64,000 nt of DNA from a virus (Duplodnaviria; Heunggongvirae; Uroviricota; Caudoviricetes): positions 133,683 through 197,682 of IMG/VR virus record IMGVR_UViG_3300007735_000926. One strand, 5' to 3'. Below, piece after piece: positions 1 to 64,000 of the stretch. The notes below the pieces were generated by a model, which saw only the letters and a list, made by a program, of their open reading frames with translations, had not been told where the DNA came from and did no database searches. Made by a program: the position numbers and the translations under genes. Numbering within the stretch: the first letter of the stretch is position 1; the number at the start of each line of letters is the position of its first letter.

Positions 1-101
1 ATCATCGCAGGACCATCTTCACGATGCATGATCTTTTTCTTTTGATCAGAATAATAGATCGTGACATTTTTGCTGGCGTAGATGTATTGCTCTTGTGGCA
101 T
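1..101 (-). CDS. hypothetical protein, N-terminal fragment (gene runs off window start)
   Basis: Open minus-strand frame with ATG at 99-101; conserved upstream motif copy at 112-125. Confidence 0.4.
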   Translation of the reverse strand, partial: MPQEQYIYASKNVTIYYSDQKKKIMHREDGPAM

Positions 102-111
102 GCCAGTATTT

Positions 112-125
112 TGCTGTAGTTTTTA
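112..125 (-). promoter_or_regulatory. copy of conserved gene-upstream motif (plus-strand form TGYTGTAGTTTTTA)
   Basis: One of ~50 near-identical copies placed 8-12 nt upstream of minus-strand ATG codons. Confidence 0.6.
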
Positions 126-127
126 TT

Positions 128-430
128 TCAAATATCGAGGATTTTGCGTGTCTCGAAATCCCAAGGATCGATGCCAAATTTTTCAAGCACTTCATCATGG
201 TAATCCATCAGCGCATCGATTGGATCATTTGCACCAATTACAATGTCAACATATTCATCTATTTGCTCTTCGATGTTTGCTTTGTCTTTCGCACGTTTTG
301 TTTGAATTGTGCGATTGGAAAGACAGTAGGAACACGAACCATGATTTCTACATGTGCAATCCCAGCGAGCAGAACCACGATATTCTTTGCGCTTTTCCTT
401 TCCGTATTTGATTGCTTTATCAAGTGCCAT
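128..430 (-). CDS. hypothetical protein
   Basis: 100 aa ORF, ATG at 428-430, motif at 436-455. Confidence 0.5.
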   Translation of the reverse strand: MALDKAIKYGKEKRKEYRGSARWDCTCRNHGSCSYCLSNRTIQTKRAKDKANIEEQIDEYVDIVIGANDPIDALMDYHDEVLEKFGIDPWDFETRKILDI

Positions 431-512
431 GCGATGATTTTGCTGTAGTTTTTAAAGCAGTAACGGTATCACTGCCATATTCCGGTAGGGCATCTACTTA
501 GTGCGAAGATCT

Positions 513-683
513 TTACTTTTCTTTGGCTTTTTCGCGAGCTTCTTCAATGATCTTGTTTACAATCTCATCGATTTTTGGCGCGTTCTCGTAGCTGATCAAA
601 CCTTGGCGAACCAATTCGTGGGAGATGAATCGGAAAGCACCAGCAAGATGACCAGCTTCACGAGCGTAATTGATTGTTTCCAT
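513..683 (-). CDS. small hypothetical protein (56 aa)
   Basis: Hand-translated ORF METINYAREAGHLAG..., ATG at 681-683 preceded by motif at 690-710; below ORF-track size cutoff. Confidence 0.4.
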   Translation of the reverse strand: METINYAREAGHLAGAFRFISHELVRQGLISYENAPKIDEIVNKIIEEAREKAKEK

Positions 684-740
684 GTCGAAATTCTACTGTA
701 GTTTTTATTTTCAAAAATGTTCCATGTGGAACAAAAGCCA

Positions 741-875
741 TCAATTTTCTTCTTCTAATTTTTCAACAATTCGTTGTGCCAGCTTTTCAATCGTATCAGC
801 ACCATATCTTCCCCATACGATATCTGATTGTTCAAGAATCTTTGAAATTTTCTCGATTTTTTCGTTCTTTTCCAT
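741..875 (-). CDS. small hypothetical protein (44 aa)
   Basis: Hand-translated ORF MEKNEKIEKISKILEQ..., ATG 873-875, motif at 885-900. Confidence 0.35.
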   Translation of the reverse strand: MEKNEKIEKISKILEQSDIVWGRYGADTIEKLAQRIVEKLEEEN

Positions 876-1167
876 GGCATTATTTTATTTTAGTTTTTAC
901 CAATATCCGTCTATCCCTGTGACATTTTGACTCTATTCCTGTGTCATTTTGTCGCACCATTTTTCCTTGATTTATCAAGGTTTTAATCATTCAACCGCTG
1001 ATGATTTCCCATGATGTGGGATGATAGATATTTTTTATGTATTCGATCGTTTCTTGCCAGTTATTTTTGATCGTTTGCGATCCTTTGAACTTGCTGCTCA
1101 CAAATTCAATTCGCTTGTCATGTCGAATGAAAACCATGTGCATACAGTATTTTATTTGGATTTATTT

Positions 1168-1503
1168 TTAATATCCAGACACGGGGCGCATTTGATTCTG
1201 TTCATAAGTTGCGCTTTCCCATTCATCATCTTCATGATTTGTCTGGTCATGAAAATACCTTTTGAGAATATCGGACAGCTTATTGATTTTGTTTTGTTGT
1301 GTCTTAGTGAATGTCTGATCAAACATATTGTGATTGCTTTGGATTGCTCCGAGCAAACCACCTCCCAGATAGTTCTGGTAAGCAGACATTCTTGATCCGC
1401 TTTTGAAGCCGAATTGGCTCAGGTCAATTTCCACTCCACCTCCACGATAACTGATTTGTTCCCGAGTGATTGCGGCGATGACGTTTTCTTTGGTGACTCT
1501 CAT
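1168..1503 (-). CDS. hypothetical protein
   Basis: 111 aa ORF; motif at 1513-1530 directly upstream. Confidence 0.5.
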   Translation of the reverse strand: MRVTKENVIAAITREQISYRGGGVEIDLSQFGFKSGSRMSAYQNYLGGGLLGAIQSNHNMFDQTFTKTQQNKINKLSDILKRYFHDQTNHEDDEWESATYEQNQMRPVSGY

Positions 1504-1740
1504 GATGCCTTGATTGTATCGTAGTTTTTACTCCTCTGCGCTATTGGGATTGGCCCAAGATGTTTTCAGGTTGCCCATTTCATAGACCATGACATGTTCA
1601 ACATCTCCGACATTGTTGACCCAAGATTTAATCCATTTTTGAGGATCACCCTTTGGACAGTATTCAATGAAGAAATTTTTCTTTGGATCAACCATGTAAA
1701 CCAGTGCTATTGTTCGCATACCCTGATTCTACCCTATTTT

Positions 1741-2508
1741 TTATTCTTCGGTAATGTTGGCATACTCATATGTATACACTCTACCACTTGAGACCGTCAG
1801 TTTGATTTGACGATTCAATTCATCGTATTCATACGTATACTTGTAACCATGATTATTAATAGTGCTAATTAGATTACCTCGTTCGTCATATGCATATTCA
1901 TGCCATTCATTGGCACCAAACGTTTGTTTGGTCATACGATTAAATTCATCGTATTCAAAGGTAGCACGATATCCCCCACGTTCTTCACTAGTAATCTTGT
2001 TGCCTCTTTCATCATACGTGAAAGTGTTAAAGTTTCCAGATGGAAATGTTTTACGAACAAGACGATTGTTATCATCATAGTCCATTTTGGTATCATTTTC
2101 GAAAATCATATTGCCTCGATCATCGTATTGATATACCGTTTTATATCCGAACATATCAACTCTGCTTACAATACGATTATTTTGATCGCGTTCAACAACG
2201 TCAAAACGTTTACGCATATCTTTGGGATATTCCTCTGGAGGAACAACACGAAGCACCCTGAGTTTATCGGTGACGCTTTTATCTTCGCTGTCAATCACCT
2301 TGCCAAGAATTTCAATTTCCAGAAGAACAAAGTCATCTTCGGGAAAATAATACTTGATGGTGTCTGCCATGTTTCGACAAAAGTGAAATCCATATTTACA
2401 CAGTTGCAGCTTATCAGAGGTGTAAGTTTTGCCAACACGGTAAGTTTGATTACGACACTTGAAATTATAAGTGGCTTTGTAAGCAATGAATGGCATAGAA
2501 TTTTCCAT
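1741..2508 (-). CDS. YD-repeat (RHS-repeat) protein with conserved Cys/His N-terminal domain; paralog of 32986-33498 and 34284-34859
   Basis: C-terminal tandem YDxRGN / YEYDExNR repeats; N-terminal AYKATYNFKCRNQTYRVGKTYTSDKL..C.YGFHFC shared with two paralogs; track ORF begins at a GTG (2556), ATG candidates at 2508 and 2496. Confidence 0.6.
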   Translation of the reverse strand: MENSMPFIAYKATYNFKCRNQTYRVGKTYTSDKLQLCKYGFHFCRNMADTIKYYFPEDDFVLLEIEILGKVIDSEDKSVTDKLRVLRVVPPEEYPKDMRKRFDVVERDQNNRIVSRVDMFGYKTVYQYDDRGNMIFENDTKMDYDDNNRLVRKTFPSGNFNTFTYDERGNKITSEERGGYRATFEYDEFNRMTKQTFGANEWHEYAYDERGNLISTINNHGYKYTYEYDELNRQIKLTVSSGRVYTYEYANITEE

Positions 2509-2594
2509 AAGTTTTTCAGTTGAAGATTGTATTGATAAAGGTGCCGTTGCTGTCACGAACGAAAGTTACAATGGTGTCGTCCTGAATAGTTAAA

Positions 2595-2996
2595 TTATTC
2601 GATGGAGTCGAGAGCAGCAGCGATGTTTTTGATAACGTTGACAGGGTAAGCGATGTTATTGATAACAACACGATCTTTTGTGACAATTGCAATGATATTG
2701 CTATCGCATTCAACAATCACAGGTTCTTTGTGTCGTTCAACAGGTTCTTCATGTCGTTCAATAAGTTCAAAGCAATTAGGATCAAAAGTGTAAACACCAT
2801 CTTGATCATCATAATCCCAGTCTCCAATCAATTTGCCTTGTGCATCATTGAAACCAATGCCACCTGTTGAATTAACATAAGCGACAGTATGAATACCATG
2901 GATATTTATATCGTGTTTTGCACATTTTTCACTCCAAAAACCATCGATACAGCTGAAACGCCTAACTTTATCGCCAACCTTGAATTTATTAAACAT
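2595..2996 (-). CDS. hypothetical protein (FKxGDKVRR N-terminal family)
   Basis: 133 aa; N-terminus MFNKFKVGDKVRR resembles 5300-5878 product. Confidence 0.45.
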   Translation of the reverse strand: MFNKFKVGDKVRRFSCIDGFWSEKCAKHDINIHGIHTVAYVNSTGGIGFNDAQGKLIGDWDYDDQDGVYTFDPNCFELIERHEEPVERHKEPVIVECDSNIIAIVTKDRVVINNIAYPVNVIKNIAAALDSIE

Positions 2997-3016
2997 ATTT
3001 TTGGACGTTGTTACAA

Positions 3017-3295
3017 TTAACCAACCACTCCGTCATTCCAATGCCCGAGATACAAAGCAGGGCTGTTGCTGCTATCATTGTCCCATGCTGCAATAACATC
3101 AAATTCATTGGCATTGCCTTTAATCACAAGGCGAAGATGATCCCAATCAGTAGCATCGCACCTTGGTGAAATGGCAACTTCTTTAAGCAGCGTGTTGTTA
3201 GAAGTATCAATGAATCGGACAAGCTCGATACACTTCTTAGGCTCAGGCTTAACGGCAGTTTCGATATTGACTGGAGTTGAATAGGTAGTGGTCAT
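3017..3295 (-). CDS. hypothetical protein
   Basis: 92 aa ORF; motif at 3305-3322. Confidence 0.5.
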   Translation of the reverse strand: MTTTYSTPVNIETAVKPEPKKCIELVRFIDTSNNTLLKEVAISPRCDATDWDHLRLVIKGNANEFDVIAAWDNDSSNSPALYLGHWNDGVVG

Positions 3296-3304
3296 GATGC
3301 TTTG

Positions 3305-3322
3305 ATTGTATTGTAGTTTTTA
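3305..3322 (-). promoter_or_regulatory. conserved gene-upstream motif copy (ATTGTATTGTAGTTTTTA)
   Basis: Canonical copy; minus sense TAAAAACTACAATACAAT, ATG 10 nt downstream. Confidence 0.6.
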
Positions 3323-3327
3323 CAGAA

Positions 3328-3744
3328 TCAGATGGACTTGAGTTCGTCTGCAATGTCCTTGTCGGTAAACCCAGCATCGCGAAGATTTTTAACAGCGTCC
3401 GCAAATTCTTCACGCATTTCATCAAAATGCTTTCGAATAAGATAAGAACTGCGAATTTCGATCATTTCAAGGAAATGCTTGGCTTCGGCAACATTTTTGT
3501 CTTTAATAGCACCGTAAAAACCATTATCACCTCCAAGAGTGACGAGAAGTTCATCATCTGGCTTACCCTTCTCATCACGAGGAATAACAGCGCATTGATT
3601 GCCACAAGCACACGTTGTCCAGCTATGAGCTTTTGTGAAGGCATCATCCCATTCCTTTTCAGTAATACGGGCCTTATTGAGGAACTTGTTCCAATCGAAA
3701 GGCTTTTCTCCGACAGTTTCGCTGTAAGTAGTGGTTGGTTTCAT
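3328..3744 (-). CDS. hypothetical protein
   Basis: 138 aa ORF; motif at 3752-3770. Confidence 0.5.
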   Translation of the reverse strand: MKPTTTYSETVGEKPFDWNKFLNKARITEKEWDDAFTKAHSWTTCACGNQCAVIPRDEKGKPDDELLVTLGGDNGFYGAIKDKNVAEAKHFLEMIEIRSSYLIRKHFDEMREEFADAVKNLRDAGFTDKDIADELKSI

Positions 3745-3776
3745 GTCGTTATTGTATCGTAGTTTTTACCGCTCGA

Positions 3777-4283
3777 TCAGTTGGTGGACAACTTGAACGG
3801 AGAAACAATGCAACGTGGTTCAACAAGCACAGGAACAACCTTGGTGCCATTGGGGTCTTTCATCATAACCCAAGTGCCATCAGCACTGGCAGGGCTGAAA
3901 AGACCATTAGGATCAGCTTGTGGAAGAGTCACATAACCGCCACCGCTAGAATAACGCTCAATCTTTTCAGGATTGGTAAATTGGGTGCTGTATGGCAAAC
4001 CATATCCAATACTTTCGCCAAGAAACACCAGCTTGCCAGTAGCTTCGGCAACAATATAGGTGTAAGTGGTAAGACCTTCTTGGTCCCTCAGTTCAAGAAT
4101 ATCCTTGGCAAGCTTACGCTCACGGAAGTTCTTGATAGCGGGCATGCCAACAGAAGAAGTGGCTTCTTGAAGAATAGATTCTTGTTGTTTTTGCTGCTTA
4201 CTATCAGATGATTGTTCAATATCACAGGATGAGAGAGAAAAGGCGGAAAGAATAACGGCGAGACGAATGATGTTCATTTTCAT
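3777..4283 (-). CDS. putative lipoprotein
   Basis: N-terminal signal peptide MKMNIIRLAVILSAFSLSSC with lipobox-like LSSC. Confidence 0.5.
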   Translation of the reverse strand: MKMNIIRLAVILSAFSLSSCDIEQSSDSKQQKQQESILQEATSSVGMPAIKNFRERKLAKDILELRDQEGLTTYTYIVAEATGKLVFLGESIGYGLPYSTQFTNPEKIERYSSGGGYVTLPQADPNGLFSPASADGTWVMMKDPNGTKVVPVLVEPRCIVSPFKLSTN

Positions 4284-4295
4284 ATTATTTTATTA

Positions 4296-4619
4296 TTAGT
4301 AGGAGTTACGAAGTTCACGGATAAAGTTACGAAGATCAACGGGAGCATCATCCATAGGATAATCAGCAGCACGATGAAGAATGATACTCTTGAGAGCAGT
4401 CTTGTGTTCAGGAGATGCCTTGATATATTCAAACTGCATATTCTGAAGTTCTTGAATCATTCCCTGATTGTAAGCCTTGGATTGTTCAAAGGTTTCCCGA
4501 CGAACAGCTTCATACTTGGGATCGAAAAACTTTTTCATGGCAAGGTCGGTGCCTTGAGAAAAGAATCCAGTTGCGACAATGGCGAAAATTCCGCCAATGA
4601 TAATTATTGTTGTTTTCAT
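4296..4619 (-). CDS. small membrane protein
   Basis: N-terminal hydrophobic helix TTIIIIGGIFAIVATGFF. Confidence 0.45.
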   Translation of the reverse strand: MKTTIIIIGGIFAIVATGFFSQGTDLAMKKFFDPKYEAVRRETFEQSKAYNQGMIQELQNMQFEYIKASPEHKTALKSIILHRAADYPMDDAPVDLRNFIRELRNSY

Positions 4620-4667
4620 GAGATGTCAGTATTGTATTATATTTTTAATCGGTTTATTTTTGGAATC

Positions 4668-4979
4668 TTATTGATAAAGTTCAACAATCTTCTTGGCAGA
4701 AGCAAGACTCAAGAGCATATTATCAGAAGTTCCATAATCCCCATACTCAGCAGGATAACAACTTTTGATTGCATCCAGACGATCTTTGTTTCCGAAGGAA
4801 TATTCACGGAGAGCTTTGATGGCAGCAATCTTTTGATTGCTACGAATCAAATGAACAAAGACGCTTTCAATTTGCTGCTTGTTGTCTTGATAACACACAA
4901 GACTGGTAACATACCTGCGAAACTTTTCAGAGTTCTGCATGCAGTCCATAATAACTTCAGATGGGAGATTGATTTTCAT
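4668..4979 (-). CDS. hypothetical protein
   Basis: 103 aa ORF; motif at 4990-5005. Confidence 0.45.
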   Translation of the reverse strand: MKINLPSEVIMDCMQNSEKFRRYVTSLVCYQDNKQQIESVFVHLIRSNQKIAAIKALREYSFGNKDRLDAIKSCYPAEYGDYGTSDNMLLSLASAKKIVELYQ

Positions 4980-5011
4980 TTTGATGGGGTGATTCTACTC
5001 TAGTTTTTATC

Positions 5012-5263
5012 TCACCAATACTTGCCAACGAAGTGAAAGATGACGTAGATAAGCCAAGCTGAAAAACTCAGCGAAAGAATGACGCCAATAAGCCAAACAG
5101 AGAGTAAGATTTTATCAAAACGACGTTTCATATTATTATTTTGAATTGGAAAGTTAGACGGGCGGGTTCTCCGAAGAGAATGACCACTAACGCTACCGTC
5201 ATTGCGAGGATTACCTACAGTGTGTTTGCAACTGTCACCGTTGCTTATCATAGCTTTCGCCAC
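5012..5263 (-). CDS. small membrane protein
   Basis: C-terminal TM helix ILLSVWLIGVILSLSFSAWLIYVIF. Confidence 0.4.
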   Translation of the reverse strand: MAKAMISNGDSCKHTVGNPRNDGSVSGHSLRRTRPSNFPIQNNNMKRRFDKILLSVWLIGVILSLSFSAWLIYVIFHFVGKYW

Positions 5264-5299
5264 CTGCTACTAGCCAGTGACTAACTGGCGAGGATGTTA

Positions 5300-5878
5300 T
5301 TAGAGCTTATTGTGAGCTTCGATGATTTCCTGAATCTTTTCAATTGGGAATGTCTGACATCCAACCTTAACGCTGCCTTTGGAAACAACAGCGGTGTAGC
5401 TGCCGTTAATAAGTTCAACGCTAATATTGGATGGCACTTCGTTCACAAGTTGAACAGGATAGTTCATATTATTGAACCTAACACCAACAACCCAACCATT
5501 GTCTCTGAGAAACTTTTCACAAGTGTGACCAAGCCCAACATTGTCTGTCTTGTCCTGACGAAAGATCACACCTGATACGGTATACTTAGAGGGACCGTCA
5601 TCACATACGATCTTCTTGCCAATCAGACTCTTAGCATGAGTGTATGCCTTTTCGATTTCAGACTCTTTGGCGTCTTTGACGAGTTCGAAAAAATTTTCTG
5701 CATATTTGCTACCTCTCCCAAGTTCTTTCAGAATAACACCGCCATCGTTAAGATGCTCATACACTTCAAAAATAGCATCCGGCTCGACCTTATGAGCATG
5801 GCAAATGTCTGTCCACCAGCCATCTATGTTGCCAGCTTTACGACGAACTTTATCTCCTGTTTTAAATTGAATTTCCAT
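5300..5878 (-). CDS. hypothetical protein (FKxGDKVRR family; shares C-terminal VKVGCQ motif with next gene)
   Basis: N-terminal MEIQFKTGDKVRR; C-terminal SVKVGCQTFPIEKIQEI similar to 5900-6310 product IKVGCQEISYDLLKKI. Confidence 0.5.
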   Translation of the reverse strand: MEIQFKTGDKVRRKAGNIDGWWTDICHAHKVEPDAIFEVYEHLNDGGVILKELGRGSKYAENFFELVKDAKESEIEKAYTHAKSLIGKKIVCDDGPSKYTVSGVIFRQDKTDNVGLGHTCEKFLRDNGWVVGVRFNNMNYPVQLVNEVPSNISVELINGSYTAVVSKGSVKVGCQTFPIEKIQEIIEAHNKL

Positions 5879-5884
5879 GTTGTT

Positions 5885-5902
5885 ATTGTATTGTAGTTTT
5901 TA
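5885..5902 (-). promoter_or_regulatory. conserved gene-upstream motif copy
   Basis: ATTGTATTGTAGTTTTTA; TAA stop of upstream gene (5900-5902) is the first three bases of the motif on the minus strand. Confidence 0.6.
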
Positions 5903-6310
5903 CTTGTTTTTGACCTTGGTAGCAGTTTCGTAGATTTTCTTCAGAAGATCGTAAGAGATTTCCTGACAACCAACCTTGATATCTCCACCCTTCTTGAACT
6001 CTGCTTTGTAGCTGTCAGAAATCTTGATAGGTTCGGGCATTTGAACCTCAACCTTTTGAAGCACATAGAATGGATATGATAGACCAATATATCCATTGGA
6101 ATCTTTAAGAGTAATACCGCTTCCTTCGTTGTCACGATAAACAGTAAGCGTCTTGCCTACTTGACAATTCATTTCAGGAGTCCAACTATTGTGCCAACCA
6201 TGTTCGTGTCTTTTAGCAGTAGAAAGAACCTTAACAGAATCGCCCTCTTTGAGGTCAACCATTTTGATCCATGCTTTTTGAGCTTCGACGTATTGTTCGT
6301 ATTGGTTCAT
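5900..6310 (-). CDS. hypothetical protein
   Basis: 136 aa ORF; motif at 6318-6336. Confidence 0.5.
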   Translation of the reverse strand: MNQYEQYVEAQKAWIKMVDLKEGDSVKVLSTAKRHEHGWHNSWTPEMNCQVGKTLTVYRDNEGSGITLKDSNGYIGLSYPFYVLQKVEVQMPEPIKISDSYKAEFKKGGDIKVGCQEISYDLLKKIYETATKVKNK

Positions 6311-6337
6311 GTCGTAATTGTATTGTAGTTTTTTAAT

Positions 6338-6829
6338 TCAGGCGAAAACGGATGCGTAAATCTCAGTTCCGAAAGTGGTGAGAATATAATTCTTGCCTTC
6401 TTGCGTCAAACCATTTTCATCCCAATGTTCATCAGTGTCATGCAAGTCTTGCATTGCAGACCACACCTTGATGTGAACACCATGATACTTTTCTTGGAAC
6501 ATGCTGTCAAAACATGGATATTCATTTTTAATCTGCGTTGGAATACACTCAATACCAAACGATTGATCTTGTTCCACAGCGTGAAAAACTTTGAGAGCAT
6601 CCTCAGTAAGACAACGACCAACGGCACACATGTTACCGATATCGCTTTTATAGACACAAGCAGTTCCATAACTTGCTCGATTGCCAGAATTGTAGTGAGC
6701 AACGGTTTCTTTAACCAAAGAAACAACGGTATCGTAATTATCTTTGATTGACTGGCGCACTTCAACAAGAGTATCGGGTGTCCAGTAGCCGATAATATTC
6801 TTGGATTGGAAAGGGAGGATAGTTGCCAT
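6338..6829 (-). CDS. hypothetical protein
   Basis: 163 aa ORF; motif at 6838-6856. Confidence 0.5.
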   Translation of the reverse strand: MATILPFQSKNIIGYWTPDTLVEVRQSIKDNYDTVVSLVKETVAHYNSGNRASYGTACVYKSDIGNMCAVGRCLTEDALKVFHAVEQDQSFGIECIPTQIKNEYPCFDSMFQEKYHGVHIKVWSAMQDLHDTDEHWDENGLTQEGKNYILTTFGTEIYASVFA

Positions 6830-6860
6830 GTCGTAATTGTATTGTAGTTTTTAAATTATT

Positions 6861-7199
6861 TTAGAAATCCTGAACAATGATACCACCTTGAAATTCAATT
6901 AGTTGTGTGTGATCATTAAGATAATCTTTGATGCGCTCATCAATTTCATCATCCTCTTCATCTTCATCAACATTGATTTCATCTTTCCACGAATCACCAA
7001 AGTAATCTTGCGCCCAATCTTGAAAAGAATCGAATTCAGAATATTCAGAGCGAATTGCGACAGCATCCAATTCGATCTCCTCACCCAAATCTTCTTCCAA
7101 TTGTTCCAGATATTCAGCCAATTCTTCGGCTCCGCGATAGGAAAATCCAGCGGTGTAGAGTGCCATTTGAATTTCATGGGTGGTGAGCGTCTTTTTCAT
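6861..7199 (-). CDS. acidic hypothetical protein
   Basis: 112 aa, Asp/Glu-rich; motif at 7203-7222. Confidence 0.45.
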   Translation of the reverse strand: MKKTLTTHEIQMALYTAGFSYRGAEELAEYLEQLEEDLGEEIELDAVAIRSEYSEFDSFQDWAQDYFGDSWKDEINVDEDEEDDEIDERIKDYLNDHTQLIEFQGGIIVQDF

Positions 7200-7223
7200 G
7201 TGTTAATTGTATTGTAGTTTTTA

Positions 7224-7598
7224 TCAATCGAAATCGAATCCAAGAATCAGATACCAATCTCCAATCTTGGCTTCTTCGAAATTGCCTGTTCTTGAAAAAT
7301 TGTAACGATCCTTCGAATCATAAAGATGATCCCATTCTGAAGGACGGAAACCCTTGTTGGCACAATAGACAGGATGGGATTCGTAATTATCTAAAAAAGT
7401 GGCACCCATCTTGATATCAATCTCAGCTTGGTCGTAAGGCATCTCCTTTACACCAACACCGCGCCATTTGTTTGAAATTTCTTCTGCCTTGGCCAATAGA
7501 TGATTGGCGTTTTCCTGCCAACCTTCAGGATAACATCCGAATGTTTCATGATAGGTTCTCACCCAAGATGGAAATTCAAAAGTATTGTTGAATTGCAT
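7224..7598 (-). CDS. hypothetical protein
   Basis: 124 aa ORF. Confidence 0.45.
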   Translation of the reverse strand: MQFNNTFEFPSWVRTYHETFGCYPEGWQENANHLLAKAEEISNKWRGVGVKEMPYDQAEIDIKMGATFLDNYESHPVYCANKGFRPSEWDHLYDSKDRYNFSRTGNFEEAKIGDWYLILGFDFD

Positions 7599-7623
7599 TT
7601 TTTATTTTTATTCGATTTGAAGA

Positions 7624-7705
7624 TAGCGTTGACAGGACTCGAACCTGCATGCTGTTAAGCGACTGATTTTGAGTCAGTTGTGAATACCAATTCCACCACA
7701 ACGCC
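7624..7705 (-). tRNA. tRNA-Leu (anticodon CAA), type II with long variable arm
   Basis: Hand fold: acceptor GGCGTTG/CAACGCT, D stem GTGG/TCAC, anticodon loop CTCAAAA, variable arm, T arm GCAGG-TTCGAGT-CCTGT. Confidence 0.7.
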
Positions 7706-7715
7706 GTTTTGAGAG

Positions 7716-7789
7716 TTGTCCAGAGGGGACTCGAACCCCTGACCCGACCCTTATAAAGAATCCGCTCTAACCAACTGAGCTACTGGACG
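7716..7789 (-). tRNA. tRNA, anticodon loop TTTATAA (apparent UAU, Ile reading AUA); C1-A72 mismatch
   Basis: Cloverleaf: D arm GCTC-AGTTGGTTA-GAGC, anticodon stem GATTC/GGGTC, T arm AGGGG-TTCGAGT-CCCCT. Confidence 0.6.
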
Positions 7790-7856
7790 TTTGAATTTTA
7801 CTGTAGTTTTTATCCGATCTTTTCTTCCACCAGAGATTTACAATTAGGGGTAAGGG

Positions 7857-7945
7857 TAAGAGCGGTGGGATTCGAACCCACAACCGTTCTGGACGGATTT
7901 GACCGATTATGAGTCGGCTGGTTTAACCATTCACCTCACACTCTT
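7857..7945 (-). tRNA. type II (long variable arm) tRNA with CAU anticodon loop CTCATAA; unusual combination
   Basis: 89 nt; 3-bp D stem with long D loop, anticodon stem GCCGA/TCGGT, variable arm hairpin CCGT-CCAGAA-ACGG, T arm GTGGG-TTCGAAT-CCCAC. Confidence 0.5.
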
Positions 7946-7960
7946 ATGAAAATTAAAGTG

Positions 7961-8045
7961 TGGCCACATCGGGACTCGAACCCGAACGCCCGAAGGGGCA
8001 GCAGATTTTAAATCTGCGGTGTCTACCAAGTTCCACCACATGGCC
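7961..8045 (-). tRNA. tRNA-Leu (anticodon UAA), type II
   Basis: Anticodon stem GCAGA/TCTGC with loop TTTAAAA, variable arm GCCC-CTTC-GGGC, T arm TCGGG-TTCGAGT-CCCGA. Confidence 0.65.
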
Positions 8046-8074
8046 ATATGAAAATTGTAATCTAGTTTTTTAAA

Positions 8075-8153
8075 TGGAGGGACAGACTGGATTCGAACCA
8101 GCATTGAATCCATTACGGTGCTACTCCTTAGAAGGGAGTTCCGATACAGTCCC
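8075..8153 (-). tRNA. tRNA-like gene with encoded CCA; irregular fold (anticodon-like hairpin loop CTTCTAA, UCU/Arg?)
   Basis: T arm GCTGG-TTCGAAT-CCAGT followed by acceptor CTGTCCC-T-CCA; 5' GGGACTG pairs with one mismatch; standard D arm not resolvable by eye. Confidence 0.4.
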
Positions 8154-8189
8154 ATTTGAAAGCATTGAACAAGACGCTTTTAACGACAT

Positions 8190-8335
8190 TTAAGCTATCA
8201 GCCCTGTTGGATAGGCGGGCCTTCCACGACCAACCCTGCGGGGACTGGATCTCCTTGTCCGAAATGGTCGCTCCCCATGACAGGTCATGATCCCATCGCG
8301 CTTGCAAGCAGGGAGCTATTGAGTATTTACAACAA
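8190..8335 (-). ncRNA. GC-rich noncoding island adjacent to tRNA cluster; candidate structured RNA
   Basis: ~145 bp with GC content well above the AT-rich surroundings, no ORF, lies between tRNA cluster and next gene. Confidence 0.25.
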
Positions 8336-8358
8336 ATTCCTGAAAAGTCAATAGTCTA

Positions 8359-8670
8359 TCACAGACCCATGATTTTCTTGATTTCCCCGTAGGTTATTTT
8401 TCGACTGGAATACCAAATCTCATCGCCCACAGTGGTATCAATACTCTCTTCCAGAGTTGCAACAACTTCCACATCCTTGGAAGGTTCAATTGATATGAAA
8501 TCATAAAAGCCACAACTAACATTTTTAACATTCAAAACATCCTGTGCATAATGAACCATCACGCATCCGCATTCATAGTCGGAATTGGAACCTCGCATAT
8601 AAACTTCGCGAGCATCGTCCTGAGATTTGATGAAATCGACCAACTCCTGTTTACTTACCTTCTTCTCCAT
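8359..8670 (-). CDS. hypothetical protein
   Basis: 103 aa; motif at 8680-8698. Confidence 0.45.
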   Translation of the reverse strand: MEKKVSKQELVDFIKSQDDAREVYMRGSNSDYECGCVMVHYAQDVLNVKNVSCGFYDFISIEPSKDVEVVATLEESIDTTVGDEIWYSSRKITYGEIKKIMGL

Positions 8671-8871
8671 GTGTGTATTGTATTGTAGTTTTTATACCGG
8701 AGAATTTCAATTGCTCATCAATGTTGGAACCTTCGCAGATGATACTGCGCAATACTTCTTCCAGCCATCCAACAACATAACCATATTCAATTTTGTTTTC
8801 CGGTGAATACTTACGAGAGCGTTCTTCAACGTTTGAGACCAGTTTATTTATTTTTTCCTTATCGGTCATTT
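8651..8871 (-). CDS. hypothetical protein (start likely ATG 8869-8871 overlapping upstream stop as ATGA)
   Basis: Track ORF 8651-8908; internal Met MTDKEKINKL coincides with stop of small upstream gene. Confidence 0.35.
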
Positions 8872-9011
8872 CAATAATCCCGTTCGCGGCGTTTGATAAG
8901 TTCTTCATTCACCTGCTTTTCCAGCCAAGATTTTTGGCGGAAGATTTGCCAGCCATAAGTAGGAGCAGGAGGAGGGGAAACGAAGTTCCAGATTTTAAGA
9001 ATGTATTTCAT
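8871..9011 (-). CDS. small hypothetical protein (46 aa, proline-rich)
   Basis: Hand-translated MKYILKIWNFVSPPPAPTYGW...; motif at 9015-9035. Confidence 0.3.
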   Translation of the reverse strand: MKYILKIWNFVSPPPAPTYGWQIFRQKSWLEKQVNEELIKRRERDY

Positions 9012-9025
9012 GTCAGTATTGTATT

Positions 9026-9196
9026 CTAGTTTTTTAGATATTCCTTGTAGCTCTCAATTAATTCAGGAAAGGCATTCACAATTCGCCCAAGATTTTCATT
9101 GTCGGCATAGCACATGGTGTCTGCCAGCGATTTCACAAAGCTTCCACCGTATTGTTTCATCAACACAATGATTGGCAGTAATTCGTCTCTCGTCAT
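9026..9196 (-). CDS. small hypothetical protein (56 aa)
   Basis: Hand-translated MTRDELLPIIVLMKQYGGSF...; motif at 9205-9222; its TAG stop sits inside the downstream motif CTAGTTTTT. Confidence 0.35.
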   Translation of the reverse strand: MTRDELLPIIVLMKQYGGSFVKSLADTMCYADNENLGRIVNAFPELIESYKEYLKN

Positions 9197-9210
9197 GTCC
9201 TGATTGTATT

Positions 9211-9420
9211 TTAGTTTTTATTTGCGAGCTTCAATCCTTGATAGATTGCCGATACCGTCTGAAGATCCCAACCATACATGGCAGCATCATCGAATAGATT
9301 GGCAAGAGCGTTCAGATAGTCACCGCAGTGGTGGGCAGTGCCAAGGAAATTCCACACAGCTTCTTCGTTTGTGGAGTCTTTGGCGAACCCTGCGATCTCT
9401 TCCTTAGTGAGTCGTTGCAT
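9211..9420 (-). CDS. hypothetical protein
   Basis: 69 aa; motif at 9427-9444. Confidence 0.4.
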   Translation of the reverse strand: MQRLTKEEIAGFAKDSTNEEAVWNFLGTAHHCGDYLNALANLFDDAAMYGWDLQTVSAIYQGLKLANKN

Positions 9421-9445
9421 GCCCTGATTGTATCGTAGTTTTTAT

Positions 9446-10207
9446 TTAGTAAACCCTCGCACCTGCTGCGATCTTGACGATCTCGCCACTCTTCAATTTG
9501 ACCACAACAGTGTCCACCGTTTTCGTGAATCCAAAGATGCGCTCAATGTCCTTGGACATGTGATAGGATGGATTGGACGAATAACCACATTGCCATTCCT
9601 CATCCAATTGCTGGCATTCTTCACGATCAAGTTCCTCACCATCACGACGACCCTCGACAATGCCGAATTCAGCCACCAGATCAACAGGAATCGAATAATC
9701 ACCTTGGTGACGAAGGAACAATGGATAAGCATAACCACCTCGCACATCGCAACCAGTGTGGGCATAGACGACCATCAGAGCATCGTCATTGTAAATCCAA
9801 TCACCACTATCCTCTTCAGCATACACTTCCCAGACATACGTTTGCGATAGATCATTCTCCCCATTGTATGTATTGTCTCTTGCAAGTTGCTGCAATCCAA
9901 GGACTTCTGTAGCGAATTTTTCTCCTGCTTCAAACCAACTCAGATCAGAATTCTCTTCTTGTGCCGCCCATGAATCAAAATTGGATTGAATTTCCGAATC
10001 GACCACACATGTTTCATCGAGGAAACGAGCAGTTTCAATCGTCGCATTGATTTCACTATTACCCCAAGTTTCAATTGAAACCATGGGAGTCTGTTCTGTG
10101 ATGGCTGGCTTGTCGTAATGACGACCGTAGTAGTCTCCACTATCAAGAAAATGTCGGCCCGTGTTGTGACGAAATGCTTTGGCGATTGTAGCGAGGTTGT
10201 CTGTCAT
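9446..10207 (-). CDS. hypothetical protein
   Basis: 253 aa acidic protein; motif at 10215-10232. Confidence 0.5.
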   Translation of the reverse strand: MTDNLATIAKAFRHNTGRHFLDSGDYYGRHYDKPAITEQTPMVSIETWGNSEINATIETARFLDETCVVDSEIQSNFDSWAAQEENSDLSWFEAGEKFATEVLGLQQLARDNTYNGENDLSQTYVWEVYAEEDSGDWIYNDDALMVVYAHTGCDVRGGYAYPLFLRHQGDYSIPVDLVAEFGIVEGRRDGEELDREECQQLDEEWQCGYSSNPSYHMSKDIERIFGFTKTVDTVVVKLKSGEIVKIAAGARVY

Positions 10208-10228
10208 GGTATTATTGTGTTCTAGTTT

Positions 10229-10471
10229 TTAATCCCGGTGGGTATACATGGATGCAAAATACACTTCAAATTTATTACCTTTTTTTCCACGAATGGATGA
10301 CCACTTGGAAACAGAGATACATTCTTTTTCATGAGTGGAAACAAAATGGTCCCTTGCTGCTTTTTTAGAGAATTCAAAAGTTTGACCATATGCTGCAACC
10401 AATTCATTATCAATTCGAACATAAGTTCGACACTTAAATGGTTGTGGTTGAATATCGGCCAAAGTTTTCAT
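10229..10471 (-). CDS. hypothetical protein
   Basis: 80 aa; TAA stop is first triplet of downstream motif. Confidence 0.4.
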   Translation of the reverse strand: MKTLADIQPQPFKCRTYVRIDNELVAAYGQTFEFSKKAARDHFVSTHEKECISVSKWSSIRGKKGNKFEVYFASMYTHRD

Positions 10472-10498
10472 GTCCGTATTGTGTTCTAGTTTTTTAAA

Positions 10499-10738
10499 TC
10501 AGTAACCATTGGCAAGTGCCCATTTTTCGATTTGAGAGACGATTTTCTCGGAGATCATTTCCTCATTACCATGAGATGTTTCGATGAAGCCCATGTCTTG
10601 AGCGATAGCTAGAGACCCTGATGCTGACGTGGCAGTGTTTTCAATGTCGCAGTATGCTCGTTGTTCACCATCTTCCTCGAAAAATTCAAGAGTCACGATG
10701 TATTTTCCGAATTGTTTTGTCAGCGTATCGTTTCGCAT
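10499..10738 (-). CDS. hypothetical protein
   Basis: 79 aa; motif at 10745-10762. Confidence 0.4.
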   Translation of the reverse strand: MRNDTLTKQFGKYIVTLEFFEEDGEQRAYCDIENTATSASGSLAIAQDMGFIETSHGNEEMISEKIVSQIEKWALANGY

Positions 10739-10767
10739 GGCATTATTTTGTTCTAGTTTTTATTCGA

Positions 10768-11103
10768 TCAATACAGTTCAAGATTTTCAACAGCATACAT
10801 CAGTTCAGAGCGCATTTCCCTGATGATTTCAGAGCGCATCTTAGCTCGGTCACCCTTGGCAAGAAGCTGTCCAGCGAGAAATGCGTCGTGTAATGCCAAT
10901 TCAGAGAAATATGCACGATCCACATGGTCACCCTTGATGCTCTTCGGAGAGATCCACTTGTGGCCCAATTCTTCCATCAGGCGACCAACATAGTGAGTCA
11001 TGTGAATGTCATCCTGAGTCTTCTTGTAATTGGCAAGAGGATTACCAAATTGCTTCCAAAGACGGTCAGTGAGATTGTTGAGGATAGTGAGAATGTCATT
11101 CAT
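10768..11103 (-). CDS. hypothetical protein (weak MazG/NTP-pyrophosphohydrolase-like features)
   Basis: 111 aa helical protein with EELGH and D/E-rich segments; assignment tentative. Confidence 0.25.
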   Translation of the reverse strand: MNDILTILNNLTDRLWKQFGNPLANYKKTQDDIHMTHYVGRLMEELGHKWISPKSIKGDHVDRAYFSELALHDAFLAGQLLAKGDRAKMRSEIIREMRSELMYAVENLELY

Positions 11104-11256
11104 GGTGGTGTTATAGTGAAAGTGTAAATCCCAAGTTTCTCAATTCCTTACAAACGATTCGAAATCTTTTTCGCTCGGAAAAGTTAAGCCCATTCTTAGA
11201 TTTCAGAATGAGAACACGAAGCTCATCGAGTAAATCATTTATCTTTGATTCATCAT

Positions 11257-11535
11257 TCATATGTTAGCTTGAATTAGAATTTGAGCCTCGGAGTTTGAGA
11301 GTCCGACAATTCGCGACCATTGATCCACTTCGCCAGCCGGACAGTCTGGATTCTGGCACCAGTGGCCATCATACAGCGCCCAATAGCATTTTCCGCAGCG
11401 TGATCCAGAGCGTCTAATGCGTGGACCGCCATCGGCTAACAAGTCAGCGCACGCAACGCCGTTGGCGTTACTGTTTGGATTTGTGCTTTGATCGTCGGCG
11501 TGCATGACTTCAATCGATATCAGTCCCAGTTCCAA
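11257..11535 (-). CDS. Cys-rich hypothetical protein (possible zinc-binding)
   Basis: CxxC-like spacing RCGKCYW...CQNPDCPAGE. Confidence 0.35.
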   Translation of the reverse strand: MELGLISIEVMHADDQSTNPNSNANGVACADLLADGGPRIRRSGSRCGKCYWALYDGHWCQNPDCPAGEVDQWSRIVGLSNSEAQILIQANI

Positions 11536-11843
11536 GGATTTTCTTCAGCGACTTTACCCTGTTGAGGGATTTTTTCAAAGTCATGTGAATTGATAGCATC
11601 CCTTGTGGCAGAGCGATTCTTCTTATGGTCGAAATGTTTGATGTTCTTTTTAATTGCGGTATTCTGCTTACTATCAGAAGTATGCACCTTGGCCCATTTG
11701 ATTAATTGTCGGGCAGTATATTCATCTTCATCGATGATCCATGCAGCATACTTGACCTTGTAAAGATTCTTGCCAATAAGTTCAATCGAATGGATGTAAT
11801 CCAATCTTTTCTTCAGAGTCTGAATAGCTTCAGCAACGTGCAT
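11520..11843 (-). CDS. hypothetical protein
   Basis: 107 aa basic protein; preceded by terminator hairpin plus motif. Confidence 0.4.
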   Translation of the reverse strand: MHVAEAIQTLKKRLDYIHSIELIGKNLYKVKYAAWIIDEDEYTARQLIKWAKVHTSDSKQNTAIKKNIKHFDHKKNRSATRDAINSHDFEKIPQQGKVAEENPWNWD

Positions 11844-11865
11844 GAGAAGATCTTACGCTAGTTTT

Positions 11866-11904
11866 TACCAACAAAATCCCCTCCCCGATTAAAGGGAGGG
11901 GATC
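11866..11904 (-). terminator. rho-independent terminator (GGGGAGGGGAT stem, 7-nt loop, U-tract on minus strand)
   Basis: ATCCCCTCCCC-GATTAAA-GGGGAGGGGAT followed on minus strand by TTTTGTT; immediately followed by gene-upstream motif. Confidence 0.55.
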
Positions 11905-11921
11905 ATATCAAAGGAATCAAA

Positions 11922-12149
11922 TCAACGCTTACCCAATCGGCTCAATTGCCACTGATACAGGTTGTTGTAATTGACAGATACACCCATCCGTTCAAGAACC
12001 TGATGCACTTGTGTCCAAGTAAATCCGCGTTCGCGAAGCTTGACAATGCCATTGAGATTGGCATCCAGAATCTGAGTGGTTCCCCTGTTCACCCATCCAC
12101 GACTAGCAGGACGAGCGATGTTGTAGGCGCAGCAATTCAGTTTATTCAT
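11922..12149 (-). CDS. small DNA-binding (HTH) protein candidate
   Basis: 75 aa, C-terminal WTQVHQVLERMGVSVNYNNLYQW helix-turn-helix-like; upstream leader is a CA-rich tract instead of the usual motif. Confidence 0.3.
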   Translation of the reverse strand: MNKLNCCAYNIARPASRGWVNRGTTQILDANLNGIVKLRERGFTWTQVHQVLERMGVSVNYNNLYQWQLSRLGKR

Positions 12150-12188
12150 GTGTTATGTGTTGTGTGTTGTGTGTGTTTATTGAGATGA

Positions 12189-12680
12189 TCAGCCACCGAA
12201 ATCTTCAGTGGCGAGGATGTTTTCACGCTTGATGGTGAAGCACTCAGGCTTCTCACCAGAGGAAAGCTTGGCTGCTTCCGAGGGAGTGAGATAGCTTGTG
12301 AAGGTGTTCTTGTCAACCTTCTCACCATTCACGAAGTAGATAGTCTCGCAGCGTGAATCTGTTGGATACAAGCGGACATATTCAGTGTCCTTGTGGGTGA
12401 TGATGTATGGAAAGCTCTTCCACTCACCCCAAGGAAGCTCTTGGACTTCACCACGAGTTCCTTCTTCAATGCCCTGCTGGACAGAAGAGAGATTGGCGAA
12501 ATTGATTCCGGCGCGGCACACTGCACTGGTGTGCTTTTCGAGCAGCACTCCTGCCTTCTTGTGGGCAGCAGCAGGGGATGGATTGGACTTCCAGACCGCT
12601 TTAACAAACTGACCCTTGCTATTGAGGATGCGATTCAGGATTTCTTCAGCGGTGAGAGACTGTGTAGTAGTGTTGGGCAC
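12189..12680 (-). CDS. hypothetical protein
   Basis: 163 aa; region noticeably GC-richer than neighbours. Confidence 0.45.
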   Translation of the reverse strand: MPNTTTQSLTAEEILNRILNSKGQFVKAVWKSNPSPAAAHKKAGVLLEKHTSAVCRAGINFANLSSVQQGIEEGTRGEVQELPWGEWKSFPYIITHKDTEYVRLYPTDSRCETIYFVNGEKVDKNTFTSYLTPSEAAKLSSGEKPECFTIKRENILATEDFGG

Positions 12681-12720
12681 GCGTTTATTTTGGTGTAGTT
12701 TTTAAAATATGATTGGATTT

Positions 12721-13116
12721 TCAGTTGCTGGCCAATTTGAAAGATTTGAGATACCGAGCGAATTCGACATTGTTCGTGTGAACATCATCTTCTACTTCCA
12801 ATCCTTTGATATCAAGACCATAGATACTCTCAGGAACAATGAAAGCAATCGCGCTTAGAGAATTATTCAGATCAGGTTCATGGAAACAAGCATAATCGAC
12901 TTCGAAAGATTCCAGTTCCGCCATGCGCTGTTTCATGTCTTCCGAGCCACCACCATCCAACAGGATGAATGTCTTGTGGTGCTGTGCGAAGTTCTTATAT
13001 ACCTTTCTGCCGCCGTATTTCAAGCCATACTCAATAGCGGCATGACCTGCTTGGATTCCCTTTTGAATTCCTGAAAGGTTATACATTACAAAGAAATACA
13101 TTCGTGATTGTCGCAT
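12721..13116 (-). CDS. possible PTH2-like peptidyl-tRNA hydrolase paralog (divergent)
   Basis: MYFFVMYNLSGIQKGIQAGHAAIEY resembles PTH2 core VVRxDLxMGKGKxAAQxSHAA; weaker than 56919-57341. Confidence 0.3.
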   Translation of the reverse strand: MRQSRMYFFVMYNLSGIQKGIQAGHAAIEYGLKYGGRKVYKNFAQHHKTFILLDGGGSEDMKQRMAELESFEVDYACFHEPDLNNSLSAIAFIVPESIYGLDIKGLEVEDDVHTNNVEFARYLKSFKLASN

Positions 13117-13135
13117 GCCGTGATTTTGTCGTAGT

Positions 13136-13171
13136 TTTTAAAAGGGGAGGGAGGTTAGATCCTCCCTCCCC
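13136..13171 (-). terminator. rho-independent terminator (11-bp GGGGAGGGAGG stem)
   Basis: GGGGAGGGAGG-TTAGAT-CCTCCCTCCCC followed on minus strand by TTTTAAAAA which merges into next gene's motif. Confidence 0.55.
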
Positions 13172-13182
13172 AAATTTATTTC

Positions 13183-14217
13183 TTAGTTGCCGCTAAGAAC
13201 CAGATCACCCCGCTTGATGAATTTCTCACGCTGCGATGGATTGCTAAGAGCAGCGAGGAAATTGCACTTGTTGTCCATTCCAAGACCAAACTCAGAGGAG
13301 AACGCTTTGCGTCCAAGATCCTTGTTTGCGCCTCCAGTGCCGTTTCCACGAGTCCAATAGTCAGTGGCACCTTGGGCGAGGTAGAACATGTTGCCACCAC
13401 GATTGCCAGCACCATTCCAAGCGAGTGCCACAATCTCAGTCATCTGATTGAATGAGCGAGTGGAAAGCTTTTCTTCAGCCTTCGTCTTGTCTGCCAAGAA
13501 CCCAGCAACGAACCTTTCAGCCTTCGACAGATCACATTCAATCGAGAACAATTCTGCCATGTTTTCTTCGAAGACACGACGATTATGCAGAGTGCTGTTC
13601 ACAATCTGTGCCATGTTCATGATGCGAACACTGGCGTTCTTGGTATGGGCGATATTGAATCCCTGATTGCCCCTTGAAGCATACGACGAACGAACAGTGT
13701 TCATACAGACAGTGCGATGAGTCGTATCATAATACGATGCATTCTTAGTGCCATCGTGGGAAGTGAACAGAGAGAAGAATGCCTTGCACTCACTTCCATC
13801 AGGAAGCTTGATATTGGATTCGTTGTCGAATTCCACAGAGACAAAGAAGTTCTTCAGTCCCGAGAGAGTTCCAGCGGAAACAATCTTGTAATTGATACCA
13901 TCCAGAGATTCCTGAAGAGCATCAAAAAGCACTTCATTCTGAAGGATTTCATACTTGTCAGATGCCACATGCACAGGGCGGAAATCGCCATTGATATCTT
14001 CGATGTTGCGAAGATCTGCCACAATAGTCTTCCAGCCTTCCAGTGGAACTTCCACTCCTTCGATGTTGACGTTGGCTTGTCCTTCCAGATAGGGAATGAA
14101 CAGAGGCTTGATGATTTCCTTGGTCAATGGAACCTGATGGTTCTCATCGAGCTTGTGCCATGCACGGTCTCCAAAGGTGATGACGCGATCAGTTCCGACT
14201 TCAATTTCGTGTGCCAT
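13183..14217 (-). CDS. DUF932-family (phage/plasmid-related TIGR03299-like) protein
   Basis: 344 aa with conserved SLFTSHDGTKNASY and ALAWNGAGNRGGN segments typical of DUF932. Confidence 0.45.
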   Translation of the reverse strand: MAHEIEVGTDRVITFGDRAWHKLDENHQVPLTKEIIKPLFIPYLEGQANVNIEGVEVPLEGWKTIVADLRNIEDINGDFRPVHVASDKYEILQNEVLFDALQESLDGINYKIVSAGTLSGLKNFFVSVEFDNESNIKLPDGSECKAFFSLFTSHDGTKNASYYDTTHRTVCMNTVRSSYASRGNQGFNIAHTKNASVRIMNMAQIVNSTLHNRRVFEENMAELFSIECDLSKAERFVAGFLADKTKAEEKLSTRSFNQMTEIVALAWNGAGNRGGNMFYLAQGATDYWTRGNGTGGANKDLGRKAFSSEFGLGMDNKCNFLAALSNPSQREKFIKRGDLVLSGN

Positions 14218-14294
14218 ATATTTGTTGGTTTAGTTGGTTTGTTGGGTGTGCCCCGATTATATCCTAGTTTTTAAACGAATTTTTTCCGTGTCGA

Positions 14295-14573
14295 TCAGTA
14301 GACGATGAGACTTTTTCCCAAATTGTCCATGCGGATTCTGCCGACACTTTCCAATAGAATTTTGGCATTTTCCGTATCATAGTCCTCGCCCAGATCCTTG
14401 GCATCAAGAATCATTTCAAAGAATGTTTCTGACACTGCTGCCGAAAACTCTCGAAAGCTATCGCATATGATACCAGTTGTGGTATCACCAAACATTCCAC
14501 GACCACTATAATCTTCATAGATTTCCATGTCGTAACCATGATCAACGATCAATTCTGCGATTTCTCTTTTCAT
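14295..14573 (-). CDS. hypothetical protein
   Basis: 92 aa acidic. Confidence 0.4.
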   Translation of the reverse strand: MKREIAELIVDHGYDMEIYEDYSGRGMFGDTTTGIICDSFREFSAAVSETFFEMILDAKDLGEDYDTENAKILLESVGRIRMDNLGKSLIVY

Positions 14574-14584
14574 GTTTTTTTAAA

Positions 14585-14854
14585 TTAATCGAGATGAAAT
14601 TCTTCAAACTTTTTCTCCACTTCATCCTTATTGATTGGAATGAAAGATGGTTTATGTCCATTCTTCAAATCCGCGATAGGATTACACCAAGTGGAGGATT
14701 CGTGACCAATGTAGTAATAAGCCTTGCGATTTCTCGCCACAACCTTGGCGAAGAAGAGATCCCGTTCAGGAATGCCATCAGTCTCAACAACAAAACGTGA
14801 AGACTTGTCTTTGTCAATATCCAACGGGATGAACATGTAGTAGCGTTTCTGCAT
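14585..14854 (-). CDS. hypothetical protein
   Basis: 89 aa; motif at 14862-14880. Confidence 0.4.
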   Translation of the reverse strand: MQKRYYMFIPLDIDKDKSSRFVVETDGIPERDLFFAKVVARNRKAYYYIGHESSTWCNPIADLKNGHKPSFIPINKDEVEKKFEEFHLD

Positions 14855-14868
14855 GGCACGATTATTCT

Positions 14869-15219
14869 CTAGTTTTTACGAAAGTGAAATGCTGATGAAC
14901 TCAAATCGTCAAAACCATTCATTTCACCAAAAAATTTCCCAGCAATTTTTTTATTGGAAAGAAGATAACGAGTGGCTTGGCGAATGCGATTCTTCTTTCT
15001 TTTGGAAAGAGATTTGTATTTTGAAACTTCGAAGTGGATAGGTGATTGTGAAGTTTTATTGAATACTTCTCCCAAATCTACTGAGACATGATAAGATCCA
15101 TTATCACCATCCACATGAATTACGAATTTGTCATCTCTATAGTGAGCATAGCCACATTCATCCAATTCATGAATCGTCTCAAGTTCACCGAAAAGTTCGA
15201 ATAAAGTTTCTTTGAGCAT
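14869..15219 (-). CDS. hypothetical protein
   Basis: 116 aa; motif at 15225-15243. Confidence 0.4.
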   Translation of the reverse strand: MLKETLFELFGELETIHELDECGYAHYRDDKFVIHVDGDNGSYHVSVDLGEVFNKTSQSPIHFEVSKYKSLSKRKKNRIRQATRYLLSNKKIAGKFFGEMNGFDDLSSSAFHFRKN

Positions 15220-15334
15220 GGCACGATTATTCTCTAGTTTTTAAAATGGCAGCCCGTTGACTTTTAGAGGGTTGGAACCTCATGGATGGTTTTACCGTGT
15301 AAGACGGGCCAAGCTTACACACCAACCACAATTC

Positions 15335-15823
15335 TTACAGAATACCTTCGGCAATCTGATAGATGTTGGATGGCTTTCCTCGACTACCAGCGGGCCTTTC
15401 AGTCTTACCGATCACTTCAGCCTTACCAATCTTGATAAGAGTCTGGATGAATCCGTTGACATAGACAACATCAACACCCAGCTTTTCGCTCAATTCCTTA
15501 ACAGTTGTTTTCATATCGTTTGTTTCGTTTGTTACTTCTTCAGTGTATTCTAGTTTTTTACATTGCAAGTAGATTCTTCGCATATGACCAATATCCGAAA
15601 ACGCCGCTTTGTCACCAATGATTTCATAAGGTTCTTGGGTAGTCCAGATAAATCTTTCATCATCTTCAGTTTCTGGATAATTCTCAAATACGATTTCGAA
15701 AGCCCGCTCGTTATTTATGGATTCAATTTCAATCACCTTAGCAACTTCCCCGAAATCTTCAGGGTGATAGGAGATACGAACTTCTTGGTTTAGTAAATTA
15801 AGAGGGTTGAATGTTTTGTGCAT
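15335..15823 (-). CDS. hypothetical protein
   Basis: 162 aa. Confidence 0.45.
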   Translation of the reverse strand: MHKTFNPLNLLNQEVRISYHPEDFGEVAKVIEIESINNERAFEIVFENYPETEDDERFIWTTQEPYEIIGDKAAFSDIGHMRRIYLQCKKLEYTEEVTNETNDMKTTVKELSEKLGVDVVYVNGFIQTLIKIGKAEVIGKTERPAGSRGKPSNIYQIAEGIL

Positions 15824-15832
15824 ATTTATATT

Positions 15833-16135
15833 TTATTTTGAGACTGATAACCATGTCAAGACACCGGACGCCAGAGTGGTTATCAATCTTGCGATGTTGG
15901 AAGTTCCTCTATCCAAACCAATTTGCTGCATTAATGGTGCTACCATGAAAAAACAAAATCCAAAAATAACAATACCAATGATGAAGAAAGCCGGGACACC
16001 ATAATCCAATGCCATGATTCTCGAAAGAATGAAGCAACCAATGAGAACCAATCCTAAAGAAATGAATCCTGATGGAATTGCCATTCCAATTAAAAACAGA
16101 AAAAGTCCCAAGAAAATGTAAGGTAATTTAAACAT
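15833..16135 (-). CDS. integral membrane protein (3 predicted TM helices)
   Basis: Hydrophobic throughout: IFLGLFLFLIGMAI..LVLIGCFIL..FFIIGIVIFGFCFFMV. Confidence 0.45.
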   Translation of the reverse strand: MFKLPYIFLGLFLFLIGMAIPSGFISLGLVLIGCFILSRIMALDYGVPAFFIIGIVIFGFCFFMVAPLMQQIGLDRGTSNIARLITTLASGVLTWLSVSK

Positions 16136-16346
16136 CTTCGCACAATTCTAAAATGGCTTTTGCAATTGCAACAGCAGTTTGTTTATCAGTGGAAATTCCT
16201 TGGATATTTTGTTTATGTCCTTTGACGAAATCGAAAGACTCAATCGTAATACCTTCTCCTCCTACATCTCTACGGAAATCCTCAACTGAAAACCCGTAAT
16301 GAATATTTGGGAAAATTTTAATTTCTCTATAAATTTCGAGATCCAT
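16128..16346 (-). CDS. hypothetical protein
   Basis: 72 aa. Confidence 0.35.
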   Translation of the reverse strand: MDLEIYREIKIFPNIHYGFSVEDFRRDVGGEGITIESFDFVKGHKQNIQGISTDKQTAVAIAKAILELCEDV

Positions 16347-16348
16347 GA

Positions 16349-16555
16349 TTATTCGATTATCAAATCAATTTCTTCTGGTCGCAATTCTTCACCAATTGAC
16401 AACTGATGCCCCTCAAAAATAAACCTAGCATAGTCACCATATTTTTTCATAACAGAATGAATATCAGGTGCTTCGACCCATGACCGTTTAACCAGACAAT
16501 GATGATGAGAACCCGATTGCCAACGATCTTCCCAAATTACAGTGTATTTTTGCAT
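16349..16555 (-). CDS. hypothetical protein
   Basis: 68 aa; motif at 16563-16580. Confidence 0.4.
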   Translation of the reverse strand: MQKYTVIWEDRWQSGSHHHCLVKRSWVEAPDIHSVMKKYGDYARFIFEGHQLSIGEELRPEEIDLIIE

Positions 16556-16579
16556 GAGACGATTATGTTTTAGTTTTTA

Positions 16580-16793
16580 TAAAACACAAACTGAAAAATA
16601 ATTTCGCTTCGGAACGATTTGCGCATTACCTTTTCAATATCCGAGTTTCAGGATGATGGAATCTATGCCTGTCATTACTGACTTTTTCCGCGCACCCGAA
16701 GGCTCCATGTCTCGATCCCACCAGTCTCCATTCTAAGTTAATAGTAGAGGGAGTTTCTGGTAATAATTTTGATACTGCCGAAGCGAAAAATAT
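16580..16793 (-). ncRNA. ORF-free ~215 bp region closed by 11-12 bp long-range inverted repeat; candidate structured RNA or 3' UTR element
   Basis: ATTTCGCTTCGG (16601-16612) pairs with CCGAAGCGAAA (16778-16788); internal GC-rich segments; no ORF on either strand. Confidence 0.3.
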
Positions 16794-16964
16794 TTATTCA
16801 GGCTTGATGCGCTGATAAACCTTGCGCTTCTTGTGCTTGCTCTCAGGAGCATCCCAATCAGTGTCACAAGTCTTTCCCTTGAAAATACGAGTGCCATTGT
16901 TGTTCTGATCATCCTTGCTTGCGAATCCCGCTTTTCGGGCCTGTCGAGTGTTTTTGTTGGCCAT
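16794..16964 (-). CDS. small basic protein (56 aa)
   Basis: Hand-translated MANKNTRQARKAGFASKDDQNNNGTRIFKGKTCDTDWDAPESKHKKRKVYQRIKPE; lacks the conserved motif and sits 20 nt downstream of a 33-aa TM peptide gene. Confidence 0.35.
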   Translation of the reverse strand: MANKNTRQARKAGFASKDDQNNNGTRIFKGKTCDTDWDAPESKHKKRKVYQRIKPE

Positions 16965-16984
16965 ATGTTTTATTTTGTGTTTGT

Positions 16985-17086
16985 TTTAACCTCTAAAGAG
17001 AATCCAAAGAACTCCGAGCGTCACTGCTCCTCCCACTACATGTTGGAGAACATCCCATCCGTTTGTTGTCACTTCTGCTAATGTCA
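16985..17086 (-). CDS. 33-aa hydrophobic peptide
   Basis: MTLAEVTTNGWDVLQHVVGGAVTLGVLWILFRG; motif at 17095-17112. Confidence 0.3.
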
Positions 17087-17120
17087 TGCTTTGATTATAT
17101 TTTAGTTTTTATGAGGTTGA

Positions 17121-17318
17121 TTACTCCATGTTATCGCGAATGCTCATCAATTTGAATCTTTGATCGAGGCTTTCATCGATCAACTTCATCCATTTGCCTT
17201 TCTTGTCTTCAGCAGCATCCATCCAAGATTCTCGTAGAAGAGAAAGCTTATCATCAATTTTCTGGATTTCTACTACAATGTATTCAGAAGCAGAATCGTC
17301 TTTAATTTGTTTAGCCAT
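17121..17318 (-). CDS. hypothetical protein
   Basis: 65 aa; motif at 17328-17346. Confidence 0.4.
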   Translation of the reverse strand: MAKQIKDDSASEYIVVEIQKIDDKLSLLRESWMDAAEDKKGKWMKLIDESLDQRFKLMSIRDNME

Positions 17319-17346
17319 ATTGATTGCGCTTATTGTATTCTAGTTT

Positions 17347-17934
17347 TTAAAAGTCTCGAATGATCAATTCACAATTTTTAACTTTCTGAATCGTTTCAAA
17401 ATCTTCGACTTCAATATTGTCAATGATCATGAGCATCATTTTAATAAATTCGCCATGCGATACAATGATAACCAGTTGATTGTCTTGTGTCTTCAACCAA
17501 TTCAAAAAGTTCCATGCCCGCTGATAACAATCAGCAAATGATTCGCCGTTTTCAGGACGACGATAGAAATCAAACAAATGATTTCGTTCTTCTCTAGTCT
17601 TGAAAGATTCATATTCTTCCCGAAGTTTACCCCATTCGCGTTCACGAATAAGAGGTGTTTCAATTTTTTTATATTTTTGTTTCGAGAATGTCAAATGCTT
17701 TTCAATCACATTTGAAGTTTCTTTCGTTCTCACATACGGACTATTGACAAATAATACATCATCATGACGATTGAAGTTAGTCAGGTAAAGATGATCAATT
17801 ATGCCACCTGCGACTTTGGCTGCTTGAACTACACCTGTATTGGTCAGAGGAACAGCCCAATCAGGCATTTTAAAATACACTGACTTGTCTATGTTTCCCT
17901 TGGATTGTCCATGTCGAACGATCAATAATTTCAT
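17347..17934 (-). CDS. histidine phosphatase superfamily (phosphoglycerate-mutase-like) protein
   Basis: N-terminal LLIVRHGQSKGN catalytic RHG motif; ends 1 nt before RNA ligase gene. Confidence 0.6.
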   Translation of the reverse strand: MKLLIVRHGQSKGNIDKSVYFKMPDWAVPLTNTGVVQAAKVAGGIIDHLYLTNFNRHDDVLFVNSPYVRTKETSNVIEKHLTFSKQKYKKIETPLIREREWGKLREEYESFKTREERNHLFDFYRRPENGESFADCYQRAWNFLNWLKTQDNQLVIIVSHGEFIKMMLMIIDNIEVEDFETIQKVKNCELIIRDF

Positions 17935-17935
17935 A

Positions 17936-19327
17936 TCAATTCTCCTCCTCCATGTTGGTTTCTCCTTTATCTCTATCGGCAGATTCCCCGATGAGAAACT
18001 TTGGGGATTTATATTTCAATGCAATTTTATTAATATCTGTCTCGTTACGAAGAACGACACCTTCATTGACAACACCAGTGGTGCAGAATTCACATGTCTT
18101 ATCCAGATACTTCGCCTTCAAAGATGTTAGGAATTCTTCTCTCCATACTGTTGGTTCAAGATCTGAAGTGTATGGAATATCAAACATATCTTTCGCCAGT
18201 CCCTTGTAATAGACTGGAACATGCTTCAGTCCTTTATCAAGACAGAATGTTTCAATTTCACTCCAAGAGCATTCACGAACACCATTGGGAGTGTTCTCAG
18301 TCATACGATAGACAAAGAAATCACATTCGCCTTGTTTGACACCATAATCGTAATTCTTTTGAACCATCTTGTTGGCAGAAGAATAACCGACAATCTCACC
18401 ATAAATAGTAAAATTCTTAGGGATCTTACCATCCAAACGAGATGCGACCACGCCCCAAACATCATCAGTGAATTTACCATCACGACGGTTCTTTAAGACC
18501 GACCGTGAAGAATACACCAACTTGTGTTCTGTTTCAACAATATTGAATCCAATTTTCTGTCCGATATATCGAAAGATATTGAATGGCTTTCTGCAAAGAA
18601 TATTGCCATACACAGCAGATGTTCCGTGCCACTTTGAAGATACCACGATAGAGTCATCAGGATTAATTTTAAAAATGTTTCTACCCAATTGCTCAGTAGA
18701 TCCGTGGAAATGCCAATGACCGTCTACGATCAAGCTACCAATACCCTTCTTGTTCTTATCGTAGAAATAATTGATGCCATTGTATAGAGGCTTGCGAATA
18801 GGAAGAGGGAACAGGCGAATAGTCTTTTCAACCCATTTAGGAATGCGCTTCTTGGATTCATTTTGAACACCAACCTTACCCGCTGTTGCCACATATTTCT
18901 TCACCAATAGATCATCCTTGACAGTATCAAAAGATTCTCCTGATTTGAAAAAGGATTCAGAAATATTATAATATTCAGAGAGCTTGGATACCTTGAATAG
19001 AAATCCTTGGCTCGGAATCTCACGTAGCTTCACAGCCTTAACTCTCCCATTTTTCGATGAGAAGAAACCCTTAGTCTTACCATCAGCATTCAATTCTGCT
19101 TTATCCAACAGATTTGCCCATGACAAGAACTTCTCCGAGATACAAGATTCCACTGGAAAGTATACCAATTTTTCACCTTTTTGATAACTGCCTTTGGCGA
19201 CGATTACATCACCACCAAAAACAGTAGCCAATTCAAGGCGATCAGCATTTGGATGTGGTTTCAATTCAGGACATTCGATTACCGTAGCTAGGTAATTCGG
19301 ATCACAATTTTTAGAAATACTAATCAT
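17936..19327 (-). CDS. RNA ligase, Rnl2 type, fused to N-terminal tRNA-binding OB-fold (Myf/Trbp111/CsaA-like) domain
   Basis: N-terminal KPHPNADRLELATVFGGDVIVAKG... (tRNA_bind-like); nucleotidyltransferase motif I SKWHGTS (T4 Rnl2 has KIHGTN), motif IV IYGEIVG, motif V EGVVLR, C-terminal KYKSPKF. Confidence 0.55.
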   Translation of the reverse strand: MISISKNCDPNYLATVIECPELKPHPNADRLELATVFGGDVIVAKGSYQKGEKLVYFPVESCISEKFLSWANLLDKAELNADGKTKGFFSSKNGRVKAVKLREIPSQGFLFKVSKLSEYYNISESFFKSGESFDTVKDDLLVKKYVATAGKVGVQNESKKRIPKWVEKTIRLFPLPIRKPLYNGINYFYDKNKKGIGSLIVDGHWHFHGSTEQLGRNIFKINPDDSIVVSSKWHGTSAVYGNILCRKPFNIFRYIGQKIGFNIVETEHKLVYSSRSVLKNRRDGKFTDDVWGVVASRLDGKIPKNFTIYGEIVGYSSANKMVQKNYDYGVKQGECDFFVYRMTENTPNGVRECSWSEIETFCLDKGLKHVPVYYKGLAKDMFDIPYTSDLEPTVWREEFLTSLKAKYLDKTCEFCTTGVVNEGVVLRNETDINKIALKYKSPKFLIGESADRDKGETNMEEEN

Positions 19328-19496
19328 AATTTAAATATCTTTCCAGATGGTTCCCTTTCGGTATTTTGTTAAAAGTTCTTTAGCTTTTGGATCAAGTTGT
19401 CTCTTCTTGCTTTTGAATGTAGTTATTCTTGTCGGCCTTCTCAAGTCTCTTGAACTTCTGAAAAGACTTGCAGTCATTAGATATCCATGTTGCATT

Positions 19497-20462
19497 TTAT
19501 TGTGCAGTTGTAGTTACTTCTTGATTGATTTTTTCACACTCTTGAACGATCTTCCAAACAGCATTCGCACCACGACCGAATTTCTGGAGCTTACCTTCTC
19601 CGACCATTTCACGGAGGATAATGCCAGCAATCTGTCCCGATACGCCCAACCTATCACAGATGCGATCCAATGTCAAATGAGGAGGTTCATCCATTGCAAG
19701 GATCTCTTCCTTGCGCTTTTCATTGGCAGGAACCTTGCCAGACTTCGACTTGGCATCTTCCGCAGGTGGGACATAAAGACCCTTGAAATCAAATCCATGA
19801 GAAGACATGAGCGCAATATGAGTCTTAGTATCACCAAAACGATTCTTATAAACATCAATCAAGCGCATGGAATTGTCTTCCTTATCGACAGTGATACGCA
19901 TGTTCACATCGACAGCATGGATAACATCAGTTCCACCCTTGGGAAGACCAGTGACAGTGATATGAAGAACGAACACCAAGACACAGCCAGTCTCCTTGGC
20001 AGTGGAAAGAAGTAGATCCTGCGCATACTGATAGAATTCCTTCTTCTTCATGTCCTTGTTGGAACGAAGAGCTTGGAAGCTATCAACAACCATGAAATCG
20101 TAATGATGCATGGCAGCAGCGATTTCCTCCACATCCTTGATATGAGCAACATCAACATCGGTCACACCCAAACGCTTACAAGTGTAAGCAATCTGAATAT
20201 GGGATTCTTCTCCCGAAGCGATTGCGGTGCGCTTGCCTTGAGTAGTGAGCATCTGCGAGACCTGACACAGGAGAGATGACTTGCCAGCACCCGGAGTGCC
20301 AGTAATTGTGATGGCACTACCGGGCATCAGCCCCTTGTAGAATTCGTTACCAAACATCAGGTCAATCTCATCGCAACCAGTTGACATTCGATTGTAGAAT
20401 GCATCTGGAATTTCAATGGATGAGCACTTGGCAAATTTGGTTTCTAGCGTGTTGAGTTGCAT
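19497..20462 (-). CDS. RecA-superfamily ATPase (KaiC/RadA/DnaB-C-terminal-like) with C-terminal winged-helix
   Basis: Walker A GTPGAGKSSLLCQ, Walker B FMVVDSFQ, C-terminal LTLDRICDRLGVSGQIAGIILREMV. Confidence 0.5.
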   Translation of the reverse strand: MQLNTLETKFAKCSSIEIPDAFYNRMSTGCDEIDLMFGNEFYKGLMPGSAITITGTPGAGKSSLLCQVSQMLTTQGKRTAIASGEESHIQIAYTCKRLGVTDVDVAHIKDVEEIAAAMHHYDFMVVDSFQALRSNKDMKKKEFYQYAQDLLLSTAKETGCVLVFVLHITVTGLPKGGTDVIHAVDVNMRITVDKEDNSMRLIDVYKNRFGDTKTHIALMSSHGFDFKGLYVPPAEDAKSKSGKVPANEKRKEEILAMDEPPHLTLDRICDRLGVSGQIAGIILREMVGEGKLQKFGRGANAVWKIVQECEKINQEVTTTAQ

Positions 20463-20476
20463 GAGACGAGTGTATT

Positions 20477-20722
20477 CTAGTTTTTACTGGGTGAATCGAC
20501 AATCGATTTGAGCAATTTCTCGTAGGGTTTCCATTCTTCAAAAGATAAATCGTTTTCAATTGATTCAATCAAACGAACGATCAGCTTTTCAGTGAATGAA
20601 ACTTCAGCAATTTCCATGTCGATTTCACAAATGAAATCTTGGATTTCCTGCCTAGTCATTTCACGAATGACTAGGCGGGGATTAACGTCAATTGTAATTG
20701 GTAGTCTCATCGAGCTTATCAT
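20477..20722 (-). CDS. hypothetical protein
   Basis: 81 aa. Confidence 0.35.
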   Translation of the reverse strand: MISSMRLPITIDVNPRLVIREMTRQEIQDFICEIDMEIAEVSFTEKLIVRLIESIENDLSFEEWKPYEKLLKSIVDSPSKN

Positions 20723-20879
20723 TTTTCAATTGAATTTCCATACCGGAAATAATTGAATCTGCCAAATCGACTGCCCACTTCTTGGTGAGGCACAATTTTC
20801 GATGCGTCATTCGTGACTTGTCATTGAAAATGATGACAGGATAAAAACCATTCTTCACTTTTCGGTAGCTTGCTTTCAT
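20688..20879 (-). CDS. hypothetical protein
   Basis: 63 aa basic; motif at 20885-20905. Confidence 0.35.
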   Translation of the reverse strand: MKASYRKVKNGFYPVIIFNDKSRMTHRKLCLTKKWAVDLADSIISGMEIQLKNDKLDETTNYN

Positions 20880-20893
20880 GGCTGGATTGTATC

Positions 20894-22687
20894 TTAGTTT
20901 TTAAAAAGGTTGAGGATGGTGTCCTTTTGGAGATTGGAAGGTGTCAGATCAACATCACAATCCTCTGGAGAATCGACAATGATGGCACCGCAAAATTCCA
21001 GAAGATCATCCACTCGGAAACAATTCTTCCAGCGTTGAATCAATGCTTTGCGCATGATATCGTTGTTGCCACCAGATTTCGACACCTGAGAAGAACCAGA
21101 CGAAAAGTTAAGAACAATCGCTGCGTTATCTTTTCCGTGTTTGGTAATCATACCAACAACTGTTTGCTTTTGAATAGTCTCAGTTTGAGTTGTGAACCAG
21201 ACTTTATTCGGGTTCATCATGTATGATTTATCAATATTTGATCCCTTTCCAATGATGATATTGAAAACAGATCCTTTGGAATTACCATTGAAAACGTTAT
21301 TCAAAATCAAATAGTCATCGTCGGCTTTCGCCACTCTGATATACTCAGTGGCACCATTTCGAGCATCGGTCATATCACCAGAAAACATGACATTTCCCTC
21401 GTAGGCTGAATATCTTGAATTCCATCCAACCTTACTATCGGCAATAGAGGACAAATCCAAGTCACGCGCACCACCAGAATTTTCCCAATAGACTCCCATA
21501 GCAATAGGATCGGAAGTGAGGAACATACTACCCATTGGAATGTTACCAACAAACATCTTTTCAGATGTTGGGAGAGCGTAATGAACACCCTCGGGAATAT
21601 AAATTTTCTTACCTTTCAGATTTGCTCCGAATTTTTGAGAAATGATATCTTGGAGAATTACGATTTTCCGATGGAACCATTTAGTGTTCAGTTCCTTCTT
21701 CTTGACCCAAGACTTACCATTTCGAATGTTATAAACCTTGCAATCAGAATTGATCGATTGTGTCAAAAATTGAAGACACTTCGCCAATTGGAAGAAGTTC
21801 GCATTTTTAACCAGATTGTCCTTTTGATCGAGCAATTCAGTCACCTCACAATAACCAATGTTATTGAGGATATTGCGTTCCATAGGAACATGGAGTTTCT
21901 TACTGAGACGGGAAATCTTATTGATAGTCTTGGAACAATCACGACCAACAGATTTCTTGAAAGCTAGGAAAATTGGTTTGAAACGATTGAACACTTCTGC
22001 CAAACATTCGACACTGCAATTTGTCAATGCCTTTTCGACATATTTCCGCTGCTGTGAAGTCATCGCTTTAATTTTCTTATAAGTATCAGCATTCTTGATG
22101 ATAAGAGTCTCACCAGTTGCGAGATAAATAAGATATCTGACAAACTCAGATGGATCAGACGGAACGATTCCCATCCGATTACAGATGATCATCAATGCTT
22201 CTTTGTTCTTGATGTTCTCCTTACCAGTGAATTCATAATCCAAATCTGAAAGAACTTCGATGATATCATCGAGGGTATCCTTCTTCAAGGCTACACCAGA
22301 CTTAAGCAGATCAAGTGCCTTTTCGATAATCTCTTCCTTTTTCAGACCACGAATAACCAAAAATCTAGTTTCCACCTGTGGGATATCCAAATCTTCATTC
22401 GGTGTATACACAAAAGAGGATTGGAAATTCGTGCCATAAGTGGTGAGATAATGCAAAATCTGATGCATCCACAGTTCCTCTCTGGAGGAATTCTTGATCA
22501 CACTCCAAGATTTATGAAAAGTCTCGTTCAATTGCTTGCTGTCGAGCCTCTTGGATTTGAGAAACTTTTTGATATCATTCAAAGCATAAGAAGCTGATGG
22601 TTCAATGACAGTGCCATATTCTGGCAGAATCTTATATTCACCTTTTGATTCAGCGACAACGCAGTTAAACAGTTCAAGTGTTTTCAT
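20894..22687 (-). CDS. large hypothetical protein (~598 aa)
   Basis: Track ORF 20894-22786; likely ATG at 22685-22687 (MKTLELFNCVV); no recognisable domain; upstream is a repeat array rather than the standard motif. Confidence 0.45.
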   Translation of the reverse strand: MKTLELFNCVVAESKGEYKILPEYGTVIEPSASYALNDIKKFLKSKRLDSKQLNETFHKSWSVIKNSSREELWMHQILHYLTTYGTNFQSSFVYTPNEDLDIPQVETRFLVIRGLKKEEIIEKALDLLKSGVALKKDTLDDIIEVLSDLDYEFTGKENIKNKEALMIICNRMGIVPSDPSEFVRYLIYLATGETLIIKNADTYKKIKAMTSQQRKYVEKALTNCSVECLAEVFNRFKPIFLAFKKSVGRDCSKTINKISRLSKKLHVPMERNILNNIGYCEVTELLDQKDNLVKNANFFQLAKCLQFLTQSINSDCKVYNIRNGKSWVKKKELNTKWFHRKIVILQDIISQKFGANLKGKKIYIPEGVHYALPTSEKMFVGNIPMGSMFLTSDPIAMGVYWENSGGARDLDLSSIADSKVGWNSRYSAYEGNVMFSGDMTDARNGATEYIRVAKADDDYLILNNVFNGNSKGSVFNIIIGKGSNIDKSYMMNPNKVWFTTQTETIQKQTVVGMITKHGKDNAAIVLNFSSGSSQVSKSGGNNDIMRKALIQRWKNCFRVDDLLEFCGAIIVDSPEDCDVDLTPSNLQKDTILNLFKN

Positions 22688-22742
22688 AATGGGTAATGTG
22701 TATTTTTTAAAAAGTGATGGACGGGAAGTAAAATTTCCAATA

Positions 22743-22902
22743 ATAATTAGGAACTTCCTTTGTCCAAAAGTTGGAAAGTTGTTCAAACGGAAAGTATTTT
22801 CTTAGTATATTAAAACTTGTTAGGAACTTTCTTTGTTTGAGATTTATCTAGCGGAGAGTATTTTCTTATCATATAAAATATTAGGAACTCTCTTTGCTTG
22901 GA
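22743..22902. repeat. three imperfect direct repeats (~65-73 bp period), core TTAGGAACTYYCTTTG plus GAGTATTTTCTTAKYATAT; iteron-like regulatory array
   Basis: TTAGGAACTTCCTTTG (22746), TTAGGAACTTTCTTTG (22818), TTAGGAACTCTCTTTG (22881); GTATTTTCTTAGTATATTAAAA and GTATTTTCTTATCATATAAAAT. Confidence 0.5.
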
Positions 22903-23324
22903 ATCAATTTAACACTGTTTTTGTGTTTGTCAATAGTCTTCTTTTTTCCGTATGGTTCAATCTTGAACTCTTCGGGATTCTGAGAAACTTGTGAAATCAA
23001 TTCGACCAGATTCAGAACCTGATCAATAGTATCTCGATTGAGATTGGAATTGATTAAGATGTTTTCGATTTCATCGATTTTATTCATCGGTGCTTTTTGT
23101 TGTATGTCTATTTCAATTTTATCCTCGTGAAATTGAATGATTCCTTCTTCTATCAATTGTTCAGTCACTCGGTTGCAGGTTTCATCTTCGCTCCAGTATT
23201 CTCTAGTTTTTTCTGAGAAGTGGGGGGAAGCGAAGAGAATTGTCATCGTAGCGATCTCCGATAGAGAATATCTACCGTCGAGAAGTTCCAAAGGAATTGT
23301 GATATTATTTTGCATATTTTTCAC
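22881..23324 (-). CDS. hypothetical protein
   Basis: 147 aa; no standard motif. Confidence 0.4.
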   Translation of the reverse strand: MKNMQNNITIPLELLDGRYSLSEIATMTILFASPHFSEKTREYWSEDETCNRVTEQLIEEGIIQFHEDKIEIDIQQKAPMNKIDEIENILINSNLNRDTIDQVLNLVELISQVSQNPEEFKIEPYGKKKTIDKHKNSVKLIPSKESS

Positions 23325-23547
23325 TGATTATTTTAACACTGTCCCACCAATCTGTCAAGTCTTGATTATCGCTAATCAAATGCATAGAGTATTGACCTAT
23401 ATCCAATGTAGCCACAGAGCATAATACCAAATCTTCTCTACCACAATGCATAATGGCTTCTTCCATCAGTTCATGGAAAGCTGGATCATAATCGAGAACA
23501 CTTGTTCCACCTTCTTCCAATGGAAGCATTTTTAATTTATAGTCCAT
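23305..23547 (-). CDS. hypothetical protein
   Basis: 80 aa. Confidence 0.35.
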   Translation of the reverse strand: MDYKLKMLPLEEGGTSVLDYDPAFHELMEEAIMHCGREDLVLCSVATLDIGQYSMHLISDNQDLTDWWDSVKIISEKYAK

Positions 23548-23848
23548 TTAGAAAAATATTAAGCGTTTCAATTTGAAACAAGTTATTGAAAATGCTAAAT
23601 CTATTACAAGCTTGATAAAATGGTCCGCTTTGAAAGCCTGAATTACCATCATATACAAATGCTACAGCATTTCCAATACGCTGATAGAACTCGGGTAATT
23701 TTTCAGATACTCCAATATTCAATAAAACATTACTCAATCTTTGGATCTCGTCGTCTGAAGAAGGTGTCTGCCCAATAAACACAAAACCAAGATTATCACT
23801 ATGGTAATATTTCAGTTCATGGATTGGCAGTGTTTTTTCGGGGACCAT
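23537..23848 (-). CDS. hypothetical protein (start probably internal Met MVPEKTL at 23846-23848)
   Basis: Track start at 23911 falls inside a perfect palindrome and mirrors a plus-strand shadow ORF. Confidence 0.35.
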   Translation of the reverse strand: MVPEKTLPIHELKYYHSDNLGFVFIGQTPSSDDEIQRLSNVLLNIGVSEKLPEFYQRIGNAVAFVYDGNSGFQSGPFYQACNRFSIFNNLFQIETLNIFLNGL

Positions 23849-23869
23849 TTTATTATTTATTGAAATTTT

Positions 23870-23916
23870 GAGAATTGACGCTGGATAAAATGACAACGTT
23901 TCCAGCGTCAATTCTC
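23870..23916. promoter_or_regulatory. perfect 16-bp inverted repeat with 15-nt spacer (operator or terminator-like hairpin)
   Basis: GAGAATTGACGCTGGA ... TCCAGCGTCAATTCTC; no U-tract on either strand. Confidence 0.45.
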
Positions 23917-23925
23917 CCTATGAAA

Positions 23926-24186
23926 TTACTGCTTGAAGTATTTCGAAGCACGAATCTTCATATGTTCAAGTGCTTCCGATACCGCCTTATTTCGGTCGTC
24001 AACATCGGGAAGCTGAAATTCCTTCGCATTTGCTCTCGCCACTGCGATCTTGATTCCAAGATCACGATCCCACTTGTCCACTGGGTTGTGGAGAGAGAAT
24101 CCGAATTTGATTTGGTTGTCTTCCTTGAAGGAAACAACAATTCCACGCGGCCTACGATCTTCGTTTCTGATATAATTGATTAACAT
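23926..24186 (-). CDS. hypothetical protein; paralog of 42825-43172 (PRGIVV...LGIKIAVARA family)
   Basis: RRPRGIVVSFKEDNQIKFGFSLHNPVDKWDRDLGIKIAVARANAKEF vs NNPRGIVVAVREENGVYYGYSLCNPIDRFDKKLGIKIAVARALSKDY. Confidence 0.45.
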   Translation of the reverse strand: MLINYIRNEDRRPRGIVVSFKEDNQIKFGFSLHNPVDKWDRDLGIKIAVARANAKEFQLPDVDDRNKAVSEALEHMKIRASKYFKQ

Positions 24187-24203
24187 GATGTTTGTATTGT
24201 ATT

Positions 24204-24533
24204 CTAGTTTTTAAAATTCAGGGTCAATTGGTCTGGATGCACGATCTCCATTCGTTTCGGAAAGTAATCGGTCGCATCATAAACTGCATAACCAATAGCT
24301 TCCTTCTCTGACACTTTTGAGAAATTATCAATATCGCAATCGTGCTTATAATCGATATCATCCCAATCGTAATCTTCGATTGTTTCTTCGATTGTTTCAG
24401 GAAGAAAACGATTACAATCACGAATTGTCAATCGCTCTCCCTTGGGAACTTTGATGTAAGCATCGGTGTATGATCTTTTGATCAATTCCAATTTGTAATA
24501 GTCGTATTCTTCTTCCATATTTTTTATTACCAA
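24204..24533 (-). CDS. hypothetical protein
   Basis: 109 aa acidic. Confidence 0.4.
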   Translation of the reverse strand: MVIKNMEEEYDYYKLELIKRSYTDAYIKVPKGERLTIRDCNRFLPETIEETIEDYDWDDIDYKHDCDIDNFSKVSEKEAIGYAVYDATDYFPKRMEIVHPDQLTLNFKN

Positions 24534-24892
24534 GATGATTGATAAATCAATTGATTATTTTCAAAATCAAATGTTTGCAGAACGCCTTCCAAAACAGTGA
24601 TACTATCTGAGACATCAGACCAGTAGTATTCATCATATTCAGTAGATCCAAAGAAAAATCCGCTCTTTGTCGGTAGCAAAGTATGATCTTTCTCATTCTG
24701 AACATTCTTCAGTAGATCAACCAAAACAACAAGCTGATTACGCGATACTGGATATTTCTCACAATCGTCCACACCATGCTGCACATTCTCGACAAGCCAA
24801 GAATGCAAGGCATTGAATTTACGCCAATAGGCAATTTCATTTTCAGTTCCACTCTCTTTATTTCGAGATTCAAGATACATGTCTAGTCCCAT
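24527..24892 (-). CDS. hypothetical protein
   Basis: 121 aa. Confidence 0.4.
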   Translation of the reverse strand: MGLDMYLESRNKESGTENEIAYWRKFNALHSWLVENVQHGVDDCEKYPVSRNQLVVLVDLLKNVQNEKDHTLLPTKSGFFFGSTEYDEYYWSDVSDSITVLEGVLQTFDFENNQLIYQSSW

Positions 24893-24919
24893 ATTTTTAT
24901 TTTTGTTGGTTTATTTTTG

Positions 24920-25360
24920 TTATCGAATTTCAATCATTTTAGGCCAATACAACATATGCGATGAATTAGATTTGCCAGACTGCCCTAAAGTTATGTGAAG
25001 TCCTTTGTATCCATCATTATCAATGATATTAAGATCTTTTTTCATATTGTCAAGTTCTTCTGAATAGACTCTCAGATAAAACATTATGAATCCTTTGGTG
25101 TGACCACCACGAATCAAATGATGATCATATTGAAATTCAACTTTCTTACCATCGTATTGATTCGCCTTTTCCCAATTGATTTTTTTATGAATTTTTTCGT
25201 TACCTATCGTAATGTGCGCCCTGTATTTGGGACTCTGCAAATTGATCCAGTATTCCTTTGAAACGAACCACGAATAATACCTAATGATGTCATCAGACAA
25301 TTCAACGACAATGCGCGATTGCTTCTGATCAACTTTGATTTGTCCGATAGATCCTAGCAC
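24920..25360 (-). CDS. hypothetical protein
   Basis: 146 aa; motif at 25365-25385. Confidence 0.4.
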   Translation of the reverse strand: MLGSIGQIKVDQKQSRIVVELSDDIIRYYSWFVSKEYWINLQSPKYRAHITIGNEKIHKKINWEKANQYDGKKVEFQYDHHLIRGGHTKGFIMFYLRVYSEELDNMKKDLNIIDNDGYKGLHITLGQSGKSNSSHMLYWPKMIEIR

Positions 25361-25384
25361 ACATGAATTGTAACGTAGTTTTTA

Positions 25385-25654
25385 TCACCAAACACAACAC
25401 ACTTCAAAATCGTGGTTGCATTCAGGACAATTGACTTCCAAATTATTACTGTATTCAGTATCATGCTCTGGGATATCCAATTTTCTACCATCCCAAAAGT
25501 CTGCTGCTTCCAAAAGGTTGACGAACTGATTACATTCGGGACAATAACAATTAAGCTCCACTTCCCATTGTGCTTGTATAGATGATTTCTGCATAATTAT
25601 TATTTTAAGGCGAAAAATACCCCGTATTTCAGAGGTATTTTTCGGTATTTTCAA
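25385..25654 (-). CDS. zinc-ribbon protein candidate
   Basis: Two CxxC pairs: CYCPECNQ ... NCPECNHDFEVCC. Confidence 0.4.
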   Translation of the reverse strand: MKIPKNTSEIRGIFRLKIIIMQKSSIQAQWEVELNCYCPECNQFVNLLEAADFWDGRKLDIPEHDTEYSNNLEVNCPECNHDFEVCCVW

Positions 25655-25942
25655 TCAGAATGAACGAATACCATTCATTCTGATTTCTGTCGCAAGATCA
25701 CGAACATCGACATTCTTCCATTGGGCCACATGCTGATTGACATTGACTGCAACTCTCGCACCACCACCCAGCATATGGAACGAACCATCCCGCAATTGCA
25801 CCATCTGAACATTAAAAATCTTCGGATGCTTGCGTTGATCTCGACTTCTGAGCCACTGCTTATTCTTCCTGTTTGTGTTGTTTTTTGTGTTTTCCATAAT
25901 CATTTTTATGTTACTATTGTTTTTTAAAATGTCAATACTCAA
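25655..25942 (-). CDS. hypothetical protein
   Basis: 95 aa basic. Confidence 0.35.
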   Translation of the reverse strand: MSIDILKNNSNIKMIMENTKNNTNRKNKQWLRSRDQRKHPKIFNVQMVQLRDGSFHMLGGGARVAVNVNQHVAQWKNVDVRDLATEIRMNGIRSF

Positions 25943-26589
25943 TGATGATCGTTGATTTCGATTTCTTTGGTTGACATGACTTCTTCAATTTCTGAAAAGG
26001 ACCAAATATCCTTTTTATATTCCCATGAGCAATCCAGACATTTACCCATATGGTATTCAGGATTTCTCGTGTGATCTGTATTGTGGGAATGACCATGTAA
26101 GTGCCAAGAACCTTTGGAATTCCAATTCCAAGTTCTTAGTGGAAAATGCTGTAACACAATTCCTTTCTTACCGATTTGTATTTCCTGATAATTTCCAAGA
26201 AACATCAAATTATCTGTCTGGAGAGGATACACTTCGACATTCTCCAATCCATATTTTTGATATACTTGGTTCTTATAAATTCGATAAACTTGACTTTCGT
26301 GATTCCCAAAGAGAAGACGAATGTTTTGACATTTGATTCTTTTGAACCATTCCAATACCTGTTCATCGGTAGTGTTCAGGAATCCATCTCCAAGATAATA
26401 TAAAATACCATCACGACCCACTCTTGCATTGATCTTGGAGACAACATCATCCAAAGACTCTTGAGGCGAATTATAGCCTCTCATCTTCCAAATAGGAATT
26501 GGCCATTTCGGATCATGGTAATTATGCCAATCACTCGAAACAAAGATGTTGTCGCGTTCTTCCCATTTATGTTTGATGATCTTATTCAT
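25939..26589 (-). CDS. calcineurin-like metallophosphoesterase
   Basis: Motifs ...SDWH, LGDGF, GNHE, HGHSH. Confidence 0.55.
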   Translation of the reverse strand: MNKIIKHKWEERDNIFVSSDWHNYHDPKWPIPIWKMRGYNSPQESLDDVVSKINARVGRDGILYYLGDGFLNTTDEQVLEWFKRIKCQNIRLLFGNHESQVYRIYKNQVYQKYGLENVEVYPLQTDNLMFLGNYQEIQIGKKGIVLQHFPLRTWNWNSKGSWHLHGHSHNTDHTRNPEYHMGKCLDCSWEYKKDIWSFSEIEEVMSTKEIEINDHH

Positions 26590-26852
26590 GTAGCTTTTTT
26601 AATTCTCGCAATGATATCGTCCATTCCTTCAATAATTTCAACCGTGTCACCATCTTCCACTACCAAACGTGGAACATTTCGGATACCATGCTTTTTGAAC
26701 CATTCGATATTCTGGATATCGTCGTAACTTTTATTTTCAACGGTCAATCCCATTTTATCCAATCTTGATTTCAGCATACTACATGGGCCACAACTGTTAC
26801 TTGTAGCCAATGTAATGCTCACAGCCTTATTTTGAGTATTTTCTTCTGACAT
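26586..26852 (-). CDS. thioredoxin/glutaredoxin-like protein
   Basis: Active-site CGPC motif in 88 aa protein. Confidence 0.6.
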   Translation of the reverse strand: MSEENTQNKAVSITLATSNSCGPCSMLKSRLDKMGLTVENKSYDDIQNIEWFKKHGIRNVPRLVVEDGDTVEIIEGMDDIIARIKKAT

Positions 26853-26853
26853 A

Positions 26854-27291
26854 TTAATTTAATTTTTTAGCCACGATTTGTGAAATTCTCTTATTATCAC
26901 ATTGACCATTTGCAGATTCGGAAACTGCTTTAATCACACGACCCATATCCTTTTTACCAGATGCTCCGAGATTGTCAATAGCTGCTTGGACGTTATTTTC
27001 CAATTCTTCATCAGACCATTCCACTGGAAGATATCCTTGAAGGACTGAAATTTCAGCCAATTCTTTATTTGCCAATTCTTCTCGACCACCATTTCGGAAT
27101 TGATCGGCAGAATCCTGTCGCTGTGTGATTTGCTTTCGAATCAATCCAACAATTTCAGCAGGAGAGAGTTCACCTTTCTTGGCAATCTGTGCATTTTCAA
27201 TGGCACTCTTCAACATTCGCAATACACCCAAACTTAATTGAGATTTTTCACGCATTGCCTTGACAGTATCTTCTTTAATTTTGTTCAACAT
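26854..27291 (-). CDS. GatB/YqeY domain protein
   Basis: KEDTVKAMREKSQLSLGVLRMLKSAIENAQIAKKGELS... matches YqeY family pattern. Confidence 0.6.
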   Translation of the reverse strand: MLNKIKEDTVKAMREKSQLSLGVLRMLKSAIENAQIAKKGELSPAEIVGLIRKQITQRQDSADQFRNGGREELANKELAEISVLQGYLPVEWSDEELENNVQAAIDNLGASGKKDMGRVIKAVSESANGQCDNKRISQIVAKKLN

Positions 27292-27392
27292 ATAGTGAAT
27301 TGTTTTTATTTTTTATATTTCAAGGATTTTTTCCATCGCTTTACGAATGACTTTATCATCGATTTGTCGATTATCAAGCAGAATAAATGCAA

Positions 27393-28280
27393 TTAATGTT
27401 TTTTCGGTCTTTTTGAAAACTTAACATATACTCCAGCATCTTTCAAGGTTCTTCTTATCAAATAATGGGATACGTCATATCCATCTTCTAATAAAGCTTC
27501 TCGAACTCTATTTGTGCCGAAATTGTCATAATGTTTTATTATCAACTCTATTACATTCTGATCCAGATTTTTAAATTTTTTATTTTTATTAGCTTTTGAT
27601 ATTTTTTCTCTAGCTTCTTCAGAAAGTGTATATCCTTCCTGTTTTCTCCTCAACCAATCTCTTTTATTACCTTCCGAAATTTTATCTTTCCATGTTATAT
27701 CCCTACCAGTCATTTTTTCCCGCATTTTATTTCTTGTCTCTAATGAGATTTCTCTTTCGGAATTTATTTTTTTAAGCAACTCTTTGTGGTCTTCTGTCAT
27801 TTTTTTACCAAAATTAGGGTGGTTCTCGCCTCGCTGTTTCAGACCCTGCTGTTTTCTTATATCATTCATTTTTGTTTTGAATTCATTATCGGCCCATCGA
27901 TTTTTGGAAATTCTGCTCATATTTTCAATGTAATTATTATATGTATCAGTTCCTTTTGGCGGGGTATTCACTGAACCAAATGGTGAAATATTACAAAGAT
28001 TATCTATGCCTATTTCTTTAATTTTTATCGCTTCTAATTCCAGAGCTTCTTCCTCTAATAAATTTTCTTCTATTTTCTCACCAAAAATTTCACCACCTTC
28101 TCTTATAGTTTTTTGGCATTTATTCAATAAATATGTGTTGACTTTATTAGGATGACTACCTCTTATCAAATAACTTAAATGAGCTTGTAATCTTTTTTTC
28201 TTGCCTTTGCCAACATAAATAATTTCTTTCGGTTCATTTTCAAATTGTTGATATATAAAATATACATAATAATCGTTCAT
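27393..28280 (-). CDS. GIY-YIG homing endonuclease
   Basis: N-terminal YVYFIYQQFENEPKEIIYVGKGKKKR (GIY...YIG-like spacing); very AT-rich codon usage; lacks standard motif; track start at 28295 is a TTG. Confidence 0.5.
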   Translation of the reverse strand: MNDYYVYFIYQQFENEPKEIIYVGKGKKKRLQAHLSYLIRGSHPNKVNTYLLNKCQKTIREGGEIFGEKIEENLLEEEALELEAIKIKEIGIDNLCNISPFGSVNTPPKGTDTYNNYIENMSRISKNRWADNEFKTKMNDIRKQQGLKQRGENHPNFGKKMTEDHKELLKKINSEREISLETRNKMREKMTGRDITWKDKISEGNKRDWLRRKQEGYTLSEEAREKISKANKNKKFKNLDQNVIELIIKHYDNFGTNRVREALLEDGYDVSHYLIRRTLKDAGVYVKFSKRPKKH

Positions 28281-28310
28281 GTATATATTTAACAAATACT
28301 ATACCAAAAT

Positions 28311-29330
28311 CTATTTACTTTTCATTATTTTTTTAATGTTTTCGACTTCAGCCATTTCATTTTTAGCAAAAAGAAAAGCCGAATAATTTTTATAATTGTC
28401 TATAACATGAATTGCGTAATCTTTTCGAGTTGTAAAAATACTCGAAAGATTATTTTTTATTTTATACAATTTTTCTCTAAGAACTTTGTATTCAGAATCT
28501 ATTATCATCATATCTTTCGAAATAATCGATAAAATTTCAAAATCAATATTTTCCAAATTACATTTATTATCGAAATAGAAATCAATTTTTTTATTATATG
28601 TTGATATCTGAGTCAGAAAATAATGAGCGGAACAATACCAACTGCCCTTGATTTTACGCATTTTGTTGGTTTCTGAATAAAGGACAACGCCTTCTTTTCC
28701 AACCCACATTTCAACATCATCGATACATTCCTGAATGGAATTATAATGATATTTTTGTGGGCGAGAAATATCCAGATCCTGCGCCAAATCATCCAAATGA
28801 TATTGAGAGAACATTTCTCCTGTAATCTTATGGATACCACCGATCAACGATAGCTTTGGTTCAGGGAAACCACCAATAACAATAACATTGTTGTTGGTCT
28901 GCCACTCGCAAAGATACGTGATCTCGGGGTCTGCTATCACATAATCAAAGAATTTTTTATATTTCTCCAACAAGAAATCCAATTCGTAACCATTTTGAAG
29001 CTGGCGTAGATCTGTGGTTCCACGAGTTCTAGCTACAAGCTGCCCTTTATACGAATCAAAAATACCCAGAGAACCATCAAGCTTTTCATAAGCATAGAAA
29101 GACTCCTGCATGGGAAATTTATCCAAATCTGGTTGTTCCGACCAATTAAAGAATTTAGGAAATGAACGTGAAACAATGAAATGATCCGACTTGCGGATTA
29201 CCATTGAACGAAACTTCAGAGTTTCTTCCGTCCACTTGACGCCAATTTCTTTGGGAGTGATCAGCCAACAATCGTCGCCAAACACCACACAATCTTTGAA
29301 ATTAAATTCTTCTGAATTTGGAAGTCTCAT
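28311..29330 (-). CDS. rnlA: RNA ligase, T4 RnlA (Rnl1)-like
   Basis: Motif I YEKLDGSLG (T4 Rnl1 KEDGSL), motif IV TYLCEW; size 339 aa. Confidence 0.55.
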   Translation of the reverse strand: MRLPNSEEFNFKDCVVFGDDCWLITPKEIGVKWTEETLKFRSMVIRKSDHFIVSRSFPKFFNWSEQPDLDKFPMQESFYAYEKLDGSLGIFDSYKGQLVARTRGTTDLRQLQNGYELDFLLEKYKKFFDYVIADPEITYLCEWQTNNNVIVIGGFPEPKLSLIGGIHKITGEMFSQYHLDDLAQDLDISRPQKYHYNSIQECIDDVEMWVGKEGVVLYSETNKMRKIKGSWYCSAHYFLTQISTYNKKIDFYFDNKCNLENIDFEILSIISKDMMIIDSEYKVLREKLYKIKNNLSSIFTTRKDYAIHVIDNYKNYSAFLFAKNEMAEVENIKKIMKSK

Positions 29331-29371
29331 GCAATGATGATACTCTAGTTTTTAACCATTTTAGTTAATTT

Positions 29372-29806
29372 TCATTTGATTATTTCCCCTTTTACAATTC
29401 GTCCATCTTCAACTGTGAAGGAATATACTGGAAAACCTTCATATCGAACTTCACCATTTATGATAATTCCGATATTATATTTGTAACGAAGAATTCCTAG
29501 ATCACTTTCGTAGAAACCAATCAATTCTTCAGGTTGAATTTCTGGAGCTTCCCAATCAAAGCTATGCATATTGAAGAATACATCGCCATTTTGTTCTTCA
29601 GGAAATTCCTCCAGCCAAACGTAAGTTGTAGATGAATTAAGTTCAACATCACGAACTGTATAAGTTTTACCCACCTCAAGCAGGTTATTTTCAGCATTTA
29701 CAGTGGATGATAGAAAGGCGAATTTTGCTGGTTGCCTGAATACGATCTTTTGACCAACTTTAGGGAGACCATGTAGAATTTTTCGATTGTCAAATAATGT
29801 GCTCAT
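29372..29806 (-). CDS. hypothetical protein
   Basis: 144 aa. Confidence 0.4.
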   Translation of the reverse strand: MSTLFDNRKILHGLPKVGQKIVFRQPAKFAFLSSTVNAENNLLEVGKTYTVRDVELNSSTTYVWLEEFPEEQNGDVFFNMHSFDWEAPEIQPEELIGFYESDLGILRYKYNIGIIINGEVRYEGFPVYSFTVEDGRIVKGEIIK

Positions 29807-29820
29807 TTATATTTTATATT

Positions 29821-30039
29821 TTATTTTTCTTCGATCAGACGATATTCAAAATACCATTCGTATTCAAATACGACACTTCGATGACCTTTTCGTTCAACAT
29901 ATTCAAGCCACACCCAAACATTTTTACCTTCGTGATTGTCCAAGATTTTACGAGGAATCAGACAGAAGAACTTGTGCCATTCTCTCAGGGCGCGATGTTT
30001 TGCTTCAATGTTTGTTGTTGTCCATTTCATCGTTTTGAA
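29821..30039 (-). CDS. hypothetical protein (start likely internal Met MKWTTTNIEAKH)
   Basis: Track ORF 29821-30087 would overlap next gene by 60 nt. Confidence 0.3.
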   Translation of the reverse strand, partial: FKTMKWTTTNIEAKHRALREWHKFFCLIPRKILDNHEGKNVWVWLEYVERKGHRSVVFEYEWYFEYRLIEEK

Positions 30040-30209
30040 AGTTTGAAAACGGTAGCAATAATGGCAGCAATACAAAGCAGCATACACATTCCGCTAAAGG
30101 TTGCATGCATGCCCCAGCGAGCAGTTCTAACTGCAACGTGTGCAAGTTCAAGAAAGCCATAGATGCCAAGGTATCCAAGACCGAGGATAAGAATTAAATT
30201 GGTTCTCAT
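30027..30209 (-). CDS. small membrane protein
   Basis: 60 aa with two hydrophobic segments. Confidence 0.35.
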   Translation of the reverse strand: MRTNLILILGLGYLGIYGFLELAHVAVRTARWGMHATFSGMCMLLCIAAIIATVFKLSKR

Positions 30210-30377
30210 TGAGAAATGATTTTGAGTAGAAAATAAATGATGCTGGCGGTGACTACTAGAAAGCTGAACACCAACGCAAGCAAAAATGCTTGACAGTTAC
30301 GGACAAATCGTTGTTCTTGAGGAGAGAGATTTTCAAAAGGAATCTCTACATCATCTTTAAGAATTTTTAGTTTCATT
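30206..30377 (-). CDS. small membrane protein (56 aa)
   Basis: Hand-translated MKLKILKDDVEIPFENLSPQEQRFVRNCQAFLLALVFSFLVVTASIIYFLL...; ATGA overlap with downstream gene. Confidence 0.3.
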
Positions 30378-30395
30378 GTGGTTTATTTGTAAAGA

Positions 30396-30881
30396 TCAAT
30401 CTTCCCATTCGATCATCGGGCAATGCTTGTTCTTTTTGGCCTTGACAAATTCAACAAGAACGTTTGGCTGCTTTACTTTAGGAGCTTTGACTTTGGCCAT
30501 ACGGCGGTCATGATATTCCGCAACTTTGCACCAAGTAAACATAATGAGTGCAATACCAGCAACGCCGACAATGCCCATACCATTAGCGATAAGAAAATCT
30601 TGGAAAGTAAGCGGTCCTTTACTTGGAACCAATCCAAACATGAGCGACAAGATCATACCAATGGCAAAAACAACAGTTTCGATGAAAATGGTAATAAAAA
30701 ACCAACTGAACCGATCAGAAAATCTGTAACATTTACCAAAGAAAGAAACGCTAGTGATAGGCAGAGTAATCACAGCCAATACCAGTTTCCAGAAGTAAGG
30801 ACAAAGATTGGTTGGCAAAGTATCTGTAACATAGATAGCTTTGTAAAACTTAGCGTGCCAAGAAGTGCGTTTGATTTTCAT
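30396..30881 (-). CDS. integral membrane protein (4 TM)
   Basis: 161 aa, multiple hydrophobic helices; motif at 30893-30912. Confidence 0.45.
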   Translation of the reverse strand: MKIKRTSWHAKFYKAIYVTDTLPTNLCPYFWKLVLAVITLPITSVSFFGKCYRFSDRFSWFFITIFIETVVFAIGMILSLMFGLVPSKGPLTFQDFLIANGMGIVGVAGIALIMFTWCKVAEYHDRRMAKVKAPKVKQPNVLVEFVKAKKNKHCPMIEWED

Positions 30882-30910
30882 ATTGTTGTGCAGCGATTGT
30901 ATCGTAGTTT

Positions 30911-31369
30911 TTAAAAGTATCGGTTGACAGTGTTCTTAAAGATGCTTGTCAGTTGAGGCGACATATTGAATCGTCCTTGATTGTGCTCAATGGATTTGTG
31001 AACATTACCGTTTTTGTTTCGTTTGGTAGCCGCAATCCAATCAACTAACATTTCAACAAGATCAAGAAGATCCATATCATCAATGCCGTTTGGCCAATGT
31101 TCAGGATGATGAGTGTTCTTGCTGTAATGATGGTCAATAGCAGGTTTCACCTCTTCGAGAAGCTTTGTATATTCTTCCGAACCATATTCAGTATTGGCCA
31201 ACTTGGGAGTGTTTGTTGCAAACACACTACGTTCAGGTTCTTCGAATTTAGAAGCATCGTGAACTTGCGCTCGACGGTCAAGTTCTTTGATCATTGTCCA
31301 AATATTAGCTCTGACTTCATTGACATGCTTCAACGTTTCAGAATCATGTGTAAGTAGTTCTTGATTCAT
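30911..31369 (-). CDS. hypothetical protein
   Basis: 152 aa His-rich segment HHYSKNTHHPEHW. Confidence 0.4.
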   Translation of the reverse strand: MNQELLTHDSETLKHVNEVRANIWTMIKELDRRAQVHDASKFEEPERSVFATNTPKLANTEYGSEEYTKLLEEVKPAIDHHYSKNTHHPEHWPNGIDDMDLLDLVEMLVDWIAATKRNKNGNVHKSIEHNQGRFNMSPQLTSIFKNTVNRYF

Positions 31370-31659
31370 TCCATTATTTTTTCTAGGAAGTTTTCTGTTT
31401 TCTTACGAAGTTTGTTTATCACTTGGTTTTGTCCATTGTCTATTCCAGCAACATAACCAGCGTAATAAATAGCTCCATAAAATTCCTTGTCATTTCGGAT
31501 AATCTTGGTGAACGGAAGTTTCAATGTGATGATAGGAAATCCCGATGATCGCCATGTGCTATCATAGCAATTGTCTTCGCCTTGAATATTCTCGAAACCT
31601 TTCTTCTTCATGAATTCATGAGAAGCATCATCACGCAGCGGTATTTTTTCCATGTGCAT
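31366..31659 (-). CDS. hypothetical protein
   Basis: Track ORF to 31722 overlaps upstream gene; ATG at MHMEKIPL abuts upstream stop. Confidence 0.35.
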   Translation of the reverse strand: MHMEKIPLRDDASHEFMKKKGFENIQGEDNCYDSTWRSSGFPIITLKLPFTKIIRNDKEFYGAIYYAGYVAGIDNGQNQVINKLRKKTENFLEKIME

Positions 31660-31660
31660 C

Positions 31661-32206
31661 TTAGAAAACAACCTCCTCGTTTTTGATTTGACGACCTTGA
31701 TAAAATTCAACCCATCCGCCATATTGATTGGTTGATCCTGTCTCGATTACAAGTAGTTGATAGTCAACAATCTTTGAGGGAGTTTCCCATTCAACGATGC
31801 AGGTATCAGCAAACATTTCATTTTGAAACTTCTTGGTATAAACAATATCCTCATTGTAGATTTCTTGAGGATAACTATCAAAGTCAAACAGCCAGCCTGT
31901 ATCACTTTCCATCAAAACGTTACGACGATCAGGAACAAAGAAGTCAGGACGATTGTAGAGCTTAACATCACAAGCATCCATGTAAACGCTACAAACAAGC
32001 AGACGTTCAATATCGCTTCCAACATGATCAAGTGTGATGATGATGTATTCTGATAGATTCGCTTTGAAAGATCGCTTTTCTTTGACGGTAAAATCAGGCA
32101 GTTTACTCTTGGCAACATCGTCAAGTTCAATCAGAAGATCAACATCGTTGACACGAATTAGATCACCTTGCTTTGCATTACGAAATGAATTGATAAGTTG
32201 GATCAT
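31661..32206 (-). CDS. hypothetical protein
   Basis: ~180 aa. Confidence 0.4.
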   Translation of the reverse strand: MIQLINSFRNAKQGDLIRVNDVDLLIELDDVAKSKLPDFTVKEKRSFKANLSEYIIITLDHVGSDIERLLVCSVYMDACDVKLYNRPDFFVPDRRNVLMESDTGWLFDFDSYPQEIYNEDIVYTKKFQNEMFADTCIVEWETPSKIVDYQLLVIETGSTNQYGGWVEFYQGRQIKNEEVVF

Positions 32207-32210
32207 ATTT

Positions 32211-32960
32211 TTATCGGTTGACGAAATAAACAATCACACCACCAATAATGATGACGATGACAGGAAATGCAATACACCAAAAAAGAATATCACCATCGTC
32301 CCATTCATCATCGTAGTCATTATCAACGCTAGGAGCATTGCCAACATAGTAATTGTCACGATCCATAAGCGTATTCAGCATGACTGCATCGGAAAGTGCA
32401 TCATAAAGTAAAAAGGTGCCAATTCCCGGCCCGCCACCGCTCCAATAACCATAACCACCCACACTTTGATTGTAGGTAATGTTATAGCTGGTGCCATTGC
32501 TCTTGTAAGTTTGAGGAATATACGACGGGCGAGTGGTTGGTTCAGAAGCGAACTTGCTTGTGTAAGTATCGGCCTTCTTGGTCTTGAAATCAGCAATAGC
32601 GGATTCACGGGTCTTGAACACAGTGCCGCTCTTGGACGCTGCCTCATACTTGGAACGCTCAACATTGGATTGAACTCGGGTAGAAGTTTGAGGCTTAGAG
32701 AACCAACTGCTTCCAGAACTCTTACTGGTCGAACTTCCCGAATACTTGGCGCTGTTATTGCTACTAGACCCAAGACTATTGTAGCTTTTTGAACTGCTAC
32801 CAAAACCACTTCCAGAACTCTTAAAGCTGCTTCCAGAACTCTTAAAGCTGCTACTGGAACTCTTGAAGCCACTAGAACTACTTGGTTTGGCATCAATAAC
32901 TCCGATGCCCATGATTAGTGCTACAACAGCAACTCCGATTTGTTTAATGAGTGTTTTCAT
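32211..32960 (-). CDS. secreted/membrane-anchored Ser-rich low-complexity protein
   Basis: Signal peptide, long SSGFKSSSSSFKSSGSSFKSSGSGFGSSS tract, Gly/Tyr-rich segment, C-terminal TM helix. Confidence 0.5.
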   Translation of the reverse strand: MKTLIKQIGVAVVALIMGIGVIDAKPSSSSGFKSSSSSFKSSGSSFKSSGSGFGSSSKSYNSLGSSSNNSAKYSGSSTSKSSGSSWFSKPQTSTRVQSNVERSKYEAASKSGTVFKTRESAIADFKTKKADTYTSKFASEPTTRPSYIPQTYKSNGTSYNITYNQSVGGYGYWSGGGPGIGTFLLYDALSDAVMLNTLMDRDNYYVGNAPSVDNDYDDEWDDGDILFWCIAFPVIVIIIGGVIVYFVNR

Positions 32961-32985
32961 TTCGATATTAGATTATGTCAGTGTT

Positions 32986-33498
32986 TTATTCTTCGGTTAC
33001 GTTGGTGATTTCAAAAGTATGCTTGTAACCACTTGGATATGTAATGGAAATCAGATTGTTTCGTTCATCATATTCATAGGTAAACTTGTCACCATCTGGA
33101 TATGTCTCAGAAATACGATTGTTCCGTTCATCGTATTCAAAAGTATACTTTTCACCACTTGGAAATGTCTTGGAAATAAGATTGTTCCGTTCATCATATT
33201 CCAACTTGGGAAATTGTGATTTCATTTCATCAGTATATTCCTCAAAGGGAACAACACGGAGAACCTTGATCTTGTCGGTGACACTCTTATCATTTTCATC
33301 AATAACAGTTCCGAGAATCTCAATTTCAAGAAGAATGAAATTTTCAGTTGCATCGTAGTAATTCAGAGTGTTTTCCATCTTCTTACAAAAATGGAATCCG
33401 TGTTGACACATTTTTAGCTTATCAGAAGTATATGTCTTACCGACACGGTAAACTTGATCCCGGCACTTGAAATTGTGAGTTGCTTTGTAAGCGATCAT
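32986..33498 (-). CDS. YD-repeat protein paralog (Cys/His N-domain + 4 YD repeats)
   Basis: MIAYKATHNFKCRDQVYRVGKTYTSDKLKMCQHGFHFC... then YDERNNLIS repeats. Confidence 0.6.
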   Translation of the reverse strand: MIAYKATHNFKCRDQVYRVGKTYTSDKLKMCQHGFHFCKKMENTLNYYDATENFILLEIEILGTVIDENDKSVTDKIKVLRVVPFEEYTDEMKSQFPKLEYDERNNLISKTFPSGEKYTFEYDERNNRISETYPDGDKFTYEYDERNNLISITYPSGYKHTFEITNVTEE

Positions 33499-33519
33499 GT
33501 TTGTAGTTTAGATCAGTGT

Positions 33520-34260
33520 TTAACGAACGACGGTGACGGTAGTATCAATCACAGAACCGACAGCATTGATCGGATTGAATGGAAGATTACCACCATTGCT
33601 CTTGCTTTCAAATTGAGCAAGAGCAAGTTCAGCCATGCTCTGATTGACAGCATCCAGTTCATCAATCTCTGACAAAGACACGCTATCTTTTGCCACACGA
33701 AGACGACCAGCAGCCTTGTTACGTTCATCCTCAACAAGAGTGGTGATTCGATCAAGACTATCACCGCTGGAACCAAGAGAGGTAATCATACCATTGGCCA
33801 TTTCAGTAAGTTCAGCGGTAGCTTTACGAACCTTCAAATCATTGATACCACGTCCAAGAGCTTCCATCTTATCTTTAGCTGCCTTGACAGAAACATCACG
33901 GGCACGGGTCAAATCTTTGTAAGACTTTTCTGCTTCTTCCAATTGAGCAACAACATCATCATGTTCCTTGTCAACAGTTTGAAGACGAAGAGCAAGTTGT
34001 GCAGCAAGATCACGCTTGCCAGCTTGGAGCAGCACAGGAATCTTGGCATTCAGATCATTTTCATCGACGCTGAGTTTCTTGGCTTGAGCAGCGAGCTTTT
34101 CAACAAGGGCAGCTTGAATAGCAAGACCAGCATTGAAGTTGGCGATTTGCTTACGAAGGTTTTCCTTCTCGTTTTCAAGAAGAGCTTCAGGGTTGTTCTT
34201 TTCAATGCCTCCGATAAAGAGAGCGAAAAATCCACGAATAAGGTTGAGTAGGCGTTTCAT
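33520..34260 (-). CDS. pspA: PspA/IM30/Vipp1-family protein (phage shock protein A-like)
   Basis: N-terminal MKRLLNLIRGFFALFIGGIEKNNPEALLENEKENLRKQI and extended coiled-coil pattern matching PspA family. Confidence 0.6.
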   Translation of the reverse strand: MKRLLNLIRGFFALFIGGIEKNNPEALLENEKENLRKQIANFNAGLAIQAALVEKLAAQAKKLSVDENDLNAKIPVLLQAGKRDLAAQLALRLQTVDKEHDDVVAQLEEAEKSYKDLTRARDVSVKAAKDKMEALGRGINDLKVRKATAELTEMANGMITSLGSSGDSLDRITTLVEDERNKAAGRLRVAKDSVSLSEIDELDAVNQSMAELALAQFESKSNGGNLPFNPINAVGSVIDTTVTVVR

Positions 34261-34283
34261 ATGTCAGTATTGTATGTTAGTTT

Positions 34284-34859
34284 TTATTCTTCGGTTACGA
34301 TGGTGCGTTCAAAACTGGTCACAGCGCCAGTTGAATTAGTTTCCGAAATACGATTGTTATTTGAATCGTATTGATAGGTATACTTGCTACCATCTGGATA
34401 TGTCGCAGAAATCAGATTATTCCTTTCATCGTATTCATAGATAATCTTGTAACCACTTGAATCTCTCTTGGAAATAAGATTGTTACGTTCATCGTATTCA
34501 TAAGTATACTTGTTATCATCTGGAAATGTCTTGGAAATCAGATTATTCCTTTCATCATATTCCAACTTAGGAAATTGTGATTTCATTTCATCAGTATATT
34601 CCTCAAAGGGAACAACACGAAGCACCTTGATCTTGTCGGTAACACTTTTATTATCTTTATCAATAACAGTTCCGAGAATCTCAATTTCCAGAAGAATGAA
34701 ATTTTCAGTTGCACCGTAGTAATTCAGAGTGTCTTCCATCTTTTTACAGAAGTGGAATCCGTGGTTACACATTTCCAATTTGTTAGAGGTATAAGTTTTA
34801 CCAACACGATAAATTTGATTCCGACACTTGAAATTGTAGGTGGCTTTGTAAGCGATCAT
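34284..34859 (-). CDS. YD-repeat protein paralog
   Basis: MIAYKATYNFKCRNQIYRVGKTYTSNKLEMCNHGFHFC... then 5 YD repeats. Confidence 0.6.
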   Translation of the reverse strand: MIAYKATYNFKCRNQIYRVGKTYTSNKLEMCNHGFHFCKKMEDTLNYYGATENFILLEIEILGTVIDKDNKSVTDKIKVLRVVPFEEYTDEMKSQFPKLEYDERNNLISKTFPDDNKYTYEYDERNNLISKRDSSGYKIIYEYDERNNLISATYPDGSKYTYQYDSNNNRISETNSTGAVTSFERTIVTEE

Positions 34860-34868
34860 GTTTGTAGT

Positions 34869-35069
34869 TTAGAGCAGTGTTTTATTCTTCAAAAATTCCA
34901 TGCGTTCAATGTATGATTCAATACCATCGTTATGATCCTCAAGGCACACCAACGCATTGTTGAGCATAGCTTTGATTTCATTTATTGTCAAATTGGTGGT
35001 ATCAGTAGATGATGAAAGCCATCCTTCTACATAATCTCTAACTTGAGTAATGTTGAATCGAGTTTCCAT
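34869..35069 (-). CDS. hypothetical protein
   Basis: Track ORF 34869-35102 trimmed to internal Met to avoid overlap. Confidence 0.3.
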   Translation of the reverse strand: METRFNITQVRDYVEGWLSSSTDTTNLTINEIKAMLNNALVCLEDHNDGIESYIERMEFLKNKTLL

Positions 35070-35070
35070 A

Positions 35071-35550
35071 TTAGTGTATAAATGAGCGTAGTCGAAAATC
35101 AATATCTTTCAACCATTCTTCTTTGGTATAAAAGAGAGGGATATTATAACGCTCACACACAATACGAACATTACCCTGTCGCCAAAATCCATCAGGACAG
35201 CAAACAATTAACCTACCCGAATTAGCATACAATCCAAGTTCAAGAAGGCTAATAGGACTCTTTGTATTAGGGTCGAAATACATAACAATGTAGTCCGACT
35301 GATCCAACATATCAAGCTCCCAATTGACCTGTTCATCAAACTGCGGGCTATTATGGTCCCATGAACTATCCCAATCATATCGACGAGGATTGAAAAACAT
35401 CATATTGTTAGGATACCTTGCCATGAATTCATCTTGCCAATTTTCAGCCGCACCCATCTCAATACTTCCAGCAAGGAAAATAGAGGCATCTGGAAGTCGT
35501 TCATCATCAATTGTAAGCCTAATGGGAGGTTGAATTTGGAATGATTTCAT
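35071..35550 (-). CDS. nucleoside 2-deoxyribosyltransferase-like fold protein (tentative)
   Basis: SIFLAGSIEMG... flavodoxin-like start similar to NDT/Rcl family. Confidence 0.3.
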   Translation of the reverse strand: MKSFQIQPPIRLTIDDERLPDASIFLAGSIEMGAAENWQDEFMARYPNNMMFFNPRRYDWDSSWDHNSPQFDEQVNWELDMLDQSDYIVMYFDPNTKSPISLLELGLYANSGRLIVCCPDGFWRQGNVRIVCERYNIPLFYTKEEWLKDIDFRLRSFIH

Positions 35551-35562
35551 ACAATTATCAAT

Positions 35563-35916
35563 TTAGATTGGGAAATGTCCAAATCCAGAGCAAGACGTTT
35601 CAGGGAAAAGTGAATCAATCACGTTTGCTTGTTCCTTTGAAAGTTCAATCACTTCAAACAAGCTAAGAAACTCAGACATGGATCGATATTCATTTTGCTC
35701 GTTTGAGCCAAAGTAAACAGAAAAACAACAATCTTCATCATCTTCGATTTCTCTTTCTTCTTTGAATTCTTTGATAGCATTTTCCCACTCTTCAATATCT
35801 TCGAAAATCTTAAACCCGCTGACATCCATTTCATCAGCCCAATTTTCGTCAAATTTTACCAGTAGCATATTTTTTATTTTATTTTTTGTTGTAAAGGGAA
35901 AAGACCCGGATTTCAC
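35563..35916 (-). CDS. acidic hypothetical protein
   Basis: 117 aa. Confidence 0.4.
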   Translation of the reverse strand: MKSGSFPFTTKNKIKNMLLVKFDENWADEMDVSGFKIFEDIEEWENAIKEFKEEREIEDDEDCCFSVYFGSNEQNEYRSMSEFLSLFEVIELSKEQANVIDSLFPETSCSGFGHFPI

Positions 35917-36042
35917 GTTCGTTCGTTAAACATACAACCGTCCACGGTTTCAGGAATCGAACCTGTATGTTTAGTCTCTATCGGATCGTTAGACACCTAC
36001 GTATGTGTCCCTATTCTGCAATGTTATATACCATTCAGAAAA

Positions 36043-36903
36043 TTAGAAGTTCTGAGCGACCTTAGCACGAATGCCAGCGAGCGTCTGTTCCTTGGTAATC
36101 ACACCATCCTTGAACACCTGCTCAAAGGCACAATTCTTAACGTCGTCCCAAGTGGCTTGATCCTTCATAACAAAGTTACCATCCTTTTCATAGACAGCAA
36201 TCAGTCCCTTGGCACTCTTCTTGAGTCCGTCATCAGTCTTCGGGTCTTTGAAGATTTCAACACCCTGAGTCTTACCATCAACCGTCACTTCGCCATAAGT
36301 GGACTTGACAGCGAATCCGTGAGTGTCACGGGTAACGATGGCGTCCATCGTGATAGCACCCTGATAAGTGAAGCTTCCGATACCATACACAAGGTTGGTC
36401 GAAGCAAACCCCTTGGCAGCGAGACGTTCACAGATAGCGGTAGCACGATCAATGGTGATACTGTCTCCATAGATGGCTCCAATATGACTATCAAGCTGAT
36501 GGTAGCCTGTGCTAGTAGCGGTGCCGCCAAAGATTTCCCAGAGACACTGAATCATGCCCTTAACTTCAAGCTCGGTAAGTTCTTTGCCCTTCAGTTCGCC
36601 AGTTTTTTCATTGGGATCAAGTTCGTAAATTTTACCTTGATGGACGATAATTTCATCATTGGTATAACCAGTCACAATCTTAACTGGATCACCCGAGTCA
36701 GGACGAATGACAACCTTACCATCACGGGCCATGATCTTGTCCTTGAGAATAGCAGCGATACCACCATCAGGATTCACAACGTTCCAGAAGTCCCACGTAT
36801 CCGAAACGATACTCGCGATACCATCAGGGTAGGTTTCAGTAATGAGGCGTTCGAAAAGAAGGAGTTCGCCAAGGCTTTGCTTTTGAGTTGCGTTTAGTTT
36901 CAT
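36043..36903 (-). CDS. nadV: nicotinamide phosphoribosyltransferase NadV/NAMPT, C-terminal half of split gene
   Basis: VSDTWDFW, VIRPDSGDP, IYGDSI, YGIGSF, IFKDPKTDDGLKKSAKG align with NAMPT residues ~300-490; has own ATG and motif copy at 36940-36960. Confidence 0.65.
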   Translation of the reverse strand: MKLNATQKQSLGELLLFERLITETYPDGIASIVSDTWDFWNVVNPDGGIAAILKDKIMARDGKVVIRPDSGDPVKIVTGYTNDEIIVHQGKIYELDPNEKTGELKGKELTELEVKGMIQCLWEIFGGTATSTGYHQLDSHIGAIYGDSITIDRATAICERLAAKGFASTNLVYGIGSFTYQGAITMDAIVTRDTHGFAVKSTYGEVTVDGKTQGVEIFKDPKTDDGLKKSAKGLIAVYEKDGNFVMKDQATWDDVKNCAFEQVFKDGVITKEQTLAGIRAKVAQNF

Positions 36904-36989
36904 AGTGTTTGTAGTATGGGGCAGTGTTTTATATTTGAATTTATTATAACGTAGTTTTTATTGATTAAATTACAGCTTTAAGTGTAAAT

Positions 36990-37700
36990 ATGTATATGAC
37001 TGAATGTTCAGAACGACCACAAGATACCAAATCATGCACCAAATGTCAAGAAGAAAAACCATTGAACGAGTTTCCTAAGAGTTCTCGATTTAAATCTGGT
37101 TTTAATTCCCAATGCAAATATTGTTTAAATACCGCATCTAAAAAATGGAGGGATGAGAATTCCGAAGACTTCAAAAACCGACGCAAGGAGCATTATTGGA
37201 AAAATGTTGATAAAATGCGAGAAGAAAAACGTCAATATGTTGAAAGATCAAAGCCTCAAAAAATTGCTTATGATGCTGAGTATCGAAAGGCCAACAAAGA
37301 TAAGATAGCAGCTTACAAAAAGAATTGGGAATCTAAAAAGAAAGACGATCCAATTTTTAAAATCAAAAGAAATTTAAGAAGACGAGTTCACCATGCTTTG
37401 ATGGGAAGAACCAAATCGGATAATACGTTTAATCTTATTGGCTGTTCAGCAGAAGAATTTAAAGCTCACATTGAAAGTCTTTGGTTGGAAGGTATGTCTT
37501 GGGATAACTATGGACCCTCTGGATGGCACGTTGACCATATCAAAGAATGCCATACGTTTGATTTATCTGATCCAAAACAACAGAAAGAATGTTTCCATTA
37601 TTCCAACCAAAGACCTCTGTGGGCTAAAGATAATCTTAGCCGTTCACGGCCATCACATAATCGTAATATTCGTAAGACTCATCAATCTCGTCAGGGATAG
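36990..37700 (+). CDS. HNH homing endonuclease inserted between the two nadV halves
   Basis: Plus-strand ORF with N-terminal zinc-finger Cys cluster and GWHVDHIKECH HNH motif; Lys-rich. Confidence 0.6.
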   Translation: MYMTECSERPQDTKSCTKCQEEKPLNEFPKSSRFKSGFNSQCKYCLNTASKKWRDENSEDFKNRRKEHYWKNVDKMREEKRQYVERSKPQKIAYDAEYRKANKDKIAAYKKNWESKKKDDPIFKIKRNLRRRVHHALMGRTKSDNTFNLIGCSAEEFKAHIESLWLEGMSWDNYGPSGWHVDHIKECHTFDLSDPKQQKECFHYSNQRPLWAKDNLSRSRPSHNRNIRKTHQSRQG

Positions 37701-38466
37701 ATTCAATCATAACGGCAGTTCCAAGGCACATGCAACTGTGTTCGGACGCTGCAACAGACACACCAACCATTTCCTTGTCACTATCAGCATTGTAATACTC
37801 CTCAAGGAAGTCGATGGCAGGAAGCGTATCAGTTCCGACAAAGCTAAGAAGGTGAGCAGCACCACTCATGGTAGCAGCTTCAAGACCCATCATACCACGG
37901 AAAGAGAAATCGTGTCCTTGGAATTGGACGAAATCAATCATTTCAGGATTGGTCTTCTTAGCCCACTCATTAAGAATCCTACGATAAATAAGAGCGGTCG
38001 TTGCACTGGTGCTACAAGCCCAAGTCGAGCAAGACAGAATGGTTTCAATGGCATTGGTAAGCCAGAAGAAACGAGCATCAGTGTTGAACACGACGAACAT
38101 TGGGACACGAAGATCAACGTTAGAACCTTCAGGCAGCGCCCAAATTTCAAGCGGAAGATAACCAAGAGCGTGAAGATCACGAATATGCTGGTCGCCAATG
38201 TTGTTGACGCCAAGGTAATTCAGAAGACGACGACCATACTTCTTGGTAACTTCATCCAAAGGACGAGAGAAGAAAGTGCGTTCCCATTCATCAAGCAGAT
38301 ACTTCTTCATGAAGTATTGCAGACCAAAACTGATCACCTTATTGATTCCCTTGACGCGAGTGCCGCGTGCAGTGAGATTCGAAAAGACCAGTTCGCTATT
38401 GCTAGGATACTGGCGGCGATGGTCAACTTTGTAACCGTCTACTAAGAGTGGAGCGAGTGTATTCAT
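37636..38466 (-). CDS. nadV: nicotinamide phosphoribosyltransferase NadV/NAMPT, N-terminal half of split gene
   Basis: VDGYKVDHRRQY, FQGHDFSFRGMMGLEAA, SFVGTDT, AASEHS align with NAMPT residues ~1-285. Confidence 0.65.
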   Translation of the reverse strand: MNTLAPLLVDGYKVDHRRQYPSNSELVFSNLTARGTRVKGINKVISFGLQYFMKKYLLDEWERTFFSRPLDEVTKKYGRRLLNYLGVNNIGDQHIRDLHALGYLPLEIWALPEGSNVDLRVPMFVVFNTDARFFWLTNAIETILSCSTWACSTSATTALIYRRILNEWAKKTNPEMIDFVQFQGHDFSFRGMMGLEAATMSGAAHLLSFVGTDTLPAIDFLEEYYNADSDKEMVGVSVAASEHSCMCLGTAVMIESIPDEIDESYEYYDYVMAVNG

Positions 38467-38496
38467 AATGTTTGTTGTATTTATTGAGGTTGTTGA

Positions 38497-38531
38497 GATT
38501 ATATTGTAGTTTTTATTGAAAAAATATCAGT
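38497..38531. repeat. 35-bp direct repeat copy A (includes gene-upstream motif) flanking LAGLIDADG gene
   Basis: GATTATATTGTAGTTTTTATTGAAAAAATATCAGT, repeated at 39531-39565 with one mismatch. Confidence 0.6.
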
Positions 38532-38549
38532 CTGATACTAAATAAGATC

Positions 38550-39458
38550 ATGACCAAGCATATCAAAAAAGAGTATTCCGATGTATTGAATGAGCTTTAT
38601 CCAACTTCAATCTCAATCGATGAGATAGCCGAGAGAATGAAACTGAGTAAACATACGGTTGAAGTATATGCTAGGAAGTTGGGTTTGTCAAGACCAAAAC
38701 CTGAGCCATGGAATTCATTATCAGAAAAAGATGAGAGATTGATATTGGATATGTATGAGTATGGTGATTTTGATGAATTGTCTCAGTTGGTTGGAAGAAG
38801 TAAACACGCTATTTCAGAATGGGCTAGGAAGAGAGGTATTAAACGTCAAATCAATATCAATCGAAATGGTGATATATCTATACTTCTTAATGGTTCTTTG
38901 CAATCGTTCTATTGGTTAGGTTTATTGGCATCTGATGGATATGTCAGCAAAGATGGGCATCTCATGTTCTCACAAGGGGAAAAAGATAAAGATATCGTAG
39001 AATCATTTGCATTGTATGTCAATTCTGCTGTTTATCAATTTGAAGTTGAATCTGGTTACAATACTCAACCTAGAACACTTTATAGAGTCAATGTAAAAGA
39101 TATTAACGCTGGAAAGGAAATTAGGAATTTATGGGGGTTGGATGATGAAGATCAAAAAACATACTCAAGTATATCGTCGGAATTTTTAAAAACAAAAGAA
39201 CAAGCAATGGCATTCTTGATTGGATTCTTTGATGGGGATGGATATCTCAGACCAAATTTTGCTGGTAAAATTGAAGTTCATTCTAATTGGTTGCAATTCC
39301 TAAATGAAATCTGTAAATTAGTCGGATTGGATTACGAAGGTAAAATCAATAATCGTGGATATGCCCGAATCACAATCAAAAAATCATTTATGCTTCAATT
39401 GAAAGCTTTTATCGAATCTAACAATTTGGTCCACAATCAAAGAAAATGGAACTTATGA
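38550..39458 (+). CDS. LAGLIDADG homing endonuclease with N-terminal HTH
   Basis: Two LAGLIDADG motifs: LLASDGYV and FFDGDGYL. Confidence 0.6.
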   Translation: MTKHIKKEYSDVLNELYPTSISIDEIAERMKLSKHTVEVYARKLGLSRPKPEPWNSLSEKDERLILDMYEYGDFDELSQLVGRSKHAISEWARKRGIKRQININRNGDISILLNGSLQSFYWLGLLASDGYVSKDGHLMFSQGEKDKDIVESFALYVNSAVYQFEVESGYNTQPRTLYRVNVKDINAGKEIRNLWGLDDEDQKTYSSISSEFLKTKEQAMAFLIGFFDGDGYLRPNFAGKIEVHSNWLQFLNEICKLVGLDYEGKINNRGYARITIKKSFMLQLKAFIESNNLVHNQRKWNL

Positions 39459-39530
39459 ACGTCCACGAGTAGAGGAGCTAATGTATTCATATTTTTATTG
39501 TATTTTTGTTGTATTTACAGGAGTTGCAGT

Positions 39531-39565
39531 GATTATATCGTAGTTTTTATTGAAAAAATATCAGT
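39531..39565. repeat. 35-bp direct repeat copy B (orphan motif copy)
   Basis: GATTATATCGTAGTTTTTATTGAAAAAATATCAGT. Confidence 0.6.
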
Positions 39566-39567
39566 GT

Positions 39568-40485
39568 TTAATTGGTTGCGTAGTCGTTGTTAAGAACTTT
39601 GACGATAGCTTTGTCTTTACCTTTGAGTTCGAATTCCCACACACAATCACTATTCAGTTTAACAACGTCGGGCATGTGAGTGGCGTATTCAGCATGACTG
39701 CGGGGACTTGCTACAACGCCTTCACTCCAATGCATAACAGGTGTATAAGAACGCCATGTGCTTTTGAAAAGATCAAAGTGACAAACTGGAGAAGGATTAA
39801 CAGCATCGTGTAGATTGTCAAACACCAAAGGAAGATAACTACCAAAGTTGTTGTAAAGATTTTCAGCATTCCAAAAACCTTTGTCTTCGTTCTCAAGAAC
39901 CAAACGATTGCGAACACCAATATCGCAACGATTGAAAGCATTTCGGAAACGAATCAAATAATCCATCATGCTATCTTTAGCGGGATCAATCGAAAGATTA
40001 AGATGCAAACACATTGGTGATGAATAATTTCGAGCGCAGCCAAACATATCAAGAACATACGATTGATGATTCAGTTCTTTGATAGTCTTGGTGACAGTAT
40101 CAGGATTGAGTGATGGAAGAACATTGAATTGATCAGGATGTGACGAAATACTAACACCCAGCTTAACAGCAAGATCACCTGCATATTGCAAACGTGATTT
40201 GATTTCCTCAAAATCTGGCAGATCAAAATAAGAAAGATTGAGAGTGCTGTCAGTAATAAGGGGAAACAGATTGCTACTGATGCGATAATGCTTGATACCC
40301 ACAACAGCACAATGATGAATGATCACACCACACAAACGACTGTTGTGTAGAATCTTCTTAGAAAGATCAGCGATGGCAATATCGCGCTTCAACGAATTGA
40401 AACGAGAACGAGTCATCGTTTGAAACGCATTTGTTTTATTTTTTTCCTTGAGGATTTCGCTGATACAGACTAGGCCGATATTCAT
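39568..40485 (-). CDS. uvdE: UV DNA damage endonuclease UvdE
   Basis: RISSNLFPL, SSHPDQFNVL, RLVLENEDK, FDNLHD, HWSEGVVASPRSHAEYA align with Bacillus UvdE. Confidence 0.6.
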   Translation of the reverse strand: MNIGLVCISEILKEKNKTNAFQTMTRSRFNSLKRDIAIADLSKKILHNSRLCGVIIHHCAVVGIKHYRISSNLFPLITDSTLNLSYFDLPDFEEIKSRLQYAGDLAVKLGVSISSHPDQFNVLPSLNPDTVTKTIKELNHQSYVLDMFGCARNYSSPMCLHLNLSIDPAKDSMMDYLIRFRNAFNRCDIGVRNRLVLENEDKGFWNAENLYNNFGSYLPLVFDNLHDAVNPSPVCHFDLFKSTWRSYTPVMHWSEGVVASPRSHAEYATHMPDVVKLNSDCVWEFELKGKDKAIVKVLNNDYATN

Positions 40486-40545
40486 ATTGATTTGTTTTGG
40501 GATCGAGGATATTATAGCGTAGTTTTTATTAGTTTTCCTTTGTGC

Positions 40546-40776
40546 TCAAGCATCTTCCCAAATGATTTCCTGCAAATAACCTGTTTTGCGGAAACCGTAA
40601 CCATGCTCTTTAAGCATTTTTTCGACTGAATATGGAATAGCTGTATCAATATACGCGTAGGTTTTCCCTGCTAAAATCGCATTGTCAATTTTCCGCTCAA
40701 TGTCTTCAATTAGAATCTTATGCTTATTAAGCTGATTCTCGATTGTTTGAGCACGAGCCATAGATGCGCGTTTCAT
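40546..40776 (-). CDS. hypothetical protein
   Basis: 76 aa. Confidence 0.35.
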   Translation of the reverse strand: MKRASMARAQTIENQLNKHKILIEDIERKIDNAILAGKTYAYIDTAIPYSVEKMLKEHGYGFRKTGYLQEIIWEDA

Positions 40777-40788
40777 ATTAGTTATTTG

Positions 40789-41043
40789 TTAATACCATGA
40801 AATAATCCAAACATTAAATATATTATGCTTTAAGCAGAAGCCATTTTGTTTCAGTTTATCGATAACAAAAGTGGTGAAAACTGTGTCACATTCAACAGAA
40901 TACCGTCCACTCATTGCAGCATTCTTGATAGCAACCTCAAGAGCTAAAAGCATATTTTCATCAGCTTGTCCTTTTAGTTGTTGTGCAACTGGATTGGTTA
41001 TCTCATTAGCTTCTTTTGCAGAAATCATATTAGTTTGTTCCAT
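40789..41043 (-). CDS. hypothetical protein
   Basis: 84 aa. Confidence 0.35.
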   Translation of the reverse strand: MEQTNMISAKEANEITNPVAQQLKGQADENMLLALEVAIKNAAMSGRYSVECDTVFTTFVIDKLKQNGFCLKHNIFNVWIISWY

Positions 41044-41825
41044 TTTCTTTCCATTACTGGAATATTCATATCTAGTGTTAGATTTTTAAACTTTCGAAAA
41101 TTTTCATTTTTGTAAATCATAAGCTTAGAATACCCTCTTGATGTCATTGAAATTATCGATTCTATCTTGAAGTGTTTCTCTAAAGCTATTTTTATAGATT
41201 CTAACACTTCCATCCAAGATGAATGTAATTCAAATTTCATGGCCACTACTTTAGATTTTTGCATACAAAAACAACCATCACCATCAAACAGTCCAAAGAA
41301 AAATGATACAAACTTATCCGAATCATTTAATATTTTTAATAGGTTTGGAGGATTTATGGTTTTTGTATGACCGACTTTATACAAATTTCTCAACTGTTCA
41401 CATGTATTAACATCTGATATGGAAATCGTGACCGATTCAGTATTGTTTGCGTAAGTGGTATTCTGAATGTTGTGTTTTATTGGCTGCTCGACTTCTAAAA
41501 AGTTTCTAAATTTTATTAAGTGTCCTTCGTCTTTGGGAGAAACTGTAATTTTTATGTTATTGCGTTTCCCTATATGACCATCGGCTATTATGAAACCATG
41601 CCAATAATAGGATTCAAGACTGTCATTTAATAATTTAGATGCTTTATATTTTCGTTTGTCTATCAAACTTTTGATTTTGAATCGTCTAGCAGCCTCTTTT
41701 AGTGTAGATCGTTTAATTCCTAGTTTTTTCGCTAATTGATTTTTATCACCTAACGGATATTCATCTTTTAAAAGTTGGATTTTTTCTGGTGTCCATTGGA
41801 TTTGAGGTTTTATAAGTTGGCTCAT
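41025..41825 (-). CDS. LAGLIDADG homing endonuclease with N-terminal HTH
   Basis: FIIADGHIG and LFDGDGCF motifs; similar architecture to 38550-39458 product; AT-rich, no standard motif. Confidence 0.55.
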   Translation of the reverse strand: MSQLIKPQIQWTPEKIQLLKDEYPLGDKNQLAKKLGIKRSTLKEAARRFKIKSLIDKRKYKASKLLNDSLESYYWHGFIIADGHIGKRNNIKITVSPKDEGHLIKFRNFLEVEQPIKHNIQNTTYANNTESVTISISDVNTCEQLRNLYKVGHTKTINPPNLLKILNDSDKFVSFFFGLFDGDGCFCMQKSKVVAMKFELHSSWMEVLESIKIALEKHFKIESIISMTSRGYSKLMIYKNENFRKFKNLTLDMNIPVMERKWNKLI

Positions 41826-41855
41826 ACGTATATATTTAACGTATGAGTGGAACTT

Positions 41856-42797
41856 TTACACCGAAAACTTAAAACATGTGAAATTTCCACAATCTACCGA
41901 TTCGTCCCAATTATGTTTTGTGTTGACAGTATAAACATGGTCAAAATGCTGACACACATTCTGAACACCTTCAACCGTATCTGAATGCGCTGTAAACAGA
42001 TAAATTGGTCCCGGATTTTTTTCTTTCAATTTTTTAGCCAAACCTATAAAAGTCCCCCCTTTACAATTTACGTCATCAAAGATGATCGAAGGATTACCGC
42101 CAAGATCGTCAGCTTGAACAAAGAATCCCTTGAGCGACCCATCCTTAACGTCACGAATCTTCTCACAACGAATCATTTCAAATTCGATGAGGGGGAATTC
42201 ATTGGCCAAGTAAGTAGCGATCTTACCAACACGCTTGCCAGCGCCAGCGTCAGGACACACGATGTTGATCTTCTTGATAGAAGAATCAGATTTAATCAAA
42301 TCTGCAACGATCAGCTTTGCATAATCATGATCGTCAACGACAACAACATTGTTGAGAAGAGCAGGAGTCACTTCACTATGAGGAGTAAAGATGAACACCT
42401 TGGAGAAGTTGCAGTCATTGATAAGCTTGGCAAAGACAGCGACCGTAAGCGGTTCACCAGCATTGCAAACACGGTCTTGACGAGCAGCGGGGAAGTATGG
42501 AAGCACAAGCTGGATATTGGTAAAACCAGCCCGACGAGCAGCATCAACAGCAAGGATGATATCCATGAAATCTCCTGCACTGTTCACACGATGCGTAATG
42601 ATCAAATCACCGGGATTATCCAGTGCGATGGTGCTGGTAATTTGGAAGTGAGATTCACCACCCGGAAAAGTCAGCTTTTTGAAAGTGAGAAAGAACAAAT
42701 TGGTTTTATCAACAAAAGGACTGAACGCTTCATCAAGGTTGAGGACGAACGTTTCGTCATTTTTCTGAATCCAGTGAGTGTGTAAGTGCTGTTTCAT
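41856..42797 (-). CDS. prs: ribose-phosphate pyrophosphokinase (PRPP synthetase)
   Basis: GESHFQITSTI...DLIITHRV...ILAVDAARRAGFTNIQLVLPYFPAARQDR pattern of Prs. Confidence 0.55.
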   Translation of the reverse strand: MKQHLHTHWIQKNDETFVLNLDEAFSPFVDKTNLFFLTFKKLTFPGGESHFQITSTIALDNPGDLIITHRVNSAGDFMDIILAVDAARRAGFTNIQLVLPYFPAARQDRVCNAGEPLTVAVFAKLINDCNFSKVFIFTPHSEVTPALLNNVVVVDDHDYAKLIVADLIKSDSSIKKINIVCPDAGAGKRVGKIATYLANEFPLIEFEMIRCEKIRDVKDGSLKGFFVQADDLGGNPSIIFDDVNCKGGTFIGLAKKLKEKNPGPIYLFTAHSDTVEGVQNVCQHFDHVYTVNTKHNWDESVDCGNFTCFKFSV

Positions 42798-42824
42798 AAT
42801 GTTGCGTCATTTGTATCGTAGTTT

Positions 42825-43172
42825 TTATTCGCTAACTTGAAGCTCAAGAAAACGAACATTTTCTTCAGGCAAATCTTTAAAATATTTCAATGCTCTCTTT
42901 TCGAGATTTTTGAAAAGATTTTCAATTTCATTTTGAGTATTGGGGCAGATCGGTAAAAAATAATCTTTGCTCAAAGCTCTGGCAACTGCAATCTTGATGC
43001 CTAATTTTTTATCGAAACGATCAATCGGATTACAGAGTGAATACCCGTAGTAAACCCCATTTTCTTCTCTAACAGCAACTACAATTCCTCGTGGATTATT
43101 CTTTCGATCTCTGATGAATTGCTTAATTATATTTTTATTATCAGTGTTCATATTTTTAAAAATTACTTTCAA
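42825..43172 (-). CDS. hypothetical protein; paralog of 23926-24186
   Basis: Shared PRGIVV...LGIKIAVARA core. Confidence 0.45.
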   Translation of the reverse strand: MKVIFKNMNTDNKNIIKQFIRDRKNNPRGIVVAVREENGVYYGYSLCNPIDRFDKKLGIKIAVARALSKDYFLPICPNTQNEIENLFKNLEKRALKYFKDLPEENVRFLELQVSE

Positions 43173-43863
43173 TTAGTCTATGCTCTTTGACCTGCTCAAT
43201 GGCAAGAATCGTGGAATAACATCCGTTCATTTCAACCCAATGATAGGAATGGAAGTGACCACAGTAATGCATTTTAGCTTTTGAAAGCTTGATCAATTCA
43301 TCGTGATCAATGCGCTCTTTGTAGCAATCATTCCATAGCTCAGGATCTTTTCCACACCATCCAGCTAGTCCTTCTTTATCAAAAGGACCATTCCAAGTTG
43401 GGGCGCTATGGGTTACGAGAACATCACATTCTGTAATCAATTCAGGTTTGAGAACAAATGTCTCATCGTGCCAATAACTCTTACCGGGAACACGATACAA
43501 ACGATCAATGCTGATGGCACCACCAACAAAAAGGAATTTCTCTCCATTGAGTTCTTTGGTGGTATAATCTGGAAGCAATTCAAAATTACTCATTTTGATA
43601 CGAGAGTCGCCATTGAAATACGCGGGATCATCGTGGTTCCCCCGGATCGACATGAAGTGAATATTCTTTTTGGTAAAGTAATCATTCAAATCACCACAAG
43701 CAATCATTTCTCCATTCTGAGTATTTTTAAAACCGATACCGAGATCACCAACGCAAATCAGGTAGCAATTCTCAATACCCTGATGATGGATGAGATTCTT
43801 CAACCGACCAAATGCGCCGTGTATGTCTCCTATCAAAAGGACTGGTTTAATATAGTTGCTCAT
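43156..43863 (-). CDS. calcineurin-like metallophosphoesterase
   Basis: GDIHG, GDLGIG, RGNHD, THSAP, GHFH motifs. Confidence 0.55.
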   Translation of the reverse strand: MSNYIKPVLLIGDIHGAFGRLKNLIHHQGIENCYLICVGDLGIGFKNTQNGEMIACGDLNDYFTKKNIHFMSIRGNHDDPAYFNGDSRIKMSNFELLPDYTTKELNGEKFLFVGGAISIDRLYRVPGKSYWHDETFVLKPELITECDVLVTHSAPTWNGPFDKEGLAGWCGKDPELWNDCYKERIDHDELIKLSKAKMHYCGHFHSYHWVEMNGCYSTILAIEQVKEHRLIESNF

Positions 43864-43878
43864 TGTGTTATTTCAAAT

Positions 43879-44376
43879 TTATAGATCAATCTCGAATGGT
43901 GTTTCGAATATGTTACCAACGACTTCTGCTTTTGTCAAGTCGAAATGATCATTGTCTTCCATTTTCGCTCTGCCGACAGGGTTGAGCTTGGTTTCTCCAA
44001 TTTTAACAAATTTGCTGCCGTTGATAGAATGGTAAATATACGGTCTTAAGAAAGAACCATTGTAGAAGTCAAAGACATAAAGGGTTGACATGTAGCAATC
44101 TTCTGCCAATTTGATTGGTTCAGAAAAACGAACAATGTCACCTTCATAAATCTCTACACCATCCTTGCCTTTTAGACCTGTGTATTGCTGAAGAATGAAT
44201 CTATTGCCCAAGTCTTCTAATATAATATCCCCACCATAACTACCATCGTCGTTTCGAGTTCTCTCCCAAAAGAAAAGCTGTTTATGGGAGGTAGAAAAGA
44301 ATGGATCTCTATTTGTCCATTCAGAAAATTCTTCGTATTCAGTATCCCAAGTTCTAAATTTAATTTCTCTACTCAT
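43879..44376 (-). CDS. YopX-family protein (1 of 4 tandem paralogs)
   Basis: MSREIKFRTWD ... QQYTGLKGKDGVEIYEGDIV. Confidence 0.55.
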   Translation of the reverse strand: MSREIKFRTWDTEYEEFSEWTNRDPFFSTSHKQLFFWERTRNDDGSYGGDIILEDLGNRFILQQYTGLKGKDGVEIYEGDIVRFSEPIKLAEDCYMSTLYVFDFYNGSFLRPYIYHSINGSKFVKIGETKLNPVGRAKMEDNDHFDLTKAEVVGNIFETPFEIDL

Positions 44377-44381
44377 GATTC

Positions 44382-44585
44382 TTAAATTTCTTTAAATCCT
44401 AGCTCTTTAGCGATCCACGAAAGCTCTTCATCTTCTTCTAATGAAGAAATTAGAGCATTTATCAGTTTGATCGAAAAATCAGCATCTTGAACCTTTTTGT
44501 CTATATCGACAATGAATTCGATCAATTCTTGCTTTGAATTGCCTCTCACTAAATTATCTGTATTTAAATCAATAGTTATGTTCAT
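44382..44585 (-). CDS. hypothetical protein
   Basis: 67 aa. Confidence 0.35.
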   Translation of the reverse strand: MNITIDLNTDNLVRGNSKQELIEFIVDIDKKVQDADFSIKLINALISSLEEDEELSWIAKELGFKEI

Positions 44586-45019
44586 GTTAATTTACTTTGA
44601 TTGTTTGTTTCCCATTTCAACTCTAATAGTTCTGGATTTTCAAAGATATTACCAATTACTTTATAACCACTTGAGTCTGTATAATCGCCCAATGTTTCAA
44701 AAGAACCATCAGTTCGTTCGATCGAATCATGTTTAAAGAATCCAAATGCTGTGCTGCCATCTGCCACATAGGAAACTTCTTCAGGCTGGTTATGTTGATA
44801 AATCTCCAAAATATCTCCTTCGTAAATCTCTTTACCATTCTTGTCTTTTAGACCAGTGTATTGTTGATAAGTCAATCCATGTGGATGTTGCTTCCAGTAG
44901 AATGTATGTGGATGAATTTCACCAATACCATTTACATCGGTTTTCATTCTCCAGATGTATTTGTTAGTCACCCATTCTTTCTTTAGATTGTCCCAAATTC
45001 TAAATTTTATCTCTCTCAT
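44582..45019 (-). CDS. YopX-family protein
   Basis: MREIKFRIWD ... QQYTGLKDKNGKEIYEGDIL. Confidence 0.55.
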   Translation of the reverse strand: MREIKFRIWDNLKKEWVTNKYIWRMKTDVNGIGEIHPHTFYWKQHPHGLTYQQYTGLKDKNGKEIYEGDILEIYQHNQPEEVSYVADGSTAFGFFKHDSIERTDGSFETLGDYTDSSGYKVIGNIFENPELLELKWETNNQSKLT

Positions 45020-45037
45020 TAGTTTAATTTTTCTGGA

Positions 45038-45262
45038 TTAAGGTGTGCCCGCTCTTAGCCTTTTTGAACGTTTATTGTGGAAAGAATTACTCACAGCAAT
45101 AAACGTCTCATCGTCTTTATAAATTGGAATCTTACCAAAGCTAAACATCCACCATAAAAAGTGAATATCGATTCTTTTATCCATACAAATATGAATACCA
45201 AAAGAAATATCAGGTAATCCAAAATTAGTTACCCAAATATTTTTAATAGAATCGAATTTCAT
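45038..45262 (-). CDS. hypothetical protein
   Basis: 74 aa. Confidence 0.3.
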   Translation of the reverse strand: MKFDSIKNIWVTNFGLPDISFGIHICMDKRIDIHFLWWMFSFGKIPIYKDDETFIAVSNSFHNKRSKRLRAGTP

Positions 45263-45477
45263 CAGTTTACTTTAATTGTTTGTTTGCCCATTTCAGCAAT
45301 CACTTGGCCATCACACAATAATCGGTGTTCACATCTATGGTTATAGTGAGCTTTTAACATGGACCATGCTCCTTCAGCAAAAGACTTTCTCATATAAGAG
45401 AATCCTACCATTTTACTCCATTTGTCAATAGGAGGTGCCATGTAAAATTCAATATCGTAATACTTTTGAGCTTTCAT
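45262..45477 (-). CDS. hypothetical protein
   Basis: 71 aa. Confidence 0.3.
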   Translation of the reverse strand: MKAQKYYDIEFYMAPPIDKWSKMVGFSYMRKSFAEGAWSMLKAHYNHRCEHRLLCDGQVIAEMGKQTIKVN

Positions 45478-45860
45478 TGATTTAGCAGTTCAGGATTTTC
45501 GAAGATGTTACCGTATACTATAGTCCGTGTTTTTACGATTCCCGAGGGGATCATATACATGCCCTCTTGGTTAGTAATTGTTTTAAAGATGAATGTGGCA
45601 TGCGGATCAGACCACTCAACTACATACATGATACCCATATCCATATGCAAGATATCACCTTCATATACGTCATTGCCTTCTTTATCTTTAAGCCCGGTGT
45701 ATTGTTGGATCACGAATCTACCATCTCCACAAATCTTTTGAGTGTCTAAATTCAAAACAATAGACAAAACATCATCATTTTTTTCTAAATGATGCACATT
45801 AGGGCTGTTGTATTGATACAGTTCTTTATCCCACACTCTGAATTTTATTTCTCTACCCAT
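45474..45860 (-). CDS. YopX-family protein
   Basis: MGREIKFRVWD ... QQYTGLKDKEGNDVYEGDIL. Confidence 0.55.
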   Translation of the reverse strand: MGREIKFRVWDKELYQYNSPNVHHLEKNDDVLSIVLNLDTQKICGDGRFVIQQYTGLKDKEGNDVYEGDILHMDMGIMYVVEWSDPHATFIFKTITNQEGMYMIPSGIVKTRTIVYGNIFENPELLNQ

Positions 45861-46207
45861 GATTCCATCAGTTCTGGATTTTCAAAGATGTTGCCGATTA
45901 CCTCTCCGTATAAACATGATCTATAAGTATCCATGAAATTTCCACCATATTTGCTGGTTAACATAAAAGAGCCGTATTGAAAATTAGCCTTTCCTAATGC
46001 CCCTTCATGTTCACCGTAGCCAACTTTCACAATATCTCCTTCGTAAATCTCCACACCGTTCTTGTCTTTTAGACCTGTGTATTGTAGCACCGTAAAATTT
46101 TCAGGAAATAGAAACTGTGGTAATTTATTCCAATTAAAAGGTCCAATGATACAATTAGTATCATTTTTATCATAAATTTTGAATTTAATTTCTCTCATAA
46201 TCGTCAC
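45845..46207 (-). CDS. YopX-family protein
   Basis: MREIKFKIYD ... LQYTGLKDKNGVEIYEGDIV. Confidence 0.55.
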   Translation of the reverse strand: MTIMREIKFKIYDKNDTNCIIGPFNWNKLPQFLFPENFTVLQYTGLKDKNGVEIYEGDIVKVGYGEHEGALGKANFQYGSFMLTSKYGGNFMDTYRSCLYGEVIGNIFENPELMESWVEK

Positions 46208-46550
46208 GGTATTCTTTCACGCCACATTCTTTACACTGATCCCAAAGAAGACCGATTCCTTTGTCTTGCCAGTCACCTTTCTTCATGAAATGACAATAGC
46301 CGTTGTCCTGCTTTGGGAACTGTTTGAACCTATCCCAAAAAGGACAAAGTTTAAACTTACCATCAACTCTCGTGTAGCAATAGTTTCCTTCAGGAATCAG
46401 ACGTTTACATTGATCATCAGTGAGATATGCAAGTGTCAATTCACAACCTTCATCCTTCAGATCAAGAATGTCTTGTGAGGTTACACCGATGTCCGACAAC
46501 ACTTGCGGATCAGCATGAGTGAAGTATCTTGATGTGTTGGGCGTGTGCAT
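46185..46550 (-). CDS. Cys-rich hypothetical protein
   Basis: 121 aa with 8 Cys. Confidence 0.4.
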   Translation of the reverse strand: MHTPNTSRYFTHADPQVLSDIGVTSQDILDLKDEGCELTLAYLTDDQCKRLIPEGNYCYTRVDGKFKLCPFWDRFKQFPKQDNGYCHFMKKGDWQDKGIGLLWDQCKECGVKEYRDDYERN

Positions 46551-46551
46551 T

Positions 46552-46752
46552 TTAACAAGTAACCTTTCGATTCAGATTTAAAGTAAATGGACTACAGCTT
46601 GGACACGGACAACTCAATGCATGAATACAATAGCTGCCGTCTGCTTTACGTCCAGTTCCATGACAGGCTGAACATGTTTTATGCAAGCATATCGGTCCTT
46701 GCTCATCAATTTTGCTTAGATCTATTGTGATTGTGTATGTCATGATTATCAA
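46552..46752 (-). CDS. Cys-rich small protein (zinc-ribbon-like)
   Basis: CLHKTCSACHGTGRKADGSYCIHALSCPCPSC. Confidence 0.35.
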   Translation of the reverse strand: MIIMTYTITIDLSKIDEQGPICLHKTCSACHGTGRKADGSYCIHALSCPCPSCSPFTLNLNRKVTC

Positions 46753-46955
46753 AATTCTGGATTTTCAAATGTAATTGAATGTGGACCGTCGATACACTTC
46801 AACCAATCAGGGTAACTCCCATACATGGGATCATCATAATCGTCTCCGTATTGAATGTCAATCCATTTCTGGAACTCGTCTCTCATTTCAAGAGGGAAAT
46901 AATACCAGTGAGCATCATCGTCACAATCAATGATATATTTTTGTCTGTTGGTCAT
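46749..46955 (-). CDS. hypothetical protein
   Basis: 68 aa. Confidence 0.35.
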   Translation of the reverse strand: MTNRQKYIIDCDDDAHWYYFPLEMRDEFQKWIDIQYGDDYDDPMYGSYPDWLKCIDGPHSITFENPEF

Positions 46956-47200
46956 TTAATCAATCCAATTACGGTGCATTGCACCAATCGTTTTTGAAAT
47001 TCTTTGTAAGAAATTGGCGTATCCATAGTCACGCCATCATCGTAACGCCATCCATCAGGATCAAGAATGGTAACATTTTCATCTTTTAGCCATTCATGCG
47101 CCGACTTTTTAGCAAAAATCCGATCATAATTTTCACGACCAGCAGCAGTTAGGGCTTTTGATTTGATTTCATCTCCTGTGATATTGTTTGTAGTTGCCAT
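46952..47200 (-). CDS. hypothetical protein
   Basis: 82 aa. Confidence 0.35.
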   Translation of the reverse strand: MATTNNITGDEIKSKALTAAGRENYDRIFAKKSAHEWLKDENVTILDPDGWRYDDGVTMDTPISYKEFQKRLVQCTVIGLIK

Positions 47201-47212
47201 GGAAATGATGGA

Positions 47213-47731
47213 TCAGATTCTCCTGAAATCGGTGATAGTTCTCTCGTAAGGCTCGACCTGATGAATATCGTCCAACTCCAATTCTCTACCATTGTAGGAC
47301 TCGTAATAACCCGGAATCAACCAAAAAGTTTCATTGATATCATTCTGAGTAACAGACAATACCACGTAATGATCTGATCCATCTCCTTCACCTCCACCAT
47401 GTTTATAAAAACATTTAATAACCCAACCATCACCGAATTCAAGAGGAGTGTAATCAATTCCATACACACCCACTGTATATTTCAAATTCTTAAAATAATG
47501 CAAATTAGCAGAATTATCAGACATTTTAATGACTTCGATCAGGTTATAAGCAGAAGGATGCCAATCTTTGAACTTATCTTTTGCTTCAAGTTCAGCTTTG
47601 ATTTTTTTCTGCCTTTCGATTTCATCATTGATAGCCTTTTGTTGCTTCTTTTTAGCAATTTCAAGTTCTTTCAGTTGATTCTGAAGTGTTTCGATGGCAT
47701 CATCGATATTGATAGTAGCTTTAAGTTTCAT
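47213..47731 (-). CDS. coiled-coil + globular domain protein; paralog of 49202-49723
   Basis: Shared C-terminal YFKNL.Y...Y.ID....LEFGD.WVIKC.Y.HGGGEG.GS..YVVLSV.QN...ETFW..PG.YESYNG.E.ELD...QVEPY. Confidence 0.5.
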   Translation of the reverse strand: MKLKATINIDDAIETLQNQLKELEIAKKKQQKAINDEIERQKKIKAELEAKDKFKDWHPSAYNLIEVIKMSDNSANLHYFKNLKYTVGVYGIDYTPLEFGDGWVIKCFYKHGGGEGDGSDHYVVLSVTQNDINETFWLIPGYYESYNGRELELDDIHQVEPYERTITDFRRI

Positions 47732-47756
47732 ATTTTTAATTTATTTATTGGATTGA

Positions 47757-48512
47757 TTACGCGAAATACTTGCGACCATCAAGAATGATTTGTGCCGCCA
47801 GTTCTTCATCAAATTTATACTCTACTTCCGTATTGTCAATAGTCTTTTCTAGTTTTTGGAACTCTTCGTTCACAAAAGCTTCAAGCTGCTCTCTTGTATA
47901 TTTCTCAGGAACAGTTTTGATATCCATTAGAAAATTGTGATACTCTGGATCAAATTCTTTGACATTGACCATGTATCGACCATCTGTGAAAAATTCGATA
48001 CCCACTTTGCAAAGACGCAAAATTTGAACGAAATTCTTAGGGCTGAATCCATATTCAGTAACTGCCTTTTTACGCTTACCGCCAAGCTGTCCACTTCGTT
48101 CTCCAGTAGCCAGTTTAAGTTCGCTAAACACATAACCTTTGAGACTTTGCTTGAGAACAGAAGTTTCAATCAAATTGTATTTGTTATCACGAATAACATC
48201 AAAGTGTGGATGTTTGAAAACAAATGAACTTTCAGGAGCGAACAAAATTTCAAGAACTTGGGTATTGCTCTTTCGAAGCAGCTTGAGATACCTAGTCAAT
48301 TCGTAATAGGTAGCGTCAACATCTCCCGTTTGAACAATACTGTCAATCGTGTTTAGATTGGCAAGATACTTTGGATCGGTGGCCACGAAAAGTCCACGAT
48401 AATCAATATCGCTTGTAGGTGTATTAAGACCGTAGAGATTTGATCCGCCGACGATCTGAACGATAAGTTCACCCCCGCATTTTTTAAAAGTTTCGTGTTC
48501 AGTGATGTTCAT
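47757..48512 (-). CDS. predicted nucleotidyltransferase (pol-beta superfamily GS...DxD)
   Basis: IVGGSNLYGLNTPTSDIDYRGLFV. Confidence 0.5.
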   Translation of the reverse strand: MNITEHETFKKCGGELIVQIVGGSNLYGLNTPTSDIDYRGLFVATDPKYLANLNTIDSIVQTGDVDATYYELTRYLKLLRKSNTQVLEILFAPESSFVFKHPHFDVIRDNKYNLIETSVLKQSLKGYVFSELKLATGERSGQLGGKRKKAVTEYGFSPKNFVQILRLCKVGIEFFTDGRYMVNVKEFDPEYHNFLMDIKTVPEKYTREQLEAFVNEEFQKLEKTIDNTEVEYKFDEELAAQIILDGRKYFA

Positions 48513-48532
48513 TGTGGTGCTTGTATTGTATG

Positions 48533-49198
48533 CTAGTTTTTATAAATGACACTGGTGAATCCATTTTTTGCAGCTTCTTCTGGACTGAGAGTGGCATACC
48601 ACGATCTTTTTTTACAAAGAGTTGCTCGGGTTCCCGTATTTTGACAAATGGTTGATGATAAATATTCAGCAAAGCTGACCATTCCAGCAACTTTAGCATC
48701 ACCACCTTCGTAGTAAAAGCGAAGTTGTCCAAACTTTTCTTTGATTTGATGAATGGTTACAGGAGCGACAGGTACAGTATCCCATTTGTAGTATGGATAA
48801 AATATTTTTTGAATCTTTCGTAATTTTTCAACGATTGCAAATTCCCGTTTGTATTTTTCGTTCAGAGCAGCACGAGCAGACACAGAGAGTAGGAGTGTCT
48901 TATATTCAGGCTTGTTGTAGGGATTGTATTTCCTATACAAAGGGTCGTATATTTTACTAAAAATATTTTTGTAAAACCATTGTTTTACAAGACGCAATGG
49001 TTTACGCTTTTCAATATAGACCAATTGCAAGCAACAATATGTGCTTATTGCTTTGCAAAGGTCTTTTACCAAATTCTCCCAACCAACAGGACACCAAATA
49101 CCACAAGACGGTGCAGTTGGGTTACCATCGCTATCTTTTGGGAACAGCGTTGGATACGTTTTGATCAGATATTGATCAAATGGAATTTGTGAGTTCAT
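48533..49198 (-). CDS. hypothetical protein
   Basis: 221 aa; motif-variant upstream. Confidence 0.4.
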   Translation of the reverse strand: MNSQIPFDQYLIKTYPTLFPKDSDGNPTAPSCGIWCPVGWENLVKDLCKAISTYCCLQLVYIEKRKPLRLVKQWFYKNIFSKIYDPLYRKYNPYNKPEYKTLLLSVSARAALNEKYKREFAIVEKLRKIQKIFYPYYKWDTVPVAPVTIHQIKEKFGQLRFYYEGGDAKVAGMVSFAEYLSSTICQNTGTRATLCKKRSWYATLSPEEAAKNGFTSVIYKN

Positions 49199-49201
49199 TG
49201 C

Positions 49202-49723
49202 TTAAATCTTGCGGTAAGCAGTCACCATCTTCTGGTAAGGTTCAACCTGATACAGCGAATCCAATTCAAACTCTGAGCCATTGTAGGATTCATACCAACC
49301 CGGCACCATCCAAAATGTTTCGTTGGCTCCGTTTTGAGAAACAGACAACACAACATAACGTTCTGATCCAGAACCTTCGCCTCCACCATGAGAATAATGG
49401 CATTTAATGACCCAATTATCTCCGAATTCAAGAGAAGTGCCATCATCAATATCATAAATACTTGTTTCATATGGCAAATTCTTGAAATACTTCAAGTTTT
49501 CAGTTTCGTTAGCCATTTGAATAACATCGATGATGTTTGACTTGGTAGGAATCCATCCGTTAAACTTGGTCTGTAATTCTAGTTCTGCCTTGAGCTTTTC
49601 CTGACGAGCAATTTCATCATTAATAGTGTCTACTAATTCCTTCTTAGCAACCTCAATTTCAGCAAGTTGCTTCTTGAGATTTGTGATGTTGTTGTCGATG
49701 ATTTGTGGAGTATCAATTTTCAT
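49202..49723 (-). CDS. paralog of 47213-47731
   Basis: See 47213-47731. Confidence 0.5.
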   Translation of the reverse strand: MKIDTPQIIDNNITNLKKQLAEIEVAKKELVDTINDEIARQEKLKAELELQTKFNGWIPTKSNIIDVIQMANETENLKYFKNLPYETSIYDIDDGTSLEFGDNWVIKCHYSHGGGEGSGSERYVVLSVSQNGANETFWMVPGWYESYNGSEFELDSLYQVEPYQKMVTAYRKI

Positions 49724-50495
49724 ATTTTCTTAGTTTGTTTTGAGATTCAGCTTGTTTGAATTTTTGGATATATTCTTTATCTTTGCAACCTGTCAGATGT
49801 TGGAAATTATCCAAAATGAAGAATTTAAACCATCCAGATGACATCGTAGTTGCAAGCTTTTTTAGACTCTGACCATAAGCGGCAGCGTGTCCACATGTAA
49901 AGTCCGATGGAATATGATAACGCTCAAGAGCAGTTACCCACACTTCTTCTTTTACTAAGAGTATTTTATCATCGAATCGCAATTTGTCAAATCCTGATTG
50001 AGAGCAATTGACACCTTCAACGATCAGCTTTTCATAAAGCGGTTTGTCGTAAACTGCAACAGCTTCGTGAATGTCATCGTGAACATATTTGCGAGTTACT
50101 GCATCTTCAAAGAATGTAGTGCTGGTTTTGTTCTTGAGACTTGCCCACTTTTTACCATGCACGCCAATCCAGTCTTTGACAAGACTGTAATACAATGGCT
50201 TGTCAACTACACAACCTTTATTTTTAAGGAACAAAATATCAGACATTGTTTTCTGCCAATGAATGTCCCAGCCTGCATGACTCATTTTGAGCGTCAACAG
50301 AAAGTTAGGATCAATGTAGATGTTGCTCTTGTTGTTATCAAGAATGTATTGAAAGCTATCAACCCAATAATGCTGAACTTCCTTTGTCATATGAGAAGTT
50401 TTTGAAATAACATCAAGGTCTTTCGGCGTTCTCTTGAAATCCGGGAACCATGCTGACATTGCATGCGATCCGATGATTAGTGTTTCTCTAGGCAT
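49713..50495 (-). CDS. predicted minimal nucleotidyltransferase (GS...DLD motif)
   Basis: IIGSHAMSAWFPDFKRTPKDLDVISK. Confidence 0.4.
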   Translation of the reverse strand: MPRETLIIGSHAMSAWFPDFKRTPKDLDVISKTSHMTKEVQHYWVDSFQYILDNNKSNIYIDPNFLLTLKMSHAGWDIHWQKTMSDILFLKNKGCVVDKPLYYSLVKDWIGVHGKKWASLKNKTSTTFFEDAVTRKYVHDDIHEAVAVYDKPLYEKLIVEGVNCSQSGFDKLRFDDKILLVKEEVWVTALERYHIPSDFTCGHAAAYGQSLKKLATTMSSGWFKFFILDNFQHLTGCKDKEYIQKFKQAESQNKLRKYEN

Positions 50496-50521
50496 GTTGG
50501 TATTCTAGTGCAGTGTTTAAT

Positions 50522-50908
50522 TCATGTCCAGAGATAACCGGAATACTTAACGATTGTAGCCATGGCATCCATATCTTTTTTATCCATATCTTCATACACT
50601 TTCCAATTGTAGTTTTCTTCAAGAGCTTTACGTTCGTTTTTGATATAGTTGTAAACCCTACGAAGCTCTCCGTCAACAGCTTTGACATTATCGATGTATT
50701 GTTGATCAATATGCCCTGCTGCGAGTTCAGCAGAAAAATCAATCTGGTCCTGTAGACCCTCTTCATTCTCAACGTAGTCGATGAGAATTTCAAATAGAAC
50801 AAGCTGAATCAGTTCAGGTTTGTCCATCCAATGATTGGGAATCTTGTTGGTCAACCAGCGTTGCTTAGGAAAGAAAAAATCTTTAATTGATGACCAAATG
50901 CTTTTCAT
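50522..50908 (-). CDS. hypothetical protein
   Basis: 128 aa. Confidence 0.4.
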   Translation of the reverse strand: MKSIWSSIKDFFFPKQRWLTNKIPNHWMDKPELIQLVLFEILIDYVENEEGLQDQIDFSAELAAGHIDQQYIDNVKAVDGELRRVYNYIKNERKALEENYNWKVYEDMDKKDMDAMATIVKYSGYLWT

Positions 50909-51086
50909 TTTTGTATTTGAATGATATTTCGATATTGTTGTTGCTCATTTCTTTGATCCATTCAATGTGTGGTTCAAGCACACTAAATGGTTCACCACCT
51001 GCTTCAAGTATGGCAACTGCCATATTTTTGAAGTTTTCAAAAAACAATTGATCTGATGCAGTGTCTAGTAAATTATTGTCGCACAT
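50883..51086 (-). CDS. hypothetical protein
   Basis: 67 aa. Confidence 0.3.
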   Translation of the reverse strand: MCDNNLLDTASDQLFFENFKNMAVAILEAGGEPFSVLEPHIEWIKEMSNNNIEISFKYKNEKHLVIN

Positions 51087-51143
51087 AAAAAAGGGGTTGC
51101 GAATATAATACTCACAACCCCTTAATTTGTCAAGCTTTATTGT

Positions 51144-52433
51144 TTACTTGGTCTGCACAGTCGGAACCTTCATTGCATCAAGGTATCCGTTCTGCTTGAG
51201 AAGCAGAAGATTGATAAGCTCGCTCTGAGTAGCGGAACCACCCTTACCATCAGCACCGTTAGAACCGCTGATGACGATCTGTGGAACATTCACCTTAGCA
51301 AGAGCAGAGGCAACACCAATGGCGGTTTCACGTTGGGTTTCAAGAGTTACCTTGTCCTTTTCGGTGATGGCACCAGCCTGTGCAATACGATCCTTTTCAG
51401 CTTCTGCCAGAATTCGAATCTTTTCAGCGTTTTCAGTCGCAGCTTCCTTGTCAAGCTTTGCAACAGACAGCTTCATCGCAGCTTCAGTTTCAGCAGTTTC
51501 CTTTTGCTTCAATGCAACCGCAAGAATCTTGGCAGCTTCAGTTTCAGCAACTTCCTTTTCCTTCATCGCAGTGATGACAGCCTGTGCCTTTTCAAGGTTA
51601 GACTTGGCTTCGGTTTCAGCCTTCTCACGAAGACCCTTCTCGATAACCATCAGCTTTTGCTGAACTTCGCCTTCACGTTGCGCCTTTGCACTTTCAGCCT
51701 GAAGGAATGCATCCTTCTTGGTATTGAACTGCTTGCGAGTCTGTTCATCATACTCAGTTTCAGTAATCGAGAACTGAGTAACAGTTACACCATATTGAGC
51801 AAGTGGACTCTTCTGTGAAATGACAGGTTTGCCAGTCTTAGCGTCTCGAACAATTTCAGTTGCAGTTACACGAACCTTATTGCCCTTTTCGTCAAGCTGA
51901 TCCAACTCTCGTTCAACACGACGCATTTCATACAGACCATCGTTAAGCTGATCAAGAACAACAGTATTGAACTCACTCTTACGAGACGATTGGTTTTCTG
52001 ATGCACTCATAAGAGGTCCAGAAGCCTTGATCACGTTTGAAAGGTGTGCCCAAACAGCAGTCTTGATGTTGGCGATGTTGCCACTAAACTGACGATGGAA
52101 TTCACGCTTCTGATCAACAGTGGTTGGAAGAGCAATACGAAGCGTAGCATCGATATCAGCGGTTCCACCATCATTGAACGTCACACGGGTAGACTCATCA
52201 GTTGGCGATTCCTTAGTGGCCTTCTTGTAAAAGCCGAGAGGAAGATTTCGTGGATATTCAGTCACCTTGGGGAAGAATGCGAAATAGACACCAGCGGAAT
52301 CTTTAATTTCAACTTCACCGTTGATGTATTGAACAGCTTGCCATTCAGTATCATCAACCTTGTGAATAAGGTTGGAAGATAGGGTGGCGAGGATAGCAAC
52401 GCCAATTACAGTTAGAATTAGTTTCAGTTTCAT
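51144..52433 (-). CDS. SPFH/band-7 (stomatin/prohibitin/flotillin-like) membrane protein with long C-terminal coiled coil
   Basis: N-terminal TM helix, SPFH-like core, then EA-rich heptad segment KEKEVAETEAAKILAVALKQKETAETEAAMKL. Confidence 0.5.
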   Translation of the reverse strand: MKLKLILTVIGVAILATLSSNLIHKVDDTEWQAVQYINGEVEIKDSAGVYFAFFPKVTEYPRNLPLGFYKKATKESPTDESTRVTFNDGGTADIDATLRIALPTTVDQKREFHRQFSGNIANIKTAVWAHLSNVIKASGPLMSASENQSSRKSEFNTVVLDQLNDGLYEMRRVERELDQLDEKGNKVRVTATEIVRDAKTGKPVISQKSPLAQYGVTVTQFSITETEYDEQTRKQFNTKKDAFLQAESAKAQREGEVQQKLMVIEKGLREKAETEAKSNLEKAQAVITAMKEKEVAETEAAKILAVALKQKETAETEAAMKLSVAKLDKEAATENAEKIRILAEAEKDRIAQAGAITEKDKVTLETQRETAIGVASALAKVNVPQIVISGSNGADGKGGSATQSELINLLLLKQNGYLDAMKVPTVQTK

Positions 52434-52717
52434 TCGTTTGTTTTATTTTGTTTTGGTTTTTTTGAGTTGGACTTTGCAATCCGTTCCTTGATTTTGGTAA
52501 CGGTTACAATGTTTTCCTCAAGAAATTGTTTCTCTTTGGCTAGATGTTGAATTCGTTCAGATGCAATCTGCTCGATATGATCGACATTCTTCTCGATAAT
52601 CTTGTCTTGCTTTTTTCGAAAAGCGGCAACAATCATATCAAGAAAATTGGTAAACCAAATGACGTAAATCAACCCAGCGGTCAATCCAATTGAGAATAGG
52701 AAGCGTATAATGTTCAT
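52430..52717 (-). CDS. small membrane protein translationally coupled to SPFH gene (ATGA overlap)
   Basis: N-terminal TM LFSIGLTAGLIYVIWFTNF, charged C-terminus. Confidence 0.4.
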   Translation of the reverse strand: MNIIRFLFSIGLTAGLIYVIWFTNFLDMIVAAFRKKQDKIIEKNVDHIEQIASERIQHLAKEKQFLEENIVTVTKIKERIAKSNSKKPKQNKTNE

Positions 52718-52750
52718 AGTGTTTGAGATGTTTGCAGTTTAGGTCAGTGT

Positions 52751-53290
52751 TTAATTAGCGGTTCTTTCAATGAGAAACTCTTTAACATCTTCCTCAAAAG
52801 GATCTTCGGGAAAATTAACACCGTAATAATCATCAATTTTCAGATAATTTGTGTCCTGAGTTTTTTGAATTCCGATGAATTGAATCTTACCTTCATTTTG
52901 GCGTCGTGGCAGATTGTCGATCAGCACATTGTTTGGATTGGCATATTCATGGGGAATAATGGAACCATATCTACCACCATACGCTGTTGAAACCCAAACC
53001 ATACTAGCTTCTTGATCTTCTCTAGCGAAGATGTCATTAGGATCAAATCCCCAGCCAGCAAGCTCATTAACCTTTTCAGCATAATCTCTTGTTGCTGTGG
53101 TCAGAATATGGACATTTTCCTCTCCAACCAGTTCACGGCTGAATCTGATCAGTTCATGACTGCATGGACGAATGATGGTGTAGTATGTATAACTATCACC
53201 AAGAGAAAATGCTACATGATCTTGCTTTGGATCATCTAAAAGCGTGTGGATAAGAGTTTCGTCAATATCCCAAAAAATTTTATTTATCAT
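52751..53290 (-). CDS. HAD-superfamily phosphatase, FCP1/NIF-like
   Basis: IFWDIDETLIHT (DxDxT) motif; start taken at internal ATG (MINKIFWD). Confidence 0.5.
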   Translation of the reverse strand: MINKIFWDIDETLIHTLLDDPKQDHVAFSLGDSYTYYTIIRPCSHELIRFSRELVGEENVHILTTATRDYAEKVNELAGWGFDPNDIFAREDQEASMVWVSTAYGGRYGSIIPHEYANPNNVLIDNLPRRQNEGKIQFIGIQKTQDTNYLKIDDYYGVNFPEDPFEEDVKEFLIERTAN

Positions 53291-53300
53291 GTTTTTATTT

Positions 53301-53741
53301 TTACGATTTTGTGTGCCAGAGTTGCTCAAGAACTTCTTTGATGTTCTTTGCTCCCCATTGGTTTGCGCTATGGACGTAGCAGATTGGAGTCTTGATCCTA
53401 CCACCCTCGTTCCATTTGTCAATCAAATATTCAGCACAGTGTTTACCAGTTGGAATTTTTAAATTACCATATTCAACCACACCAGTCAAACTTGTAACTG
53501 AAAAATAATGATCCATATGTTCCGTATGTAAATCATGATCAAAGCTGATCACATCAGGAATTCCATTCTTTTCAATATACGCTACAAACTCTGCATAAGA
53601 GCGAACAATATCCCAATTGCCATTTGGAATGCCTGAAATATTCTCAAGTGATTTACCAGAAATAATTTGCTTCTTATCGTCTCGTCTTGGGTAAATCCAA
53701 GCGTCTTTCGGTTTTCTTATATCATCGAGGAATACGTTCAT
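53301..53741 (-). CDS. hypothetical protein
   Basis: 146 aa. Confidence 0.4.
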   Translation of the reverse strand: MNVFLDDIRKPKDAWIYPRRDDKKQIISGKSLENISGIPNGNWDIVRSYAEFVAYIEKNGIPDVISFDHDLHTEHMDHYFSVTSLTGVVEYGNLKIPTGKHCAEYLIDKWNEGGRIKTPICYVHSANQWGAKNIKEVLEQLWHTKS

Positions 53742-54214
53742 AGTAATAAATGGTTGAATGATTTTTTAACAATGTGTGGAGCTAATATATTTGCCTGTTG
53801 CTCCCATGGCTGTGTTCTGTATCTTTTATAAACAGTATGTGAACTTCCGTAGTATTTTTTACCTTTCCACAATTTTTCTTCTGTAAATGGGATGAGTTGT
53901 AATTGTTTTGTATGCAGCTGTTGAATATGAATAATTTCATGGGCTAACGTTTTAAACATTTTATTAACATCTTCATTAGATCTTAATAAATTCATATGAT
54001 ACGCATTAATACAAATTAGTTCTTTTTTAGCATATGCGATCACATTAAATGGATTGAATCGGAATATTTGAACCTCTACCTCATTTGGCAACTTTAATTT
54101 TATATCAATTGGGCAATTTAATGAATTTATAAAATATTCGATATAAGGAATTGCTGTGCAATATCCTGTGATATTATCTTTTCTAGTTACATTAAAATTT
54201 ACTAACATTACCAA
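53738..54214 (-). CDS. putative zinc metallopeptidase (HExxH)
   Basis: LAHEIIHIQQ motif. Confidence 0.35.
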   Translation of the reverse strand: MVMLVNFNVTRKDNITGYCTAIPYIEYFINSLNCPIDIKLKLPNEVEVQIFRFNPFNVIAYAKKELICINAYHMNLLRSNEDVNKMFKTLAHEIIHIQQLHTKQLQLIPFTEEKLWKGKKYYGSSHTVYKRYRTQPWEQQANILAPHIVKKSFNHLLL

Positions 54215-54530
54215 AATTTATTAAAAAATTCTAAGTGTTTTAATTATCAGGATGTAAATTGCTACGTAAGTGAGTGCCGCTAATAGTATCGAAGTTCCAA
54301 TGATGGTCAGCACCCAACCCCACAACGGAAGTGATAGTGTAAATGTTTGTGTTAAAAAGTCAATCATACATCATTCAAAGGGTTGAATCCTTTAATTTCT
54401 CCACAAGTTACACATTGGCATTCATAAATGAAAAAACGTCCCTCTTCATCGGTATTAACTGTTCTTTCTTTTATAATTACCCATTTATGTTCATGCCAAG
54501 AACCAGTAAATAAAAATTTTAGCAATCTGA

Positions 54531-54797
54531 TCATAATCCATCCCGTCCTTCGAACTGTTCACAATCCTTTTTATTTTGTGCTAGAATTTCAGCAGCCTTT
54601 TTGAATTTAGCATGCTGTTCTTCGTTCATAGCATTCATAAAGTTTTTCAGGTCTTGAGAAAATTCTTCTACCGTAACATGAGGAGATACAGACGAAGGAA
54701 TTTCGCCTTTGAGTTTTACGATTGGTGAGTGTTTTGCATTCATATTATTCTTCAAATTTAATAACGTCCAACTTAAGCTCTTCTTTAAGCTGTTCAA
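54531..54797 (-). CDS. hypothetical protein
   Basis: 88 aa. Confidence 0.35.
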   Translation of the reverse strand: MNSLKKSLSWTLLNLKNNMNAKHSPIVKLKGEIPSSVSPHVTVEEFSQDLKNFMNAMNEEQHAKFKKAAEILAQNKKDCEQFEGRDGL

Positions 54798-55185
54798 ACA
54801 ACTTAAGCTTTTGCTCTTTGGTCTTAGCCAGCCGCTTAAGCTTGGCTTCTGCCTTTTTCTTTTCTTCCAACTCTTTACGCTTACGTTCTGCTTCCTTTGC
54901 CTTTTTTAAGGCAGCTTCGCGTTTTTCAACGATTTGTTTGATCGCACTTTGAGCGGAAATCTGCTTTTCCTTTTCAATCAAAAAAGCAAATCCGTTGTTA
55001 GCTTTAAGATTTCTATTGAAATCGCGAACAAATTCTTCCAAATCGCCAAATTGAGTTTCATCTACTTCTTCCCATGGAGAGTGATCTTCAACCATGATTC
55101 GGGTAATGTCTAAGTAATCATCACCGTAATTGAACCATATAGTGTCTGCAAATGCTGTCGCAATTATAAGTTTAACTTGTTTCAT
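54745..55185 (-). CDS. coiled-coil Lys/Glu-rich protein
   Basis: C-terminal KEAERKRKELEEKKKAEAKLKRLAK. Confidence 0.4.
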   Translation of the reverse strand: MKQVKLIIATAFADTIWFNYGDDYLDITRIMVEDHSPWEEVDETQFGDLEEFVRDFNRNLKANNGFAFLIEKEKQISAQSAIKQIVEKREAALKKAKEAERKRKELEEKKKAEAKLKRLAKTKEQKLKLFEQLKEELKLDVIKFEE

Positions 55186-55186
55186 A

Positions 55187-55609
55187 TTATTCTTTCCACA
55201 TGTTTAAAGTTTTTAGGAATGCTTCTGCTCTTTGCGATGCAGTTGCTCTAAGCAATACAGCCGAAGTCTCGACATAATCGAGAACCTCAAGACCGACGAT
55301 TTTATACAGAGCTAATGCATAGTCGGTCATCCGCCCAGCGCGTTCTGGAGTCCATTCTAAAATTTTTTCCGCTTCGTGCATCGCGTTCAAATCGTTTAGA
55401 TAGTTGGGAGGCTGCGGGTTCCATGATTCACGGTCGCGTGTAAATGCAAGTCCTTCTTTACTTTGATACCATATTGCAGGAGGTATCCATACTTCCCAAC
55501 TATGTCCTTTTGGTTTGGAATCGAAAAGGTCGCCGCCTCCAACGTTTTGCCATTTAAGTTTCCATCCGCAAACTTTTGCTATGGCTATGTTTTGGTCTTC
55601 GGGTTTCAT
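55187..55609 (-). CDS. hypothetical protein
   Basis: 140 aa. Confidence 0.4.
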   Translation of the reverse strand: MKPEDQNIAIAKVCGWKLKWQNVGGGDLFDSKPKGHSWEVWIPPAIWYQSKEGLAFTRDRESWNPQPPNYLNDLNAMHEAEKILEWTPERAGRMTDYALALYKIVGLEVLDYVETSAVLLRATASQRAEAFLKTLNMWKE

Positions 55610-55610
55610 A

Positions 55611-56087
55611 TTATCCTAACACTTTGAAAAATTCAATGTTCACCGATTGGACTCGTTCAAAGTATCCGTCCCAAGGTGCATATCCGCAACTGTTAGGATG
55701 ATCTCTCCACTCATCGGTCCAACCTTTATCAATCGCCTCTTTAGCATCAACAGCATCATCAGGATTTTCGGTGACAAAAGCAACTGTTACATTTCCATAT
55801 GAACGACCAAAGGTATTCCCGCTTTCATACGTTACCACTACAACATACACGTATTCTGCATCATATGTTGATTGAGGAACGCTAAAAGATTCAAAGTTCC
55901 ACTTATTCAGCAGATCCTTGTTTCGTGAAACTTTTGTTACGCTGGAATCATAGTGGGTTTCCCAACTGCCCCATTCCACATCTTCACGTTCATCACGGGT
56001 GCAGGTTTGATCAATTTCAATGTATAGAGACAATCGCTCATCCACCTTTGGCGGCTCGATCTTCTTTGGCGTTTTAATCTTTTTCAT
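55611..56087 (-). CDS. hypothetical protein
   Basis: 158 aa. Confidence 0.4.
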   Translation of the reverse strand: MKKIKTPKKIEPPKVDERLSLYIEIDQTCTRDEREDVEWGSWETHYDSSVTKVSRNKDLLNKWNFESFSVPQSTYDAEYVYVVVVTYESGNTFGRSYGNVTVAFVTENPDDAVDAKEAIDKGWTDEWRDHPNSCGYAPWDGYFERVQSVNIEFFKVLG

Positions 56088-56584
56088 AGTTCTACAAATT
56101 CTTCTCTGTTTTCATTACAATATTTTGCTTCGTTTTGCTTTTTCTCTAACTCATTAATTTTTGCTTTAACCGCGTCTCCAATCGAATAGTAATGTTTGGT
56201 TTGATCATTGATGAATTTGTCATTTTCATCATAGCATTCTTCATACTTTTCGATTAGGCTCAAAACCTCAAGCATTTCAGACTCTTTGATTCCAATGTAA
56301 TCATCACTTCCATAAACAAAACGTGTGACTTTGCCATAATTGCTTTTTGAAGTTTTAATGATCATTGTGGCATCATCAAGAAAACAATTCGTGAACAATC
56401 TGAAAAGATATTCAACGTTGTCAAGCGTGGTGTTTGTTACACCGAAAAGTTCATAGCAACTCTGAGCGCGTAGGTTCAAAGTGCGATGTAGAACTTCCCA
56501 ATCTTTATGTCTTTCAAGACCGTGTTGCAAAAGCTCAATACGCTCTTGGAAATTTTCAGTAATTCGATCAAGGATGTTTTTCAT
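56084..56584 (-). CDS. hypothetical protein
   Basis: 166 aa. Confidence 0.4.
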   Translation of the reverse strand: MKNILDRITENFQERIELLQHGLERHKDWEVLHRTLNLRAQSCYELFGVTNTTLDNVEYLFRLFTNCFLDDATMIIKTSKSNYGKVTRFVYGSDDYIGIKESEMLEVLSLIEKYEECYDENDKFINDQTKHYYSIGDAVKAKINELEKKQNEAKYCNENREEFVEL

Positions 56585-56601
56585 AGTAGTGGCAAGTAAT
56601 T

Positions 56602-56922
56602 TTATCGTTCAATCAATCCTTCTTCAGTTACTTCTAAAATTGTATATGCTTTTGACCAATCATCAGACATCGTTTTGTGGCGATTTTGAGCTTCCTCTAA
56701 TGTGTCGTAATATTGTATTTTATCTGCTGTCCTGATTTTCTCTACGCCATTTCGAACCACCTTTGACTCTAGCATAGGGAAGCCAGATGTTAAATATCCT
56801 TCGCCATGCTTCTTTTCAAGAAGATATTCATGTGGATTTAAAAATGTCAAACAAAACTTGCCAACTGGATGTTCAATAGTTGGTCGATATTTTCGGTTGG
56901 TATGTTCAATATAGATTTTCAT
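56602..56922 (-). CDS. hypothetical protein
   Basis: 106 aa. Confidence 0.4.
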   Translation of the reverse strand: MKIYIEHTNRKYRPTIEHPVGKFCLTFLNPHEYLLEKKHGEGYLTSGFPMLESKVVRNGVEKIRTADKIQYYDTLEEAQNRHKTMSDDWSKAYTILEVTEEGLIER

Positions 56923-57341
56923 AGTAATGGCAAGTGATCAGTAAGTCCGATAAACTTTTCGTCCCAATTTGGGCCGATTGATAGCGCAGTGAATGTTTTC
57001 ACTCCATTGAATTCGGTCGCTCCATTGTCCTCAACAATATACGAGATCAATCCATTGTCAAGAGCTTTTTGATGAAGTTCATGAAGTTCTTCTTCGCTGT
57101 TGACATAGACACAAATCTTACGAAATGAGTTTTCGAGCCAATGAGTAATTTCCTCAGCTTGTTCGGTGTTGTAGTGTCGAGTCTCAAAAACACCCAATGT
57201 GGTTGAATAGTCATGCGTGTAGCTGGCCCGCATACCTTTGGTAAGAAACGCCATACTTGCATGGGCAACTTGACTACAATATTTTCCAGTTCTAAGATTT
57301 GGAAATTTTCTGACTACAATAACTTGTTTAGTGTTTTTCAT
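56919..57341 (-). CDS. peptidyl-tRNA hydrolase, PTH2 family
   Basis: QVIVVRKFPNLRTGKYCSQVAHASMAF and TFTALSIGP align with PTH2 VVRxDLxMGKGKxAAQCSHAA / TVLGIGP. Confidence 0.6.
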   Translation of the reverse strand: MKNTKQVIVVRKFPNLRTGKYCSQVAHASMAFLTKGMRASYTHDYSTTLGVFETRHYNTEQAEEITHWLENSFRKICVYVNSEEELHELHQKALDNGLISYIVEDNGATEFNGVKTFTALSIGPNWDEKFIGLTDHLPLL

Positions 57342-57559
57342 AACAAAAATTTACCAGTGATGAATTGTATTTGCAATAATAAAGAAGCAGGTTATTACAT
57401 TGATCACCCAAAACACTGTTCGAATAATCGCTGCAAAATCTGCTTCTTTATCGTTTAGGGTCGCCTTTGGACCCATTGCATTAGCCCAAATCCTCCACCA
57501 CCTTCTTACAGAATTTATTACCATTGGTATTCATATTTCGTGCGTTCGTGGTTTAATTA

Positions 57560-57967
57560 TTAACGCAATTTCAAAGTATTTTTGATATTTTGTTCCTGTC
57601 TTGAAAGAACTTCCTCTGGGACATTATGCACATTTTGCCCGCCATGACGATTTTCAAGCACCAGTGAAAAAATCATCATATTCCGTTTTTCACCTTCTCT
57701 GAGATAAAAATTGAAATCAGATTCTTTTGTATTGGTGTTTGCGACCACAATGGTATGAGTCGAAGGATCATCACACAATTTCAAAAATTTTTCTTGACAA
57801 GATTTATGTGCGGCACCCAATTTCGAAGGATCAAAATTATAATTACCATTTTCATCGGTAAAAAAATCATCTGCGCAACAAATTGCTGAACCGGGAGCGA
57901 TAATGTTTGCGAAGGTTGACTTTCCAGCCCCGCTGACTGCTCTCAAAAGGATTAATCGTGTTTGCAT
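57560..57967 (-). CDS. P-loop kinase (AAA_33-like; possible polynucleotide 5'-kinase)
   Basis: Walker A AVSGAGKST; small 135 aa kinase fold similar to Pnk kinase domains. Confidence 0.35.
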   Translation of the reverse strand: MQTRLILLRAVSGAGKSTFANIIAPGSAICCADDFFTDENGNYNFDPSKLGAAHKSCQEKFLKLCDDPSTHTIVVANTNTKESDFNFYLREGEKRNMMIFSLVLENRHGGQNVHNVPEEVLSRQEQNIKNTLKLR

Positions 57968-57981
57968 GGGTGCATTGTATT

Positions 57982-58185
57982 CTAGTTTTTAAAACCATCT
58001 GACAACACTTTGCTGTAGTAATCGGCAATTTCAAAATGGAAATCTTTTTCATTTCTAATCTCACCTTCTTTAAGATGGATGTAAGCATCTGGAAAATCTT
58101 CACCCATGTCTGACCACACTTCGATCACGTTTTCACCTTCCTTCATAATAAAGGAGTAACTACTAATATTACCTGTATATTTCAT
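57982..58185 (-). CDS. hypothetical protein
   Basis: 67 aa. Confidence 0.3.
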   Translation of the reverse strand: MKYTGNISSYSFIMKEGENVIEVWSDMGEDFPDAYIHLKEGEIRNEKDFHFEIADYYSKVLSDGFKN

Positions 58186-58351
58186 TATTTAAATTTTTTG
58201 ATTAAAACATCGTGATAGCCCAAATCTTGCAATTTTCTATGTTCTTCTAAAGCACTATCTAACGTATCAATTTTTTTCTTCAAGAAATGCAGTAATCCAT
58301 CTCTTTCTTTTCGGAACGAAACAATATATTCCCCATAATCGAATTTGTCAT

Positions 58352-59218
58352 TCATAATCTTGTAATCACTTTTTTTAATATTTGTTTGAATCTATAAGAT
58401 ATTCTATCTTTGGGTAGATTTTTCCAATGAGCGATCAGTTCTGCAAACCACTCATCAAAATTAGTAGCAGCATAATCCGATGGTAGACCCATTTTTTCGG
58501 CTAATTGTGAACGCAATTTTTTATTTCTTTTACCTTCTAAATTTTTACGCCTCGTTCTTCTTTCGAAGAATTCGTCTAACATTTTTTTATACTCATTTCT
58601 TAAAAATGGCTCCACTTGCTTCGACATTCTATCGGAAAGAAAGTGTGCATATTCATGAACGAGTATTTCAAGGTTGTCAACATAAAATTGGTCCAGATAA
58701 ATAATCCGGTCTTTGTAAGCTCCCGCTGGCGAATTATTACTCCCAATAATATCGATATTTTTCAACGATGGATTCGTTTTTGTATTGGTCACCACTATTT
58801 TAGGCTTTCTATTAGGAATAAAATCTCGATAGCTGTTAACCAACATTCCAATTATTCTCTTCAATGTTCTACGATTTAATGATTTTTCACTAAAATCTTG
58901 ATCCACGTATTGATCGACAAAGACTTTGATACCGTTTAAATTAAATAAGAAATCACCTTCAGCTTTACTTCTAAAATAATCAGATTTGAGACTCTTTTCA
59001 TATTCTTCTTTTTTCGCATTTCGGAATTTATTGATCAATTCTGAAGGAACTTTTAATTCCTCCATTTTTTTGATTTTATCCGCTTCTTCAGGAGGTAAGT
59101 TTTCCTTTTCCTGCTCGACCCAATCTTTATAATTAGGCACACCAGAATCTTTCAACTCCTGTTTACGAAGTCGATTTCTTTCGCGTCTCTCGAAGAATAT
59201 TTTAAAAGAATCCATCAT
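58352..59218 (-). CDS. HExxH-motif protein (possible metallopeptidase)
   Basis: ILVHEYAHFL. Confidence 0.3.
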   Translation of the reverse strand: MMDSFKIFFERRERNRLRKQELKDSGVPNYKDWVEQEKENLPPEEADKIKKMEELKVPSELINKFRNAKKEEYEKSLKSDYFRSKAEGDFLFNLNGIKVFVDQYVDQDFSEKSLNRRTLKRIIGMLVNSYRDFIPNRKPKIVVTNTKTNPSLKNIDIIGSNNSPAGAYKDRIIYLDQFYVDNLEILVHEYAHFLSDRMSKQVEPFLRNEYKKMLDEFFERRTRRKNLEGKRNKKLRSQLAEKMGLPSDYAATNFDEWFAELIAHWKNLPKDRISYRFKQILKKVITRL

Positions 59219-60303
59219 CCTTGTATGCTTTGTCCCAATGTTGAGACGTTAGCTACTCCATTATTTATCATAACTTGCTCAACGCCAAAAGTCTCTTGGC
59301 CAAGAGCAACAATATTGAAACCTTGCTGCCAGTTAAAAGTTGAACCATATGCAGAATTCAAAGAGCAGAGACAACCACCTTCAAATCCATAGATTTGTTT
59401 CTCTGGTCTGCTACCAACAGCGGGAATGCGTTGGCAAGTGCTACCGATGCGATGAGTGTGGCCATGTAAAATAGAAGCACCCCATTTATCGATTTCACCA
59501 CGAGCAGAATATCCACCATGCTTACGAACAGTAGTTCCGTGTGTTACGATCAATCCATTCAAATCAACATAATCAACATGTTCGACTTGATGTTGATAAT
59601 CACCCATGAATACATTTTGATAGCTCAATTTGTCAGTTATCTCTGGAAGACAACCAAGTTCACCTAAACGATCAGACAAGTAACGTCTCCATCTACCACC
59701 AATCGATTGACCACTATGATTGGAAACGGTTTCGTAAATTTTTGCACCATTGGAAACAGAAATCAGATCATCTAAAAATTGATGATATGCCTTTCTCTCA
59801 TCAAGAAGACTCCAATGCTTTTTAATATCCTTTGGATACTTTGAAATGGCAAGCATGTCCATCGTGTCACCATTTAAAACAATCGTTTTTGGTTGAAGTT
59901 CAACAATCGTTTGAAGAAAAATATTAATCGAAGCTTCATCATGACAACCAAAATGGAAATCCGATCCGACCACTGCATAATCAGTCAACCCATAAGAAAC
60001 GGAATTATTATTCAAACCATTGACATTGATTGGTGCCAATTGTTCCAAAAATGCAAAGACTTCATCTTCCGTCTTCTTGAATTTTTGCGGCTTCTGCCTC
60101 TGCATTGTTTCGATTACGTAGCCTTCCTTATACTCATCGTAAGGTGTGAGGGGACTCTGTGTTTCTTCTTCTACATTTTCATCGAAATGCTTTTTCAACC
60201 ATCCTTGAGCGGTCGATTTAGGAACACCGTATGTATCGTAAATTGCTGAAAATGTCCAACCTTTATTGATACGCGCATCAATCACTTCTTGTTTGATATC
60301 CAT
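59215..60303 (-). CDS. calcineurin-like metallophosphoesterase with N-terminal HTH
   Basis: GSDFHFG, NGDTMD, THGT, GHTHR motifs. Confidence 0.5.
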   Translation of the reverse strand: MDIKQEVIDARINKGWTFSAIYDTYGVPKSTAQGWLKKHFDENVEEETQSPLTPYDEYKEGYVIETMQRQKPQKFKKTEDEVFAFLEQLAPINVNGLNNNSVSYGLTDYAVVGSDFHFGCHDEASINIFLQTIVELQPKTIVLNGDTMDMLAISKYPKDIKKHWSLLDERKAYHQFLDDLISVSNGAKIYETVSNHSGQSIGGRWRRYLSDRLGELGCLPEITDKLSYQNVFMGDYQHQVEHVDYVDLNGLIVTHGTTVRKHGGYSARGEIDKWGASILHGHTHRIGSTCQRIPAVGSRPEKQIYGFEGGCLCSLNSAYGSTFNWQQGFNIVALGQETFGVEQVMINNGVANVSTLGQSIQG

Positions 60304-60331
60304 TTTTTTATTTGTTGTTTTCTTATTTTAT

Positions 60332-61306
60332 TTAAGCCTTCGTGTATTTATTTCTATAGAATTCTACAGTCTCTTCCAAAGCTTCATTGTGATCCCTCAA
60401 TTCAAATGGTATAAAAGATTCTATGGCATAACGGAAATCATGTCCCTTCCTATCTTCAACAAATTTAATTTCAGGTTCGACTCCCAATATATTACCAATA
60501 TCTTTGATCATGTCAAGGTTCGTCTTTTCAATTCCTGTTCCAATATTTTCAGATTTACCAAAAAGCGAGAAACCGGAATCTGCGATATCTAAAATCCATC
60601 TATTATGGTCATTCACATGAATCCATTCTCGAATGTTCAGCCCTGTGCCATACACTGGAATTGGTTCATTCCTGACGATGGATCGAATCACAGTAGGGAT
60701 GAATTTTTCATCTGCTTGATGCTTTCCAAAATTATTACAACAATGAGTAGTGATGATATCCAACCCATACGTTGATACATAAGAATTGGCAATCAGGTCA
60801 GCAGATGCCTTGGAGGCTGAATACGGACTTCTGGGATTGAATGGTGAAGAAGCATCAAATGCTGGTTCATCTTTATTCAAGAGATGTCCAAACACTTCGT
60901 CTGTTGAAATGTTGATAACTTTTGCCTGTGGTTGATAATTTCTAACCCATTCCAATAATGAGACCATACCCATCACATTATTCTCAATAAATTGAGATGG
61001 ACCCGAAATACTACGATCAACGTGTGATTCAGCGGCGAAATGAAAGATGTAATCGAAATATATATGTCCATGTGTATTGACCAAATAATTCATATTCCTA
61101 ATATCACATTTCAGATGTGTATATTTATTTTTATCACTATTGGGAATTTCTGAAATAAATCTACTTCCGATACCCATTTTATCCATATTGATTATCGTGA
61201 CATTTTCATATTCCTTTGAAATCAATTCAATAAAATTACTACCAATGAATCCACATCCACCAGTAACTAATACATTGCAGTTTGTTAAATCAACCATAAT
61301 TTCCAT
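60332..61306 (-). CDS. rfbB: dTDP-glucose 4,6-dehydratase / NAD-dependent sugar epimerase-dehydratase (SDR family)
   Basis: VLVTGGCGFIGSNF Rossmann motif, catalytic YSASKASAD (YxxxK), overall RmlB-like. Confidence 0.55.
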   Translation of the reverse strand: MEIMVDLTNCNVLVTGGCGFIGSNFIELISKEYENVTIINMDKMGIGSRFISEIPNSDKNKYTHLKCDIRNMNYLVNTHGHIYFDYIFHFAAESHVDRSISGPSQFIENNVMGMVSLLEWVRNYQPQAKVINISTDEVFGHLLNKDEPAFDASSPFNPRSPYSASKASADLIANSYVSTYGLDIITTHCCNNFGKHQADEKFIPTVIRSIVRNEPIPVYGTGLNIREWIHVNDHNRWILDIADSGFSLFGKSENIGTGIEKTNLDMIKDIGNILGVEPEIKFVEDRKGHDFRYAIESFIPFELRDHNEALEETVEFYRNKYTKA

Positions 61307-61349
61307 TATTTTAACGTTGAATTGCAGAATGTCAATATTAAATATCAAT

Positions 61350-61811
61350 ATGGATTACGACGAAGATGACGATTTTTTAGATGCTGAAGTGGATGATATT
61401 ATTTCGCAAATAAAAAATCAATCAAAAATCACTAGACAAAATACAAACGAACAGCCAAATCTTAAAAAAGAAGATCTGGAAGAATTCGTTATTACTAATG
61501 CTGGCAAAGTCGTGAATCATTCTTTGGAAATGGTCGAGAATATTAAAACGGAAGTTCTAGCAGGTGCAGATTCCAAATTGATTGAATCAGTTTCCGAATT
61601 GGTGAAAGCTACAACAGCAGCGATTGATGCTCTATCCAAATTAAAAATATCTGAAGATAAAATCAAAGCTCAGAAAGAAATTGCTCAGATGAATATTCAA
61701 GCTAAGATAATCAAAAATGAAGAGGATGATAAACCAAAGTTGACATTCACTCGTAACGATATTATTAAATTATTGTCACAGAAAGACGAACAACCAGTGG
61801 TGGATGTTTAA
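61350..61811 (+). CDS. acidic hypothetical protein (plus strand)
   Basis: MDYDEDDDFLDAEVDD...; divergent from rfbB across ~45 bp. Confidence 0.4.
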   Translation: MDYDEDDDFLDAEVDDIISQIKNQSKITRQNTNEQPNLKKEDLEEFVITNAGKVVNHSLEMVENIKTEVLAGADSKLIESVSELVKATTAAIDALSKLKISEDKIKAQKEIAQMNIQAKIIKNEEDDKPKLTFTRNDIIKLLSQKDEQPVVDV

Positions 61812-62719
61812 TTGCCCAATTGACCATCTACAGTGTGTAATTGATATTCCTCGTTCTTATCGGGTTTTTGAATTTTAAGAACACTTTCTCTGTTATCAAA
61901 TATATCTCCGAAAATATCCTCTTCAAAGATTTCTGATTTGTCACCTTCTATCAATTCCTTTTTAAAGATATAATTTGACGACGTTGCATTGTTCTTTTCC
62001 GAATCAAATGGAGAGAAATCTTTTTTATCTCGGAAAATTCGGAAATGCTCATCACCAATCAATTCTTTAACTTTATCAAAAATCTGTGATCTGATATCGC
62101 TCATTTTTACACGATAATAAGAATCCTTCACGTTAATCGTTCCGTGGGATTTTTGTTGCCATTCTCCTGTTTTTTCCAATGAATATCTTTTCTGTGGTGC
62201 TTTATCAATAATCGGTAAAGTGTTATCATTGGAAATACTAGCATTCAATGATGAACGGAACATTTTCTCCACTTCTTTGTTGGATGATACTATCATATTT
62301 TGTATGAACAATGGAGATTTATTGTATATGTCTACTGGTATATCCAAAGGATATGTATCATCTTGATAAAATGTCGTATTGTGTCTCGTTACTTCATTAT
62401 TTCCGTTATTTCCAAAAATATCAGGAATAGCAGTAAAATATTTTTTATTTTCTGCTAATTTTTTGGCATACGTTGCCAATGGCCCATTTGATAGCTGTTT
62501 GACATAATAGGTGATATCCCAAGGTTCCAAATCCTTGCCATCCACATCCAACTTATTGATAAATTTTTCTAATTGATTGAGTCCCAATTCATAGATTTTT
62601 TTAAATTCTATCATGAACTCAATTTCCGCTTTGGAAAATTGGTCATCAATATTTTTATAATTTACCAAATCTTCTTTGGTAAAACATATGGATCGGAGGA
62701 TTTCGATTTTATTTCTCAT
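61808..62719 (-). CDS. hypothetical protein
   Basis: 303 aa. Confidence 0.45.
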   Translation of the reverse strand: MRNKIEILRSICFTKEDLVNYKNIDDQFSKAEIEFMIEFKKIYELGLNQLEKFINKLDVDGKDLEPWDITYYVKQLSNGPLATYAKKLAENKKYFTAIPDIFGNNGNNEVTRHNTTFYQDDTYPLDIPVDIYNKSPLFIQNMIVSSNKEVEKMFRSSLNASISNDNTLPIIDKAPQKRYSLEKTGEWQQKSHGTINVKDSYYRVKMSDIRSQIFDKVKELIGDEHFRIFRDKKDFSPFDSEKNNATSSNYIFKKELIEGDKSEIFEEDIFGDIFDNRESVLKIQKPDKNEEYQLHTVDGQLGN

Positions 62720-63915
62720 TCTACGTCATTTTTTATCTTGCTACTGTTGCCAACATAAGTTTTACAGCATTTGAATTCGTTGGTGTAAGTGTCTCGGGAG
62801 AAGATGTGTCGCACTTCTGTTATGAACCATCTACCATACATTTTTGTATCACCTTTTTGCTTCACTTCACCAATTTTAACAATATCTAAAAATTTACCAG
62901 ATTCTCTTCCTGTGAAACCTAAATTACTGAAAACGCAATTTAAATTATAAAATGTCAATAAATTACACATTTCCGCTTCCACTATTTTCACAGTATCTTC
63001 AATATTATATGGACTTTTATAATGTCTAAATTTTTGTTTTGTGTTTATATTTTTCACGACAAATGATTTTGGATTCCCGGCTAGAGTAGTAAAAACATCG
63101 ACAAATTTTGTTTTCCATTTTTTCTCTATATCATCTAATTTTAGAACTTTCATTTTATGAACTCCTAAAAATTTATCATATCCATGAACAATCGAATTAA
63201 CAAAGAAATCATTATTCCATTCATACAATGGAGTGCTATAAGCGAAATTTTTCAGGCTGCTCGAAAATCTACTGACTTTCGCATCAGGTGGTGGGTTATT
63301 TTCATTTTCTGCTACACTTTTATCTGATAAATCAGCGGTTGTGAAAGCATCTATAACGTTTTTCTTATTTTCAGAGAAAATTTTAGATATATAGGTCATT
63401 TGATATTTTCCTATTTTTTTATCTTTCATTATAAGTGCTTTCACGTATAATTCCCCATCTTTACCATAGAAAAATTTCAATAAATGATACAATAAATCAA
63501 TATACCTATATGAAATCGGTGGATTGTATGTGAAATCGAAATCGCCGCTTTCCCAATTTTTAGTATCGACTTTTTCTTCCCCTAATAATTCAATAAATAT
63601 ATCTTTCAAGATATCTCCTATTTTACCACTAAATGTTTTGTTGTATGGAATGGTGTCCATAAATGGCAACATATCTTTATGAACTATCTTGAATTTTTTA
63701 ATATTTTCAGAACGGACTTCAGCATCACCTGTATTATTTTCCTGAATAAGAATAAATTCTTCTTCTATTTTTTCATCCAAGTCTTTTGGTTTGAGAAATA
63801 TTTTAACTTCATCTCTACCATCGCCCCTTAATAAGTATTTTTCCTCAAACAGATCATATGGGTTTGCAATCGCAATAGTTCCGCTTAAAAAAGGATTATA
63901 AATACTGTCAACCAA
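62716..63915 (-). CDS. hypothetical protein (TTG start per track)
   Basis: 399 aa. Confidence 0.4.
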   Translation of the reverse strand: MVDSIYNPFLSGTIAIANPYDLFEEKYLLRGDGRDEVKIFLKPKDLDEKIEEEFILIQENNTGDAEVRSENIKKFKIVHKDMLPFMDTIPYNKTFSGKIGDILKDIFIELLGEEKVDTKNWESGDFDFTYNPPISYRYIDLLYHLLKFFYGKDGELYVKALIMKDKKIGKYQMTYISKIFSENKKNVIDAFTTADLSDKSVAENENNPPPDAKVSRFSSSLKNFAYSTPLYEWNNDFFVNSIVHGYDKFLGVHKMKVLKLDDIEKKWKTKFVDVFTTLAGNPKSFVVKNINTKQKFRHYKSPYNIEDTVKIVEAEMCNLLTFYNLNCVFSNLGFTGRESGKFLDIVKIGEVKQKGDTKMYGRWFITEVRHIFSRDTYTNEFKCCKTYVGNSSKIKNDVE

Positions 63916-63927
63916 AGTGAAACCTCT

Positions 63928-64000
63928 TACGGCTGAACTAGCATATTTTTGTTCATCGCCATCAGAATTTTTGAATATGTAATCATATTCAAATTCAACA
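63928..64000 (-). CDS. C-terminal end of a gene continuing beyond window
   Basis: Open minus-strand frame ending TAA at 63928-63930. Confidence 0.25.

Follow-up and report, generated by a model that had tools for sequence, protein, structure and literature searches.

A repeated motif that is the probable promoter of pre-replicative genes in an uncultured freshwater T4-like myovirus

Results

A motif repeated about 50 times in the window (the whole 64-kb stretch of DNA analysed here), which we call M1, is in our view, at a probability of about 0.75, a promoter, serving the pre-replicative genes, early or middle, in an uncultured T4-like myovirus of fresh water. Its consensus in minus sense is TAAAAACTA[C/G][A/G]ATAcAAT. 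With up to two mismatches, the pattern TTGTATYGTAGTTTTTA has 32 matches in the window, all on the plus strand as written (minus sense), against 0.09 expected from shuffling, and the PWM built from these matches finds 47 copies at ≥15 bits and 52 at ≥12 bits, where about 0.1 would be expected by chance. The repetition claimed in the sequence-only reading, at some 50 copies, is thus real, and the coordinates of its examples were correct to within 1 nt. All copies are in minus sense and nearly all lie directly 5' of minus-strand genes; the opposite strand of the window, scanned with the same PWM, gave no copy at ≥8 bits. The copies run from 108-125 to 57974-57991, and the 15 kb upstream of the latter held no others. 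They are listed below with strand, sequence (motif, five following bases, start step), predicted +1, PWM score and downstream gene.

108-125 (-): TAAAAACTACAGCAAAAT-actgg-CA; +1 101; PWM 22.5; 33-codon ORF, ATG at +1
437-454 (-): TAAAAACTACAGCAAAAT-catcg-CA; +1 430; PWM 22.5; 100-codon ORF, ATG at +1
690-707 (-): TAAAAACTACAGTAGAAT-ttcga-CA; +1 683; PWM 24.0; 56-codon ORF, ATG at +1
882-899 (-): TAAAAACTAAAATAAAAT-aatgc-CA; +1 875; PWM 22.5; 44-codon ORF, ATG at +1
1513-1530 (-): TAAAAACTACGATACAAT-caagg-CA; +1 1506; PWM 26.4; 111-codon ORF, ATG 3 nt past +1
1726-1743 (-): TAAAAAATAGGGTAGAAT-caggg-TA; +1 1719; PWM 18.2; 63-codon ORF, ATG at +1
3305-3322 (-): TAAAAACTACAATACAAT-caaag-CA; +1 3298; PWM 27.1; 92-codon ORF, ATG 3 nt past +1
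3751-3768 (-): TAAAAACTACGATACAAT-aacga-CA; +1 3744; PWM 26.4; 138-codon ORF, ATG at +1
4992-5009 (-): TAAAAACTAGAGTAGAAT-caccc-CA; +1 4985; PWM 23.6; 103-codon ORF, ATG 6 nt past +1
5885-5902 (-): TAAAAACTACAATACAAT-aacaa-CA; +1 5878; PWM 27.1; 192-codon ORF, ATG at +1
6317-6334 (-): AAAAAACTACAATACAAT-tacga-CA; +1 6310; PWM 24.3; 136-codon ORF, ATG at +1
6836-6853 (-): TAAAAACTACAATACAAT-tacga-CA; +1 6829; PWM 27.1; 163-codon ORF, ATG at +1
7206-7223 (-): TAAAAACTACAATACAAT-taaca-CA; +1 7199; PWM 27.1; 112-codon ORF, ATG at +1
7795-7812 (-): TAAAAACTACAGTAAAAT-tcaaa-CG; +1 7788, ≤1 nt from the tRNA 5' end; PWM 23.9; tRNA-Ile(UAU) 7716-7789
8054-8071 (-): AAAAAACTAGATTACAAT-tttca-TA; +1 8047, 2 nt 5' of the tRNA; PWM 20.8; tRNA-Leu(UAA) 7961-8045
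8677-8694 (-): TAAAAACTACAATACAAT-acaca-CA; +1 8670; PWM 27.1; 103-codon ORF, ATG at +1
9018-9035 (-): AAAAAACTAGAATACAAT-actga-CA; +1 9011; PWM 23.9; 46-codon ORF, ATG at +1
9203-9220 (-): TAAAAACTAAAATACAAT-cagga-CA; +1 9196; PWM 24.9; 56-codon ORF, ATG at +1
9427-9444 (-): TAAAAACTACGATACAAT-caggg-CA; +1 9420; PWM 26.4; 69-codon ORF, ATG at +1
10214-10231 (-): TAAAAACTAGAACACAAT-aatac-CA; +1 10207; PWM 25.3; 253-codon ORF, ATG at +1
10478-10495 (-): AAAAAACTAGAACACAAT-acgga-CA; +1 10471; PWM 22.5; 80-codon ORF, ATG at +1
10745-10762 (-): TAAAAACTAGAACAAAAT-aatgc-CA; +1 10738; PWM 22.9; 79-codon ORF, ATG at +1
11850-11867 (-): TAAAAACTAGCGTAAGAT-cttct-CA; +1 11843; PWM 16.9; 107-codon ORF, ATG at +1; GC hairpin 11875-11904 upstream
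12687-12704 (-): TAAAAACTACACCAAAAT-aaacg-CG; +1 12680; PWM 20.8; 163-codon ORF, GTG at +1
13123-13140 (-): TAAAAACTACGACAAAAT-cacgg-CA; +1 13116; PWM 22.6; 131-codon ORF, ATG at +1; GC hairpin 13144-13171 upstream
14256-14273 (-): TAAAAACTAGGATATAAT-cgggg-CA; +1 14249; PWM 24.0; 344-codon DUF932 ORF, ATG 32 nt past +1 (leadered, CA kept)
14861-14878 (-): TAAAAACTAGAGAATAAT-cgtgc-CA; +1 14854; PWM 20.6; 89-codon ORF, ATG at +1
15226-15243 (-): TAAAAACTAGAGAATAAT-cgtgc-CA; +1 15219; PWM 20.6; 116-codon ORF, ATG at +1
15542-15559 (-): M1-like, AAAAAACTAGAATACACT-gaaga-AG; PWM 21.4; within an ORF, no C-A step, perhaps internal or inactive
16562-16579 (-): TAAAAACTAAAACATAAT-cgtct-CA; +1 16555; PWM 21.6; 68-codon ORF, ATG at +1
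17094-17111 (-): TAAAAACTAAAATATAAT-caaag-CA; +1 17087; PWM 23.0; 33-codon ORF, ATG at +1
17332-17349 (-): TAAAAACTAGAATACAAT-aagcg-CA; +1 17325; PWM 26.7; 65-codon ORF, ATG 7 nt past +1
20469-20486 (-): TAAAAACTAGAATACACT-cgtct-CA; +1 20462; PWM 24.2; 321-codon ATPase ORF, ATG at +1
20886-20903 (-): TAAAAACTAAGATACAAT-ccagc-CA; +1 20879; PWM 24.2; 63-codon ORF, ATG at +1
23195-23212 (-): weak M1-like, AAAAAACTAGAGAATACT-ggagc-GA; PWM 15.2; within an ORF, doubtful
24196-24213 (-): TAAAAACTAGAATACAAT-acaaa-CA; +1 24189; PWM 26.7; 86-codon ORF, ATG 3 nt past +1
25367-25384 (-): TAAAAACTACGTTACAAT-tcatg-TG; +1 25360; PWM 23.2; 146-codon ORF, GTG at +1
29337-29354 (-): TAAAAACTAGAGTATCAT-cattg-CA; +1 29330; PWM 19.7; 339-codon T4-type RNA ligase 1 ORF, ATG at +1
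30896-30913 (-): TAAAAACTACGATACAAT-cgctg-CA; +1 30889; PWM 26.4; 161-codon ORF, ATG 8 nt past +1
34269-34286 (-): TAAAAACTAACATACAAT-actga-CA; +1 34262; PWM 22.8; 246-codon ORF, ATG 2 nt past +1
36943-36960 (-): TATAAT version; +1 36936; PWM 21.3; C-terminal piece of split NadV, ATG 33 nt past +1
38498-38515 (-): TATAAT version; +1 38491; PWM 25.2; N-terminal piece of NadV, ATG 25 nt past +1
39532-39549 (-): TATAAT version; PWM 24.4; antisense into the LAGLIDADG ORF, only a 12-codon ORF downstream
40511-40528 (-): TATAAT version; +1 40504; PWM 22.0; UvdE, ATG 19 nt past +1
42810-42827 (-): TAAAAACTACGATACAAA-tgacg-CA; +1 42803; PWM 21.1; PRPP synthetase-like gene, ATG 6 nt past +1
48525-48542 (-): TAAAAACTAGCATACAAT-acaag-CA; +1 48518; PWM 24.6; 251-codon ORF, ATG 6 nt past +1
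57974-57991 (-): most upstream copy, TAAAAACTAGAATACAAT-gcacc-CA; +1 57967; PWM 26.7; 135-codon ORF, ATG at +1

The copy at 39532-39549 duplicates that at 38498, with an identical 15-nt upstream flank.

Anatomy of the motif and predicted start site

The layout is fixed, which the sequence-only reading had missed: TAcAAT is followed by five variable bases and then, at fixed spacing, by a C-A step (C in 93% of the window copies, then A in 87%). By this spacing TAcAAT is a sigma-70-type -10 element at -12 to -7, with A-11 and T-7 nearly invariant, and the C-A step is the putative -1/+1 start site. A phage-specific block, TTAAAAACTAGA, at -25 to -14 stands in for a -35, and one variable base separates it from the -10; we found no -35 element at the M1 copies, as the sequence-only reading had said. 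A family profile was drawn from 79 related IMG/VR loci, with sites chosen solely by AAAAACTA, which gave 450 unique contexts. There A-11 is present in 98%, T-7 in 96% and T-12 in 75%, positions -10, -9 and -8 being weaker, and downstream follow Y-1 (90%), A+1 (88%), T+2 (81%) and G+3 (73%), while positions -39 to -26 carry no signal. The step does not depend on a start codon, since among 125 family sites without ATG at +1 a Y-R step is kept at the exact position in 66%, compared with 4-47% at shifted positions, and where window copies have leaders of 19-33 nt, C-A or C-G still stands at the usual spacing. Between orthologous sites, -23 to -16, -11, -9, -7 and -1 are 100% conserved and the flanks 73-80% identical; -10, -8 and -4 to -2 vary, and codon periodicity begins directly after +3.

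The motif had been said to end some 8-12 nt before the ATG, which needs correction: in 31 of the 52 copies the A of the start codon is the +1 A, and exactly 6 nt (five variable bases and C) lie between it and the final T of TAcAAT. Eleven further copies have a distance of 7-14 nt and thus a leader of at most 8 nt. The +1 A is thus that of the ATG in about 60% of window copies and 71% family-wide, with leaders of ≤8 nt in another 15-20%. As this spacing has transcription start at the first base of the ATG, M1 transcripts are predicted to be leaderless (5'-AUG) and devoid of a ribosome-binding site, a point that the sequence-only reading did not make. In agreement with the earlier description, no class of genes shows a Shine-Dalgarno signal: such a sequence precedes 0% of M1-led genes and 6% of other genes, against a background of 8%. 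If true, this would mean translation without Shine-Dalgarno or any 5' UTR.

Promoter or processing element

M1 copies also stand before tRNA genes, at -1 to 5 nt, and the signal is therefore transcriptional and not translational. Together with the confinement to one strand, the sigma-70-like conservation of the -10 and the pyrimidine-purine step at the canonical start distance, these tRNA targets support the promoter proposed from the sequence alone. A transcription-restart or processing element, the other use proposed, gained no support, since the tight packing of the genes accounts for the overlap of stop codons with the motif. That overlap may fairly be called frequent, the upstream stop lying inside M1 in 15/52 copies (inside or ≤10 nt upstream in 26/52), but its placement often at the first triplet was overstated: the stop is the first TAA of M1 in 8/52, and in 7/52 it is a TAG or TAA at bases 8-10 (the TAG of CTAG). 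The two GC hairpins do lie directly upstream of M1 copies, as noted earlier, and terminators are almost lacking. With so few, transcripts begun at promoters further upstream would run on through each gene, and the result would be nested transcripts with every gene 5'-terminal on an mRNA of its own.

A variant and a late-type box

Four sites carry a variant, M2, whose block differs from that of M1 at -24, -20 and -16, and five genes in the window are preceded by a TAAATA-N5-ATG box of late type.

33498-33520 (-): M2, AACACTGatcTAAACTacaaaCA-tg; leaderless
34859-34881 (-): M2, AACACTGctcTAAACTacaaaCA-tg; leaderless
50495-50517 (-): M2, AACACTGcacTAGAATaccaaCA-tg; leaderless
52729-52751 (-): M2, AACACTGaccTAAACTgcaaaCA; leader 12 nt
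23846-23859 (-): late-type box; ORF 23537-23848
28278-28291 (-): late-type box; GIY-YIG ORF 27393-28280
36985-36998 (+): late-type box; Zn-finger/HNH-like ORF 36996-37700, splitting NadV
38539-38552 (+): late-type box; LAGLIDADG ORF 38550-39458
61339-61352 (+): late-type box; plus-strand ORF 61350-61811

The homing endonuclease genes indeed lack M1, as had been observed, and have this T4-late-type box instead. In the structural regions of these phages (a/g)cTAAATA-N5-ATG likewise replaces M1 and is leaderless by position: the N5 spacing occurs 83 times in 430 kb of late-region loci, N6 23 times and every other spacing at most 3 times, with Y at -1 in 97% of the N5 sites. Since the T4 late box occupies -13 to -6 (PMC2988020), a spacing of N5 equals that between box and start at T4 late promoters. 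The box corresponds to the T4 gp55-type late promoter, with N5 again setting +1 on the ATG, so that leaderless expression would seem to be a design principle throughout the lineage, for M1 and late box alike.

Distribution

M1 with this geometry is met again at about 450 sites in related IMG/VR contigs (88-207 kb), and T4-type genes for clamp loader, terminase and baseplate lie on these contigs too. The lineage is T4-like, with Pfam matches to a gp19-like tail tube, T4 baseplate proteins, the gp44 clamp loader (its gene sharing contigs with M1), a T4-type terminase and a gp6-like baseplate wedge protein. M1 keeps to the pre-replicative region of small ORFs, at 0.64 per kb in early regions; the genome-wide use formerly supposed is wrong, as it is essentially missing from 430 kb of structural-region DNA of the same contigs (three weak sites). 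None of 185,579 bacterial and archaeal genomes contains an exact match to the full M1 followed by CATG, so M1 in this form is not a host promoter type; among cultured phages none had several copies.

Discussion

As to what reads M1, a holoenzyme of RNA polymerase that has a sigma-70-type domain 2 would melt the -10 via A-11 and T-7, and the upstream block would stand in for the -35 contact, its reader being a phage factor, an unusual sigma or the host enzyme itself. Genes for sigma, MotA, AsiA or RNA polymerase were not found in the examined part of the genome, and promoters of E. coli or Bacteroidetes type showed no enrichment as a substitute. The A-rich, G-poor start regions suggest a host among the Bacteroidota, whose main sigma requires TAnnTTTG (PMC6847099), a sequence that M1 does not fit.

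The conservation across the -10 matches the known sigma-70 -10 profile. Two features of the motif itself weigh against this account. The conserved block at -25 to -14 corresponds to no known sigma-70 contact, and both an extended -10 TG and a -35 are absent from it. Near-identity over 18 bases at some 50 sites is also more characteristic of promoters read by dedicated phage enzymes than of host sigma-70 promoters. In its repetition M1 resembles the early promoters of T4-like phages, a kind already known.

Distribution and structure of M1

A search of the plus strand with TTGTATYGTAGTTTTTA, allowing up to 2 mismatches, gave 32 matches to M1, the 18-base motif repeated before minus-strand genes, against 0.09 expected from shuffles, and all of them lie on the plus strand, the sense of the minus-strand genes. 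Those 32 matches seeded an iterated weight matrix, with which 47 copies score at least 15 bits and 52 at least 12 bits; the opposite strand of the window has no copy at 8 bits or more. The copies span 108-125 to 57974-57991, with the greatest density in the first 25 kb, a region of small genes. The example coordinates of the sequence-only reading proved correct, and the two GC hairpins that it placed before copies are both real and lie just upstream of M1 (11875-11904 and 13144-13171). Its gap of 8-12 nt between motif and ATG has to be replaced: from the last T of the motif to the A of the start codon there are exactly 6 nt in 31 of the 52 copies and 7-14 nt in 11 more. It had also described the stop codon of the preceding gene as often forming the first triplet of the motif; upstream stops do fall inside M1 in 15 of 52 copies, but they use the first TAA of the motif in only 8, and bases 8-10 (TAG/TAA, the TAG being that of CTAG) in 7.

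When the window copies are aligned, the terminal TAcAAT is followed by five unconserved bases and then by a C (93%) and an A (87%). With that A numbered +1, as the predicted start, TAcAAT occupies -12 to -7, the canonical position of a bacterial -10 element, and C-A provides a pyrimidine(-1)/purine(+1) start step; the remainder of M1, TAAAAACTA plus two semi-conserved bases, occupies -24 to -13. The predicted +1 is the first base of the start codon in most window copies (29 ATG and 2 GTG). The box agrees with the TAnnnT form of sigma-70-family -10 elements, in which A-11 and T-7 are the most conserved. These two bases are flipped out by sigma domain 2, and such a conservation profile is its recognition signature. 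There is no -35 hexamer some 17 bp upstream of the M1 -10 element, positions -39 to -26 holding no information content, nor is there the TG at -15/-14 of an extended -10, the usual substitute for a -35, since -15 is occupied by G or C and -14 by A or G.

In all five copies whose predicted +1 has no start codon within 8 nt (those starting at 14256, 36943, 38498, 39532 and 40511), the box is a perfect TATAAT; four of these have leaders of 19-33 nt, and 39532 precedes no long ORF. Leaderless copies mostly have TAcAAT, cAAAAT or TAgAAT, the exception being 17094, which is leaderless with TATAAT. The TATAAT-type copies may form a functional subclass. M1 also differs with genome position: copies at the downstream end (108-1530 in the window, 11379-13286 in the comparison locus L119) read ACAGCAAAAT or ACACCAAAAT, with C at -12, and mid-region copies read ACAATACAAT, a variation suggesting that promoter-gene cassettes have been duplicated locally or have undergone gene conversion.

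Conservation of M1 in related loci

An exact-pattern scan of IMG/VR returned at least 114 loci. Those with a single motif match proved to be unrelated phages, such as L102, a locus with an SU10-type capsid closest to Roseobacter phage CRP-7, and the family set was therefore restricted to the 79 loci with at least 3 matrix matches, among the loci listed. Over the genes that they share with the window, family loci show 66-82% DNA identity to it. In order to avoid circularity, sites were chosen by the 8-mer AAAAACTA alone and the downstream sequence was then read, which gave 450 unique contexts from the 79 loci.

Conservation by position in 450 family contexts
T-12: 75%
A-11: 98%
-10, -9, -8: 53-81%
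T-7: 96%
-6 to -2: no conservation
Y-1: 90%
A+1: 88%
T+2: 81%
G+3: 73%

Among the 426 family sites that have A-11 and T-7, 301 carry ATG exactly at +1, and the other 125 have a pyrimidine-purine step at -1/+1 in 66% of cases, against 4-47% at neighbouring positions. In orthologous alignments, positions -23 to -16, -11, -9, -7 and -1 are invariant with flanks 73-80% identical, positions -10, -8 and -4 to -2 drift, and codon-position periodicity starts right after the ATG. M1 is essentially absent from the structural-region loci of the family, with 3 weak matches in 430 kb.

M1 as a probable transcriptional signal

M1 is most probably a promoter. We regard it as transcriptional and not translational because it precedes tRNA genes and because its leadered copies hold the start step. 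In the window, the predicted +1 lies at most 1 nt from the 5′ end of tRNA-Ile(UAU) and 2 nt ahead of that of tRNA-Leu(UAA), so that these two tRNAs would need little or no RNase P trimming, and four more tRNAs in family relatives have M1 at offsets within 5 nt. The copies with 19-33 nt leaders (14256, 36943, 38498 and 40511) keep C-A or C-G at a fixed distance from the box while the distance to the ATG varies. The stricter idea that the tRNAs as a rule are leaderless is weakened by the family data, in which M1 stands directly upstream of only about 6 of 48 unique tRNAs, at offsets from -5 to +5.

Five tRNA genes lie at 7624-8153, the fifth (8078-8153) being detected by Rfam only. The tRNA with anticodon UAU has an apparent C1-A72 mismatch, a feature of bacterial initiator tRNA.

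A predicted late-type promoter with the same start-codon geometry

In the 430 kb of structural-region family loci, TAAATA-N5-ATG opens an ORF of at least 60 codons 83 times and the N6 form 23 times, the other spacings from 0 to 12 occurring at most 3 times each. These sites share the consensus (a/g)cTAAATA-aTaaY-ATG, 97% of them having a pyrimidine at -1, and early-region family loci show the N5 peak too (48, against at most 8 at other spacings). In the T4 late promoter, an 8-bp TATA box at -13 to -6 precedes the start by one helical turn, and an a/gC variant at -13/-12 is found in phage Aeh1 (PMC2988020). The TAAATA class of the family is the T4 late promoter; no gp55 homologue was found in the family DNA sampled. 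As the late box ends at -6 and is followed by 5 nt, its predicted +1 falls on the A of the ATG. Two unrelated boxes, each at its own correct distance from the ATG, make the strongest argument for the ATG as the transcript 5′ end.

M1 transcripts would begin without a leader, with the predicted 5′ end on the A of the start codon in 31 of 52 window copies and 301 of 426 family sites. Sequence statistics, drawn from two independent promoter classes and from about 1.2 Mb of related DNA, support this reading well.

The homing endonuclease genes had been singled out from the sequence as lacking the motif, and this is borne out, a late-type box standing there instead:
27393-28280, GIY-YIG ORF, late-type box
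36996-37700, plus strand, Zn-finger/HNH-like ORF, late-type box
38550-39458, plus strand, LAGLIDADG ORF, late-type box

Two further window genes without M1 also carry the late-type box. A minor third form, AACACTG-N3-TAAACT-N5-CATG, departs from the M1 block in three bases and is likewise leaderless by position. Two comparison loci, L217 (12400-12450) and L226 (12673-12710), have back-to-back late promoters, TATTTAG-N-CTAAATA, from which divergent, predicted leaderless structural genes start about 30 bp apart.

The NadV locus and other early-region genes

The minus-strand NadV gene is split into an N part (37636-38466) and a C part (36043-36903), predicted from the sequence to be separately expressed, with the oppositely oriented Zn-finger/HNH-like ORF and its late-type promoter between them and an M1 copy (36943-36960) right ahead of the C piece. 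Rfam found no intron here, its matches in the window being the five tRNAs only, and the split NadV looks like a 'gene in pieces' produced by a free-standing homing endonuclease. The LAGLIDADG ORF lies between NadV and UvdE and has on both sides the same promoter and 15-nt flank, ctgatattttttcaaTAAAAACTACrATATAAT; the upstream copy (39532-39549) is followed by a 12-codon ORF only and points antisense into the LAGLIDADG gene. The early region also holds two proteins with RHS repeats and DUF7666 (1741-2556 and one other ORF) and four YopX-family proteins. An RNA-repair/translation set consists of a T4-type RNA ligase 1, an Rnl2-like ligase with an OB domain, RlaP, a cREC_REC cyclic-phosphate domain, a histidine phosphatase, a PTH2 peptidyl-tRNA hydrolase and YqeY (17347-19327, 28311-29330, 53301-57341 and others).

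Phage lineage and host

A nucleotide search with 20 kb of the window against 50,697 phage records gave no match, and protein matches are distant only; the window proteins occur in metagenome sources only, with exact occurrences in Lake Soyang virome runs. The Lake Soyang runs ERR2814725/753 contain DNA of these phages. A walk past the upstream end of the window via the relative L120 reached a gp19-like tail tube, T4 baseplate proteins and a gp44-type clamp loader, and further relatives carry a T4-type large terminase and a gp6-like baseplate wedge protein. The clamp-loader gene and M1 occur together on long contigs (3300042544_001590, 207 kb; 3300042319_001471, 178 kb; 3300021963_000027, 184 kb), and the presence of T4-type core genes on M1-bearing contigs places the lineage as a deep, uncultured branch of the T4 superfamily. 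Clamp loaders from PA5oct, pelagiphages and cyanophages all show 36-41% identity to this one. A protein of 597-630 aa at 20894-22786, with no Pfam or PDB match, has homologues 31-35% identical in the Synechococcus phages S-CRM01 and S-CBWM1, which are freshwater and estuarine, and one 26% identical in the gut phage Phass-1.

Shine-Dalgarno sequences are lacking before the genes of the window: GGAG, GAGG or AGGA stands at -20 to -4 in 0% of M1-led genes and 6% of other genes, compared with 8% of random positions. In the 75 genes that have no promoter directly upstream, the start region is poor in G and rich in A, with A at -3 in 67%, at -6 in 73% and at -12/-13 in 55%. A at these positions is reported to aid initiation in Flavobacterium johnsoniae, and A around -12/-13 is typical of Bacteroidetes (PMC6847099). 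We applied one crude gene caller to the window and three other phages: a Polaribacter phage, which has a Bacteroidota host, resembles the window (2% Shine-Dalgarno-like starts, A peaks at -13, -6 and -3), Pelagiphage HTVC008M has 41% Shine-Dalgarno-like starts, and Cyanophage S-CRM01 has a flat start-region profile. This start context suggests that the host may belong to the Bacteroidota. A search of GTDB genomes with the M1 motif gave 0 matches, genes of many phyla match the RmlA-like gene of a relative at 42-53% identity, and psbA and whiB were not found.

Most mRNAs of F. johnsoniae carry leaders (longer than 10 nt in 87%), and its main promoter needs TAnnTTTG (PMC6847099). M1 lacks this Bacteroidetes -7 element, of which T-8, T-6 and G-5 are invariant (PMC6847099), as its base at -8 is A and TG is missing from -6/-5. 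Bacteroidetes-type and E. coli-type promoters were rejected as alternatives to M1 since neither is enriched in the window, where TTTG-N-TAnnTTTG occurs 4 times against 2.9 expected and E. coli-type -35/-10 pairs 55 times against 47 +/- 5.7. By its sequence, M1 is neither a T4 middle or late promoter nor a Bacteroidetes or E. coli consensus promoter.

Which factor could read M1

No sigma, MotA/AsiA or RNA polymerase family is among the listed Pfam and PHROG matches of the roughly 120 window proteins (best 25 of 33 families). Queries with sigma-70, SigA, RpoE and T4 gp55 (phmmer and tblastn) gave nothing significant, and large unknown proteins have no PDB match. The ORF at 50522-50908 was considered as a gp55 and rejected, its faint matches (E 0.024; E 1.1 to 7d7c_F) being lost with a 13-homologue profile and Pfam finding nothing. 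We favour a sigma-70-type holoenzyme as the most likely reader of M1, perhaps helped at the -25 to -14 block by a phage adaptor, on the grounds that the -10 profile fits and that the phage is T4-like.

The main rival is a dedicated phage polymerase, for which M1 would be the promoter and its likeness to a -10 element a coincidence; such an enzyme, not of the sigma-70 type, could be a virion-delivered multisubunit polymerase as in phiKZ and AR9, or a single-subunit one. Eighteen nearly invariant bases in about 50 copies would suit it, and none of 185,579 cellular genomes contains an exact copy of the full motif with CATG, a 30-nt motif query finding at most a single chance match in each cultured phage. 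An AT-rich block, 6 nt and then the start is also the outline of the AR9 virion-polymerase early promoters, AAATATATATTAT-(6N)-G (PMC5312081), and related contigs reach 178-207 kb. However, the lineage is T4-like, and the known T4-like phages use the host polymerase (PMC2988021). The DFDGD and RHGNKG catalytic motifs of multisubunit polymerases are absent from 1.09 Mb of family DNA, early regions included, where genes for phiKZ-type non-virion polymerases sit; nor did the Pfam and PHROG scans of the window proteins yield a polymerase among the matches listed. The invariant A-11/T-7 profile is specific to sigma domain 2, and AR9 transcripts have leaders of 26-491 nt (PMC5312081). A dedicated polymerase appears improbable to us.

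We consider it less probable still that M1 acts in RNA, either as a Shine-Dalgarno substitute or reinitiation signal 6 nt before the AUG, or as an endonuclease site that creates 5′-AUG ends. TAcAAT does occupy the usual Shine-Dalgarno place, Shine-Dalgarno sequences are absent throughout the window, upstream stop codons often lie inside M1, and the window is rich in genes for RNA repair and processing (two RNA ligases, RlaP, cREC_REC and PTH2). Such a role fits poorly with the tRNA genes that M1 precedes, and with the copies with 19-33 nt leaders, where C-A or C-G is fixed to the box and not to the AUG. The roughly 75 motif-less genes use a different start context (A at -3, -6 and -12/-13), the bases conserved in M1 coincide with those of a DNA -10 element, the unrelated late box has the same promoter-to-ATG geometry, and M1, judged by eye from its sequence, has no complementarity to the anti-Shine-Dalgarno. 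Least probable of all is that M1 is mainly a dispersed, PeSL-like recombination cassette that spreads by and mediates the shuffling of small ORFs, with a secondary promoter role or none. Its copies do lie in a hyperplastic small-ORFan region of a T4-like genome, the home of PeSLs (PMC4122927), one copy with its 15-nt flank is duplicated on either side of the inserted LAGLIDADG gene (38498 and 39532), and another stands beside the endonuclease gene that splits NadV. The exact register with the start codon, the conserved pyrimidine-purine step and the positional selection nevertheless go beyond what recombination alone would give; as PeSLs are promoters, recombination is in any case compatible with the promoter function of M1.

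Implications for gene expression in the lineage

The boldest reading, to which we give a probability of only about 0.3, is that the whole T4-like lineage may do without 5′ leaders: both its early promoters, which would be of a new -35-less kind served by a phage-specific factor, and its gp55-type late promoters would start on the AUG, some tRNAs would have nearly no 5′ leader, and the host would probably be a non-Shine-Dalgarno bacterium, possibly a freshwater Bacteroidota with leadered mRNAs. If so, leaderless initiation would be the general translation route of the phage, perhaps keeping its messages apart from those of the host during takeover. We found no report, in the literature that could be searched, of a T4-type phage with leaderless mRNA as the rule. 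If transcripts start at the ATG, this would be the first T4-type lineage found in that literature in which early and late genes alike follow such a rule, and a natural system for initiation independent of both Shine-Dalgarno sequence and leader during infection. M1 and the start together make a compact 25-bp promoter-plus-start cassette, and the conserved -25 to -14 block raises the question of its reader. In practical terms, the two motifs locate start codons with single-base precision, and gene calls in these abundant lake phages can thus be corrected, where gene callers relying on ribosome-binding sites are expected to fail; M1 is also a simple sequence tag for spotting the lineage in metagenomes.

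Comparison with known promoter systems

The closest described counterpart of M1 is the PeSL of T4-like phages, a conserved early promoter with a stem-loop that is repeated in hyperplastic regions and mediates gene shuffling (PMC4122927; PMC2839356). Both are highly conserved early promoters present in tens of copies before small ORFans, in one polarity and tied to gene insertions, and M1 has about 50 copies before small ORFs in such a region of a T4-like genome. However, the PeSL has a sigma-70 -35/-10 pair (TTGACA-N17-TATAAT and variants) joined to its stem-loop, whereas M1 has no -35, carries a new block at -25 to -14, follows a hairpin in only 2 of about 50 copies, abuts the start codon and leaves no leader.

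T4 middle promoters have a MotA box, TGCTT, centred near -30, and sigma is appropriated by AsiA/MotA. M1 resembles them in serving pre-replicative genes and in combining a -10 with an upstream phage-specific box in place of the -35, but its block, TTAAAAACTAGA at -25 to -14, is centred near -20 and differs in sequence from the MotA box; neither that box nor MotA/AsiA genes were found (window proteins, best 25 of 33 families). With T4 late promoters M1 shares the missing -35 and the distance of one helical turn from the start, but its sequence is another one, offset by one base and with a 12-bp upstream block. The T4 late form, an 8-bp box of the TATAAATA type at -13 to -6 with no upstream element, is instead that of the separate (a/g)cTAAATA-N5-ATG class. 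T4 late mRNAs have leaders with ribosome-binding sites, unlike this lineage, where the late box stands exactly 5 nt from the ATG. The late class, used for structural and homing-endonuclease genes, resembles the Aeh1 variant (PMC2988020).

The early promoters of phiKZ/AR9-type virion polymerases likewise consist of a long, AT-rich and nearly invariant element, 6 nt and the start, in tens of early-gene copies (PMC5312081). Those phages encode split beta/beta′ polymerases and have 5′ UTRs of 26-491 nt (PMC5312081), in contrast to the M1 lineage, which is T4-like, with no polymerase motif in 1.09 Mb and none among the Pfam matches listed.

Finally, leaderless phage genes are known, for example lambda cI, many mycobacteriophage genes and genes of Thermus phage P23-45. 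Work by Berdygulova in 2011 reportedly found many P23-45 middle and late promoters to be leaderless; these promoters are of the extended -10 type (PMC7403470). P23-45, mycobacteria, Deinococcus and lambda PRM-cI resemble M1 in having a -10 element 6-7 nt before an AUG that is the transcript 5′ end, with Shine-Dalgarno-free initiation, but they concern single genes or hosts in which leaderless mRNAs are common, whereas M1 belongs to a T4-like phage and has a new upstream block, no extended -10 TG, and a second promoter class with the same arrangement.

Follow-up and report, generated by a model that had tools for sequence, protein, structure and literature searches.

The window, i.e. the whole 64,000-nucleotide stretch of a Caudoviricetes record that was analysed, contains on its minus strand two open reading frames separated by an intergenic gap of only 1 nt, as described by the first-pass annotation: 17936..19327 (-), encoding a predicted 463-aa ATP-dependent polynucleotide (RNA) ligase of a long, Rnl5-like phage subfamily, and 17347..17934 (-), encoding a 195-aa branch-1 histidine phosphatase (PGM superfamily). 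The ligase gene is preceded by 19497..20462 (-), coding for a 321-aa RadA/Sms-like P-loop ATPase of the KaiC/DnaB-C type (TIGR00416 sms, 3e-25; PF06745, 2e-10). The junction of ligase and phosphatase (17932..17953 (-), sequence read directly) has the form ...GGAGGAGGAGAATTGA-T-ATG, with an SD-like purine run (GGAGGAGGAG) situated within the last ligase codons approximately 7 nt 5' of the phosphatase ATG. No terminator-like site was found between the two genes; beyond this, the promoter/terminator scan employed to bound the operon was uninformative, since its counts were no higher than those of shuffled sequences. On the basis of the 1-nt gap, the SD-like run and the missing terminator, the two genes are probably co-transcribed and their translational coupling is probable.

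The ligase is composed of an N-terminal OB domain (approximately aa 1-145), a helical linker (approximately aa 150-205) and a nucleotidyltransferase (NTase) domain (approximately aa 205-445). At full length it belongs to phrog_968 'RNA ligase' (3.3e-57); the Pfam matches are PF21189 (3.5e-10) and PF09414 (6.4e-10, spanning aa 227-440). The motifs I (K232-W-H234-G235-T-S), Ia (S274-R275), III (E311/G314), IV (E422-G423) and V (K438-x-K440) are present, and the residues K232, S274-R275, E311, E422-G423 and K438/K440 are invariant among 34 aligned homologues; the lysine-adenylylation motifs are intact, and the strings KPHPNADRLELATVFGGDVIVAKG, KWHGTS and EGVVLR cited in the first-pass annotation were all recovered. 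The AF2 model (pLDDT 88.5) has its best Foldseek matches in NgrRnl (E ~1e-17, TM 0.71-0.73), which was also reached by phmmer (2e-3) and by a profile of the N-domain (E = 6e-8); it stops approximately 20 residues past motif V with one helix, a C-terminal appendage domain being absent. In these respects the protein resembles the Rnl5 ligases (DraRnl of Deinococcus radiodurans and NgrRnl of Naegleria gruberi; PDB 5cot and the 6vt entries), which share the N-terminal OB domain, the C-terminal NTase domain and the lack of an appendage; its N-domain is homologous in sequence and all NTase motifs are present. It is by this arrangement of OB and NTase domains that the Rnl5 family is defined, and homologues of the family have already been noted in phages (PMC4408790); its members use ATP to seal nicks between a 5'-PO4 and a 3'-OH, the latter borne by an RNA strand (PMC4408790). 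The 463-aa protein is accordingly predicted to be an ATP-dependent nick-sealing polynucleotide ligase of Rnl5 architecture. It differs from the characterised enzymes in its length (463 aa versus approximately 340 aa), in insertions within the OB and NTase domains, in the helical linker, and in motif I, which is K-x-D-G in NgrRnl and K-x-H-G here (K-W-H-G), as in T4 Rnl2; a short form encoded at locus L051 has K-I-D-G. TIGR02306 (DRB0094 family) aligned to the N-domain only and scored below its cutoff (3e-18; 65.7 versus 151.15 bits); because of this score and of a motif I that is not K-x-D-G, the protein was classed as a member of the long Rnl5-like phage subfamily and not as a DraRnl orthologue. 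This subfamily, which is present in 560 cultured-phage records, appears to be biochemically uncharacterised in the literature; near-identical DNA was not found among cultured phages.

The N-terminal segment had previously been annotated as a Myf/Trbp111-like tRNA-binding domain, and its fusion to a ligase as unusual; neither assignment was supported. PF01588 (tRNA_bind) gave no match to the full protein at E<=1, nor did separate scans of the first 141 or 200 aa produce one at E<=10, so that the tRNA-binding claim fails by the refuting test which the first-pass annotation had itself named. The significant match of this region is the Rnl5 N-domain, for which a role in supporting lysine adenylylation and nick sealing is documented (PMC7261155, PMC4408790): In NgrRnl it contacts the ATP gamma-phosphate and is required for step 1, the lysine adenylylation (PMC7261155). 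Every member of the large ligase family, represented by models of its own (PF21189, phrog_968), carries this domain, so that there is no special fusion; among RNA-sealing enzymes the ligase is of a type common in phages. Matches to tRNA-binding-type OB folds were obtained with the N-domain profile against the PDB, where they lay just below significance (MetRS-C, 0.01-0.016; 3bu2, 0.12; PheRS beta, 0.2), and by Foldseek (YtpR, 3e-4; 3bu2, 5e-3; MetRS-C, 1.6e-2; range 3e-4 to 2e-2 over approximately 110-137 columns). Judged by sequence comparison, the segment is an Rnl5/PHA02142 OB domain with a remote resemblance to the Trbp111/EMAP OB fold. Some homologues of the ligase are named 'tRNA-binding EMAP/Myf-like protein' by JGI.

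The histidine phosphatase with an RHG motif (residues 7-9) postulated for the downstream gene was confirmed (PF00300, 1.3e-22; phrog_12933, 1.7e-22). Its catalytic core consists of R7, H8 (the nucleophile), N14, R69, E98 and H160, and 32 aligned sequences show no variation at R7, H8, R69, E98 and H160; the branch-1 core is catalytically intact. The clade is marked by a conserved block of its own (FDFYRRPxGGESFADCYQR). According to the AF2 model (pLDDT 94.8), the protein adopts a PGM-like alpha/beta fold with TM values of approximately 0.75 to GpgP, PspA, Rv3214 and CobC. The top structural matches, all of them small-molecule histidine phosphatases with similar scores, were uninformative as to the substrate. 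The nearest family models (CobC alpha-ribazole phosphatase, PspA, dPGM) each remained below cutoff, and a sequence search against the PDB gave nothing significant.

Besides this pair, the window encodes further proteins of RNA-repair type. The product of 57560..57967 (-), a 135-aa AAA_33-like P-loop protein with the Walker A sequence AVSGAGKST, matches phrog_2071 (5e-30) and phrog_505 'polynucleotide kinase' (2e-4), and its homologues score PF13671 AAA_33; it is a kinase-only module whose alignment to phrog_2071 covers positions 14-147 out of 282, the fused HAD (DxDxT) 3'-phosphatase domain being absent. The protein is a probable polynucleotide 5'-kinase; a sequence search with it against the PDB gave nothing significant. 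An Rnl1 (RnlA)-type ligase of 339 aa is encoded by 28311..29330 (-) (PF09511, 2.4e-11; TIGR02308, 4.8e-14; phrog_562, 3e-37) with intact motifs KLDG/EGVVLY/KIKG, followed by a GIY-YIG homing endonuclease gene (27393-28295). Further members are 47757..48512 (-) (PF10127, 1.2e-16; phrog_388, 4e-32), a 140-aa PTH2 peptidyl-tRNA hydrolase (56919..57341 (-); PF01981; phrog_1866) and a 235-aa calcineurin-like metallophosphoesterase (43156..43863 (-); PF00149, 2.4e-12; phrog_1649, 9e-22), the latter offering another candidate for the healing of 2',3'/3' ends; in the L192 lineage it abuts the kinase. The genome also contains cRec and a NIF/HAD-like protein, i.e. other end-healing candidates, and tRNA genes. 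The RNA-repair gene set anticipated by the first-pass annotation is thus real with regard to the RnlA-like ligase and the P-loop kinase and is enlarged by RlaP, the metallophosphoesterase and cRec, which it had not listed; of the PTH2 hydrolases, given there in the plural, a single one was found. In this genome the set (kinase, Rnl1, RlaP, PTH2, metallophosphoesterase) is scattered; in relatives it is clustered.

Comparative genomics supports the link between ligase and phosphatase. In close relatives the two genes are adjacent, and their linkage is kept, on the same strand and at a distance of 0.3-8 kb, in phages whose ligase and phosphatase are as little as 50% and 38% identical, respectively. 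In related phages the RadA-like ATPase always lies upstream of the ligase slot (synteny ATPase-[ligase]-phosphatase), and in sister phages the slot between ATPase and phosphatase is occupied by three ligase types: the Rnl5-like ligase of the long form, a canonical Rnl5 of 332 aa (KxDG), or an unrelated, Rnl2-like ligase of 336 aa whose gene overlaps that of the phosphatase by 4 nt. This pattern is a non-orthologous replacement of the ligase with retention of the phosphatase. The replacement ligase of L037 was considered as a counterpart of the window's 28311-29330 ligase and rejected, the two being unrelated (PF09414/phrog_548 versus PF09511/phrog_562). In a T4-like lineage the neighbour of the phosphatase is an ATP-dependent DNA ligase, located directly upstream in L109. 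Among 47 dereplicated, phylogenetically non-independent phosphatase clusters, 14 had a polynucleotide ligase no more than 3 kb away and 24 had one no more than 10 kb away (rough chance expectation 9% and 27%, respectively); a ligase nearby was missing for approximately half of them. The partners within 3 kb differed between phosphatase (14 nick-sealing ligases versus one Rnl1) and kinase (3 versus 20; Fisher p = 9e-7, the loci not being phylogenetically independent); of 51 kinase clusters, 26 have an Rnl1 at a distance of up to 10 kb and 20 at up to 3 kb, often directly adjacent. The kinase itself lay within 6 kb in 7 of the 47 phosphatase clusters (1.9 kb in L053), and the group C loci and L211 exhibit an island of the order Rnl5-(RlaP)-PTH2-phosphatase-kinase-Rnl1. 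In L098 a homologue of the 47757..48512 protein and the phosphatase are 1.3 kb apart, and other lineages repeatedly have PTH2 close to the phosphatase. Pyrophosphorylated CCA ends are made by toxSAS/CapRel-type toxins; a joint action of phosphatase and PTH2 in cleaning modified tRNA 3' ends such as these was considered and set aside as speculative, the adjacency of PTH2 being the sole direct indication. In cultured phages the phosphatase was found in only 10 records, in none of them beside a ligase; conversely, none of the inspected records among the 560 bearing the ligase had an adjoining phosphatase, and no ligase was found near the phosphatase of the cultured Xanthomonas RTH11, Acinetobacter ME3 and Ab1-TPeters. 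At locus L025 the ligase is present without the phosphatase.

The best explanation of these data as a whole, to which we give somewhat less than an even chance, is that ligase and phosphatase form a heal-and-seal pair within a wider RNA-repair gene set. The starting points are observations: the domain identities, the intact motifs, the coupling of the genes and the conserved linkage. Proceeding from them, we infer both enzyme activities, a polynucleotide substrate of the phosphatase and the biological target. In the proposed mechanism, K232 would become adenylylated with the assistance of the N-terminal OB domain; the ligase would then hand the AMP to the 5'-phosphate, and attack by the 3'-OH would seal the break. 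The phosphatase would most likely strip a terminal 3'- (or 2'-) phosphate via a phospho-His8 intermediate and thereby supply the 3'-OH needed by the ligase. Histidine phosphatases hydrolyse monoesters, so that 2',3'-cyclic ends would need another enzyme beforehand. As the kinase of the window is devoid of a fused phosphatase domain, a 3'-phosphatase acting in trans is plausible. The pair would join the Pnk-like kinase, Rnl1, RlaP, PTH2 and the metallophosphoesterase, presumably for the repair of RNA cut by host nucleases.

Alternatively, the phosphatase might be an ordinary small-molecule enzyme of nucleotide, NAD-related or sugar-phosphate metabolism, its adjacency to the ligase merely reflecting the order in which the genes were inherited: In that case RadA-like ATPase and phosphatase would form the stable pair, with the ligase as a variable, mobile cassette inserted between them. 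The below-cutoff family models and the structural neighbours point in this direction, as do the L079-L086 loci of one lineage, where the phosphatase directly follows the ATPase and no ligase occurs within 10 kb, and the ligase genes of L023 and L025, which are targeted by mobile elements (split intein plus homing endonuclease). Metabolic neighbours are documented as well: PRPP synthetase within 3 kb in 5 phosphatase clusters, NAMPT plus PRPP synthetase upstream in L212, an adjacent IMPDH-like gene in L053, and an ABC peptide-transporter operon around a bacterial relative. Furthermore, no phosphatase-ligase or phosphatase-kinase fusions were present among the best 120 profile matches. However, occupied slots always hold a ligase, of three types, and never assorted cargo; the proximity to a ligase recurs in rearranged contexts, including the DNA ligase of the T4-like lineage; the partner preference relative to the kinase is clear; and in the window the signals of translational coupling tie the phosphatase to the ligase. 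On balance we consider the metabolic interpretation rather unlikely.

Another possibility is that ligase and phosphatase act on DNA or RNA-DNA junctions in phage replication, recombination or repair, where they would clean and seal nicks that end in ribonucleotides or 3'-phosphates, and would not serve to mend tRNA or other RNA cut by host nucleases. The constant RadA/Sms-like neighbour would fit such a function, and so would the 'helicase' preceding the ligase in Synechococcus phage B3, the position of the phosphatase between an ATP-dependent DNA ligase and gp59/gp32 in other lineages, and the fact that its close partners are all nick-sealing enzymes. Characterised Rnl5 enzymes seal duplex nicks, and according to PMC5397189, in which the physiological roles of Rnl5 ligases are called 'uncharted', Deinococcus radiodurans becomes more sensitive to ionising radiation when DraRnl is deleted. 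This assignment is nevertheless improbable in view of group C and L211, where the phosphatase is embedded amid the RNA/tRNA-directed functions of PTH2, RlaP, Pnk-like kinase and Rnl1, and of a mycobacteriophage in which the homologous ligase lies approximately 3.5 kb from a polynucleotide kinase gene. Least of all do we favor the idea that the N-domain is a true tRNA-binding module targeting the ligase to cleaved tRNAs in a pair dedicated to tRNA repair, which is very improbable: the sub-threshold profile and Foldseek matches, the JGI label and the tRNA genes and tRNA-related enzymes of the genome are outweighed by the missing PF01588 match, the Rnl5-type identity of the domain and its occurrence throughout the family.

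With respect to the heal-and-seal pair, the linkage data favor, without proving, such a module comprising a phosphatase family absent from PMC7824862. Since the phosphatase recurs beside nick-sealing ligases, it may be a helper, so far unrecognised, by which broken nucleic-acid ends are cleaned ahead of their rejoining. A more far-reaching proposal, which we regard as tentative and rather doubtful, is that the large-phage clade of branch-1 histidine phosphatases constitutes a class, not recognised before, of 3'- (or 2'-) phosphatases that heal polynucleotide ends and work specifically with nick-sealing ligases (Rnl5, Rnl2-like, DNA ligase), i.e. a second heal-and-seal arm parallel to kinase-Rnl1 in the phage counter-defence against nucleases. 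An end-healing role is opposed by the absence of this superfamily from the RNA-repair phosphoesterases of PMC7824862, the small-molecule character of the structural neighbours, the restriction of histidine phosphatases to monoesters, the other end-healing candidates already in the genome, the loci with just one of the two genes, the missing adjacency in the cultured-phage records inspected, the lack of fusions and the relatives beside NAMPT/PRPP synthetase or in an ABC-transporter operon. If the phosphatase truly prepares ends, a new enzyme superfamily would enter the RNA/DNA end-healing repertoire, the type of damage mended by nick-sealing ligases in phages (3'-phosphate nicks) would be indicated, and a compact, kinase-free phosphatase-ligase pair would be available for biochemistry; if it is uninvolved, the locus is an ordinary phage RNA ligase beside a metabolic phosphatase.

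Compared with the known branch-1 histidine phosphatases (CobC, PhoE, PspA, GpgP/Rv2419c, Rv3214, dPGM), the phosphatase of the window has the same fold and the R-H-G...R...E...H core; it differs in falling into a separate clade that is found mostly in phages and has a conserved block of its own, in attaining no equivalog cutoff, and in the association of this clade with polynucleotide ligases instead of metabolic operons. The RNA-repair sets of jumbo phages (Iyer et al. 2021, PMC7824862) contain multiple RNA ligases, a polynucleotide kinase, phosphoesterases, RlaP and tRNAs, most of which are present in the window; their catalogue of phosphoesterases comprises 2H, cRec, HAD, calcineurin-like and HD enzymes, whereas histidine phosphatases/PGM are unmentioned in PMC7824862. 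The T4 Pnkp and Rnl1 pathway follows the same logic, an ATP-dependent ligase acting on ends that a 3'-phosphatase and a 5'-kinase have made ready, and genes for an Rnl1-type ligase and a Pnk-like kinase are present in the window as well. In contrast to T4, this kinase is without a fused HAD phosphatase domain, the proposed phosphatase belongs to the histidine phosphatase superfamily and not to the DxDxT acylphosphatases, its ligase partner is of the nick-sealing type and not Rnl1, and the genes are spread over approximately 40 kb. The counterpart of the classical tRNA repair pair in the related phages is the combination of kinase and Rnl1.

The two open reading frames lie on the minus strand at the positions assigned by the first-pass annotation, the ligase gene (463 amino acids) at 17936..19327 and the phosphatase gene (195 amino acids) at 17347..17934, and both gene calls recur in Logan assemblies obtained independently for the same virus. 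The junction, read directly as ...ATGGAGGAGGAGAATTGA-T-ATGAAA, leaves a gap of 1 nt; a Shine-Dalgarno-like GGAGGAGGAG is located in the final ligase codons approximately 7 nt ahead of the phosphatase ATG, and all genes neighbouring the pair run in the same direction. The promoter/terminator scan revealed no terminator-like site between the two genes, and promoter-like or terminator-like sites in the region did not outnumber those in shuffled sequences. The ligase slot, i.e. the position between the genes for a RadA-like ATPase and the phosphatase, has as its most constant neighbour the upstream RadA/Sms-like ATPase (19497-20462). This ATPase possesses neither the zinc finger nor the Lon-like domain of RadA and has a C-terminal segment of winged-helix-like appearance by eye.

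The ligase is Rnl5-like and intact: Pfam assigns residues 13-111 to PF21189 "PHA02142 OB-fold domain" (3.5e-10) and residues 227-440 to PF09414 RNA_ligase (6.4e-10), and phrog_968 "RNA ligase" of the PHROGs covers the protein end to end (3.3e-57). The sole solved relative by sequence is the Naegleria gruberi RNA ligase (NgrRnl), which matches via the N-domain; with a profile of this domain alone the match rises to E = 6e-8. The NCBIfam model TIGR02306 of the DRB0094 (DraRnl) family aligned with the N-domain alone (3e-18), its 65.7 bits being far below the equivalog cutoff of 151. The AlphaFold2 model, based on 34 homologues as input, was confident (pLDDT 88.5, pTM 0.82); its top Foldseek matches were all NgrRnl structures over both domains (E ~1e-17; target-normalised TM ~0.71-0.73), with T4 Rnl2 (1e-8) and other RNA ligases ranking behind. 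K232-x-H234-G235 (motif I), S274-R275 (Ia), E311 and G314 (III), E422-G423 (IV) and K438-x-K440 (V) are invariant in the 34-sequence alignment, so that the catalytic machinery of lysine adenylylation is intact. In the NTase domain, Cys-362 is invariant and C412-x-x-C415 is present in at least 90% of the 34 homologues; these clade-specific cysteines, missing from the mycobacteriophage homologue, could form a putative metal or structural site.

The first-pass annotation had regarded the domain combination as an unusual fusion. However, the Rnl5 family is defined by an N-terminal domain plus NTase domain without C-terminal appendage, and phage homologues of DraRnl (Aeromonas, Caulobacter, Mycobacterium and Sinorhizobium phages) have been known since the family was named (PMC4408790). 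As ligase homologues were detected by tblastn in 560 phage records (376 with at least 80% query coverage), many of them annotated as "RNA ligase", the architecture is a normal one and the ligase itself a further representative of an already known enzyme kind. Its nearest cultured relatives occur in Synechococcus phages B3 and B23 (37% identity). Together with the phage B3 and mycobacteriophage proteins it constitutes a long subfamily, common in phages and apparently uncharacterised, that differs from the 340-aa Rnl5 prototypes by OB-domain insertions, a helical linker and NTase insertions, and by a motif I of the form K-x-H-G-T-S, as in T4 Rnl2, instead of K-x-D-G; sister phages possess a canonical 332-aa Rnl5 with K-I-D-G.

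The postulated tRNA-binding N-domain was not recovered by HMM: PF01588 gave no match to the whole ligase at E<=1, nor to its first 141 or 200 residues at E<=10. What did persist is a remote resemblance: behind NgrRnl, the N-domain profile matched mostly tRNA_bind-type OB domains in the PDB, all sub-threshold (MetRS C-terminal domains, 0.01 and 0.016; 3bu2 "putative tRNA-binding protein", 0.12; PheRS beta subunit, 0.2), Foldseek retrieved the same OB set (YtpR, 3e-4; PheRS beta, 6e-4; 3bu2, 5e-3; MetRS-C, 1.6e-2), and some homologues are labelled "tRNA-binding EMAP/Myf-like protein" by JGI. The Rnl5 N-domain thus seems distantly related to the tRNA_bind-type OB fold. In NgrRnl, its demonstrated role is contact with the ATP gamma-phosphate, and both lysine adenylylation and nick sealing depend on it (PMC7261155, PMC4408790).

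The neighbouring gene encodes an intact branch-1 histidine phosphatase (PF00300, 1.3e-22) that is co-expressed with the ligase. Arg-7, His-8, Asn-14, Arg-69, Glu-98 and His-160 are invariant across 32 homologues, which share the clade-specific block FDFYRRPxGGESFADCYQR. The very confident model (pLDDT 94.8) has GpgP, PspA, Rv3214, a riboflavin-pathway phosphatase, TIGAR, CobC and dPGM as structural neighbours with similar scores; these confirm the fold and give no pointer to the substrate. None of the NCBIfam equivalog cutoffs was approached.

The genomic association of ligase and phosphatase outlasts both ligase replacement and rearrangement. Close relatives on uncultured viral contigs keep the gene order RadA-like ATPase-ligase-phosphatase, with a 4-nt gap. 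The long Rnl5-like ligase gives way in L037-39, L042-43 and L045-46 to an unrelated 336-aa PF09414/phrog_548 ligase (KLHGTN, FGEWCG, EGIVWR, FKTKDEKH) without OB domain and with a C-terminal extension, the stop of which and the phosphatase start overlap by 4 nt. A canonical 332-aa Rnl5 occupies the slot in L051 and L074-78, whereas the slot of L079-86 is empty, with no ligase within 10 kb. Distant relatives (phosphatase 38-40% identical) exhibit a loose island of the order Rnl5-long ... (RlaP) ... PTH2, phosphatase, ..., AAA_33 kinase, ..., Rnl1, intermingled with unrelated genes, e.g. for a DNA methylase and a Band_7 protein. The phosphatase of a T4-like lineage is flanked by an ATP-dependent DNA ligase, which in L109 is the gene immediately upstream, and by gp59/gp32. 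A polynucleotide ligase was located within 3 kb of the phosphatase in 14 of 47 dereplicated clusters and within 10 kb in 24, compared with a crude expectation of 9% and 27% if a 200-kb genome contains three ligase genes (binomial tails 3e-5 and 4e-4); since the clusters are phylogenetically non-independent, these values are only indicative. Among cultured phages, the phosphatase was present in just 10 records, in none beside a ligase; phage B3 has the ligase without phosphatase, and a mycobacteriophage encodes a polynucleotide kinase approximately 3.5 kb from its homologous ligase. In one locus (L211), NADAR, HD and PARP-like genes (3466-4071, 12437-13015, 13249-14481) accompany Rnl5, PTH2, phosphatase, kinase and Rnl1, which suggests a broader counter-defence island of RNA repair and ADP-ribosylation-related functions.

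A different partner preference was found for the 135-aa kinase-only protein at 57560-57967, which contains a Walker A motif and matches phrog_2071 (5e-30) and phrog_505 "polynucleotide kinase" (2e-4). An Rnl1-type ligase occurs within 10 kb of it in 26 of 51 dereplicated clusters (within 3 kb in 20), often directly adjacent and with several gaps of 100 nt or less in uncultured phages (L137-L209), as expected of a Pnk that has Rnl1 as its partner. At a distance of up to 3 kb, nick-sealing ligases outnumber Rnl1 by 14 to one around the phosphatase, whereas the ratio is three to 20 around the kinase (Fisher p = 9e-7); thus two arms emerge, one joining the kinase to Rnl1, the other linking the histidine phosphatase and nick-sealing ligases of the Rnl5, Rnl2-like and DNA ligase types. 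In L053 the phosphatase lies 1.9 kb from a kinase 50% identical to that of the window. The AAA_33-like family looks like an unfused polynucleotide kinase without the HAD phosphatase domain that T4 Pnkp carries; a metallophosphoesterase abuts the kinase in the L192 lineage.

The components of the proposed RNA repair toolkit are broadly real, albeit scattered across 40 kb and with one PTH2 (56919-57341) rather than several: an Rnl1-like ligase with intact motifs (28311-29330), the kinase, RlaP (47757-48512), a metallophosphoesterase (43156-43863), a cREC_REC (PF20274) protein adjoining a NIF/HAD-like protein (~52.7-53.7 kb, about 52751-53741), YqeY, NAD-salvage genes and four clustered minus-strand tRNA genes (7624-8045; Leu(CAA), Ile(TAT), "Met"(CAT), Leu(TAA)), of which the "Met" tRNA is, with 93 nt, unusually long for Met or Ile2. 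Gene sets of the same kind are documented in jumbo phages, with 2H, cRec, HAD, calcineurin-like and HD phosphoesterases as end-healing enzymes and without mention of histidine phosphatases/PGM in that review (PMC7824862). As cRec is proposed there to act as a 2',3'-cyclic phosphodiesterase with a link to RNA ligases, the cREC_REC and NIF/HAD-like pair gives this genome another candidate for end healing. Freshwater Synechococcus myoviruses are the closest cultured relatives of one neighbouring gene, which makes a large, uncultured virus of cyanophage-like type the probable source.

The window ligase gene is contiguous, unlike that of relatives (L023:3863-6693, likewise L022, L024, L035 and L036; L025:5580-8379) in which it is split exactly within motif I (K-x-H-G/T-S). 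In their N-terminal ORF, ...SCKMHG leads into CVKHDTPIETLEYGF..., the N-half of an intein, with Cys1; next comes a separate endonuclease-like ORF of 328 aa (DUF7487, 2e-7; REase match weak and below cutoff); and the C-terminal ORF starts with an intein C-half ending ...NILIHN/TSAVYG, whose database matches contain PF14890 Intein_splicing. These loci are split-intein "fractured gene" arrangements. In this phage group, homing endonucleases are dense near genes for repair and salvage: a GIY-YIG and NUMOD3 enzyme (27393-28295) directly follows the Rnl1-like ligase, the NAMPT coding region (~36000-39500) is apparently interrupted and surrounded by LAGLIDADG endonuclease ORFs, and a DUF7487 ORF splits gp32 in L212. 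Three small paralogous proteins (1741-2556, 32986-33498, 34284-34859) each carry DUF7666 together with RHS repeats.

The leading claim of the first-pass annotation, an unusual tRNA-binding fusion, is not upheld. That of a functional pair gains moderate comparative support from a linkage that survives ligase replacement, and is weakened by the empty-slot lineage and by a search for domain fusions of the phosphatase that found none in its 120 best-scoring relatives. The phosphatase would strip the terminal phosphate off broken polynucleotides and so enable the ligase to seal them, a healing role to which we tentatively assign somewhat less than an even chance. Against it, the known phosphatase relatives are all small-molecule enzymes, histidine-phosphatase chemistry is confined to monoesters, the genome has other end-healing candidates, about half of the clusters are without ligase neighbour, PRPP synthetase or NAMPT lies beside some relatives, and one relative resides within a bacterial transporter operon. 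That the protein is a bystander small-molecule phosphatase is rather unlikely though a serious competitor; the same healing chemistry serving DNA or replication-associated nick repair appears improbable. The dedicated tRNA-targeting version, for which the OB-fold resemblance speaks and the missing PF01588 does not, is very improbable. No link of the histidine-phosphatase superfamily to heal-and-seal was found in the part of the literature covered; if healing of ends for the ligase is indeed its function, the ligase-histidine-phosphatase module would represent a fresh variant of the known heal-and-seal theme.
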